This document shows, piece after piece, positions 1 to 64,000 of a stretch of 64,000 bases of DNA (position 1 is the stretch's first letter; every line of letters begins with the position of its first letter). The DNA is from Tubulanus polymorphus. Taxonomy: Eukaryota; Animalia; Nemertea. Under the pieces are notes generated by a model that did not search any database, was not told the origin of the DNA, and was given only the letters and a program-made list of their open reading frames with translations. The translations under genes were made by a program, and so were the position numbers. The stretch lies in contig NC_134030.1 of assembly GCF_964204645.1 (NCBI RefSeq), forward strand, positions 2,091,355 to 2,155,354. Reading direction: 5' to 3'.

Positions 1-327
1 AGACTGGTTACCGGTCATTCAAAATGAACATCTGACAGCGAATATTCTAGGGGTTGCTCCAGGAAAAAGACAGGGCTGAGGTTAAGTATACACTTGGATA
101 GAAGCAGGAGCGGCTGGAGAGCTCCGGTGACACGCAACCAACCCTGGTAATAGACTGGTTACCGGTCTCTGGGACAGGCACCAGTCTTATCCTGTCAAGC
201 GATAATATATACTTAAGGCCATATGCACGATTCGTTTTGAATTTGATTATGTTATTCAAGCAAGCAATGAAATCCGATTGAATACAAAAATAAATTTGAA
301 TTTGGAATAATATTTAATCCTAATCAG

Positions 328-1622
328 GCAAAAGGTAGAAAGTTTCTTTTGTCCAATGTCGTATAGCGCCGCCGCGGTCGAAAATCGAACTAATCTGTCA
401 AGTAGATAATTTTTTAAGTGAGAAGACGCCGCGTTCAGTTCGCGGTACACTGTACGTACAGTTTTTCGATACACTGCTGTTCAACAAATTTGTTTTGAAG
501 TTGAAGTTCACAGCGCGCTATTCAGTTTTCAGAAGTAGAGGGCTAAAATAACATCATTCGTAAGATCTCAGATTGAATATTTTCATCACATTCAGAGCTC
601 AGTTCATTGTATAAAATGTGTTATTTCATGTATTAGACAGTTACTTCTATTACTCTGACAGGAGTTTTTATGTCATAATTTTTTTTACCTCATGTGTAAC
701 TCAATTATAGCAGAGTTGATAGTTTAATTATCAATTATTAATTTATAAATAAATTAGTATTATTAATCTAATTATTGGATTGATTATTATTAAGAGATAT
801 GACATTATAAACATATAATGCACAGATATGGATGTTATATATAATGCAAAGATATGGATGTTATAATGATAATGTATTTCTACTCGCATAGAAATGAGAC
901 TAAAGTTTTCCTGTTTGGATATTCTAAAAGCTTATAAGTCCTTTGCCAAGGATATGAATGGTTTGTGATGATATTATGTTAACTAAATTCATTTGTTGGG
1001 TGAACGATTTCAATTAATATCGCAATATTTAGCATTCGTGATATAATTAATATGATAGAGATATGGCCATTTGTCTATTGTTTATGTTAGCAAAAGATTG
1101 CATTTGATATAGAAGGCTTTCAAATGTTTTGATGTATGGTTGAGATTTTCAAAATAAATGTTATGCTTACATGAGATAATTGGAACTAGATTTTGTATTT
1201 CATCTTTATCAAGTATCGATGGATGAGAAGTCTTTAGGCGATGTGCAGTTAGCCCATTAGAGTTTGCCTTAAAATACTTTACTCTCAGTCTAAGCTGAAT
1301 TTAATTCATACCGCCGTTACAGTAACATAAAATTCACACAAAATCTTTAGCGCCATTGGAATAGGACGTCCCCTGTTTCACATCCGGTAGGTGTGTTGAC
1401 GGTGGGTAAGTTTAATAAGGTACACCAAATCTATTAAAACGATCGCTATTTTAAAATCAAATCATCCCGAAGAAATTGGGGATTCGAACCTATCGGATAT
1501 ATACTGGTACTCGGCGTCTTTCCACTTAACAAAACGTCGTCAATAACATGAGTTCTTATTATTGCTAAGTAGCGGCGCTACCGGTACTGTCGATCGGACA
1601 TCAGAAACTTTCTACCTTTTGC
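328..1622. mobile_element. ~1.3-kb non-autonomous TIR element (MITE-like), family not assigned
   Basis: GCAAAAGGTAGAAAGTTTCT..TGTCC.AT..TAGCGCCGC at 328-371 is the inverted copy of 1572-1622 (20-bp perfect core, ~45-50 bp imperfect). No ORF inside and no clear TSD. Confidence 0.65.
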
Positions 1623-1854
1623 GTTTTTATTCGCCGGTGAAGCAGCGGATATTTTACAGTACTCAGATATCGGAACGCCTAAAATGCGGTGGACGATATC
1701 GGCACAATTAGCGAAAACACGCAATCGGCCTCGACACAAACTGGCAGTAGTCTATCCTTGATTGCCAGAGTCGATTCCCGTTAGTGTATGAAAAATCCGC
1801 TACTGTTGAGCATAGCGGCAGCACCGAACGGTATACTGAGCAGCACGTCGATTT

Positions 1855-2097
1855 CGCAGTATCACCGGGTTCGAGCCCAGAACATCCCTCTACATCTTCT
1901 ATTCTGCATCGGTACTACTCTGAATCAGTATCAGTAATTACTGGGTTCGAACCCGGGACACCCCTGTACATCCTCTATTCAGCATCAGAACATCTGAATC
2001 AGTAAATGACTGGGTTCGAACCCGGGACACCCCTGTACATCCTCTAATCAGCATCAGGATCACTCTGACTCAGTTTCAGTAATTACTGGGTTCGAAA
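1855..2097. repeat. ~65-76-bp tandem repeat carrying a palindromic Pol III B-box (GGGTTCGAACCC), probably a tRNA/SINE-derived relic
   Basis: 3-4 tandem copies of tacatcctctattcagcatc...tcagtaattactgggttcgaacccgggacacccctg. Further copies at ~2692-2770, ~38497-38553, ~40425-40588 and ~40700-40778. No A-box or cloverleaf. Confidence 0.6.
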
Positions 2098-2941
2098 AGA
2101 CGAATCAATGATTCCATTAACAGCGGAATCAGTGTCAGCTGTAGATTCATACACACGAGACCTTGGACCAATCAGACTCAAGCCGAGTCAAAGTGACAGA
2201 TAGATTATGTAGGTTTTAATCTGCTGCCTGCTGTACAACAGATATTCAATACCAGACACAGTCTGAAAGGGGGCACTGTGCCAAGCTGTGTTTGAAGATT
2301 ATGTAGTAGGTGTCCAGTGTCAAGTTTCTACTGTAGCAGAGAGAGTGGCTTGAAGTCCTCATTGTCCAGCGGAACTATATTATCTTATGGGCAAAAGGAA
2401 AATTTTCGAATGATCCAAATCTTGATTGATGTTAGCCGGGACATGCTGGAAATCTGATTGATGTTAGCCGGGACATGCTGGAAATCTGGTAGGGTTTCAT
2501 ATTGAACAGAATAGTATTCACAAGGTAGTCAATTCAGACTAATGACTTAAATCGCTCAGAACCTCAGCAACTTTTAGCATCTTCTTGAACTTTCTGTACT
2601 AAAAGAATTCCCGATTTGACAGAGAAATTGTTCAGCATCTCTGATCTGATCTTTTCCTGTTGTCTGATATTCTACGGCCAACCACAAGCTCTGTACATCT
2701 TCTATTCAGCACCAGGACCACTCTGAATCAGTGTCAGTAATTACTGGATTCGAACCCGTGACACCTCTGTATAGTGTAGGGATCAACTAATCTCGCAGTA
2801 TACTATGAACCTCTATTCGATTAGGTTATTTCTAACACATCTTCTGTTTGTAAAATAAAACTGTATCAATCTGCTGTCTATAATATTCATCTTTAAATAA
2901 GATTGTAATCCAGCAGGTCTGGGGTAAGGTGACAAACACTA

Positions 2942-3225
2942 CAGTAAACCGGCTCACCCTTACTGGGACGAACTGAGACCAAGATTGGCACGAATTGAAG
3001 TGAAAGTCCGAGTAAGACTGTAAGGTTTACTGAAGTTATCTCTCATTACACTATATAAAGTTGTAAATAAATCTGGACTTTAACTAGTTTACATGTCCAT
3101 GAGTAGACCGAGTTCTAACTAAAATCCATTCAAACAAGTCAGTTGAGGAGAGAGAGAGGGAGAGCTCGAGTCAATGTGATACTATACTTGATTAATGTGA
3201 TTCGAGTCAAGAGCCGAGTCTACTG
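2942..3225. mobile_element. 284-bp Tc1/mariner(pogo)-type MITE
   Basis: TA|CAGTAAAC-CGGCTC ... GAGCCGAGTCTACTG|TA: CAGT/ACTG termini, imperfect ~15-bp TIR and TA target duplication. Confidence 0.75.
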
Positions 3226-3409
3226 TAGATTACAGAAAAAAGAACCACAAAACAATTTGTAGCGAACAACTAAACCACGAATAGATCAGTAGTTGTGATC
3301 AATAGTTCAATACGTACATGTATCATATAAGTAAACATAAGTAAGCAAAGACTTCAACCAATTATCAAACACCAAGTTGACTCGGCTCCTCTACAGATCC
3401 TCATACCAT

Positions 3410-3415
3410 TTTATT
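3410..3415 (-). terminator. Candidate polyadenylation signal AATAAA (alternative at 3621-3626; copy 2 at 41424-41429)
   Basis: Lies after the last minus-strand acceptor (4652) and is followed ~35 nt downstream by GU-rich ttggtgtttg. Confidence 0.45.
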
Positions 3416-3711
3416 GAAATAAATATGTATTTACAATAACTAATGAATTAAAACAGTCGTAATTAACGAACACCGACAGAAGTCAACACGAATAAATCAA
3501 GGTCAGTCATCATGTTATGTCAATATTCAAGCACACTACAGAACTGACTGCTGCATTTCAGTTCCACCTCAAAACAACATCAAAAACTCTTTAGAAACAA
3601 TCAAAGATATTCTAACTTGTTTTATTTAAATTAAAATAAAATTCGAATTGAACACACATGTTCATACACAGGGTCAGTTGCACCCAGACAATAATTCTCC
3701 AAGTCTTAACG

Positions 3712-4572
3712 TGCATTAGAGTTCTCCAAGTTCGAGCAACACATTAGAGTTCTCCAAGTTCAAGCAACACATTAGTGTTCTCCAAGTTCCAGCAACGCAT
3801 TAGTGTTCTCCAAGTTCCAGCAATGCATTAGAGTTCTCCAAGTTCCAGCAACGCACTAGAGTTCTCCAAGTTCCAGCAACGCATTAGAGTTCTCCAAGTT
3901 CCAGCAACGCATTAGAGTTCCAAGTTCGAGCAACGCATTAGAGTTCTCCAAGTTCGAGCAACGCATTAGAGTTCCAAGTTCCAGCAACGCATTAGTGTTC
4001 TCCAAGTTCGAGCAACGCATTAGTGTTCTCCAAGTTCCAGCAACACATTAGAGTTCTCCAAGTTCCAGCAACGCATTAGAGTTCTCCAAGTTCCAGCAAC
4101 GCATTAGAGTTCCAAGTTCCAGCAATGCATTAGAGTTCCAAGTTCCAGCAACGCATTAGAGTTCCAAGTTCCAGCAACGCATTAGAGTTCTCCAAGTTCC
4201 AGCAACGCATTAGAGTTCCAAGTTCCAGCAATGCATTAGAGTTCCAAGTTCCAGCAATGCATTAGTGTTCTCCAAGTTCGAGCAACACATTAGAGTTCTC
4301 CAAGTTCCAGCAACGCATTAGAGTTCTCCAAGTTCCAGCAACGCATTAGAGTTCCAAGTTCCAGCAATGCATTAGAGTTCCAAGTTCCAGCAACGCATTA
4401 GAGTTCCAAGTTCCAGCAACGCATTAGAGTTCTCCAAGTTCCAGCAACGCATTAGAGTTCCAAGTTCCAGCAATGCATTAGAGTTCCAAGTTCCAGCAAC
4501 GCATTAGAGTTCCAAGTTCCAGCAACGCATTAGAGTTCTCCAAGTTCCAGCAACGCATTAGTTCCAAGTTCG
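3712..4572. repeat. 26/28-bp minisatellite (gcattagagtt[ct]ccaagttccagcaac), block 1
   Basis: About 31 tandem monomers of two length classes differing by a CT dinucleotide. The copy-2 block (41727-42168) is shorter. Confidence 0.97.
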
Positions 4573-4651
4573 ACCCCGCAAATGGTCAACAGATGCCATC
4601 TGAATATCAAAGCCAACATCGTGTTTGATTAGATGTTTCACATATTTTCAC

Positions 4652-6946
4652 CTACAAGACAATCAAAAGGTTAAAAAAGGATATTTTCAACAATCACTAA
4701 ATCAATAAAATAAATTTATCTATTACAATATATACCTGATTTATAGTCAATTCAGATTCATGACTCATCCATTCATTCTCGAGCAACGCATTAGTGTTCT
4801 CCAAGTTCCAGCAATGCATTAGAGTTCTCCAAGTTCCAGCAACGCACTAGAGTTCTCCAAGTTCCAGCAACGCATTAGAGTTCTCCAAGTTCCAGCAACG
4901 CATTAGAGTTCCAAGTTCCAGCAACGCATTAGTGTTCTCCAAGTTCGAGCAACGCATTAGAGTTCTCCAAGTTCCAGCAACGCATTAGAGTTCTCCAAGT
5001 TCCAGCAACGCATTAGAGTTCCAAGTTCCAGCAACGCATTAGAGTTCCAAGTTCCAGCAACGCATTAGAGTTCCAAGTTCCAGCAACGCATTAGAGTTCT
5101 CAAAGTTCCAGCAACGCATTAGAGTTCCAAGTTCCAGCAACGCATTAGAGTTCCAAGTTCCAGCAATGCATTAGAGTTCTCCAAGTTCCAGCAACGCATT
5201 AGAGTTCCATATTCCAGCAACGCATTAGAGTTCTCCAAGTTCCAGCAACGCATTAGAGTTCCAAGTTCCAGCAATGCATTAGAGTTCTCCAAGTTCCAGC
5301 AACGCATTAGAGTTCCAAGTTCCAGCAACGCATTAGAGTTCTCAAAGTTCCAGCAACGCAAATGGTCAACAGATGCCATCTGAATATCAAAGCCAACATC
5401 GTGTTTGATTAGATGTTTCACATATTTTCACCTACAAGACAATCAAACAACGAACTTAAAAGGATATTTTCAACAATCACTAAATCAATAAAATAAATCT
5501 ATCTATTACAATATATACCTGATTTATAGTCAATTCAGATTCATGACTCATTCATTCTTTCATCCTTTCAACTAAGGGATGATATTCCTGTGAATCCCTG
5601 AAGGTATTTTTCTATCTTGTAGTAACATACCATCTCTAGATATTTCCTTATTACAACAGGAAAACTCAAAATATGAATAATTTTGAATAATGTAAGACTT
5701 GAAAATTGATGTAATTTTCAATATCATACCTGATTTATAGTCAGTTCAGACTAATGACTCGACGTTCCTTTGCAACTGTTAACTTTGTGACTCTAGTTTG
5801 CAGCTTGACTGAGGCAGTTGACTCAGTACTACTGATCTCAGTGGTGAAATTCATCTAACTGATGCCCGGTGATTGTCTCATCTCTGGTGACAATCAGTTC
5901 TGTGGTAAACCTCTCCACATTTGCTACAAGAAAACAAAAAATATGAATAATTTTCATTTTCATGACTGACTTATAGTCTGTTCAATGACTGATCCTTCCT
6001 CTGGTATTGCGTTTCTAACGATTTGCTACAAGAAAACATGTAACAAACCATCATAATGTTTGGGACTTTTCCTAAAACAAGAAATCAATGTTATCTGTAT
6101 CTTAACATACCTGATTTATAGTCAGTTCAGACTAATGACTCGACGTTCCTTTGGAACTGTTAACTTTCCTTGTGACTCAGTAACTTTGTTCCCGACTTTG
6201 ACGGAGATCATTCACTACCACTGATCTGAGTGGTGACATTCATCTAACTAATGCCTGGTGATTGTCTCATCTCTGGTGACAATCAGTTCTGTGGTAAACC
6301 TCTCCACATTTGCTACAAGAAAACAAAAAATATGAATAATTTTCATTTTCATGACTGACTTATAGTCTGTTCAATGACTGATCATTCCTCTGGTATTGTC
6401 TTTCTAACGATTTGCTACAAGAAAACATGTAACAAACCATCATAATGTTTGGGACTTTTCCTAAAACAAGAAATCAATGTTATCTGTATCTTAACATACC
6501 TGATTTATAGTCAGTTCAGACTAATGACTTGACGTTCCTTTGGAACTGTTAACTTTCCTTGTGACTCAGTAACTTAGTTCCCGACTTTGACGGAGATTTC
6601 TCACTACTACTGATCTGAGTTGTGACATTCATCTAACTAATGCCAGGTGATTGTCTCATCTCTGGTGACACTTAGTTCGTCAATATTTGCTACAAGAAAA
6701 CACAAAACATGAATAACTCTTAATTTTGAGACATTGAAAATTGATCCCTATTTCAATATCATACCTGATTTATAGTCAGTTCAGACTAATGACTCGACAT
6801 TCCTCTGGAACTATTAACTTTCCTTTGCGACTGTAACTTTTTTGCTGACTTTGACGGAGATGAATCAGTACCACTGATCTCAGTGGCGACCTTCATCTAA
6901 CGGATGGCTGGTGATTGTCTCATCTCTGGTGACTCAGTTCAGTGGA
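4652..6946 (-). other. Tandem array of homologous non-coding exons and short introns
   Basis: Exons 6500-6689, 6111-6312, 5730-5923 and 4736-5431 begin after tcttgtAG and end ...GACTATAAATCAG|GTAT. Introns are 75-87 nt. Exon 5730-5923 has stops in all three frames. Confidence 0.75.
4780..5360. repeat. 26/28-bp minisatellite, block 2 (inside predicted exon 4736-5431)
   Basis: Same monomers. Arose by duplication of an exon+intron module. Copy 2 at 42371-42931. Confidence 0.97.
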
Positions 6947-9900
6947 CCAGCGATATTTCAAAGATTCAACCACCAAATAGCTATCAATGGATAGCTCTTT
7001 TGAATATTTTTACAATCTAAACGTTTAGTCGTAATGAGGACATTCGGGAAGCAGAATCAATCGTAATTCAGCAACATATGATACAATATGTACAGAACCA
7101 ACACCAGCGACATTTCAAAGATGCAACCACCACAAAGCTATCAATGGATAGCTCTTTTGAATATTCATACATTTAAAACGTAAAGTCGCAATAAGGACGA
7201 TCAGGAAACAAAATAATCAATCCCAATTCATCGACATATATTACAATATATACACTGAACCAACACCAGCGACATTTCAATGATACAACCACCACAAAGC
7301 TATCGATGGATAGCTCCTTTGAATATTTATACATTAAAAACTTTAAGTCGTTATAAGGACGATCAGGAAACATAAGAATCATAATTCAGCGATATATGAT
7401 ACAATATGTACACAGAACCAACACCAGCGACATTTCAATGATACAACCACCACAAAGCTATCGATGGATAGCTCCTTTGAATATTTATACATTAAAAACT
7501 TTAAGTCGTTATAAGGACGATCAGGAAACATAAGAATCATAATTCAGCGATATATGATACAATATGTACACAGAACCAACACCAGCGACATTTCAATGAT
7601 ACAGCCACCACAAAGCTATCATTGGATAGCTCCTTTGAATATTTATACATTAAAAACTTTATGTCGTTATAAGGACGATTAGGAAACATAAGAATCATAA
7701 TTCAGCGATATATGATACAAATGTACACAGAACCAACACCAGCGACATTTCAAAGATGCAACCACCACAAAGCTATCAATGGACAGCTCTTTTGAATATT
7801 CATACATTTAAAACGTAAAGTCGCAATAAGGACGATCAGGAAACAAAATAATCAATCCCAATTCATCGACATATATTACAATGTATACACTGAACCAACA
7901 CCAGCGACATTTCAATGATACAACCACCACAAAGCTATAGATGGATAGCTCCTTTGAATATTTATACATTTAAAACTTTATGTCGTTATAAGGATGATCA
8001 GGAAACAGAATCAATCAAAATTCAGCGACATATGATACAATATGTACACAGAACCAACACCAGCGACATTTCAAAGATGCAACCACCACAAAGCTATCAA
8101 TGGATAGAGCTCTTTTGAATATTCATACATTTAAAATGTTAAGTCGCAATAAGGACGATCAGGAAACAAAATAATCCCAATTCACCGACATATATTACAA
8201 TATATACATTGAACCAACACCAGCGACATTTCAATGATACAACCACCACAAAGCTATCATTGGATAGCTCTTTTGAATATTTTTAAATTCTAAACATGAA
8301 GTCCTAATGAGGACAATCGGGAAGCAGAAACAATTATAATTCAGCGACATATGATTCAATATATACAGAACCAACACCAGCGACATTTCAAAGATACAAC
8401 CACCACAAAGCTATCGATGTATAGCTCCTTTGAATATTTATAAATTTAAAACTGTGTCGTTATAAGGATGATCAGGAAAGAGAATCAATCATAATTCAGC
8501 GACACATGATGCAATATATACAGAACAAAGACCAGCGACATTTCAATGATACAACCACCACAAAGCTATCGATGGATAGCTGCTTTGAGTATTTATACAT
8601 TTAAAAAATTGAGTCGTTATAAGGACGATCAGGAAACAAAATAATCAATCCAAATTCACCGACATATATTACAATATATACATTGAACCAACACCAGCGA
8701 CATTTCAATGATACAACCACCACAAAGCTATCATTGGATAGCTCCTTTGAATATTTAAACATTTGAAACTTTAAGTCGTTATAAGGACGATCAGGAAACA
8801 TAAGAATCATAATTCAGCGACATATGATACAATATGTACACAGAACCAACACCAGCGACATTTCAAAGATGCAACGACCACAAAGCTATCAATGGATAGC
8901 TCTTTTGAATATTTATACATTTAAAACTTTAAGTCGTTATAGGACAATCAGGAAACATAAGAATCATAATTCAGCGACATATGATACAATATGTACACAG
9001 AACCAACACCAGCGACATTTCAAAGATGCAACCACCAAAAAGCTATCAATGGATAGCTCTTTTGAATAATTTAGAATTCAAATTTAAAATTAAAGGAGGT
9101 CATCAGTGTTGTAACACACTGATAATTCAGCTCGTTTGTCACGTTTCTACATGACAGTTGAAGAAGGAAGGAGGAGACTCCTTAACTCATTATCACCCCA
9201 AAACAGAGTGTATCAATTAACACCCAGCAGCAGGATTAAAGGAGGTCATCAGTGTTGTAACACACTGACAATTCAGTCCGTTTGTCACGTTTCTACATAA
9301 CAGTTGAAGAACTGTGTCATTATAAGGATAATCAGGAAACAGAATCAATCATAATTCAGCGACATATGATACAATATATACAGAACCAACACCAGCGACA
9401 TTTCAATGATACAACCACCACAAAGCTATCGATGGATAGCTCTTTTAAATATTCATACATTAAAAACTTTTAGTCGTTATAAGGACGATCAGGCAACATA
9501 AGAACCAACACCAGCGACATTTCAAAGATGCAACCACCACAAAGCTATCATTGGATAGCTCTTTTGAATATTCATACATTTGAAACATAAAGTCGCAATA
9601 AGGACGATCAGGAAACAAAATAATCAATCCCAATTCACGGACATATATTACAATAAATACATTGAACCAACACCAGCGACATTTCAATGATACAACCACC
9701 ACAAAGCTATCATTGGATAGCTCCTTTGAATATTTAAATATTTGAAACTTTAAGTCGTTATAAGAACGATCAGGAAACAGAATCAATCAAATTTAGCGAC
9801 ATATGATACAATATGTACACAGAACCAACACCAGCGACATTTCAAAGATACAATCACCACAAAGCTATCGATGGATAGCTCATTTGAATATTTATAAATT

Positions 9901-12900
9901 TAAAACTGTGTCGTTATAAGGATGATCAGGAAACAGAATCAATCCCAATTCACCGACATATATTACAATATATACATTGAACCAACACCAGCGACATTTC
10001 AATGATACAACCACCACAAAGCTATCATTGGATAGCTCTTTTGAATATTTTTAAATTCTAAACATGAAGTCCTAATGAGGACAATCGGGAAGCAGAAACA
10101 ATTATAATTCAGCGACATATGATTCAATATATACAGAACCAACACCAGCGACATTTCAAAGATACAACCACCACAAAGCTATCGATGGATAGCTCCTTTG
10201 AATATTTATAAATTTAAAACTATGTCGTTATAAGGATGATCAGGAAACAGAATCAATCATAATTCAGCGACATATGATGCAATATATACAGAACCAACAC
10301 CAGCGACATTTCAATGATACAACCACCACAAAGCTATCGATGGATAGCTGCTTTGAGTATTTATACATTTAAAAGTTTAAGTCGTTATAAGGACGATCAG
10401 GAAACAAAATAATCAATCCAAATTCACCCCAAATCATTTCATATATACATTGAACCAACACCAGTGACATTTCAATGATACAACCACCACAAAGCTATCG
10501 TTGGATAGCTCCTTTGAATATTTAAACATTTGCAACTTTAAGTCGTTATAAGGACGATCAGGAAACATAAGAATCATAATTCAGCGACATATGATACAAT
10601 ATGTACACAGAACCAACACCAGCGACATTTCAATGATGCAACCACCACAAAGCTTTCAATGGATAGCTCTTTTGAATATTTATACATTTAAAACTTTAAG
10701 TCGTTATAGGACAATCAGGAAACATAAGAATCATAATTCAGCGACATATGATACAATATGTACACAGAACCAACACCAGCGACATTTCAAAGATGCAACC
10801 ACCAAAAAGCTATCAATGGATAGCTCTTTTGAATATTCATCCATTTAAAATGTAAAGTCGCAATAAGGACGATCAGGAAACAAAATAATCAATCCCAATT
10901 CACCGACATATATTACAATATATACATTGAACCAACACCGGCGACATTTCAATGATACAACCACCACAAAGCTATCATTGGATAGCTCCTTTGAATATTT
11001 AAACATTAAAAACTTTAAGTCGTTATAAGGACGATCAGGAAACATAAGAATCATAATTCAGCGATATATGATACAATATGTACACAGAACCAACACCAGC
11101 GACATTTCAATGATACAGCCACCACAAAGCTATCATTGGATAGCTCCTTTGAATATTTATACATTAAAAACTTTATGTCGTTATAAGGACGATTAGGAAA
11201 CATAAGAATCATAATTCAGCGATATATGATACAAATGTACACAGAACCAACACCAGCGACATTTCAAAGATGCAACCACCACAAAGCTATCAATGGATAG
11301 CTCTTTTGAATATTCATACATTTAAAACGTAAAGTCGCAATAAGGACGATCAGGAAACAAAATAATGAATCCCAATTCACCGACATATATTAAAATATAT
11401 ACAATGAACCACCACCAGCGACATTTCAAAAATCCAACCACCACAAAGCTATCGATGGATAGCTCCTTTGAATATTTATACATTAAAAACTTTAAGTCGT
11501 TATAAGGACGATCAGGAAACATAAGAATCATAATTTAGCGATATATGATACAATATGTACACAGAACCAACACCAGCGACATTTCAAAGATGCAACCACC
11601 ACAAAGCTATCAATGGATAGCTCTTTTGAATAATTTAGAATTCAAATTTAAAATTAAAGGAGGTCATCAGTGTTGTAACACACTGATAATTCAGCTCGTT
11701 TGTCACGTTTCTACATGACAGTTGAAGAAGGAAGGAGGAGACTCCTTAACTCATTATCACCCCCAAAACAGAGTGTATCAATTAACACCCAGCAGCAGGA
11801 TTAAAGGAGGTCGTCAGTGTTGTAACACACTGATAATTCAGTCCGTTTGTCACGTTTCTACATGACAGTTGAAAAAGGAAGGAGGAGACTCCTGCACTCA
11901 ATATCACCCCAAAACAGAGTGTATCAGTTAACACACAGCAGCAAGCAGCAGTATTAAAGGAGGTCATCAGTGTTTTAACACACTGATAATTCAGTCCGTT
12001 TGTCACGTTTCTACAAAACAGTTGAAGAACTGTGTCATTATAAGGATAATCAGGAAACAGAATCAATCATAATTCAGCGACATATGATGCAATATATACA
12101 GAACCAACACCAGCGACATTTCAAAGATACAACCACCACAAAGCCATCAATGGATAGCTCCTTTGAATATTTATAAATTTAAAACTGTGTCGTTATAAGG
12201 ATGATCAGGAAACAGAATCAATCATAATTCAGCGACATATGATGCAATATATACAGAACCAAGACCAGCGACATTTCAATGATACAACCACCACAAAGCT
12301 ATCGATGGATAGCTGCTTTGAGTATTTATACATTTAAAAGTTTAAGTCGTTATAAGGACGATCAGGAAACAAAATAATCAATCCAAATTCACCGACATAT
12401 ATTACAATATATACATTGAACCAACACCAGCGACATTTCAATGATACAACCACCACAAAGCTATCATTGGATAGCTCCTTTGAATATTTATAAATTTAAA
12501 ACTGTGTCGTTACAAGGATGATCAGGAAACAGAATCAATCATAATTCAGCGACATATGATACAATATATACAGATCCAACACCAGCGACATTTAATGATA
12601 CAACCACCACAAGGCTATCGATGGATAGCTGCTTTGAGTATTTATACATTTAAAACTTTAAGTCGTTATAAGGACGATTAGGAAACGTAAGAATCATAAT
12701 TCAGCGATATATGATACAATATGTACACAGAACCAACACCAGTGACATTTCAAAGATGCAACCACCACAAAGCTATCAATGGATAGCTCTTTTGAATAAT
12801 TTAGAATTCAAATTTAAAATTAAAGGAGGTCATCAGTGTTGTAACACACTGATAATTCAGCTCGTTTGTCACGTTTCTACATGACAGTTGAAGAAGGAAG

Positions 12901-15900
12901 GAGGAGACTCCTTAACTCATTATCACCCCAAAACAGAGTGTATCAATTAACACCCAGCAGCAGGATTAAAGGAGGTCATCAGTGTTGTAACACACTGATA
13001 ATTCAGCTCGTTTGTCACGTTTCTACATGACAGTTGAAGAAGGAAGGAGGAGACTCCTTAACTCATTATCACCCCAAAAACAGAGTGTATCAATTAACAC
13101 CCAGCAGCAGGATTGAAGGAGGTCGTCAGTGTTGTAACACACTGATAATTCAGTCCGTTTGTCACGTTTCTACATGACATTTGAAAAAGGAAGGAGGAGA
13201 CTCCTGCACTCAATATCACACCAAAACAGAGTGTATCAGTTAACACACAGCAGCAAGCAGCAGTATTAAAGGAGGTCATCAGTGTTTTAACACACTGATA
13301 ATTCAGTCCGTTTGTCACGTTTCTACAAAACAGTTGAAGAACTGTGTCATTATAAGGATAATCAGGAAACAGAATCAATCATAATTCAGCGACATATGAT
13401 GCAATATATACAGAACCAACACCAGCGACATTTCAAAGATACAACCACCACAAAGCTATCAATGGATAGCTCCTTTGAATATTTATAAATTTAAAACTGT
13501 GTCGTTATAAGGATGATCAGGAAACAGAATCAATCATAATTCAGCGACATATGATGCAATATATACAGAACCAACACCAGCGACATTTCAATGATACAAC
13601 CACCACAAAGCTATCGATGGATAGCTGCTTTGAGTATTTATACATTTAAAAGTTTAAGTCGTTATAAGGACGATCAGGAAACAAAATAATCAATCCAAAT
13701 TCACCGACATATATTACAATATATACATTGAACCAACACCAGCGACATTTAATGATACAACCACCACAAAGCTATCGATGGATAGCTGCTTTGAGTATTT
13801 ATACATTTAAAACTTTAAGTCGTTATAAGGACGATTAGGAAACATAAGAATCATAATTCAGCGATATATGATACAATATGTACACAGAACCAACACCAGC
13901 GACATTTCAAAGATGCAACCACCACAAAGCTATCAATGGATAGCTCTTTTGAATAATTTAGAATTCAAATTTAAAATTAAAGGAGGTCATCAGTGTTGTA
14001 ACACACTGATAATTCAGCTCGTTTGTCACGTTTCTACATGACAGTTGAAGAAGGAAGGAGGAGACTCCTTAACTCATTATCACCCCAAAAACAGAGTGTA
14101 TCAATTAACACCCAGCAGCAGGATTAAAGGAGGTCGTCAGTGTTGTAACACACTGACAATTCAGTCCGTTTGTCACGTTTCTACATGACAGTTGAAGAAG
14201 GAAGGAGGAGACTCCTGCACTCAATATCACCCCAAAACAGAGTGTATCAGTTAACACACAGCAGCAAGCAGCAGTATTAAAGGAGGTCATCAGTGTTGTA
14301 ACACACTGATAATTCAGTCCGTTTGTCACGTTTCTACATAACAGTTGAAGAACTGTGTCATTATAAGGATAATCAGGAAACAGAATCAATCATAATTCAG
14401 CGACATATGATACAATATATACAGAACCAACACCAGCGACATTTCAAAGATCCAACCACCACAAAGCTATCAATGGATAGCTCCTTTGAATATTTAAAAA
14501 TTTAAAACTGTGTCGTTATAAGGATGATCAGGAAACAGAATCAATCAAAATTCAGCGACATATGATACAATATGTACACAGAACCAACACCAGCGACATT
14601 GCAAAGATGCAACCACCACAAAGCTATCAATGGATAGCTCTTTTGAATATTCATACATTTCAAACGTAAAGTCGCAATAAGGACGATCAGGAAACAAAAT
14701 AATCAATCCCAATTCACCGACATATATTACAATATATACATTGAACCAACACCAGCGACATTTCAATGATACAACCACCACAAAGCTATCATTGGATAGC
14801 TCCTTTGAATATTTAAACATTTAAAACTTTAAGTCGCAATAAGGATGATCAGGAAACAAGTCCTAATGAGGACAATCGGGAAGCAGAAACAATCATAATT
14901 CAGCGACATATGATTCAATATATACAGAACCAACACCAGCGACATTTCAATGATACAACCACCACAAAGCTATCAATGAAAAGATGCTTTGAATATCAAT
15001 ACATTCAAAACTTTAAGTCGTTATAAGGACGACCAGGAAACAGAATCAATCATAAGTCAGTGATATATGATACAATATGTACGCAGAACCAACACCAGCG
15101 ACATTTCAATGATACAACCACCACAAAGCTATCGATGGATAGCTCCTTTGAATATTTATAAATTTAAAACTGTGTCGTTATAAGGATGATCAGGAAACAG
15201 AATCAATCATAATTCAGCGACATATGATGCAATATATACAGAACCAACACCAGCGACATTTCAATGATACAACCACCACAAAGCTATCGATGGATAGCTG
15301 CTTTGAGTATTTATACATTTAAAAGTTTAAGTCGTTATAAGGACGATCAGGAAACAAAATAATCAATCCAAATTCACCGACATATATTACAATATATACA
15401 TTGAACCAACACCAGCGACATTTCAATGATACAACCACCACAAAGCTATCATTGGATAGCTCCTTTGAATATTTATAAATTTAAAACTGTGTCGTTACAA
15501 GGATGATCAGGAAACAGAATCAATCATAATTCAGCGACATATGATACAATATATACAGAACCAACACCAGCGACATTTAATGATACAACCACCACAAAGC
15601 TATCGATGGATAACTGCTTTGAGTATTTATACATTTAAAAGTTTAAGTCGTTATAAGGACGATCAGGAAACAAAATAATCAATCCAAATTCACCGACATA
15701 TATTACAATATATACATTGAACCACCACCAGCGACATTTCAAAGATGCAACCACCACAAAGCTATCGATGGATAGCTGCTTTGAGTATTTATACATTTAA
15801 AACTTTAAGTCGTTATAAGGACGATTAGGAAACATAAGAATCATAATTCAGCGATATATGATACAATATGTACACAGAACCAACACCAGCGACATTTCAA

Positions 15901-17915
15901 AGATGCAACCACCACAAAGCTATCAATGGATAGCTCTTTTGAATAATTTAGAATTCAAATTTAAAATTAAAGGAGGTCATCAGTGTTGTAACACACTGAT
16001 AATTCAGCTCGTTTGTCACGTTTCTACATGACAGTTGAAGAAGGAAGGAGGAGACTCCTTAACTCATTATCACCCCAAAAACAGAGTGTATCAATTAACA
16101 CCCAGCAGCAGGATTAAAGGAGGTCGTCAGTGTTGTAACACACTGACAATTCAGTCCGTTTGTCACGTTTCTACATGACAGTTGAAGAAGGAAGGAGGAG
16201 ACTCCTGCACTCAATATCATCCCAAAACAGAGTGTATCAGTTAACACACAGCAGCAAGCAGCAGTATTAAAGGAGGTCATCAGTGTTGTAACACACTGAT
16301 AATTCAGTCTGTTTGTCACGTTTCTACATAACAGTTGAAGAACTGTGTCATTATAAGGATAATCAGGAAACAGAATCAATCATAATTCAGCGACATATGA
16401 TACAATATATACAGAACCAACACCAGCATCATTTCAAAGATACAACCACCACAAAGCTATCAATGGATAGCTCCTTTGAATATTTAAAAATTTAAAACTG
16501 TGTCGTTATAAGGATGATCAGGAAACAGAATCAATCAAAATTCAGCGACATATGATACAATATGTACACAGAACCAACACCAGCGACATTGCAAAGATGC
16601 AACCACCACAAAGCTATCAATGGATAGCTCTTTTGAATATTCATACATTTCAAACGTAAAGTCGCAATAAGGACGATCAGGAAACAAAATAATCAATCCC
16701 AATTCACCGACATATATTACAATATATACATTGAACCAACACCAGCGACATTTCAATGATACAACCACCACAAAGCTATCATTGGATAGCTCCTTTGAAT
16801 ATTTAAACATTTAAAACTTTAAGTCGCAATAAGGATGATCAGGAAACATAAGAATCATAATTCAGCGACATATGATACAATATGTACACAGAACCAACAC
16901 CAGCGACATTTCAAAGATGCAACCACCACAAGGCTATCATTGGATAGCTCCTTTGAATATTTAAACATTTAAAACTTTAAGTCGTTATAAGGATGATCAG
17001 GAAACAGAATCAATCAAAATTCAGCGACATGTGATACAATATGTACACAGAACAAACACCAGCGACATTTCAATGATACAACCACCACAAAGCTATCATT
17101 GGATAGCTCTTTTGAATATTTTTAAATTCTAAAGATAAAGTCCTAATGAGGACAGTCGGGAAGCAGAAACAATCATAATTCAGCGACATATGATTCAATA
17201 TATACAGAACCAACACCAGTGACATTTCAATGATACAACCACCACAAAGCTATCAATGAATAGCTGCTTTGAATATCAATACATTCAAAACTTTAAGTCG
17301 TTATAAGGACGACCAGGAAACAGAATCAATCATAAGTCAGTGATATATGATACAATATGTACACAGAACCAACACCAGCGACATTTCAATGATACAACCA
17401 CCACAAAGCTATCAATGGATAGCTCCTTTGAATATCAATACATTCAAAACTTTAAGGCATTATAAGGACGATCAGGAAACAGGATCAATCATAAGTCAGT
17501 GATATATGATACAATATGTACACAGAACCAACACCAGCGACATTTCAAAGATGCAACCACCACAAAGCTATCAATGGATAGCTCTTTTGAATATTTTTAA
17601 ATTCTAAACATAAAGTCCTAATGAGGACAATCGGGAAGCAGAAACAATCATAATTCAGCGATATATGATACAATATGTATACAGAACCAACACCAGCGAC
17701 ATTTCAATGATACAACCACCACAAAGCTATCAATGGATAGCTCCTTTGAATATCAATACATTCAAAACATTAAGTCGTTATAAGGATGATCAGGAAACAG
17801 AATCAATCATAAGTCAGTGATATATGATACAATATGTACACAGAACCAACACCAGCGACATTTCAAAGATGCAACCACAAAGCTTTCAATGGATAGCTCT
17901 TTTGAATAATTAAGA
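6947..17915. repeat. ~159-bp satellite A (~57 monomers, several subtypes) interrupted by five blocks of satellite B
   Basis: Core accaacaccagcgacatttcaa.gat.caaccaccacaaagctatc..tggatagctc recurs every 157-160 bp. B blocks at ~9088-9310, 11654-12028, 12820-13340, 13978-14352 and 15968-16342. Confidence 0.98.
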
Positions 17916-17929
17916 ATTCAAATTTAAAA

Positions 17930-19390
17930 TCAAAGGAGGTCATCAGTGTTGTAACACACTGATAATTCAGTTCGTTTGTCACGTTTCTACATGACAGTTG
18001 AAGAAGGAAGGAGGAGACTCCTTAACTCATTATCACCCCAAAACAGAGTGTATCAATTAACACCCAGCAGCAAGCAGCAGTATTAAAGGAGGTCGTCAGT
18101 GTTGTAACACACTGACAATTCAGTCCGTTTGTCACGTTTCTACATGACAGTTGAAGGAGGAAGGAGGAGACTCCTGTGCTCAATATCACCCCAAAGCGAA
18201 GTGTATCAATTAACACCCAGCAGCAAGCAGCAGTATTAAAGGAGGCAATCAGTGTTGTAACACACTGACAATTCAGTTTGTTTGTCACGTTTCTACATGA
18301 CAGTTGAAGAAGGAAGGAGGAGACTCCTTAACTAATTATCACCCCAAAACAGAGTGTATCAATTAACACCCAGCAGCAAGCAGCAGTATTAAAGGAGGCC
18401 ATCAGTGTTGTAACACACTGACAATTCAGTCCGTTTGTTACGTTTCTACATGACAGTTGAAGAAGGAAGGAGGAGACTCCTTAACTCATTATCACCCCAA
18501 AACAGAGTGTATCAATTAACACCCAGCAGCAAGCAGCAGTATTGAAGGAGGTCGTCAGTGTTGTAACACACTGATAATTCAGATCGTTTGTCACGTTTCT
18601 ACATGACAGTTGAAGCAGGAAGGAGGAGACTCCTGCACCCAATATCACCCCAAAACTGAGTGTATCAATTAACACCCAGCAGCAAGCAGCAGTATTTAAG
18701 GAGGATGATTCATGATGTTATAATGTTTAATGTAATAATTCAAGAAGGTAAGGGAAAGAGAAAAAATTCTCAATATCACCTCTAAATCAAAGAATTAACA
18801 CCCAGCAGCAAGCAGCAGTATTAAAGGAGGTCATCAGTGATGTAACACACTGATAATGCAGTTTGTTTGTCACGTTTCTACATGACAGTTGAAGAAGGAA
18901 GGAGGAGACTCCTGAACTCAATATCACCTCAAAACAGAGTGTATCAATTAACACCTAGCAGCAAACAGCAGTATTAAAGGAGGTCGTCAGTGTTGTAACG
19001 CACTGATAATTCAGTTCGTTTGTCACGTTTCCACATGACAGTTGAAGAAGGAAGGAGGAGACTCCTGAACTCAATATCACCCCAAAACAGAGTGTATCAA
19101 TTAACACCTAGCAGCAAACAGCAGTATTAAAGAAGGTCATCAGTGTAATTTGATAATGTAATTATGTAATGATTCATGATGTTATAATGTTTAATGTAAT
19201 AATTCTATTGTAATAATGTTTAATGTAGTAATACAAGAAGGTAAGGGAAAGAGATACAATTCTCAATATCACCTCTAAATCAAAAACACACAGCAGCAAC
19301 GAGCAGTATTTGAATAACGCAGCTATCAGTGTTGTAAGTCACTGACAATTCCTTGTACCTCACAGTTCTACTTGACAATTCAAGAAGGTC
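17930..19390. repeat. 153-bp satellite B, pure array degenerating at its right end
   Basis: Period 153 bp (18021, 18327, 18480). Core ttaaaggaggtcatcagtgttgtaacacactgataattcag...tgtcacgtttctacatgaca...aggagactcct. Confidence 0.97.
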
Positions 19391-19394
19391 AGGT

Positions 19395-19545
19395 TGATTT
19401 AGCAGTAATTTAGCCACAGTGTTTTGTAACACTTAACTTCCGTCACCACCAATTGATTTAGCAGTAATTCACCCAGAGTGTTTTTATTTTTAACTTTTAA
19501 CTTTCATCACTACCAATTGATTTAGCAGTAATTCACCCACTTTTA
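19395..19545. repeat. Three ~60-bp repeats (ttgatttagcagtaatt..ccac/cag)
   Basis: Three tandem degenerate copies; also at 55747-55895. Confidence 0.85.
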
Positions 19546-21035
19546 CTTCACTTTTATCATAGTTTGAAATGAGCCGCAATCAATGAACAGTTCAAACTTT
19601 TCTATTGAGGAAACCACAGCAAAAAACTAAATGTATACAAACAATTGAGTGTCTTATTTAATTGTCAAATATTAAATCAAAAGGAGGAGGGACTAATGTA
19701 TTGTAATGGTATCAATGCTACGAATGTATGTAAAAATTACTGATAAAATGTATTGCTAAAACATATGTTTAAAAGAGGCAGTTTAATGTCATACCACAGG
19801 ACAAAACAGATTAAAAAAAAAAAAAAGAGAGTTTAGAAAAGAAAGAGAAATAAAAACTACTATTTACAAATTTACAATATTTACAAGAAAGTTAAAAAAA
19901 GAGAGAGAAATAAAAACTACTATTTACAAATTTACAAGAAAGTTAAAAAAAAGAAATAAAAAAAAAATATTTACAAATTTACAATATTTACAAGAAAGTT
20001 AAAAAAAGAGAGAGAGAAATAAAAACTACTATTTACAAATGTACAATATTTACAAGAAAGGTTAAAAACTGTTAAAAAGAGGCAGTTTAACGTCGTACCA
20101 CAGGACAAAACAGATTAAAAAAAGGGAGTTTAGAAGAGAAAGAGAAATAAAAACTACTTTTTACAAATTTACAATATTTACAAGAAAGTTAAAAAAAGAG
20201 AGAGAAACAAAAAAAAATATTTACAAATTTACAATATTTACAAGAAAGTTAAAAAAAGAGAGAGAGAAATAAAAACTACTATTTACAAATTTACAAGAAA
20301 GTTAAAAAAAAGAAATAAAAAAAAATATTTACAAATGTACAATATTTACAAGAAAGGTTAAAAACTGTTAAAAAGAGGCAGTTTAACGTCGTACCACAGG
20401 ACAAACAGATAAAAATCACTGATAAAATCTATTGATAAAACGTATTGTTTAAAAGAGACAGTTTAGAAAAGAAAGAGAAATAAAAACTACTATTTACAAA
20501 TTTACAATATTTACAAGAAAGTTAAAAAAAGAGAGAAATAAAAACTACTATTTACAAATTTACAAGAAAGTTAAAAAAAAGAAATAAAAACAAATATTTA
20601 CAAATTTACAATATTTACAAGAAAGTTAAAAAAAGAGAGAGAGAAATAAAAACTACTATTTACAAATGTACAATATTTACAAGAAAGGTTAAAAACTGTT
20701 AAAAAGAGGCAGTTTAACGTCGTACTACAGGACAAATGTTAAAAAGTTTTTAAGAAAATATTCCGGAATGTAATATGCAGTAAAAATTAAAATCATAAAA
20801 ATATATATACACTGATAAAAAGATAAAATCGAATAACTATTTACAAATTTACAATATTTACAAGAAATAAAAACTAATATTTACAAATTTACAATAGAGG
20901 AATAAAAACTAATATTTACAAATTTACAATATTTACAAGAGAGAAAGAAAAGAGAGAGAGAAAGAAAAGAGAGAGAGAAAGAGGGAAACGGAGGGAAATA
21001 AAAACTACTATTTACAAATTTACAATATTTACAAG

Positions 21036-21500
21036 AGAGAGGGACAGAAAGAGAGAGAGAAAGAGAGAGAGAAGAGAGATGAGGGAGAGAGGAGAGAGGA
21101 GGGAGAGAGAGGAGGGAGAGGAGAGAGAGAGGGGAGAGAGGAGGGAGAGAGAGGAGGAAGGAGAAAGGAAAGGGGTGAGAGGAAGAGAAGAGAGAGAGGA
21201 GAGAGTTAGTGGGTTAGAGAGAGAGGAAGAGAGAGTTAGTGGGTTAGAAAAAGAGAGAGAGTTAGTGGGTTAGAGAAAGAGGAAGAGAGAGTTAGTGGGT
21301 TAGAGAAAGAGGGAAAGGATAGAGAGAGGGAAAGGATAGAGGGGGAAAGGATAGAGACAGAGAGGGAAAGGATAGAGAGACAGTGAAAAAGGATAGAGAC
21401 AGAGAGAGAAAGGACAGAGACAGGGAGGGAAAGCATAGAGACAGAGAGGGAAAGAATAGAGACAGAGAGGGAAAGGATAGAGACAGGTAGAAAGAAGGGG
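21036..21500. repeat. Homopurine GA-rich tract with 21-27-bp subrepeats (gagagagttagtgggttagag; agggaaaggatagagacagag)
   Basis: Near-pure A/G run. Also at ~23830-24275, 26435-26910, 57116-57563, 59935-60408 and 62128-62610. Confidence 0.95.
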
Positions 21501-22714
21501 TGATAAAAACGATAAAACATATGGGTAAAAACAATAAAACAAATGATAAAACATATGGGTAAAATGATAAAAAATGATAAAAACTGTTAAAAAGAGGCAG
21601 TTTAACGTCGTACCACAGGACAAACAGATAAAAATCGCTGATAAAATCTATTGATAAAACGTATTGTTTAAAAGAGACAGTTTAGAAAAGAAAGAGAAAT
21701 AAAAACTACTATTTACAAATTTACAATATTTACAAGAAAGTTAAAAAAAGAGAGAGAAATAAAAACTACTATTTACAAATTTACAATATTTACAAGAAAG
21801 TTAAAAAGAGAGAGAGAGAAATAAAAACTACTATTTACAAATGTACAATATTTACAAGAAAATTAAAAAAAGAGAAATAAAAACCACTATTTACAAATTT
21901 ACAATATTTACAAGAAAGTTAAAAAAGAGAAATAAATACTACTATTTACAAATTTACAATATTTACAAAAGAGAGAGAGGGGGAGAGAAAAGAAAGAGAG
22001 AGTGGGTAAAATTATAAAAAATGATAAAAACTGTTAAAAAGAGGCAGTTTAACGTCATACCACAGGACAAACAGATAAAAATCACTAATAAAATGTATTG
22101 ATAAAACGTATTGTTAAAAAGAGGCAGTTTAACGTCATACCACAGGACAACTTGTAAACAGAGGTACACTAGCAATACTACTCATGTTTGTAGGTAAAGT
22201 ATTTTAGACAATTATATAACTTTTTCAACCTCTGCAATATCAATTCTACAAGTTATCTTTAAAATTGTTTATATGAAATAAACCAACTAAACAGAATGTA
22301 GCATTGAATTTAAATTAATGTTATCAGGAGCTGAAAATCCTAATCCACTGTTTCAGTACATGTATCAATGTTTCAGTACATGTATCAATGTTTCAGTACA
22401 TGTATCAAACTTTCAATATTTAATAAAGTTTCACTACTATCAATTAATTCAGCAGTCTACAAAAGATTTGCGTCTTACTTATTTCGTGATGAGAGAGAGG
22501 AGAGAGAGTGGAGTCATGTAGGAAATGTAGCGATACACCTTTCAAAGTGTTTTTACAAATGAAAATCAGTCTATTCTAGACTATGGACGTTTATTGCTGG
22601 AGAAGACAAACCGTATTCCAATTGAATCCATTTTTAGCTTTAAGACGTTGATAATACCAGCATTCATCATCATCAACCCAAAGCTGAATTACTTCAAACC
22701 AATAAGAAGAGATA

Positions 22715-23075
22715 TACTGCAACCAACGACCTGTGAGGGGAAATTATGCTCAATCATTGAGATGATTGCTCAGAGCTGCAACCAATGAAGTGAAATCCAA
22801 TCAATGAGGGAAAAGTATACTGCAACTGATTAGGGGAAGTGAACTGCAAACCTGTGAGGGGAAATTATGCTCAATCATTGAGATGATTGAGCATAGCTTC
22901 AACCAATGAAGTGAAATCCAATCAATGAGAGAAAAGTATACTGCAACTGATTAGGGGAAGTGAACTGCAAACCTGTGAGGGGAAATTATGCTCAATCATT
23001 GATATGATTGAGCATAGCTTCAACCGATGATGGTAAATAATACTTCGAACCAGTGAGAGGTAATTATACCGCAAT
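22715..23075. repeat. 121-bp tandem repeat with a perfect 13-bp hairpin (TATGCTCAATCAT-TGAG-ATGATTGAGCATA)
   Basis: Period 121 (22745, 22866, 22987). 3 copies here, 4 at 25200-25640, 4 at 58710-59145, 1 at ~61270 and a truncated one at ~63450. Confidence 0.93.
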
Positions 23076-23828
23076 CCACGAGGGATCATGCAAACCAGTG
23101 GTAGTTATAGACACTTGCAATCTAGCAGATTAGAGATCAAAGGAAGCAACATCACTCCAATCCTTATTTCTTGACGTAAAATTAAATGCTCTTTTGTCTT
23201 TGATAAATTGTATTTGAAATAAAACACTACAATTTTCTTAACTAGAATCTTCTTTCAAATGTTAAACAAAAAGGAGGAAGGACTAAATCTAATGGTATCA
23301 ATGCTACAAATGTATGTAAAAAGTGAAAAGTAATAGTTTGAAACCAAGCGTGAATGCATTCATTCTGTTGTATTGAATAAAGTGAGATTTGATGACAATT
23401 ACGAACATATATTAAAATTGGCTCTAAAATAGTTTCAATTAAAAAATAGATATCTATTAGTTTGAAAATTTAAAACGTTTTCAAGAAAAGCAACTCTTAA
23501 AAATGTACAAATAATTGTTTAAAAAGTTTTTAAGAAAATATTCCGGAATGTAATATGTAGTAAAAATTAAAATCATAAAAATATATATACACTAATAAAA
23601 AGATAAAAACGAATAACTATTTACAAATTTACAATATTTACAAGAGAGAAATAAAAACTGCTATTAACAAATTTACAATATTTACAAGAGAGGAATAAAA
23701 ACTAATATATTTACAAATTTACAATATTTACAAGAGAGAAAGAAAAGAGAGAGAGAAAGAAAAGAGAGAGAGAGAGGGGGAAACGGAGGGAAATAAAAAC
23801 TACTATTTACAAATTTACAATATTTACA

Positions 23829-23861
<33 letters not shown>

Positions 23862-26433
23862 AAGAGAGAAGGAAGAGAGAGGAGGGAGAGGAGAGAGGAG
23901 AGAGGAGGGAGAGAGGAGGGAGAGAGAGGAGGGAGGAGAAAGGAAAGGGGTGAGAGGAAGAGAAGAGAGAGAGGAGAGAGTTAGTGGGTTAGAGAGAGAG
24001 GAAGAGAGAGTTAGTGGGTTAGAAAAAGAGAGAGAGTTAGTGGGTTAGAGAAAGAGGAAGAGAGAGTTAGTGGGTTAGAGAAAGAGGGAAAGGATAGAGA
24101 GAGGGAAAGGATAGAGGGGGAAAGGATAGAGACAGAGAGGGAAAGGATAGAGAGACAGAGAAAAAGAATAGAGACAGAGAGAGAAAGGACAGAGACAGGG
24201 AGGGAAAGCATAGAGACAGAGAGGGAAAGGATAGAGACAGAGAGGGAAAGGATAGAGACAGGTAGAAAGAAGGGGTGATAAAAACGATAAAACATATGGG
24301 TAAAAACAATAAAACAAATGATAAAACATATGGGTAAAATGATAAAAAATGATAAAAACTGTTAAAAAGAGGCAGTTTAACGTCATACCACAGGACAAAA
24401 CAGATAAAAATCGCTGATAAAATGTATGGATAAAACGTATTGTTAAAAAGAGGCAGTTTAACGTCGTACCACAGGACAAACAGATAAAATCACTGATAAA
24501 ATGTATGGATAAAACGTATTGTTAAAAAGAGGCAGTTTAACGTCATACCACAGGACAAATAGATAAAAATCACTAATAAAATGTATAAATAAAACGTATT
24601 GTTAAAAAGAGGCAGTTTAACGTCATACCATAGGACAACTTGTAAACTGAGGTACACTAGCAATACTACTCATGTTTGTAGGTAAAGTATTTTAGACAAT
24701 TATATAACTTTTTCAACCTCTGCAATATCAATTCTACAAGTCATCTTTAAAATTGTTTATTTGAAATAAACCAACAAAACAGAATGTAGCATTGAATTTA
24801 TATTAATGTTATCAGGAGCTGAAAATCCTAATCCACTGTTTCAGTACATGTATCAATGTTTCAGTACATGTATCAATGTTTCAGTACATGTATCAAACTT
24901 TCAATGTTTAATAAAGTTTCACTACTACCAATTGATTCAGCAGTCTACAAAAGATTTGTGTCTTACTTATTTCGTGATGAGAGAGAGGAGAGAGAGGAGT
25001 CATGTAGGAAATGTAGTGATACACCTTTCAAAGTGTTTTTACGAATGAAAATCAGTCTATTCTAGATTATGGATGTATATTGCTGGAGGAGACAAACCGT
25101 ATTCCAATTGAATCCATTTTTAGCTTTAAGACGTTGATAATACCAGCATTCATCATCATCAACCCAAAGCTGAATTACTTCAAACCAATAAGAAGAGATA
25201 TACTGCAACCAACGACCTGTGAGGGGAAATTATGCTCAATCATTGAGATGATTGCTCAGAGCTGCAACCAATGAAGTGAAATCCAATCAATGAGGGAAAA
25301 GTATACTGCAACTGATTAGGGGAAGTGAACTTCAAACCTGTGAGGGGAAATTATGCTCAATCATTGAGATGATTGAGCATAGCTTCAACCAATGAAGTGA
25401 AATCCAATCAATGAGAGAAAAGTATACTGCAACTGATTAGGGGAAGTGAACTTCAAACCTGTGAGGGGAAATTATGCTCAATCATTGAGATGATTGAGCA
25501 TAGCTTCAACCAATGAAGTGAAATCCAATCAATGAGAGAAAAGTATACTGCAACTGATTAGGGGAAGTGAACTGCAAACCTGTGAGGGGAAATTATGCTC
25601 AATCATTGAGATGATTGAGCATAGCTTCAACCGATGATGGTAAATAATACTTCGAACCAGTGAGGGGTAATTATACCGCAATCCACGAGGGATCGTGCAA
25701 ACCAGTGGTAGTTATAGACACTTGCAATCTAGCAGATTAGAGATCAAAGGAAGCAACATCACTCCAATCCTTATTTCTTGACGTAAAATTAAATGCTCTT
25801 TTGTCTTTGATAAATTGTATTTGAAATAAAACACTACAATTTTCTTAACTAGAATCTTCTTTCAAATGTTAAACAAAAAGGAGGAAGGACTAAATGTAAT
25901 GGTATCAATGCTACAAATGTATGTAAAAAGTGAAAAGTAATAGTTTGAAACCAAGCGTGAATGCATTCATTCTGTTGTATTGAATAAAGTGAGATTTGAT
26001 GACAATTACGAACATATATTAAAATTGGCTCTAAAATAGTTTCAATTAAAAAATAGATATCTATTAGTTTGAAAATTTAAAACGTTTTCAAGAAAAGAAA
26101 CTCTTAAAAATGTACAAATAATTGTTTAAAAAGTTTTTAAGAAAATATTCCGGAATGTAATATGTAGTAAAAATTAAAATCATAAAAATATATATACACT
26201 AATAAAAAGATAAAAACGAATAACTATTTACAAATTTACAATATTTACAAGAGAGAAATAAAAACTGCTATTAACAAATTTACAATATTTACAAGAGAGG
26301 AATAAAAACTAATATATTTACAAATTTACAATATTTACAAGAGAGAAAGAAAAGAGAGAGAGAAAGAAAAGAGAGAGAGAGGGGGAAACGGAGGGAAATA
26401 AAAACTACTATTTACAAATTTACAATATTTACA

Positions 26434-26466
<33 letters not shown>

Positions 26467-27164
26467 AAGAGAGAAGGAAGAGAGATGAGGGAGAGAGAGA
26501 GGAGAGAGGAGGGAGAGAGAGGAGGGAGAGGAGAGAGGAGGGAGAGAGGAGGGAGAGAGAGGAGGGAGGAGAAAGGAAAGGGGTGAGAGGAAGAGAAGAG
26601 AGAGAGGAGAGAGTTAGTGGGTTAGAGAGAGAGGAAGAGAGAGTTAGTGGGTTAGAAAAAGAGAGAGAGTTAGTGGGTTAGAGAAAGAGGAAGAGAGAGT
26701 TAGTGGGTTAGAGAAAGAGGGAAAGGATAGAGAGAGGGAAAGGATAGAGGGGGAAATGATAGAGACAGAGAGGGAAAGGATAGAGAGACAGAGAAAAAGA
26801 ATAGAGACAGAGAAAGAAAGGACAGAGACAGGGAGGGAAAGCATAGAGACAGAGAGGGAAAGGATAGAGACAGAGAGGGAAAGGATAGAGACAGGTAGAA
26901 AGAAGGGGTGATAAAAACGATAAAACATATGGGTAAAAACAATAAAACAAATGATAAAACATATGGGTAAAATGATAAAAAATGATAAAAACTGTTAAAA
27001 AGAGGCAGTTTAACGTCATACCACAGGACAAACAGATAAAAATCACTAGTAAAATGTATGGATAAAACGTATTGTTAAAAAGAGGCAGTTTAACGTCATA
27101 CCACAGGACAACTTGTAAACAGAGGTACACTAGCAATACTACTCATGTTTGTAGGTAAAGTATT

Positions 27165-27440
27165 GTCAATCATTATCGGAACCAAAGTGATTTCAGAATG
27201 GAATAACTGGGTCAGGCCAATCACTCACTCGCTGATCATCAATTACTGGTACTACACAACCAAAGAAAGAGTGTTTACCACGTGGTATTTTAGGCCAGGT
27301 CTTACCTCCCAATAATAGTGCCACCTATATTCTATTTAGCTTTTTGTGCGTTGATTTGTACATTGATACATCCTCAATCCGCTAACACAAACCCAGGTCG
27401 TAAACCCTTCATTGGTCTCTTAACTACCAATATCAAGAAA
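27165..27440 (-). promoter_or_regulatory. Possible internal promoter or regulatory island
   Basis: Unique, more GC-rich patch with GGCCAATCA (CCAAT 27217-27221), the palindrome TACCACGTGGTA (E-box, 27276-27287) and further CCAAT/ATTGG near 27410-27432. Also contains a minus-strand donor-like GAG|GTAAG at 27305. Confidence 0.3.
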
Positions 27441-27482
27441 ACCGGGCGTAATTAAAACTGCTGTTAGCGCTTAAATATTTTC

Positions 27483-28832
27483 AATGAACTGAGAGTAATT
27501 TCATGAATGATGAATTTACCCTCAGTGCATTCATTGTTTTAATGATGATCCTGAGAGTAATTTCAACACTGATGAATTCATTCTCAGTTCATTCATTGTT
27601 TTAATGATGATCCTGAGAGTAATTTCAACAATGATGAATTTACCCTCAGTTCATTCATTGTTTTAATGATGATCCTGAGAGCAATTTCAACAATGATGAA
27701 TTTACCCCCCTGAGTTCATTCATTGTTTTAATGATGATCCTGAGAGTAATTTCAACACTGATGAATTCATTCTCAGTTCATTCATTGTTTTAATGATGAT
27801 CCTGAGAGTAATTTCAACAATGATGAATTTATTCTCAGTTCATTCATTGTTTTAATGATGATCCTGAGAGTAATTTCAACAATGATGAATTTACCCTCAG
27901 TTCATTCATTGTTTTAATGATGATCCTGAGAGTAATTTCAACACTGATGAATTCATTCTCAGTTCATTCATTGTTTTAATGATGATCCTGAGAGTAATTT
28001 CAACAATGATGAATTTACCCTCAGTTCATTCATTGTTTTAATGATGATCCTGAGAGTAATTTCAACAATGATGAATTCATTCTCAGTTCATTCATTGTTT
28101 TAATGATGATCCTGAGAGTAATTTCAACAATGATGAATTTACCCTCAGTTCATTCATTGTTTTAATGATGATCCTGAGAGTGATTTCAACAATGATGAAT
28201 TCACCCTCAGTTCATTCATTGTTTTAATGATGATCCTGAGAGTAATTTCAACAATGATGAATTCATTCTCAGTTCATTCATTGTTTTAATGATGATCCTG
28301 CGAGTAATTTCAACAATGATGAATTTATTCTCAGTTCATTCATTGTTTTAATGATGATCCTGAGAGTAATTTCAACAATGATGAATTTACCCTCAGTTCA
28401 TTCATTGTTTTAATGATGATCCTGAGAGTAATTTCAACAATGATGAATTTACCCTCAGTTCATTCATTGTTTTAATGATGATCCTGAGAGTAATTTCAAC
28501 AATGATGAATTTATTCTCAGTTCATTCAATGTTTTAATGATGATCCTGAGAGCAATTTCAACAATGATGAATTTATTCTCAGTTCATTCATTGTTTTAAT
28601 GATGATCCTGAGAGTAATTTCAACAATGATGAATTCATTCTCAGTTCATTCATTGTTTTAATGATGATCCTGAGAGTAATTTCAACAATGATGAATTCAT
28701 TCTCAGTTCATTCATTGTTTTAATGATGATCCTGAGAGTAATTTCAACAATGATGAATTTACCCTCAGTTCATTCATTGTTTTAATGATGATCCTGAGAG
28801 TAATTTCAACAATGATGAATTCACCCTCAGTC
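27483..28832. repeat. 62-bp tandem array (~21-22 copies), each monomer an imperfect ~57-nt palindrome
   Basis: Period 62 (27541, 27603...). ctgagagtaatttca-acaatga-tgaatttaccctcag stem extended by aatgatga/tcattcatt. Confidence 0.97.
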
Positions 28833-29339
28833 CATCACATTCTAAAATGTTACTATTTTATTCAGTGAAAATCTCTGAACTGCATAAATAGAAGATCTTA
28901 AACGGGATTATTGATTAATGTACCCGAGTGTAACTTATAACATAAATTGACCCTCAGTTTATCAGAGGTTTATACTTTACTTAAGTTAACAGCATAAACT
29001 CAAACTCAACTCGACTTTAATCAACTGGAACGAATTAGATTTGAAACATAGAAACGTGAAAAAAAACTTATAAGTAGTAAAAAGGTAGAAAATAAAATAT
29101 AAGAAAAAGTTCTCAATCACATTTCATATTTACTAAGCCTATATCGACTTGAGTTAATGCTCTTTATGCGTGCATTATATACATCATGGGCCTTTTATAT
29201 AACCTCTATTTATATCCGTTTTGTGGACCACGTAATTCAGATCAAACCTGGGCCTTCAGTTATTCCATCCATGAATCACTTGGGTTCGCATATACTGATA
29301 GTCAAATATAAGATATTTCATCTAATCAATGTTTTAGTT

Positions 29340-29960
29340 AGTATTAAAATACAGATAAAAATTGTTCTAAAAGAATATATACAAATAAAATAGTTTTAAA
29401 AATATATATATATAAATAAGATATTTTTAAAATATATATAAATAAAATAGTTTTTAAAATATATACAAATAAAAAAGTTTTTAAAATATATACAAATACA
29501 ACAGTTTAAAAGATAATTAAAGATAAAATATATACAAATGAAAAAGTTTTAAAATTCAGATATTAAGATAGTTTCTAGATATAATAGTTATTTTAAAATT
29601 AAGACAAAATACTTTCTTTAATAGTTTTAAATTCAGATAAATTAGTTTTTAGATATTATAGTTACAAATCCACAAAAAGGCTTATATAATAATCAATCCT
29701 TGAATAGATTAAAGGATAATTTAAGATAAAATACATACAAATGAAATAGTTTTAAAATTCAGATAAGATAGTTTTTAGATATAATAGTTATTTTTAAATT
29801 AACATAAAATACTTTCTTTAATAGTTTAAAATTCAGATAAATTAGTTTTTAGATATTATAGTTACTTTAAAATGGAGATAATTTAATATAGTCTAGAACA
29901 TTCTTAAAAAAGTTTTCAGAATTACTAGTTTAGAAGTAATAATGAAATAGTTTTGGAATT
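29340..29960. repeat. Very AT-rich degenerate ~28-bp repeats plus a ~205-bp-period duplication
   Basis: aaaatatatacaaataaaatagttttt repeats; 29510-29665 recurs at 29715-29865. Confidence 0.8.
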
Positions 29961-30312
29961 TCAGCACTGAAGGACTCAAAAATGGCCAAATTAACTAACT
30001 GTTCAACATGTGCAGTATGACTGGATCTCAGTCAGTGAAAATCTATCAATGATGCCGGTTTGAGTTTGGATTTTGTGACCTCTTCACAACAATAATTGCA
30101 AAGTAGCTGAGAAACTACAAGTAGCTACATTTCATGTAATAATTAGTAGATGATATCACATATCTTAATACAACTGATGTCCTTTTTGGGGACCAAGGCT
30201 TCTCCTGAGGAATTAATCCTACCATATGAATGATCGAGATATTGAAAACAACTTCTTTGTCAATTTCTTCTCAATTGGTATGAACTTAAAACAATTTTCC
30301 TTTTTTACACAA

Positions 30313-30628
30313 TCTCCTCTATCATATATCTCCATTAACTCCTGTCTCATATCTCCATAAACTCCTCTATCATATCCACATAAACTCCTCTCTCATATCT
30401 ACATTAACTCCTCTCTCATATCTCCATTAACTCCTCTCTCATATCTACATAAACTCCTCTCTCATATCTCCATAAACTCCTCTATCATATCTACATAAAC
30501 TCCTCTATCATATCTACATAAACTCCTCTATCATATCTACATAAACTCCTCTCTCATATCTACATAAACTCCTCTCTCCATAAACTCCTCTCTCATATCT
30601 CCATAAACTCCTCTCTCATATCTCTCAT
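30313..30628. repeat. 23-bp C/T-rich minisatellite (catatctccataaactcctctct), ~13 copies
   Basis: actcctc recurs at 30361, 30384, 30407, 30430... Confidence 0.95.
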
Positions 30629-31494
30629 GCCTTATTGATTTCAACAAGAGATGCAGAACTAATTTAACAAGAATTTTGAATCCAAACCTTGATTCTGGTG
30701 ATCGTTAGAATCGGTAGAGATTAATATAAATCAATAAAACTTCACTCAACTGTGATAACAACTAATTTTCCAATCCGAGATCTTTATTTGATACTTTCTT
30801 TATCAGAGATTCTTAATCATTGCAATTTTGCAGATTTTTTGCATTATTCTATTCTATCCTATGTTCAATTATGAACTGATAAATTCATGCATTGAAGACT
30901 GATCGAGTGAACTTTCACACCTTAGAAATTTAATGAAATTGATTACCGTAGTCTTTGCTGTGGTTTCCTATCATGCGCAATTTTTTATCTGGACGATATA
31001 TGTATTTCTATTCCTTATGAGTAAATATTTTAAATTCCTCCGATCACATTTGAAGGACTTCTTTCCGTTGTTGAGCATTAGATATTGACATTCCAATCAT
31101 TTCAAGTTTTCCTGGGATATCAATTATTTAATCTTTAACTCTATGAAATCAAGTAAATAACAATTCCATGGTTTTACACTTGAAGTAAGAACATCATAGC
31201 ATTTGGGGGGGGGGAGGGCAACATGGAACATCGAACAATCCATTTCAATGTAGTTTCCTAAAGAATCGCTGTTCCATCTCCATGTTCCAAGTTTGATAAG
31301 GAATCACATTTTGTGAATCATAGCCGTTCTTCTCGATTTGAAAAAAAATCCACTTTTTTTCAAAAATCCACTTTTTATTGTAGAGATTGATTTCCTGCAT
31401 ATCCCAAAAGACATTTGCAAAGGCTGACCATGGCATTAGAATAGATGACTGTCACAATTAAATAGATGGTATGGATGGTTACTGCTGCAAACAA

Positions 31495-31800
31495 GTAGTA
31501 ATGCAAGGATGGTAAATGCTTCAGCATCATGGGAAGCACAATGAACCTTAGTTAATAAGGTATTGTAAAAGAAGTAATGCAAGGGTGTTAAATGCTTCAT
31601 TGTGAGAAGCAAAATGAACCTTAGTGAATAAGGTGTTGTGAAAGATGTATCGCAAGACTCGAATTTCAGAACGCAAAAAGGCAAAAGAAGTAATGCGAGG
31701 ATTGTAAATGCTTCAGCATCGTGAGAAGCAAAATGAACCTTAGTTGATACGGTATTGTAAAGAAGGTATAACAAGGATGGTAAATGCTGAAGCATCGTGA
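31495..31800. repeat. Four degenerate ~76-bp repeats (gtaatgcaaggatggtaaatgcttcagcatc..gaagcaaaatgaaccttagtt)
   Basis: Visible tandem copies at ~31497, 31574, 31690 and 31766. Confidence 0.85.
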
Positions 31801-32479
31801 GACATCCTGATTGAGCTTGACGGCTGAGCAAGGCGGTGCCCCAACTGGAGTGCCCGATGTTGATACCTGGGCAGGTGCTTTAATAGTATCATTATCATCC
31901 TCTTTATCACTACTTGCTTCCTTCAAATTTGGCTGACTCAGCAGGGAAGGACGAGCCACATGTTCAGGATTAGAATTTATCCTTTTTTCTCGAAAAAACA
32001 GACCTCTGTGACTATATGTGGATGATTGGTGACCAACAGTCACATCAGTTTCAGCTTCCATCAGCCTTTTTTCTTCACATAAATATTTTGATAGAGAAGG
32101 AACCTTCCAAAACCATACGCCTGGATTTTCTGTCTCTTGGAAGACATTCTTCGGATCGTTAATTTAAGCATTATTTGCCTTAAATTCAACGCACAATATG
32201 AACCATATCACCATTGACAACAGATGAGGCCGTATTAAATTGCGCGCCGAATACCGAACTAAATGATCGATTGTTGAAAGTTGTCAATGCTCCGCATGCA
32301 CAGAAGCACAGTTCACCAACTGACGGAGGAGCAAACTCAAAAGGAGTTTCAATAATGTAAGGAAGAGTTTGTAACAGACCTTTCATATAGATGTCCTATA
32401 CCGGAAGGGCTCTGCTGCGAGTCAAGTGGCTTCAGACTGATCTCTTAGTCTTTTGTGATGTTTTCTAATAATTGTAAAT
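31666..32479 (-). pseudogene. Possible decayed coding exon of unknown origin
   Basis: Follows a strong acceptor (tttttttcattccAG at 32480). Protein-like fragments occur in shifting frames (MKGLLQTLPYIIETPFEF..., KNVFQETENPGVWFWKVPSLSKYLCEEKRLMEAETD...). No family recognised. Confidence 0.3.
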
Positions 32480-34880
32480 CTGGAATGAAAAAAAAAAACA
32501 TTAAGTATCATGTATATTAAACATTAATGACACGTCCACGTATAACTTACTTTCTATTGATTAGACACAGCTTTGAATATGAATAATATGATGAATATTT
32601 CACAATTTGGAACATTTTGAAACCCGGAAATGAATTTACTTCCTCAAGTTATTTCTCATCCACCAGAGCCTCTTACTCACTATCCAATTCAATTCAATAC
32701 AAACTTTATTCACCATTTGATTTGTTTGCAAATTCAATAAATTCTTGAGTGCTGACAAAAATTGCAGCATTCATTAAAATGAAAAATTTATACTCAAACA
32801 ATTGAGAAATCTAATTCTAATGATATTAGATGTTTCAGGTGAATAACTGATGATATTCAAAATAATTGAGATTGAGACAATTTTGAGTTTTTGGAAATCC
32901 AATAATGTGGAGATATGAGATAGAATAATTTGAGATGTTTGTCAAAAATAATTAAGAATTTGAGATATCTAATATGAAATGATTGAGATTGATAAAGTAG
33001 TGTTTGATACTTACTCAAATCAACAAAATGCGCTGAAGGGAGCAGGCTCCAACTTCAGGACCTTGGCTTGCACCAGCACCATCAAACCAGTAAGAAGACT
33101 TTTTTCTGACGCTGTGGTTGATGTATTAGTTGTAGATGTCGTATCTGTGGTTGTTGACTGCTGTTGACTTGTCTGCTTTTGACAACTGCTGCTGCTGCTG
33201 CTGCTGCTACTACTGAAATGTAGAAAGAGATTTCATAAAAAATCTCGAGAATTGAAATGATAAATCATAAGAAATAATGTCGTCGAAATTTATGTAACCC
33301 AGTGAAAAATACATTTAATTATCAATTAATCATCACTATCTAAATATTAGATATTCAAAAGAAGCCACCAGAATTAAATGGGTCACAATTTCAAAATCAA
33401 TTGGCGGCGCTTCGAATGAAAGATTTCTATAGATTTGAGTCATGGTTGAATAGACTGAGCTGTCTATGTATTACACCTAGGCATGTCAGCTAGCCGCTTT
33501 AGCGCGAATATTGCTACACCAGAAAACTTAAGCAAAAATTAAAAATTGCATATACTTTCTTAATTACTACCACTATCTACATTGAAAATCAATATATATA
33601 TATATGTTATGGAAATAACGATTTCTTCAAAAAATCAAAAAGTAACACGGAAAGTGCTTATAATTAGTAAGATAACCAAATTTACACACATTTCACACCT
33701 ATTTATGATTTGTACTTGCGGACGTTTGAAATTAACTTGCGTAAACAGTACAACGAATATATTTTGATAGAGAAGGAAACTTCCAAAACTATACGCCTGC
33801 TCTTGGAAGACATTCTTCTGGATTGTTAATTTAATCTTTATTTGCCTCAAATTCAACGCACAATATGAACCGTATCACCATTGACAACAGATAAGGCCGT
33901 ATTAAATTGCGCGCCGAATACCGAACTAAATGATAATGAAATCGATTGTTGAAAGTTGTCAATGCTCCGCATGCACAGGAGAAGCACAGTTCACCAACTG
34001 ACGGAGGAGCAAACTCAAAAGGAGTCTCAATAATGTAAGGAAGAGTTTGTAACAGACCTTTCATATAGATTGTCCAATACCGGAAGGGCTCTGCTGCGAG
34101 TCAAGTGTCTTCAGACTGATCTCTTGATGTTTTCTAATAATTGTATATCTGGAATGAAAAAAAAATCATTAAGTATCATGTATATTAAACATTAATGACA
34201 CGTCCACTTATAACTTACTTTCTATTGATTAGACACAGCTTTGAATATGAATAATATGATGAATATTTCACAATTTGGAACATTTTGACCGGATTTTGAA
34301 ACCCGGAAATGAATTTACTTCCTCAAGTTATTTCTCATCCACCAGAGCCTCTTACTCACTATCCAATTCAATTCAATCCAAACTTTATTCACCATTTGAT
34401 TTGTTTGCAAATTCAATAAATTCTTGAGTGCTGACAAAAATTGCAGCATTCATCAAAATGAAAAATTTTTACTCGTACAATTGAGAAATCTTATTCTAGT
34501 GATATTAGATGTTTGAGGTGAATAACTGATGATATTCAAAATAATTGAGATTGAGACAATTTTGAGTTTTTGGAAATCCAATCATGTGGAGATTTGAGAT
34601 AGAATAATTTGAGATGTTTGTCAAAATTAATTGAGAATTTGAGATATCTAATATGAAATGATTGAGATTGATAAAGAAGAGTTTGATACTTACTCAAATC
34701 AACAAAATGCGCTGAAGGAAGCAGGCTCCAATTTCAGGACCTTGGCTAACACCAGCGCCATTAAACCAGTAAGAAGACTTTTTTCTGACGCTGTGGTTGA
34801 TGAATTAGTTGTAGATATCGTATCTGTGGTTAATTGTTACAGTTGTTGTTGATTGCTGTTGACTTGTCTGCTTTTGACAA

Positions 34881-34928
<48 letters not shown>

Positions 34929-37168
34929 CGGCTACTGGAAGGTAGAAAGAGAAAATAAAAAATCAAGAGAATTGAAGTAATTATGTCGTCGAGGTTTATG
35001 TAACCCAGTGAAAAATAATTGTAAATACATTTAATTATCAATTAATCATTGCTATCTAAATATAAGATATTCAAAAGAAGACACCAGAATTAAATGGGTC
35101 GCAATTTCAAAATCAATTGGCGGCGCTTCGAATGAAAGGTTTCTATAGATTCGAGTCATGGTTGAATAGACTGAGCTGTCTATGTATTACACCTAGGCAT
35201 GTCAGCTTGCCGCTTTAGCGCGAATATTGCTACACCAGAAAACTTAAGCAATAATTAAAAATTGCATATACTTTCTTAATTACCACTATCTACATTGAAA
35301 ATCAATATATATATATATGTTATGGAAATAACGATTTCTTCAAAAAATCAAAAAGTAACACAGAAAGTGCTTATAATTAGTAAGATAACCAAATTTACAC
35401 ACATTTCACACCTATTTATGATTTGTACTTGCGGACGTTTGAAATTAACTTGCGTAAACAGTACAACGAATATATTTTGATAGAGAAGGAACCTTCCGAA
35501 ACTATACGCCTGGATTTTCTGTCTCTTAGAAGACATTCTTCTGGATTGTTAATTTAAGTTTTATTTGCCTCAAATTCAACGCACAATATGAACCGTATCA
35601 CCATTGACAACAGATGAGGCCGTATTAAATTGCGCGCCGTATACCGAACTAAATGATAATGAAATCGATTGTTGAAAGTTGTCAATGCTCCGCATGCACA
35701 GGAGAAGCACAGTTCACCAACTGACGGAGGAGCAAACTCAAGAGGAGTTTCAATAATGTAAGGAAGAGTTTGTAACAGACCTTTCATATAGATGTCCAAT
35801 ACAGGAAGGGCTCTGCTGCGAGTCAAGTGGCTTCAGACGGATCTCTTAGTCTTTTGTGATGTTTTCTAATAATTGTAAATCTGGAATGAAAAAAAAAAAC
35901 ATTAAGTATCATGTATATTAAACATTAATGACACGTCCACGTATAACTTACTTTCTATTGATTAGACACAGCTTTGAATATGAATAATATGATGAATATT
36001 TCACAATTTGGAACATTTTGAAACTCGGAAATGACTTTACTTCCTCGAGTTATTTCTCATCCACCAGAGCCTCTTACTCGCTATCCAATTCAATTCAATC
36101 CAAACTTTATTCACCATTTGATTTGTTTGCAAATTCAATGAATTCTAGAGTGCTGACAAAATTTGCAGCAGTCATCAAAATGAAAAATTTTTACTCGAAC
36201 AATTGAGAAATCTTATTCTAGTGATATTAGAGGTTTGAGGTGAATAACTGATGATATTCAAAATAATTGAGATTGAGACAATTTTGAGTTTTTGGAAATC
36301 CAATAATGTGGAGATATGAGATAGAATAATTTGAGATGTTTGTCAAAAATAATTAAGAATTTGAGATATCTAATATGAAATGATTGAGATTGATAAAGTA
36401 GTGTTTGATACTTACTCAAATCAACAAAATGCGCCGAAGGAAGCAGGCTCCAATTTCAGGACCTTGGCTTGCACCAGCACCATCAAACCAGTAAGAAGAC
36501 TTTTTTCTGACGCTGTGGTTGATGTATTAGTTGTAGATGTCGTATCTGTGTTTAATTGTTACAGTTGTTGTTGATTGCTGTTGACTTGTCTGCTTTTGAC
36601 AACTGCTGCTGCTGCTGCTGCTACTACTGAAATGTAGAAAGAGATTTCATAAAAAATCTCGAGAATTGAAATGATAAATCATCAGAAATAATGTCGTCGA
36701 AATTTATGTAACCCAGTGAAAAATACATTTAATTATCAATTAATCATCACTATCTAAATATTAGATATTCGAAAGAAGCCACCAGAATTAAATGGGTCAC
36801 AATTTCAAAATCAATTGGCGGCGCTTCGAATGAAAGATTTCTATAGATTCGAGTCATGGTTGAATAGACTGAGCTGTCTATGTATTACACCTAGGCATGT
36901 CAGCTTGCCGCTTTAGCGCGAATATTGCTACACCAGAAAACTTAAGCAATAACTAAAAATTGCATATACTCTCTTAATCACCACTATCTACATTGAAAAT
37001 CAATAGATATGTTATGGAAATTACGATTTCTTCAAAAAATCAAAAAGTAACACGGAAAGTGCTTATAATTAGTAAGATAACCAAATTTACACACATTTCA
37101 CACCTATTTATGATTTGTACTTGCGGACGTTTGAAATTAACTTGCGTAAACAGTACAACGAATATTTT
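32082..37168. repeat. Triplicated ~1.7-kb module containing two exon/intron junction sets and a (CTG)n tract
   Basis: Copies ~32082-33758, 33759-35470 and 35471-37168 (ORF offsets 33582/35295/36993). Minus-strand exons 33015-33212, 34694-34934 and 36416-36626 are bounded by tt(t/c)cAG and GA|GTAAGT. 70-71-nt introns are conserved in all three copies. Confidence 0.93.
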
Positions 37169-37198
37169 AGGTGAAATTTACGAGTGAAATGTTCTTAC

Positions 37199-37285
37199 CT
37201 GTAAAATGGCCGGACTTCGAAACGGGGTCAGGCGTGAGCTTTCATACTGACATCGTGACGTCACTGATCCTGACCAATGAAATTT
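37199..37285 (-). promoter_or_regulatory. Putative Pol II promoter and short first exon
   Basis: CpG-rich patch with CCAAT (37274-37278), the CRE palindrome TGACGTCA (37256-37263), YY1-type AAAATGGCC (37203-37211) and a consensus donor CAG|GTAAG at 37199/37198. Confidence 0.55.
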
Positions 37286-37529
37286 ACTAATATTCCCGCC
37301 GATCATTTTCTGATGGGATTCGAACCCGATCAACGCCACCAAAAATATCATTTCGATCGAATCCACGCAAATTCAATCGATGTTCGCCATGACATTTCCT
37401 CGGATTACACACAGTTGTCTGTCTGTCTGTTCACGCATTTAAAAACTGTTTAAGAAATATATTCTGAAAATCGCAAACGCATGCCAAATCACATACGATA
37501 CAAACTGACAATCCGATCTGTTTAACCAC

Positions 37530-37600
37530 AGATCTATGGTCCAGTGGTTAACGTGCTCGTCTGGTCAGCGGCTGGTCGTAAGTTCGAGTCCCGTTGACAC
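37530..37600 (+). mobile_element. Degenerate tRNA-derived sequence (SINE head or tRNA pseudogene)
   Basis: A-box TGGTCCAGTGG (37537-37547) and B-box GTTCGAGTC (37582-37590) at tRNA spacing, but the acceptor and T stems do not pair. Confidence 0.6.
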
Positions 37601-38893
37601 GAGCTTACACAGGTTGACCCGCATTCTTTTTTCGTCGGACTGCAGTCAGGCCCTAGGTCTGTTTTTTAATGTTTTAGATTGTAACGCTGGTTGGCTTCAG
37701 GAACGACAAGCAAGTGTAATTCAGAGCTGTCTGATTTGCACTTTAACGGAACTGTATTCATTATTAATTCCAACAGTGACACTTAATTTCAGATTATCCA
37801 ACCTTTCATTTTGGTAATGAACACCAGTCCAGAACACTGACATCGAACACCTGCATTCTGGACACTGACCTTCAACACTTATACCGATGGCTTCTGTCGT
37901 TCTTACAAATGAAGGAATTGCGGATTTATTTTTCCCAGCAACGAAAATCAGGGAATTTGAGCATTTCTTGATAAGTCCACGGTATTGTGTCATTCTTACC
38001 AGTGACAAGTATCTCGAGGAACCCTTTGATAGGAGACAGCCCCCCACTGAGGGTATGTTTTAATTCAATCTGGTAATTGATGGTCAAGGGTTAGGGTAAA
38101 CCATGGAATTCAAGATTCCCTGATCTGTGAGAACTCAGTTCCACAGTTTCAGGTTAGGTTTAACCCTTGAATAAAAGTTACTCTGGAACTGTATTCTAAT
38201 TGTTGTTTAAGTCTTGTATCACTGTCAATAAGAGTTTAATAATTATTTTATTGTTCAGTTATTTTTTAGTTACAGTGTGTGAAACTGGTACCAACTGGGA
38301 CCAAAGATTCTTATCATGTTATAGCGTTTTATTGGTAGTATTTACTCATATATTCCAAAGATCTCTTGTTTTCTTACCAAATTAATTCTACATTTCGTTG
38401 ATTTTATGAAGAAAAGGTTGGTGCCGGTTTTGTTTGTGATCCGGTCGTCGAAGTAATTAAAGATTTTTAGTATTATTTTAAAGTTAGAAAAGAGAGATCC
38501 TCCATTCAGCATCAGGACGAATCAGCGTCAGTAATTAGCGGGTTCGAACTTGGCGCGATCTAACAGCTAGACTGGTACCGGTCATTCAAAATGAACATCT
38601 GACAGCGAATATTCTAGGGGTTGCTCCAGGAAAAAGACAGGGCTGAGGTTAAGTATACACTTGGATAGAAGCAGGAGCGGCTGGAGAGCTCCGGTGACAC
38701 GCAACCAACCCTGGTAATAGACTGGTTACCGGTCTCTGGGACAGGCACCAGTCTATCCTGTCAAGCGATAATATATACTTAAGGCCATATGCACGATTCG
38801 TTTTGAATTTGATTATGTTATTCAAGCAAGCAATGAAATCCGATTGAATAGAAAAATAAATTTGAATTTGGAATAATATTTAATCCTAATCAG

Positions 38894-40192
38894 GCAAAAG
38901 GTAGAAAGTTTCTTTTGTCCAATGTCGTATAGCGCCGCCGCGGTCGAAAATCGAACTAATCTGTCAAGTCGATAATTTTCTAAGTGAGAAGACGCCGCGT
39001 TCAGTTCGCGGTACACTGTACGTACAGTTTTTCGATACACTGCTGTTCAACAAATTTGTTTTGAAGTTGAAGTTCACAGCGCGCTATTCAGTTTTCAGAA
39101 GTAGAGGGCTAAAATAACATCATTCGTAAGATCTCAGATTGAATATTTTCATCAGATTCAGAGCTCAGTTCATTGTATAAAATGTGTTATTTCATGTATT
39201 AGACAGTTACTTCTATTACTCTGACAGGAGTTTTTATGTCATAATTTTTTTTACCTCATGTGTAACTCAATTATAGCAGAGTTGATAGTTTAATTATCAA
39301 TTATTAATTTATAAATAAATTAGTATTATTAATCTAATTATTGGATTGATTATTATTAAGAGATATGACATTATAAACATATATATAATGCACAGATATG
39401 GATGTTATATATAATGCAAAGATATGGATGTTATAATGATAGTGTATTTCTACTCGCATAGAAATGAGACTAAAGTTTTCCTGTTTGGATATTCTAAAAG
39501 CTTATAAGTCCTTTGCCAAGGATATGAATGGTTTGTGATGATATTATGTTAACTAAATTCATTTGTTGGTTGAACGATTTCAATTAATATCGCAATATTT
39601 AGCATTCGTGATATAATTAATATGATAGAGATATGGCCATTTGTCTATTGTTTATGTTAGCAAAAGATTGCATTTGATATAGAAGGCTTTAAAATGTTTT
39701 GATGTATGGTTGAGATTTACAAAATAAATGTTATGCTTACATGAGATAATTGGAACTAGATGTTTTATTTCATTTTTATCAAGTATCGATGGATGAGAAG
39801 TCTTTAGGCGATGTGCAGTTAGCCCATTAGAGTTTGCCTTAAAATACTTTACTCTCAGTCTAAGCTGAATTTAATTCATACCGCCGTTACAGTACCATAA
39901 AATTCACACAAAATCTTTAGCGTCATTGGAATAGGACGTCCCCTGTTTCACATCCGGTAGGTGTGTTGACGGTGGGTAAGTTTAATAAGGTACACCAAAT
40001 CTATTAAAACGATCGCTATTTTAAAATCAAATCATCCCGAAGAAATTGGGGATTCGAACCTATCGGATATATACTGGTACTCGGCGTCTTTCCACTTAAC
40101 AAAACGTCGTCAATAACATGAGTTCTTATTATTGCTAAGCAGCGGCGCTACCGGTACTGTCAATCGGACATCAGAAACTTTCTACCTTTTGC
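38894..40192. mobile_element. Second copy of the 1.3-kb TIR element
   Basis: Same inverted termini as 328-1622. Confidence 0.65.
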
Positions 40193-40955
40193 GTTTTTAT
40201 TCGCCGGTGAAGCAGCGGATATTTTACAGTACTCAGATATCGGAACGCCTAAAATGCGGTGGACGATATCGGCACAATTAGCGAAAACACGCAATCGGCC
40301 TGGACACAAACTGGCAGTAGTCTATCCTTGATTGCCAGAGTCGATTCCCGTTAGTGTATGAAATATCCGCTACTGTTGAGCATAGCGGCAGCACCGAACA
40401 GTATACTGAGCAGCACGTCGATTTCGCAGTATCACCGGGTTCGAGCCCAGAACATCCCTCTACATCTTCTATTCTGCATCGGTACTACTCTGAATCAGTA
40501 TCAGTAATTACTGGGTTCGAACCCGGGACACCCCTGTACATCCTCTATTCAGCATCAGAACATCTGAATCAGTAAATGACTGGGTTCGCATCTTCTTGAA
40601 CTTTCTGTACTAAAAGAATTCCCGATTTGACAGAGAAATTGTTCAGCATCTCTGATCTGATCTTTTCCTGTTGTCTGATATTCTACGGCCAACCACAAGC
40701 TCTGTACATCTTCTATTCAGCACCAGGACCACTCTGAATCAGTGTCAGTAATTACTGGATTCGAACCCGTGACACCTTTGTTAAGTGTAGGGATCAACTC
40801 ATCTCGCAGTATACTATGAACCTCTATTAGATAAGTTTATTTCTAACACATCTTCTGTTTGTAAAATAAAACTGTATCAATTTGCTGTCTATAATATTCA
40901 TCTTTAAATAAGATTGTAATCCAGCAGGTGTGCTGGGGTAAGGTGACAAACACTA

Positions 40956-41239
40956 CAGTAAACCGGCTCACCCTTACTGGGACGAACTGAGTCCAAGATT
41001 GGCACGAATTGAAGTGAAAGTCTGAGTAAGACTGTAAGGTTTACTGAAGTTATCTCTCATTACACTATATAAAGTTATAAATAAATCTGGACTTTAACTA
41101 GTTTACATGTCCATGAGTAGACTGAGTTCTAACTAAAATCCATTCAAACGAGTCAGTTGAGGAGAGAGAGAGGGAGAGCTTGAGTCAATGTGATACTATA
41201 CTTGATTAATGTGATTCGAGTTAAGAGCCGAGTCTACTG
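40956..41239. mobile_element. Second copy of the 284-bp Tc1/mariner-type MITE
   Basis: Same TIRs and TA flanks. Confidence 0.75.
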
Positions 41240-42240
41240 TAGATTACTGAAAAAAGAACCACAAAACAATTTGTAGCGAACAACTAAACCACGAATAGAT
41301 CAGTAGTTGTGATCAATAGTTCAATACGTACATGTATCATATAAGTAAACATAAGTAAGCAAAGACTTCAACCAATTATCAAACACCAAGTTGACTCAGC
41401 TCCTCTACAGATCCTCATACCATTTTATTGAAATAAATATGTATTTACAATAACTAATGAATTAAAACAGTCGTAATTAAAGAACACCGACAGAAGTCAA
41501 CACGAATAAATCAAGGTCAGTCATCATGTTATGTCAATATTCAAGCACACTACAGAACTGACTGCTGCATTTCAGTTCCACCTCAGAACAACATCAAAAA
41601 CTCTTTAGAAACAATCAAAGATATTCTAACTCGTTTTATTTAAATTAAAATAAAATTCGAATTGAACACACATGTTTATACACAGGGTCAGTTGCACCCA
41701 GACAATAATTCTCCAAGTCTTAACATGCATTAGAGTTCTCCAAGTTCGAGCAACACATTAGAGTTCTCCAAGTTCAAGCAACACATTAGTGTTCTCCAAG
41801 TTCGAGCAACGCATTAGTGTTCTCCAAGTTCCAGCAACGCATTAGAGTTCTCCAAGTTCCAGCAACGCACTAGAGTTCTCCAAGTTCCAGCAACGCATTA
41901 GAGTTCTCCAAGTTCCAGCAAAGCATTAGAGTTCCAAGTTCCAGCAACGCATTAGTGTTCTCCAAGTTCGAGCAACGCATAAGTGTTCTCCAAGTTCGAG
42001 CAACACATTAGAGTTCTCCAAGTTCCAGCAACGCATTGGAGTTCTCCAAGTTCCAGCAACGCATTAGAGTTCCAAGTTCCAGCAACGCATTAGAGTTCCA
42101 AGTTCCAGCAACGCATTAGAGTTCTCCAAGTTCCAGCAACGCATTAGAGTTCCAAGTTCGAGCAACGCAAATGGTCAACAGATGCCATCTGAATATCAAA
42201 GCCAACATCGTGTTTGATTAGATGTTTCACATATTTTCAC

Positions 42241-44130
42241 CTACAAGACAATCAAACAACGAACTTAAAAGGATATTTTCAACAATCACTAAATCAATAA
42301 AATAAATTTATCTATTACAATATATACCTGATTTATAGTCAATTCAGATTCATGACTCATCCATTCATTCTCGAGCAACGCATTAGTGTTCTCCAAGTTC
42401 CAGCAATGCATTAAAGTTCTCCAAGTTCCAGCAACGCACTAGAGTTCTCCAAGTTCCAGCAACGCATTAGAGTTCCAAGTTCCAGCAACGCATTAGTGTT
42501 CTCCAAGTTCGAGCAACGCATATAGTGTTCTCCAAGTTCGAGCAACGCATTAGAGTTCTCCAAGTTCAAGCAACGCATTAGAGTTCCAAGTTCCAGCAAC
42601 GCATTAGAGTTCTCCAAGTTCCAGCAACGCATTAGAGTTCTCCAAGTTCCAGCAACGCATTAGAGTTCTCCAAGTTCCAGCAATGCATTAGAGTTCTCCA
42701 AGTTCGAGCAACGCATTAGAGTTCTCCAAGTTCGAGCAACGCATTAGAGTTCTCAAAGTTCCAGCAACGCATTAGAGTTCCAAGTTCCAGCAACGCATTA
42801 GAGTTCCAAGTTCCAGCAACGCATTAGAGTTCCAAGTTCCAGCAACGCATTAGAGTTCTCAAAGTTCCAGCCACGCATTAGAGTTCCAAGTTCCAACAAC
42901 ACATTAGTGTTCTCAAAGTTCCAGCAACGCAAATGGTCAACAGATGCCATCTGAATATCAAAGCCAACATCGTGTTTGATTAGATGTTTCACATATTTTC
43001 ACCTACAAGACAATCAAACAACGAACTTAAAAGGATATTTTCAACAATCACTAAATCAATAAAATAAATCTATCTATTACAATATATACCTGATTTATAG
43101 TCAATTCAGATTCATGACTCATCCATTCTTTCATCCTTTCAACTAAGGGATAATATTCCTGTGAATCCCTGAAGGTATTTTTCTATCTTGTAGTAACATA
43201 CCATCTCTAGATATTTCCTTATTACAACAGGAAAACTCAAAATATGAATAATTTTGAATAATGTAAGACTTGAAAATTGATGTAATTTTCAATATCATAC
43301 CTGATTTATAGTCAGTTCAGACTAATGACTCGACGTTCCTTTGCAACTGTTAACTTTGTGACTCTACTTTGCAGCTTGACTGAGGCAGTTGACTCAGTAC
43401 TACTGATCTCAGTGGTGTCATTCATCTAACTGATGCCCGGTGATTGTCTCATCTCTGGTGACAATCAGTTCTGTGGTAAACCTCTCCACATTTGCTACAA
43501 GAAAACAAAAAATATGAATAATTTTCATTTTCATGACTGACTTATAGTCTGTTCAATGACTGATCCTTCCTCTGGTATTGTCTTTCTAACGATTTGCTAC
43601 AAGAAAACATGTAACAAACCATCATAATGTTTGGGACTTTTCCTAAAACAAGAAATCAATGTTATCTGTATCTTAACATACCTGATTTATAGTCAGTTCA
43701 GACTAATGACTTGACGTTCCTTTGGAACTGTTAACTTTCCTTGTGACTCAGTAACTTAGTTCCCGACTTTGACGGAGATTTCTCACTACTACTGATCTGA
43801 GTTGTGACATTCATCTAACTAATGCCAGGTGATTGTCTCATCTCTGGTGACACTTAGTTCGTCAATATTTGCTACAAGAAAACACAAAACATGAATAACT
43901 CTTAATTTTGAGACATTGAAAATTGATCCCTATAATTTCAATATCATACCTGATTTATAGTCAGTTCAGACTAATGACTCGACGTTCCTCTGGAACTATT
44001 AACTTTCCTTTGCGACTGTAACTTTTTTGCTGACTTTGACGGAGATGAATCAGTACCACTGATCTCAGTGGCGACCTTCATCTAACGGATGGATGGTGAT
44101 TGTCTCATCTCTGGTGACTCAGTTCAGTGG
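42241..44130 (-). other. Copy-2 exon/intron array, one ~390-bp exon module fewer than copy 1
   Basis: Same splice sites retained (introns 42241-42327 and 43003-43089; exon 43301-43494). Confidence 0.72.
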
Positions 44131-47100
44131 ACCAGCGATATTTCAAAGATTCAACCACCAAATAGCTATCAATGGATAGCTCTTTTGAATATTTTTACAA
44201 TCTAAACGTTTAGTCGTAATGAGGACATTCGGGAAGCAGAATCAATCGTAATTCAGCAACATATGATACAATATGTACAGAACCAACACCAGCGACATTT
44301 CAAAGATGCAACCACCACAAAGCTATCATTGGATAGCTCTTTTGAATATTTATACATTAAAAACTTTATGTCGTTATAAGGACGATCAGGAAACATAAGA
44401 ATCATAATTCAGCGATATATGATACAAATGTACACAGAACCAACACCAGCGACATTTCAAAGATGCAAACCACCACAAAGCTATCAATGGATAGCTCTTT
44501 TGAATATTCATACATTTAAAACGTAAAGTCGCAATAAGGACGATCAGGAAACAAAATAATGAATCCCAATTCACCGACATATATTAAAATATATACAATG
44601 AACCACCACCAGCGACATTTCAAAAATCCAACCACCACAAAGCTATCGATGGATAGCTCCTTTGAATATTTATACATTAAAAACTTTAAGTCGTTATAAG
44701 GACAATCAGGAAACATAAGAATCCTAATTCAGTGAAATATGATACAATATGTACAGAGAACCAACACCAGCGACATTTCAAAGATGCAACCACCACAAAG
44801 CTATCATTGGATAGCTCCTTTGAATATTTATACATTAAAAACTTTAAGTCGTTATAAGGACGATCAGGAAACATAAGAATCATAATTCAGCGATATATGA
44901 TACAATATGTACACAGAACCAACACCAGCGACATTTCAATGATACAAACCACCACAAAGCTATCAATGGATAGCTCTTTTGAATATTCATACATTTAAAA
45001 CGTAAAGTCGCAATAAGGACGATCAGGAAACATAAGAATCCTAATTCAGCGAAATATGATACAATATGTACACAGAACCAACACCAGCGACATTTCAAAG
45101 ATGCAACCACCACAAAGCTATCATTGGATAGCTCCTTTGAATATATACATTAAAAACTTTAAGTCGTTATAAGGACGATCAGGAAACATAAGAATCATAA
45201 TTCAGCGATATATGATACAATATGTACACAGAACCAACACCAGCGACATTTCAAAGATGCAACCACCACAAAGCTATCATTGGATAGCTCTTTTGAATAT
45301 TCATACATTTGAAACGTAAAGTCGCAATAAGGACGATCAGGAAACAAAATAATCAATCCCAATTCACCGACATATATTACAATATATACATTGAACCAAC
45401 ACCAGCGACATTTCAATGATACAACCACCACAAAGCTATCATTGGATAGCTCCTTTGAATATTTAAATATTTGAAACTTTAAGTCGTTATAAGAACGATC
45501 AGGAAACAGAATCAATCAAATTTAGCGACATATGATACAATATGTACACAGAACCAACACCAGCGACATTTCAAAGATACAACCACCACAAAGCTATCGA
45601 TGGATAGCTCTTTTGAATATTCATACATTAAAAACTTTAAGTCGTTATAAGGACGATCAGGAAACATAAGAATCATAATTCAGCGATATATGATACAATA
45701 TGTACACAGAACCAACACCAGCGATATTTCAAAGATACAACCACCACAAAGCTATCAATGGATAGCTCTTTTGAATAATTTAGAATTCAAATTTAAAATT
45801 AAAGGAGGTCATCAGTGTTGTAACACACTGATAATTCAGCTCGTTTGTCACGTTTCTACATGACAGTTGAAGAAGGAAGGAGGAGACTCCTTAACTCATT
45901 ATCACCCCAAAACAGAGTGTATCAGTTAACACACAGCAGCAAGCAACAGTATTTAAGGAGGTCATCAGTGTTGTAACACACTGATAATTCAGTCCGTTTG
46001 TCACGTTTCTACATAACAGTTGAAGAACTGTGTCATTATAAGGATAATCAGGAAACAGAATCAATCATAATTCAGCGACATATGATACAATATATACAGA
46101 ACCAACACCAGCGACATTTCAAAGATACAATCACCACAAAGCTATCAATGGATAGCTCCTTTGAATATTTATAAATTTAAAACTGTGTCGTTATAAGGAC
46201 GATCAGGAAACAAAATAATCAATCCAAATTCACCGACATATATTACAATATATACATTGAACCAACACCAGCGACAATTTCAATGATACAACCACCACAA
46301 AGCTATCAATGGATAGCTCTTTTGAATAATTTAGAATTCAAATTAAAAATTAAAGGAGGTCATCAGTGTTGTAACACACTGATAATTCAGCTCGTTTGTC
46401 ACGTTTCTACATGACAGTTGAAGAAGGAAGGAGGAGACTCCTGCACCCAATATCACCGCAAAACAGAGTGTATCAATAAACACCCAGCAGCAAGCAGCAG
46501 TATTAAAGGAGGTCGTCAGTGATGTAACACACTGATAATTCAGTCCGTTTGTCACGTTTCTACATAACAGTTGAAGAACTGTGTCATTATGAAACAGAAT
46601 CAATAATAATTCAGCGACATTATACAATATATACAGAACCAACACCAGCGACATTTCAATGATACAACCACCACAAACCTATCAATGGATAGCTCTTTTG
46701 AATATTCATACATTAAAACCTTTAAGTTGTTATAAGGACGATCAGGAAACATAAGAATCATAATTCAGCGATATATGATACAATATGTACACAGAACCAA
46801 CACCAGCGACATTTCAAAGATGCAACCACCACAAAGCTATCAATGGATAGCTCTTTTGAATAATTTAGAATTCAAATTTAAAATTAAAGGAGGTCATCAG
46901 TGTTGTAACACACTGATAATTCAGCTCGTTTGTCACGTTTCTACATGACAGTTGAAGAAGGAAGGAGGAGACTCCTTAACTCATTATCACCCCAAAACAG
47001 AGTGTATCAGTTAACACACAGCAGCAAGCAGCAGTATTAAAGGAGGTCATCAGTGTTGCAACACACTGATAATTCAGTCCGTTTGTCACGTTTCTACATG

Positions 47101-50100
47101 ACAGTTGAAGAACTGTGTCATTATAAGGATAATCAGGAAACAGAATCAATCATAATTCAGCGACATATGATACAATATATACAGAACCAACACCAGCGAC
47201 ATTTCAAAGATACAATCACTACAAAGCTATCAATGGATAGCTCCTTTGAATATTTATAAATTTAAAACTGTGTCGTTATAAGGACGATCAGGAAACAAAA
47301 TAATCAATCCAAATTCACCGACATATATTACAATATATACATTGAACCAACACTAGCAACATTTCAATGATACAACCACCACAAAGCTATCATTGGATAG
47401 CTCCTTTGAATATTTAAACATTTGAAACTTTAAGTCGTTATAAGGACGATCAGGAAACATAAGAATCATAATTCAGCGACATATGATACAATATGTACAC
47501 AGAACCAACATCAGCGACATTTCAAAGATGCAACCACCAAAAAGCTATCAATGGATAGCTCTTTTGAATATTCATCCATTTAAAATGTAAAGTCGCAATA
47601 AGGACGATCAGGAAACAAAATAATCAATTCCAATTCACCGACATATATTACAATATATACATTGAACCAACACCAGCGACATTTCAAAGATACAACCACC
47701 ACAAAGCTATCGATGGATAGCTCTTTTGAATATTCATACATTAAAAACTTTAAGTCGTTATAAGGACGATCAGGAAACATAAGAATCATAATTCAGCGAT
47801 ATATGATACAATATGTACACAGAACCAACACCAGCGATATTTCAAAGATACAACCACCACAAAGCTATCGATGGATAGCTCCTTTGAATATTTATAAATT
47901 TAAAACTGTGTCGTTATAAGGATGATCAGGAAACAGAATCAATCATAATTCAGCGACATATGATACAATATATACAGAACCAACACCAGCGACATTTCAA
48001 TGATACAACCACCACAAAGCTATCGATGGATAGCTCTTTTGAATATTCATACATTAAAACCTTTAAGTCGTTATAAGGACGATCAGGAAACATAAGAATC
48101 ATAATTCAGCGATATATGATACAATATGTACACAGAACCAACACCAGCGACATTTCAAAGATGCAACCACCACAAAGCTATCAATGGATAGCTCTTTTGA
48201 ATAATTTAGAATTCAAATTTAAAATTAAAGGAGGTCATCAGTGTTGTAACACACTGATAATTCAGCTCGTTTATCACGTTTCTACATGACAGTTGAAGAA
48301 GGAAGGAGGAGACTCCTTAACTCATTATCACCCCAAAACAGAGTGTATCAGTTAACACACAGCAGCAAGCAGCAGTATTAAAGGAGGTCATCAGTGTTGT
48401 AACACACTGATAATTCAGTCCGTTTGTCACGTTTCTACATAACAGTTGAAGAACTGTGTCATTATAAGGATAATCAGGAAACAGAATCAATCATAATTCA
48501 GCGACATATGATACAATATATACAGAACCAACACCAGCGACATTTCAAAGATACAATCACCACAAAGCTATCAATGGATAGCTCCTTTGAATATTTATAA
48601 ATTTAAAACTGTGTCGTTATAAGGACGATCAGGAAACAAAATAATCAATCCAAATTCACCTACATATATTACAATATATACATTGAACCAACACCAGCGA
48701 CATTTCAATGATACAACCACCACAAAGCTATCAATGGATAGCTCCTTTGAATATTTATAAATTTAAAACTGTGTCGTTATAAGGATGATCAGGAAACAGA
48801 ATCAATCATAATTCAGCGACATATGATGCAATATATACAGAACCAAGACCAGCGACATTTCAATGATACAACCACCACAAAGCTATCGATGGATAGCTGC
48901 TTTGAGTATTTATACATTTAAAAGTTTAAGTCGTTATAAGAACGATCAGGAAACAAAATAATCAATCCAAATTCACTGACATATATTACAATATATACAT
49001 TGAACCAACACCAGCGACATTTCAATGATACAACCACCAAAAAGCTATCATTGGATAGCTGCTTTGAGAATTTATACATTTGAAACTTTAAGTCGTTATA
49101 AGGACGATCAGGAAACATAAGAATCATAATTTAGCGACATATGATACAATATGTACACAGAAAGAACACCAGCAACATTTCAAAGATGCAACCACCACAA
49201 AGCTATCAATGGATAGCTCTTTTGAATATTCATACATTTAAAATGTAAAGTCGCAATAAGGACGATCAGGAAACAAAATAATCAATCCTAATTCACCGAC
49301 ATATATTACAATATATACATTGAACCAACACCAGCGACATTTCAATGATACAACCACCACAAAGCTATCATTGGATAGCTCTTTTGAATATTTTTAAATT
49401 CTAAACATGAAGTCCTAATGAGGACAATCGGGAAGCAGAAACAATTATAATTCAGCGACATATGATTCAATATATACAGAACCAACACCAGCGACATTTC
49501 AAAGATACAACCACCACAAAGCTATCGATGGATAGCTCCTTTGAAAATTTATAAATTTGAAACTGTGTCGTTATAAGGATGATCAGGAAACAGAATCAAT
49601 CATAATTCAGCGACATATGATGCAATATATACAGAACCAAGACCAGCGACATTTCAATGATACAACCACCACAAAGCTATCGATGGATAGCTGCTTTGAG
49701 TATTTATACATTTAAAAGTTTAAGTCGTTATAAGGACGATCAGGAAACAAAATAATCAATCCAAATTCACCGACATATATTACAATATATACATTGAACC
49801 AACACCAGCGACATTTCAATGATACAACCACCACAAAGCTATCGTTGGATAGCTCCTTTGAATATTTAAACATTTGCAACTTTAAGTCGTTATAAGGACG
49901 ATCAGGAAACATAAGAATCATAATTCAGCGACATATGATACAATATGTACACAGAACCAACATCAGCGACATTTCAAAGATGCAACCACCAAAAAGCTAT
50001 CAATGGATAGCTCTTTTGAATATTCATCCATTTAAAATGTAAAGTCGCAATAAGGACGATCAGGAAACAAAATAATCAATTCCAATTCACCGACATATAT

Positions 50101-53100
50101 TACAATATATACATTGAACCAACACCAGCGACATTTCAATGATACAACCACCACAAAGCTCACATTGGATAGCTCTTTTGAATATTTTTAAATTCTAAAC
50201 ATGAAGTCCTAATGAGGACAATCGGGAAGCAGAAACAATTATAATTCAGCGACATATGATTCAATATGTATACAGAACCAACACCAGCGATATTTCAATG
50301 ATACAACCACCACAAAGCTATCGATGGATAGCTCCTTTGAATATTTATAAATTTAAAACTGTGTTGTTATAAGGATGATCAGGAAACAGAATCAATCATA
50401 ATTCAGCGACATATGATGCAATATATACAGAACCAAGACCAGCGACATTTCAATGATACAACCACCACAAAGCTATCGATGGATAGCTGCTTTGAGTATT
50501 TATACATTTAAAAGTTTAAGTCGTTATAAGGACGATCAGGAAACAAAATAATCAATCCAAATTCACCGACATATATTACAATATATACATTGAACCAACA
50601 CCAGCGACATTTCAATGATACAACCACCACAAAGCTATCAATGGATAGCTCCTTTGAATATTTATAAATTTAAAACTGTGTCGTTATAAGGATGATCAGG
50701 AAACGGAATCAATCATAATTCAGCGACATATGATGCAATATATACAGAACCAAGACCAGCGACATTTCAATGATACAACCACCACAAAGCTATCGATGGA
50801 TAGCTGCTTTGAGTATTTATACATTTAAAAGTTTAAGTCGTTATAAGGACGATCAGGAAACAAAATAATCAATCCAAATTCACCGACATATATTACAATA
50901 TATACATTGAACCAACACCAGCGACAATTTCAATGATACAACCACCACAAAGCTATCAATGGATAGCTCTTTTGAATAATTTAGAATTCAAATTAAAAAT
51001 TAAAGGAGGTCATCAGTGTTGTAACACACTGATAATTCAGCTCGTTTGTCACGTTTCTACATGACAGTTGAAGAAGGAAGGAGGAGACTCCTGCACCCAA
51101 TATCACCGCAAAACAGAGTGTATCAATAAACACCCAGCAGCAAGCAGCAGTATTAAAGGAGGTCATCAGTGTTGTAACACACTGATAATTCAGTCCGTTT
51201 GTCACGTTTCTACATAACAGTTGAAGAACTGTGTCATTATGAAACAGAATCAATCATAATTCAGCGACATGATACAATATATACAGAACCAACACCAGCG
51301 ACATTTCAAAGATACAACCACCACAAAGCTATCGATGGATAGCTCTTTTGAATATTCATACATTAAAAACTTTAAGTCGTTATAAGGACGATCAGGAAAC
51401 ATAAGAATCATAATTCAGCGATATATGATACAATATGTACACAGAACCAACACCAGCGATATTTCAAAGATACAACCACCACAAAGCTATCGATGGATAG
51501 CTCCTTTGAATATCTATAAATTTAAAACTGTGTCGTTATAAGGATGATCAGGAAACAGAATCAATCATAATTCAGCGACATATGATACAATATATACAGA
51601 ACCAACACCAGCGACATTTCAATGATACAACCACCACAAAGCTATCGATGGATAGCTCTTTTGAATATTCATACATTAAAACCTTTAATATGTTATAAGG
51701 ACGATCAGGAAACATAAGAATCATAATTCAGCGATATATGATACAATATGTACACAGAACCAACACCAGCGACATTTCAAAGATGCAACCACCACAAAGC
51801 TATCAATGGATAGCTCTTTTGAATAATTTAGAATTCAAATTTAAAATTAAAGGAGGTCATCAGTGTTGTAACACACTGATAATTCAGCTCGTTTGTCACG
51901 TTTCTACATGACAGTTGAAGAAGGAAGGAGGAGACTCCTTAACTCATTATCACCCCAAAACAGAGTGTATCAATTAACACCCAGCAGCAGGATTAAAGGA
52001 GGTCGTCAGTGTTGTAACACACTGATAATTCAGTCCGTCTGTCACGTTTCTACATGACAGTTGAAAAAGGAAGGAGGAGACTCCTGCACTCAATATCACC
52101 CCAAAACAGAGTGTATCAGTTAACACACAGCAGCAAGCAGCAGTATTAAAGGAGGTCATCAGTGTTTTAACACACTGATAATTCAGTCCGTTTGTCACGT
52201 TTCTACAAAACAGTTGAAGAACTGTGTCATTATAAGGATAATCAGGAAACAGAATCAATCATAATTCAGTGACATATGATGCAATATATACAGAACCAAC
52301 ACCAGCGACATTTCAAAGATACAACCACCACAAAGCTATCAATGGATAGCTCCTTTGAATATTTATAAATTTAAAACTGTGTCGTTATAAGGATGATCAG
52401 GAAACAGAATCAATCATAATTCAGCGACATATGATGCAATATATACAGAACCAAGACCAGCGACATTTCAATGATACAACCACCACAAAGCTATCGATGG
52501 ATAGCTGCTTTGAGTATTTATACATTTAAAAGTTTAAGTCGTTATAAGGACGATCAGGAAACAAAATAATCAATCCAAATTCACCGACATATATTACAAT
52601 ATATACATTGAACCAACACCAGCGACATTTCAATGATACAACCACCACAAAGCTATCATTGGATAGCTCCTTTGAATATTTAAAAATTTAAAACTGTGTC
52701 GTTATAAGGATGATCAGGAAACAGAATCAATCAAAATTCAGCGACATATGATACAATATGTACACAGAACCAACACCAGCGACATTGCAAAGATGCAACC
52801 ACCACAAAGCTATCAATGGATAGCTCTTTTGAATATTCATACATTTCAAACGTAAAGTCGCAATAAGGACGATCAGGAAACAAAATAATCAATCCCAATT
52901 CACCGACATATATTACAACATATACATTGAACCAACACCAGCGACATTTCAATGATACAACCACCACAAAGCTATCAATGGATAGCTCTTTTGAATATTT
53001 AAACATTTAAAACTTTAAGTCGCAATAAGGATGATCAGGAAACATAAGAATCATAATTCAGCGACAAATGATACAATATGTACACAGAACCAACACCAGC

Positions 53101-54275
53101 GACATTTCAAAGATACAATCACCACAAAGCTATCATTGGATAGCTCCTTTGAATATTTAAACATTTAAAACTTTAAGTCGCAATAAGGATGATCAGGAAA
53201 CATAAGAATCATAATTCAGCGACATATGATACAATATGTACACAGAACCAACACCAGCGACATTTCAAAGATGCAACCACCACAAGGCTATCATTGGATA
53301 GCTCCTTTGAATATTTAAACATTTAAAACTTTAAGTCGTTATAAGGATGATCAGGAAACAGAATCAATCAAAATTCAGCGACATGTGATACAATATGTAC
53401 ACAGAACCAACACCAGCGACATTTCAATGATACAACCACCACAAAGCTATCAATGGATAGCTCTTTTGAATATTTTTAAATTCTAAAGATAAAGTCCTAA
53501 TGAGGACAATCGGGAAGCAGAAACAATTATAATTCAGCGACATATGATTCAATATATACAGAACCAACACCAGCGACATTTCAATGATACAACCACCACA
53601 AAGCTATCAATGAATAGCTGCTTTGAATATCAATACATTCAAAACTTTAAGTCGTTATAAGGATGACCAGGAAACAGAATCAATCATAAGTCAGTGATAT
53701 ATGATACAATATGTACACAAAACCAACACCAGCGACATTTCAATGATACAACCACCACAAAGCTATCAATGGATAGCTCCTTTGAATATCAATCCATTCA
53801 AAACTTTAAGTCATTATAAGGACGATCAGGAAACAGGATCAATCATAAGTCAGTGATATATGATACAATATGTACACAGAACCAACACCAGCGACATTTC
53901 AAAGATGCAACCACCACAAAGCTATCAATGGATAGCTCTTTTGAATATTTTTAAATTCTAAACATAAAGTCCTAATGAGGACAATCGGGAAGCAGAAACA
54001 ATCATAATTCAGCGATATATGATACAATATGTATACAGAACCAACACCAGCGACATTTCAATGATACAACCACCACAAAGCTATCAATGGATAGCTCCTT
54101 TGAATATCAATACATTCAAAACATTGAGTCGTTATAAGGACGATCAGGAAACAGAATCAATCATAAGTCAGTGATATATGATACAATATGTACACAGAAC
54201 CAACACCAGCGACATTTCAAAGATGCAACCACCACAAAGCTTTCAATGGATAGGTCTTTTGAATAATTAAGAATT
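44131..54275. repeat. Satellite A array of copy 2 with six B blocks
   Basis: Same monomers. B blocks at ~45799-46028, 46350-46578, 46884-47111, 48226-48452, 51000-51228 and 51848-52221. Confidence 0.98.
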
Positions 54276-54287
54276 CAAATTTAAAAT

Positions 54288-55745
54288 TAAAGGAGGTCAT
54301 CAGTGTTGTAACACACTGATAATTCAGTTCGTTTGTCACGTTTCTACATGACAGTTGAAGAAGGAAGGAGGAGACTCCTTAACTCATTATTACCCCAAAA
54401 CAGAGTGTATCAATTAACACCCAGCAGCAAGCAGCAGTATTAAAGGAGGTCGTCAGTGTTGTAACACACTGACAATTCAGTCCGTTTGTCACGTTTCTAC
54501 ATGACAGTTGAAGGAGGAAGGAGGAGACTCCTGTGCTCAATATCACCCCAAAGCGAAGTGTATCAATTAACACCCAGCAGCAAGCAGCAGTATTAAAGGA
54601 GGCAATCAGTGTTGTAACACACTGACAATTCAGTTTGTTTGTCACGTTTCTACATGACAGTTGAAGAAGGAAGGAGGAGACTCCTTAACTCATTATCACC
54701 CCAAAACAGAGTGTATCAATTAACACCCAGCAGCAAGCAGCAGTATTAAAGGAGGCCATCAGTGTTGTAACACACTGACAATTCAGTCCGTTTGTTACGT
54801 TTCTACATGACAGTTGAAGAAGGAAGGAGGAGACTCCTTAACTCATTATCACCCCAAAACAGAGTGTATCAATTAACACCCAGCAGCAAGCAGCAGTATT
54901 GAAGGAGGTCGTCAGTGTTGTAACACACTGATAATTCAGTTCGTTTGTCACGTTTCTTCATGACAGTTGAAGCAGGAAGGAGGAGACTCCTGCACCCAAT
55001 ATCACCCCAAAACTGAGTGTATCAATTAACACCCAGCAGCAAGCAGCAGTATTTAAGGAGGATGATTCATGATGTTATAATGTTTAATGTAATAATTCAA
55101 GAAGGTAAGGGAAAGAGAAAAAATTCTCAATATCACCTCTAAATCAAAGAATTAACACCCAGCAGCAAGCAGCAGTATTAAAGGAGGTCATCAGTGATGT
55201 AACACACTGATAATTCAGTTTGTCACGTTTCTACATGACAGTTGAAGAAGGAAGGAGGAGACTGCTGAACTCAATATCACCTCAAAACAGAGTGTATCAA
55301 TTAACACTTAGCAGCAAACAGCAGTATTAAAGGAGGTCGTCAGTGTTGTAACGCACTGATAATTCAGTTCGTTTGTCACGTTTCTACATGACAGTTGAAG
55401 AAGGAAGGAGGAGACTCCTGAACTCAATATCACCCCAAAACAGAGTGTATCAATTAACACCTAGCAGCAAACAGCAGTATCAAAGGAGGTCATCAGTGTA
55501 ATTTGATAATGTAATTATGTAATGATTCATGATGTTATAATGTTTAATGTAATAATTCTATTGTAATAATGTTTAATGTAGTAATACAAGAAGGTAAGGG
55601 AAAGAGATACAATTCTCAATATCACCTCTAAATCAAAAACACACAGCAGCAACGAGCAGTATTTGAATAAGGCAGCTATCAGTGTTGTAAGTCACTGACA
55701 ATTCCTTGTACCTCACAGTTCTACTTGACAATTCAAGAAGGTCAG
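54288..55745. repeat. Satellite B pure array of copy 2
   Basis: Monomer-for-monomer match with 17930-19390. Confidence 0.97.
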
Positions 55746-56024
55746 GTTGATTTAGCAGTAATTTAGCCACAGTGTTTTGTAACACTTAACTTCCGTCACC
55801 ACCAATTGATTTAGCAGTAATTCACCCAGAGTGTTTTTATTTTTAACTTTTAACTTTCATCACTACCAATTGATTTAGCAGTAATTCACCCACTTTTACT
55901 TCACTTTTATCATAGTTTGAAATGAGCCGCAATCAATGAACAGTTCAAACTTTTCTATTGAGGAAACCACAGCAAAAAACTAAATGTATACAAACAATTG
56001 AGTGTCTTATTTAATTGTCAAATA

Positions 56025-59000
56025 TTAAATCAAAAGGAGGAGGGACTAATGTATTGTAATGGTATCAATGCTACGAATGTATGTAAAAATTACTGATAAA
56101 ATGTATTGCTAAAACATATGTTTAAAAGAGGCAGTTTAATGTCATACCACAGGACAAAACAGATTAAAAAAAAAAGAGAGTTTAGAAAAGAAAGAGAAAT
56201 AAAAACTACTATTTACACATTTACAATATTTACAAGAAAGTTAAAAAAAGAGAGAGAAATAAAAACTACTATTTACAAATTTACAAGAAAGTTAAAAAAA
56301 AAGAAATAAAAAAAAATATTTACAAATTTACAATATTTACAAGAAAGTTAAAAAAAGAGAGAGAGAAATAAAAACTACTATTTACAAATGTACAATATTT
56401 ACAAGAAAGGTTAAAAACTGTTAAAAAGAGGCAGTTTAACGTCGTACCACAGGACAAAACAGATAAAAAAAAGGGAGTTTAGAAAAGAAAGAGAAATAAA
56501 AACTACTTTTTACAAATTTACAATATTTACAAGAAAGTTAAAAAAAGAGAGAGAAATAAAAACTACTATTTACAAATTTACAATATTTACAAGAAAGTTA
56601 AAAAGAGAGAGAGAGAAATAAAAACTACTATTTACAAATTTACAAGAAAGTTAAAAAAAAGAAATAAAAACAAATATTTACAAATTTACAATATTTACAA
56701 GAAAGTTAAAAAAAGAGAGAGAGAAATAAAAACTACTATTTACAAATGTACAATATTTACAAGAAAGGTTAAAAACTGTTAAAAAGAGGCAGTTTAACGT
56801 CGTACCACAGGACAAATGTTAAAAAGTTTTTAAGAAAATATTCCGGAATGTAATATGCAGTAAAAATTAAAATCATAAAAATATATATACACTAATAAAA
56901 AGATAAAATCGAATAACTATTTACAAATTTACAATATTTACAAGAAATAAAAACTAATATTTACAAATTTACAATAGAGGAATAAAAACTAATATTTACA
57001 AATTTACAATATTTACAAGAGAGAAAGAAAAGAGAGAGAGAAAGAAAAGAGAGAGAGAGAAAGAGGGAAACGGAGGGAAATAAAAACTACTATTTACAAA
57101 TTTACAATATTTACAAGAGAGAGAGAGGGACAGAAAGAGAGAGAGAAAGAGAGAGAGAAGAGAGATGAGGGAGAGAGAGAGGAGAGAGGAGGGAGAGAGA
57201 GGAGGGAGAGGAGAGAGAGGGGAGAGAGGAGGGAGAGAGAGGAGGAAGGAGAAAGGAAAGGGGTGAGAGGAAGAGAAGAGAGAGAGGAGAGAGTTAGTGG
57301 GTTAGAGAGAGAGGAAGAGAGAGTTAGTGGGTTAGAGAAAGAGGAAGAGAGAGTTAGTGGGTTAGAGAAAGAGGGAAAGGATAGAGAAAGGGAAAGGATA
57401 GAGGGGGAAAGGATAGAGACAGAGAGGGAAAGGATAGAGAGACAGAGAAAAAGAATAGAGACAGAGAGAGAAAGGACAGAGACAGGGAGGGAAAGCATAG
57501 AGACAGAGAGGGAAAGGATAGAGACAGAGAGGGAAAGGATAGAGACAGGTAGAAAGAAGGGGTGATAAAAACGATAAAACATATGGGTAAAAACAATAAA
57601 ACAAATGATAAAACATATGGGTAAAATGATAAAAAATGATAAAAACTGTTAAAAAGAGGCAGTTTAACGTCGTACCACAGGACAAACAGATAAAAATCGC
57701 TGATAAAATCTATTGATAAAACGTATTGTTTAAAAGAGACAGTTTAGAAAAGAAAGAGAAATAAAAACTACTATTTACAAATTTACAATATTTACAAGAA
57801 AGTTGAAAAGAGAGAGAGAGAAATAAAAACTACTATTTACAAATGTGCAATATTTACAAGAAAATTAAAAAAAGAGAAATAAAAACCACTATTTACAAAT
57901 TTACAAAATTTACAAGAAAGTTAAAAGAGAAATAAATACTGCTATTTACAAATTTACAATATTTACAAAAGAGAGAGAGGGGGAGAGAAAAGAAAGAGAG
58001 AGTGGGTAAAATTATAAAAAATGATAAAAACTGTTAAAAAGAGGCAGTTTAACGTCATACCACAGGACAAACAGATAAAAATCACTAATAAAATGTATTG
58101 ATAAAACGTATTGTTAAAAAGAGGCAGTTTAACGTCATACCACAGGACAACTTGTAAACACACTAGCAATACTACTCATGTTTGTAGGTAAAGTATTTTA
58201 GACAATTATATAACTTTTTCAACCTCTGCAATATCAATTCTACAAGTTATCTTTAAAATTGTTTATATGAAATAAACCAACTAAACAGAATGTAGCATTG
58301 AATTTATATTAATGTTATCAGGAGCTGAAAATCCTAATCCACTGTTTCAGTACATGTATCAATGTTTCAGTACATGTATCAATGTTTCAGTACATGTATC
58401 AAACTTTCAATGTTTAATAAAGTTTCACTACTATCAATTAATTCAGCAGTCTACAAAAGATTTGCGTCTTATTATTTCGTGATGAGAGAGAGGAGAGAGA
58501 GTGGAGTCATGTAGGAAATGTAGCGATAAACCTTTCTAAGTGTTTTTACAAATGCAAATCAGTCTATTCTAGACTATGGACGTTTATTGCTGGAGGAGAC
58601 AAACCGTATTCCAATTGAATCCATTTTTAGCTTTAAGACGTTTATAATACCAGCATTCATCATCATCAACCCAAAGCTGAATTACTTCAAACCAATAAGA
58701 AGAGATATACTGCAACCATCGACCTGTGAGGGGAAATTATGCTCAATCATTGAGATGATTGCTCAGAGCTGCAACCAATGAAGTGAAATCCAATCAATGA
58801 GGGAAAAGTATACTGCAACTGATTAGGGGAAGTGAACTTCAAACCTGTGAGGGGAAATTATGCTCAATCATTGAGATGATTGAGCATAGCTTCAACCGAT
58901 GAAGTGAAATCCAATCAATGAGGGAAAAGTATACTGCAACTGATTAGGGGAAGTGAACTGCAAACCTGTGAGGGGAAATTATGCTCAATCATTGAGATGA

Positions 59001-59932
59001 TTGAGCATAGCTTCAACCAATGAAGTGAAATCCAATCAATGAGAGAAAAGTATACTGCAACTGATTAGGGGAAGTGAACTGCAAACCTGTGAGGGGAAAT
59101 TATGCTCAATCATTGAGATGATTGAGCATAGCTTCAACCGATGATGGTAAATAATACTTCGAACCAGTGAGGGGTAATTATACCGCAATCCACGAGGGAT
59201 CGTGCAAACCAGTGGTAGTTATAGACACTTGCAATCTAGCAGATTAGAGATCAAATCACTCCAATCCTTATTTCTTGACGTAAAATTAAATGCTCTTCTG
59301 TCTTTGATAAATTGTATTTGAAATAAAACACTACAATTTTCTTAACTAGAATCTTCTTTCAAATGTTAAACAAAAAGGAGGAAGGACTAAATGTAATGGT
59401 ATCAATGCTACAAATGTATGTAAAAAGTGAAAAGTAATAGTTTGAAACCAAGCGTGAATGCATTCATTCTGTTGTATTGAATAAAGTGAGATTTGATGAC
59501 AATTACGAACATATATTAAAATTGGCTCTAAAATAGTTTCAATTAAAAAATAGATATCTATTAGTTTGAAAATTTAAAACGTTTTCAAGAAAAGCAACTC
59601 TTAAAAATGTACAAATAATTGTTTAAAAAGTTTTTAAGAAAATATTCCGGAATGTAATATGTAGTAAAAATTAAAATCATAAAAATATATATACACTAAT
59701 AAAAAGATAAAAACGAATAACTATTTACAAATTTACAATATTTACAAGAGAGAAATAAAAACTGCTATTAACAAATTTACAATATTTATAAGAGAGGAAT
59801 AAAAACTAATATATTTACAAATTTACAATATTTACAAGAGAGAAAGAAAAGAGAGAGAGAAAGAAAAGAGAGAGAGAGAGGGGGAAACGGAGGGAAATAA
59901 AAACTACTATTTACAAATTTACAATATTTACA

Positions 59933-59967
<35 letters not shown>

Positions 59968-62127
59968 GAGAAGGAAGAGAGATGAGGGAGAGAGAGAGGA
60001 GAGAGAAGGGAGAGAGAGGAGGGAGAGGAGAGAGAGAGGGGAGAGAGGAGGGAGAGAGAGGAGGGAGGAGAAAGGAGAGGGGTGAGAGGAAGAGAAGAGA
60101 GAGAGGAGAGAGTTAGTGGGTTAGAGAGAGAGGAAGAGAGAGTTAGTGGGTTAGAAAAAGAGAGAGAGTTAGTGGGTTAGAGAAAGAGGAAGAGAGAGTT
60201 AGTGGGTTAGAGAAAGAGGGAAAGGATAGAGAGAGGGAAAGGATAGAGGGGGAAAGGATAGAGACAGAGAGGGAAAGGATAGAGAGACAGAGAAAAAGAA
60301 TAGAGACAGAGAGAGAAAGGACAGAGACAGGGAGGGAAAGCATAGAGACAGAGAGGGAAAGAATAGAGACAGAGAGGGAAAGGATAGAGACAGGTAGAAA
60401 GAAGGGGTGATAAAAACGATAAAACATATGGGTAAAAACAATAAAACAAATGATAAAACATATGGGTAAAATGATAAAAAATGATAAAAACTGTTAAAAA
60501 GAGGCAGTTTAACGTCGTACCACAGGACAAACAGATAAAAATCACTAATAAAATGTATGGATAAAACGTATTGTTAAAAAGAGGCAGTTTAACGTCATAC
60601 CACAGGACAAATAGATAAAAATCACTAATAAAATGTATAAATAAAACGTATTGTTAAAAAGAGGCAGTTTAACGTCATACCATAGGACAACTTGTAAACT
60701 GAGGTACACTAGCAATACTACTCACGTTTGTAGGTAAAGTATTTTAGACAATTATATAACTTTTTCAACCTCTGCAATATCAATTCTACAAGTCATCTTT
60801 AAAATTGTTTATTTGAAATAAACCAACAAAACAGAATGTAGCATTGAATTTATATTAATGTTATCAGGAGCTGAAAATCCTAATCCACTGTTTCAGTACA
60901 TGTATCAATGTTTCAGTACATGTATCAATGTTTCAGTACATGTATCAAACTTTCAATGTTTAATAAAGTTTCACTACTATCAATTAATTCAGCAGTCTAC
61001 AAAAGATTTGCGTCTTACTTATTTCGTGATGAGAGAGAGGAGAGAGAGTGGAGTCATGTAGAAAATGTAGCGATACACCTTTCAAAGTGTTTTTACAAAT
61101 GCAAATCAGTCTATTCTAGACTATGGACGTTTATTGCTGGAGGAGACAAACCGTATTCCAATTGAATCCATTTTTAGCTTTAAGACGTTTATAATACCAG
61201 CATTCATCATCATCAACCCAAAGCTGAATTACTTCAAACCAATAAGAAGAGATATACTGCAACCAACGACCTGTGAGGGGAAATTATGCTCAATCATTGA
61301 GATGATTGAGCATAGCTTCAACCGATGATGGTAAATAATATTTCGAACCAGTGAGGGGTAATTATACCGCAATCCACGAGGGATCGTGCAAACCAGTGGT
61401 AGTTATAGACACTTGCAATCTAGCAGATTAGAGATCAAAGGAAGCAACGTCACTCCAATCCTTATTTCTTGACGTAAAATTAAATGCTCTTTTGTCTTTG
61501 ATAAATTGTATTTGAAATAAAACACTACAATTTTCTTAACTAGAATCTTCTTTCAAATGTTAAACAAAAAGGAGGAAGGACTAATGTAATGGTATCAATG
61601 CTACTAATGTATTCAAAAAGTGAAAAGTAATAGTTTGAAACCAAGCGTGAATGCATTCATTCTGTTGAATTGAATAAAGTGAGATTTGATGACAATTACG
61701 AACATATATTAAAATTGGCTCTAAAATAGTTTCAATTAAAAAATAGATATCTATTAGTTTGAAAATTTAAAACGTTTTCAAGAAAAGAAACTCTTAAAAA
61801 TGTACAAATAATTGTTTAAAAAGTTTTTAAGAAAATATTCCGGAATGTAATATGTAGTAAAAATTAAAATCATAAAAATATATATACACTAATAAAAAGA
61901 TAAAAACGAATAACTATTTACAAATTTACAATATTTACAAGAGAGAAATAAAAACTACTATTAACAAATTTACAATATTTACAAGAGAGGAATAAAAACT
62001 AATATATTTACAAATTTACAATATTTACAAGAGAGAAAGAAAAGAGAGAGAGAAAGAAAAGAGAGAGAGAGAGAGGGGGAAACGGAGGGAAATAAAAACT
62101 ACTATTTACAAATTTACAATATTTACA

Positions 62128-62162
<35 letters not shown>

Positions 62163-64000
62163 GAGAAGGAAGAGAGATGAGGGAGAGAGGGAGAGGAGAG
62201 AGGAGGGAGAGAGAGAGAGGAGGGAGAGGAGAGAGAGAGGGGAGAGAGGAGGGAGAGAGAGGAGGGAGGAGAAAGGAGAGGGGTGAGAGGAAGAGAAGAG
62301 AGAGAGGAGAGAGTTAGTGGGTTAGAGAGAGAGGAAGAGAGAGTTAGTGGGTTAGAAAAAGAGAGAGAGTTAGTGGGTTAGAGAAAGAGGAAGAGAGAGT
62401 TAGTGGGTTAGAGAAAGAGGGAAAGGATAGAGAGAGGGAAAGGATAGAGGGGGAAAGAATAGAGACAGAGAGGGAAAGGATAGAGAGACAGAGAAAAAGA
62501 ATAGAGACAGAGAGAGAAAGGACAGAGACAGGGAGGGAAAGCATAGAGACAGAGAGGGAAAGGATAGAGACAGAGAGGGAAAGGATAGAGACAGGTAGAA
62601 AGAAGGGGTGATAAAAACGATAAAACATATGGGTAAAAACAATAAAACAAATGATAAAACATATGGGTAAAATGATAAAAAATGATAAAAACTGTTAAAA
62701 AGAGGCAGTTTAACGTCGTACCACAGGACAAACAGATAAAAATCACTAATAAAATGTGTGGATAAAACGTATTGTTAAAAAGAGGCAGTTTAACGTCGTA
62801 CCACAGGACAAACAGATAAAAATCACTGATAAAATGTATGGATAAAACGTATTGTTGAAAAGAGGCAGTTTAATGTCATACCACAGGACAACTTGTAAAC
62901 AGAGGTACACTAGCAATACTACTCATGTTTGTAGGTAAAGTATTTTAGACAATTATATAACTTTTTCAACCTCTGCAATATCAATTCTACAAGTTATCTT
63001 TAAAATTGTTTATATGAAATAAACCAACTAAACAGAATGTAGCATTGAATTTATATTAATGTTACCAGGAGCTGAAAATCCTAATCCACTGTTTCAGTAC
63101 ATGTATCAATGTTTCAGTACATGTATCAAACTTTCAATGTTTAATAAAGTTTCACTACTATCAATTAATTCAGCAGTCTACAAAAGATTTGCGTCTTACT
63201 TATTTCGTGATGAGAGAGAGGAGAGAGAGTGGAGTCATGTAGGAAATGTAGCGATACACCTTTCAAAGTGTTTTTACAAATGCAAATCAGTCTATTCTAG
63301 ATTATGGAAGTTTATTGCTGGAGGAGACAAACCGTATTCCAATTGAATCCATTTTTAGCTTTAAGACGTTTATAATACCAGCATTCATTATCATCAACCC
63401 GAAGCTGAATTACTTCAAACCAATTAGAAGAGATATACTGCAACCAACGACCTGTGAGGGGAAATTATGCTCAATCCTTATTTCTTGACGTAAAATTAAA
63501 TGCTCTTTTGTCTTTGATAAATTGTATTTGAAATAAAACACTACAATTTTCTTAACTAGAATCTTCTTTCAAATGTTAAATAAAAAGGAGGAAGGACTAA
63601 ATGTAATGGTATCAATGCTACAAATGTATGTAAAAAGTGAAAAGTAATAGTTTGAAGCCAAGCGTGAATGCATTCATTCTGTTGTATTGAATAAAGTGAG
63701 ATTTGATGACAATTACGAACATATATTAAAATTGGCTCTAAAATAGTTTCAATTAAAAAATAAATATCTATTAGTTTGAAAATTTAAAACGTTTTCAAGA
63801 AAAGAAACTCTTAAAAATGTACAAATAATTGTTTAAAAAGTTTTTAAGAAAATATTCTGGGATGTAATATATAATAAAAATTAAAATCATAAAAATATAT
63901 ATACACTAATAAAAAGATAAAAACGATAAAAAGATAAAAAGAGAATAACTATTTACAAATCTACAATATTTACAAGAGAGAAATAAAAACTACTATTAAC
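56025..64000. repeat. Compound repeat C in copy 2, at least 3 full copies plus the start of a fourth
   Basis: Copies start at ~56025, 59365, 61560 and 63577. Confidence 0.95.

Follow-up and report, generated by a model that had tools for sequence, protein, structure and literature searches.

A spliced, repeat-built unit dense in Pumilio-type motifs in Tubulanus polymorphus, a candidate frame-broken member of a multicopy family

NORAD, a mammalian lncRNA that acts as a Pumilio decoy, is one 5.3-kb unspliced cytoplasmic RNA, present at ~70 copies per cell and carrying at least 17 verified sites (PMC4947167). Among invertebrate mRNAs, Drosophila mei-P26 has a 3′ UTR of 18.5 kb, 22 kb in D. virilis (PMC5707805), and is placed under Nanos/Pumilio control (PMC3841267). 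When Nanos binds together with Pumilio, A/U-rich sequence preceding UGUA makes the 3′ half of the site less strict (PMC4995099), and in oocytes the CPE, MBE and PBE work jointly (PMC3736149).

We analysed a 64,000-nucleotide stretch of Tubulanus polymorphus DNA, the window, for which a first-pass annotation had proposed a spliced, repeat-built lncRNA at 3390–37285 with ~110 Pumilio response elements (PREs) on its sense strand and almost none on the other, an independently evolved counterpart of NORAD. The counts agree with it: the canonical motif TGTA[ACT]ATA occurs 110 times on the minus strand of 3390–37285 and once on the plus strand, and 200 dinucleotide shuffles of the same interval gave a mean of 4.5 and a maximum of 13. 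Satellite A accounts for 50 motifs (29 U and 21 C at position 5), repeat C for 54 (51 A and 3 U) and the segment at 29.1–29.6 kb for five, all U, as had been estimated; a single further motif lies at 3435. When every repeated 16-mer was masked, the remaining 8.5 kb held 9 sense and 0 antisense motifs against 1.2 expected from flanking DNA, and bare UGUA showed no enrichment (46 sense, 56 antisense, 51 expected). That three unrelated repeat families share the motif is borne out for the use of A, C and U on one strand; however, U-UGYA follows directly in 69/110 cases, and because so many motifs sit in this one grammar the families are not clearly independent. Counts of CPE-like words are raised by the U-rich strand, and MBE words in the window unit show no excess over background. 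Other PRE-dense repeats exist elsewhere in the T. polymorphus genome.

The unit lies on the minus strand, with promoter motifs and poly(A) signals in the orientation claimed for them. Core promoter candidates are CCAAT at 37274–37278, TGACGTCA at 37256–37263 and an initiator-like TCAGT at 37246–37250, within a block (37195–37590) kept at 69–75% in more than 25 paralogues. The predicted, non-coding exon 1 (37199–37250) has the donor CAG/GTAAGA at 37198 and is followed by two additional ~1.7-kb tandem copies of part of intron 1, exon 2, intron 2 and the start of exon 3 (33740–37160); all three local units have 3–4 such cassettes. Exon 2 (33015–33212), rich in CAG repeats and present in an RNA contig, is non-coding; as a coding exon it was rejected, one frame having stops in paralogues and the other being tested without a paralogue match. 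Beyond the intron at 32480–33014, which has GT..AG ends, a giant exon of 25.7 kb is predicted (6765–32479). It opens with a segment lacking paralogue homology (31958–32479), which stands in place of the 4–17 kb holding the ORF in paralogues and is in part 77% like a decayed stretch at C7:13218223–13218561. The last 40–50 codons of the family ORF survive as a remnant at 31813–31960, with 42–56% identity to the frame ends of 34 loci.

Further along the giant exon, five UGUAUAUA motifs are embedded in a 27-bp AT-rich repeat (29183–29536), and a 62-bp hairpin-forming satellite at 27489–28835 has several AAUAAA variants and no canonical motif. An mRNA could end before the arrays at any of three candidate proximal poly(A) signals, located at 31374, at 30783 and, adjoining this satellite, at 28857. 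The units of repeat C (19800–27120) read PRE-U-UGUAAAUU-PRE, with Musashi-like and CPE-like words behind it, and the repeat also holds CU-rich tracts and 121-bp hairpin repeats. Satellite B, of 147–153 bp, is hairpin-forming and without a canonical motif (17932–19146, and interspersed in satellite A). Satellite A (6946–17915) has a 158-bp monomer with one motif, C or U at position 5, and a stem whose variation falls mainly in the loop. The distal part comprises predicted small exons and short introns (5730–6764; donors 6764, 6499, 6110 and 5729, acceptors 6689, 6312 and 5923), a 28-bp repeat (3713–5360) with two more weak donor/acceptor pairs (5517/5436 and 4734/4652), and a poly(A) module (3369–3710) with UGUAAAUA at 3435, AAUAAA at 3410–3415 and a downstream GU-rich stretch. 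A splice scan found a single strong donor across 25.5 kb of the giant exon, which favours the giant-exon model; an 18.8-kb alternative would arise if the window-specific donor 27305 joined 25579. That donor is conserved in no paralogue outside the three local copies, and we therefore rejected it both as a family-wide means of splicing out the arrays and as the first exon of a separate downstream gene.

Minus-strand splicing, also claimed at first pass, is seen as a GT..AG junction from 33015 to 32479 in one contig of the RNA-like run X3. Contig depth is 4–7, which is not an expression level, and coverage of the giant exon runs from 32479 to ~30310, ending before every canonical motif; the remainder of this exon is predicted. 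The stretch compared with RNA reads lay outside exon 1 and outside the 7–27 kb arrays, which are long repeats. Window-type copies are those seen spliced in X3, with slight paralogue signal.

The unit occurs three times in tandem locally, with 110, 111 and 144 motifs per copy. The second copy occupies 41404–64000 on the minus strand, continues to ~74300 and has one more deletion; the third sits just upstream of the window. Between units, outside the gene, lies a 1.3-kb non-coding transposon with terminal inverted repeats (38894–40191, also 331–1640), of which there are more than 30 copies at 93–99%. With exons searched singly, and a joined spliced model used to list ORF lengths, the longest ATG frame of the window copies is 131 aa and differs from copy to copy.

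Genome-wide, the unit is one of ~50 collinear family members on at least nine chromosomes, described here from match tables and motif listings. In 34/35 matched paralogues, an open frame of 250–319 codons ends in the peptide that the window copies retain, on the strand that agrees with DNA homology, upstream of the PRE region; the window copies have no such long ORF. These frames were recognized by length and a 36-residue match, with weak single E-values (1.6e-5 to 0.26), and a 250-codon stop-free frame has a chance of ~1e-8 at this GC. In intact members the frame would be preceded by at least two non-coding 5′ exons. The poly(A) module lies 16–27 kb downstream of it on the same strand in 18/19 pairable paralogues and is 80–97% identical at 26 loci. 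The distal exon 6110–6312 is 82–90% identical family-wide, and many matches start at its donor. An apparent sharp end of family homology at the poly(A) site, as at an element end, was rejected; it is an indel of 110–120 bp in the window copies.

The arrays belong to the family as well. Satellite A, the triple motif and the distal exons are common to it and always sense to the gene. In distant members, satellite A is 91–94% identical and located between the ORF and the poly(A) module, and the motif is intact in 65/73 listed non-C6 monomers. The 25-nt triple-UGUA core of repeat C is exact at more than 25 paralogue loci (284 matches, control 0), where the surrounding blocks are 66–89% alike; the 42-nt repeat C unit is visible in the genome-wide cluster listing. 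The satellite A PRE is the sole 8-base window of 152 in which position 5 varies and each of the other seven columns is fixed to 95% or more, and its fixed positions reach 98.7% against a mean of 91.9%, yet it ranks 9 of 152 windows, and 70% of all columns of satellite A reach this 95% level too. In paralogues the PRE and the bases flanking it are equally conserved, repeats with hairpins and CU-rich stretches that have no PREs are conserved too, and homogenization by gene conversion can occur without selection.

The explanation we prefer, at roughly an even chance, is that the window unit is an ORF-broken, still-spliced member of a lineage-specific, multicopy, probably coding family with a Pumilio-type 3′ platform. 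What stands of the lncRNA proposal is a minus-strand, spliced, repeat-built unit whose window copies contain no intact long ORF, together with the strand-specific excess of the Pumilio consensus, the degenerate position 5 in satellite A and the conservation of the motifs across the family. An independently evolved, dedicated lncRNA is not supported as proposed, and the unit is not a single NORAD-like locus, being one of three tandem copies and ~50 members. Because the arrays are inherited from a family whose other members keep 250–319-codon frames upstream, they are read by default as a cis-regulatory 3′ region and not as a purpose-built sponge. Intact members, if their frames are coding and the arrays exonic, would carry behind the frame a modular tail of 16–28 kb. 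It would combine PRE arrays in the PRE-U-UGUA grammar with hairpin repeats, words resembling CPE and Musashi sites, a small number of short distal introns and the conserved poly(A) module. Such a tail would most likely serve as a cis-acting platform on which Pumilio, probably with Nanos/CPEB-type partners and presumably in a germline or early-embryo context, holds the long RNA isoform in a silent, stored or unstable state. Once translated, that isoform would be a substrate of nonsense-mediated decay, because the introns lie far behind the stop codon. In the three tandem copies, the ORF would have been lost by deletion or replacement and the arrays would have grown by unequal crossover, leaving pseudogene-derived, still-spliced lncRNAs that might compete for Pumilio only if abundant. 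Since the window copies lack a protein and are nevertheless spliced, they could act as candidate Pumilio decoys, and this role is possible. The wider proposal that the family's 20–30 kb RNAs offer thousands of Pumilio/Nanos sites and that its ORF-broken copies were co-opted as decoys or granule scaffolds strikes us as rather doubtful. The genome encodes one PUF protein locus, Pumilio (PF00806, C8:12.40 Mb), and has three nanos zinc-finger loci.

It is unlikely, in our judgement, that the window copies or the family's long isoforms work as NORAD does, as abundant Pumilio decoys or condensate scaffolds in the cytoplasm, kept by selection, that relieve other mRNAs of repression in trans. Their 110–144 motifs per copy against 17 in NORAD (PMC4947167) would suit that role, as would the spliced, ORF-less state of the type seen in X3 and a window satellite A array of ~11 kb, much longer than the arrays of the C6:3.9 Mb cluster. 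The arrays are older than the ORF loss, however, and common to coding members; the X3 contigs are shallow and end before them, copy structure is unstable (copy 2 is further deleted), and decay would be expected from the distal introns and small upstream ORFs, in contrast to the abundant, unspliced NORAD.

We give similarly little credence to an arrangement like that of hsr-omega, in which a short coding isoform would end at the proximal poly(A) sites at 31.4–28.8 kb, where AAUAAA is indeed present, and a long, repeat-rich isoform would be a nuclear architectural RNA for several RNA-binding proteins. UGUA is the motif of CFIm25, and the UGUA words may serve this or other factors instead of Pumilio; against this, an eight-base consensus with a degenerate position 5 points to a PUF protein more than to a factor that recognizes four bases, and bare UGUA is not enriched after repeat collapse. 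The conserved PRE-less hairpin and CU-rich modules fit such an RNA, and hsr-omega itself combines proximal exons and a short ORF with a long tandem array at its distal end, and terminates at several sites (10.1101/695486).

Nor do we think it probable that the arrays lie outside stable RNA, as gene-associated satellites homogenized by conversion or as DNA elements, with the strand bias reflecting head-to-tail amplification of a few founder words. The end of X3 coverage near 30.3 kb is consistent with this, as are the mere 9 non-redundant motifs and the 1368 triple-motif clusters genome-wide against 381 in the control, many of them in unrelated minisatellites and TA tracts. The distal exons and poly(A) module are kept in diverged members, though, which points to read-through transcription. 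The repeat C word contains GTAAATA, a forkhead-type site; satellite A and the 29-kb motifs, with C or U at position 5, are not forkhead sites, and in the commonest triple-motif variant it is position 5 of the middle element that is altered. That the family is a mobile or selfish element of large size, or a set of piRNA precursors, with the window copies as defective elements or sources of silencing small RNAs, is very improbable, for although the dispersed copies share module order and a giant exon with a U-rich sense strand resembles long piRNA precursors, a retrocopy origin is rejected because promoter and introns are kept, terminal repeats and transposase were not found, the window has no inverted copy of the unit able to form a long hairpin, and no Myb/SANT match among those listed fell on family loci.

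Searches for identity gave no match in Rfam and tRNA scans of the window, nor any Pfam hit above cut-off on its ORF fragments. The remnant peptide had no match in a word-indexed protein database (candidates of 91–289 aa), among 1.84 billion representatives at E 0.001, in Atlas or by exact look-up, blanks that are uninformative because the query is a 36–52-residue low-complexity piece. Forkhead, homeodomain, nanos, Speedy and Myb/SANT were each considered for the paralogue ORF and rejected by Pfam, with no match of PF00250, PF05741, PF00046, PF11357 or PF13837 on family loci among the matches listed. A metagenome scan with the repeat C unit gave no match.

Exonic tails would equal or surpass the longest reported invertebrate 3′ UTRs (18.5–22 kb, PMC5707805), in dozens of genes and not in one, and would represent an undescribed route to post-transcriptional control in which satellites keep a fixed Pumilio-type grammar. 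Intact and ORF-broken copies coexist, and the origin of an RBP-decoy lncRNA from coding genes is therefore testable by comparing members; were decoy co-option true, the 3′ region of a coding family would itself have given rise to a NORAD-like function, with parent beside derivative. Should the arrays be absent from RNA, what is left is a decayed segmental duplicate of an ordinary kind, accompanied by gene-associated satellites.

Similar to NORAD, the window unit is repeat-built, with many sense-strand PREs and small hairpins in repeated units (PMC4947167). Unlike NORAD, it is spliced, would span ~29 kb if read through, owes its 110 predicted sites to tandem amplification and is one of ~50 members, most with a long ORF; being spliced, multicopy and without an Rfam match, it was rejected as a NORAD orthologue. 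Like mei-P26, the intact members would be invertebrate mRNAs under Pumilio-type control whose 3′ region is very long; as opposed to that single-copy gene with validated isoforms, the putative tails here are satellite-built, 16–28 kb long, present in dozens of copies and furnished with predicted distal introns. With hsr-omega the unit shares proximal exons and an intron, a short ORF, several termination sites and distal repeats with conserved short motifs (10.1101/695486). That RNA is single-copy, stress-induced and builds nuclear speckles, whereas here paralogues have a 250–319-codon ORF and the motif is the PUF consensus. Pseudogene-derived lncRNAs are known from Xist, which arose from Lnx3, and from competing pseudogenes of the PTENP1 type. 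As in those cases, a coding gene loses its ORF but continues to be transcribed and spliced, retains its regulatory sequence and gains repeats by expansion; unlike them, the function here is a candidate one, and the parent family and its broken copies stand together in one genome.

The unit at 3390–37285 carries exactly 110 TGTA[ACT]ATA motifs, the Pumilio-type consensus (PRE), on the minus strand and 1 on the plus strand, in line with the first-pass annotation, which had put about 110 on the sense strand and almost none opposite; dinucleotide shuffles give a mean of 4.5 and a maximum of 13. Satellite A (158-bp monomers, 6946–17915) holds 50 of these motifs, repeat C (19800–27120) 54 and the segment at 29.2–29.5 kb 5; the last one is next to the distal poly(A) signal. 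When every repeated 16-mer in the unit is removed, leaving 8.5 kb, 9 sense and 0 antisense motifs remain against 1.2 expected from neighbouring DNA, so the excess outlasts repeat collapse, though its size is modest. Of the 110 motifs, 69, spread over both satellite A and repeat C, run on through a single U into another UGYA core. The repeat families, earlier described as three unrelated ones, therefore share a PRE-U-UGYA grammar in two cases, and satellite A and repeat C may be of one origin.

Four sequencing runs, X1–X4, were compared with positions 28850–33700 of the window. X1, X2 and X4 include introns and are DNA-like, and X3 is nearly exon-only. One X3 contig has a junction from 33015 to 32479 whose ends fall precisely on a minus-strand GT donor and AG acceptor, with exon 2 (33015–33212) variants that fit the upstream cassette type and an exon 3 that fits the full-length exon. 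On the evidence of this one run, from another individual, window-type RNA is thus made from the minus strand and spliced, as previously proposed. Coverage of exon 3 by X3 is patchy as far as ~30310 (contig depth 4–7); within the compared interval, X3 has nothing from 30307 to 28850, a segment that is in part very AT-rich and in that part also missing from X2 and X4, and covers no canonical motif. The RNA could end ahead of the motif arrays through candidate poly(A) signals at 31374, 30783 and 28857. If transcription extends to the distal site, most motifs would lie in one 19–26 kb exon. A rough splice-site scan of 32479–6765 finds one strong donor, 27305, with no conservation outside the three local copies; short introns are predicted beyond satellite A, and exon 6110–6312 is conserved at 82–90% across the family, many matches beginning at its donor. 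Intronic blocks at 32543–32700, overlapping a putative 70-nt exon that is left out of the X3 contig, and 36720–36923 are 80–87% conserved in paralogues, above exon 2, and 27163–27379, adjoining a 62-bp satellite, is 84–89% conserved.

Within this 268 Mb animal genome, in which the window is G000:C6:2091355–2155354, the unit is one of three tandem units of 38–43 kb each, carrying 144, 110 and 111 motifs. Seven further tandem copies lie at 3.87–4.09 Mb on the same chromosome (C6), and there are dozens more in collinear order on C1, C2, C3, C4, C5, C8, C9, C10 and C11, giving ~50 loci with 66–89% identity in blocks that take in promoter, exon 1, introns and tail modules. A 1.3-kb non-coding transposon with ~19-bp terminal inverted repeats (38894–40191 and 331–1640; >30 copies, 93–99% identity, chiefly mid-chromosome) is missing after the third unit. 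Ahead of the promoter, 37536–37610 has tRNA-like A/B-box words, and a 69-bp repeat at 1930–2100 has B-box-like ones; ARAGORN calls no tRNA, so both are probably SINE remnants. About 53–56 kb upstream of the window, L011:4225–6984 (minus strand) holds a single open frame of 920 codons, which has neither a Pfam match above cut-off nor an identical entry in the database searched.

The remnant at 31813–31960, the last 40–50 codons of a frame, is 42–56% identical to open-frame ends at 35 other loci; individual E-values are weak, and many matches coincide with loci and strands known from DNA homology. All but one of the 35 matched frames span 250–319 codons (chance of each, given this base composition, ~1e-8). 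The poly(A) module (3369–3710) is kept at 80–97% identity at 26 loci. Of the 19 loci that could be paired, 18 have it on the strand of the frame and 16–27 kb farther downstream; the remaining one, G000:C1:7504211–7506364, with a spacing of only 2 kb, is a natural short-tail control. Family-wide, the non-coding tail modules (75–94% DNA identity) seem more conserved than the protein sequence of the frame end. Among the matches listed for forkhead, nanos, homeodomain, Speedy and Myb/SANT models, none falls on a family locus, and database searches with the short remnant return no match. In the window copies, ~520 bases, in part resembling a decayed stretch on C7, stand in place of the 4–17 kb that contain the frame in paralogues; exon 2 is non-coding, and the longest remaining ATG frame, 131 codons, differs between copies.

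The best-supported reading is that the motif arrays form a 3′ platform acting in cis in what is probably a coding family; the earlier motif count stands, and the NORAD-like decoy interpretation is supported in part. The window copies are best read as pseudogene-derived lncRNAs, because the frame is lost, the arrays are lengthened and splicing is kept. Any titration of Pumilio by them would depend on RNA abundance and location, and we consider it unlikely that they are decoys in the making.

Evidence on selection for the motifs points both ways. More than 25 loci carry an exact copy of repeat C's 25-nt triple core, in every case in the sense orientation relative to the gene (284 matches against 0 in the control), and the variant most frequent locally differs at position 5 of the middle element. 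Satellite A, situated between frame and poly(A) module, is 91–94% identical in distant family members. Outside C6, 65 of the 73 listed monomers have an unbroken motif, as do 91% of 120 distinct local monomers, where C and U share position 5 at 51/49. Among 152 windows of satellite A, only the PRE combines seven columns fixed at ≥95% with a fifth position that varies (a post hoc observation with a naive chance of 1.6%). Against selection, 70% of satellite A columns are also ≥95% fixed, paralogues conserve the bases beside the motif to the same degree as the motif itself, the monomers are not independent, and repeats dense in the motif have arisen in other parts of the genome (1368 triple clusters against 381 in the control). 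A forkhead-type DNA site is also present in the repeat C word; the satellite A and 29-kb words lack it. An unrelated 23-bp minisatellite (G000:C1:1474543–1475056), in which every unit has one TGTA(C/T)ATA, on a single strand and with position 5 variable, could serve well as a neutral control or may be another case. A dispersed repeat family on chromosome C1 (33174, 575995, 2594955, 9779089, 12602962, 13154278 and 14224246) has 3–5 PRE-type words within 45–80 bases. The satellites at 6946–17915, 17932–19146, 22729–23030 and 27489–28835 each have their own hairpin. The four-base loop is where most of satellite A's main variants lie, and folding of the 62-bp and 121-bp units is 4–5 SD below mononucleotide shuffles.

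The predicted distal introns, far past the stop codon, would expose a translated long isoform to nonsense-mediated decay, an established pathway. In repeat C, words matching the Musashi element and CPE (PMC3736149) come after each PRE cluster, with MBE words not above background. The second UGUA core, A/U-rich on its 5′ side and relaxed in its 3′ half, is of a form that Nanos–Pumilio complexes accept (PMC4995099). The genome has one Pumilio locus and three nanos zinc-finger loci. The arrangement suggests translational silencing, storage or decay of the long isoform, probably, we infer, in germ cells or early embryos.

In the literature searched, which is incomplete in coverage, no multicopy family with satellite-built PRE tails is described. 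The likeness to NORAD is at most that many PREs are offered in repeats; NORAD is single, unspliced, 5.3 kb, abundant and has 17 verified sites (PMC4947167), and the window unit is not a NORAD-type gene by structure. The family tails resemble mei-P26 (18.5–22 kb; PMC5707805) in length and hsr-omega in layout (10.1101/695486).
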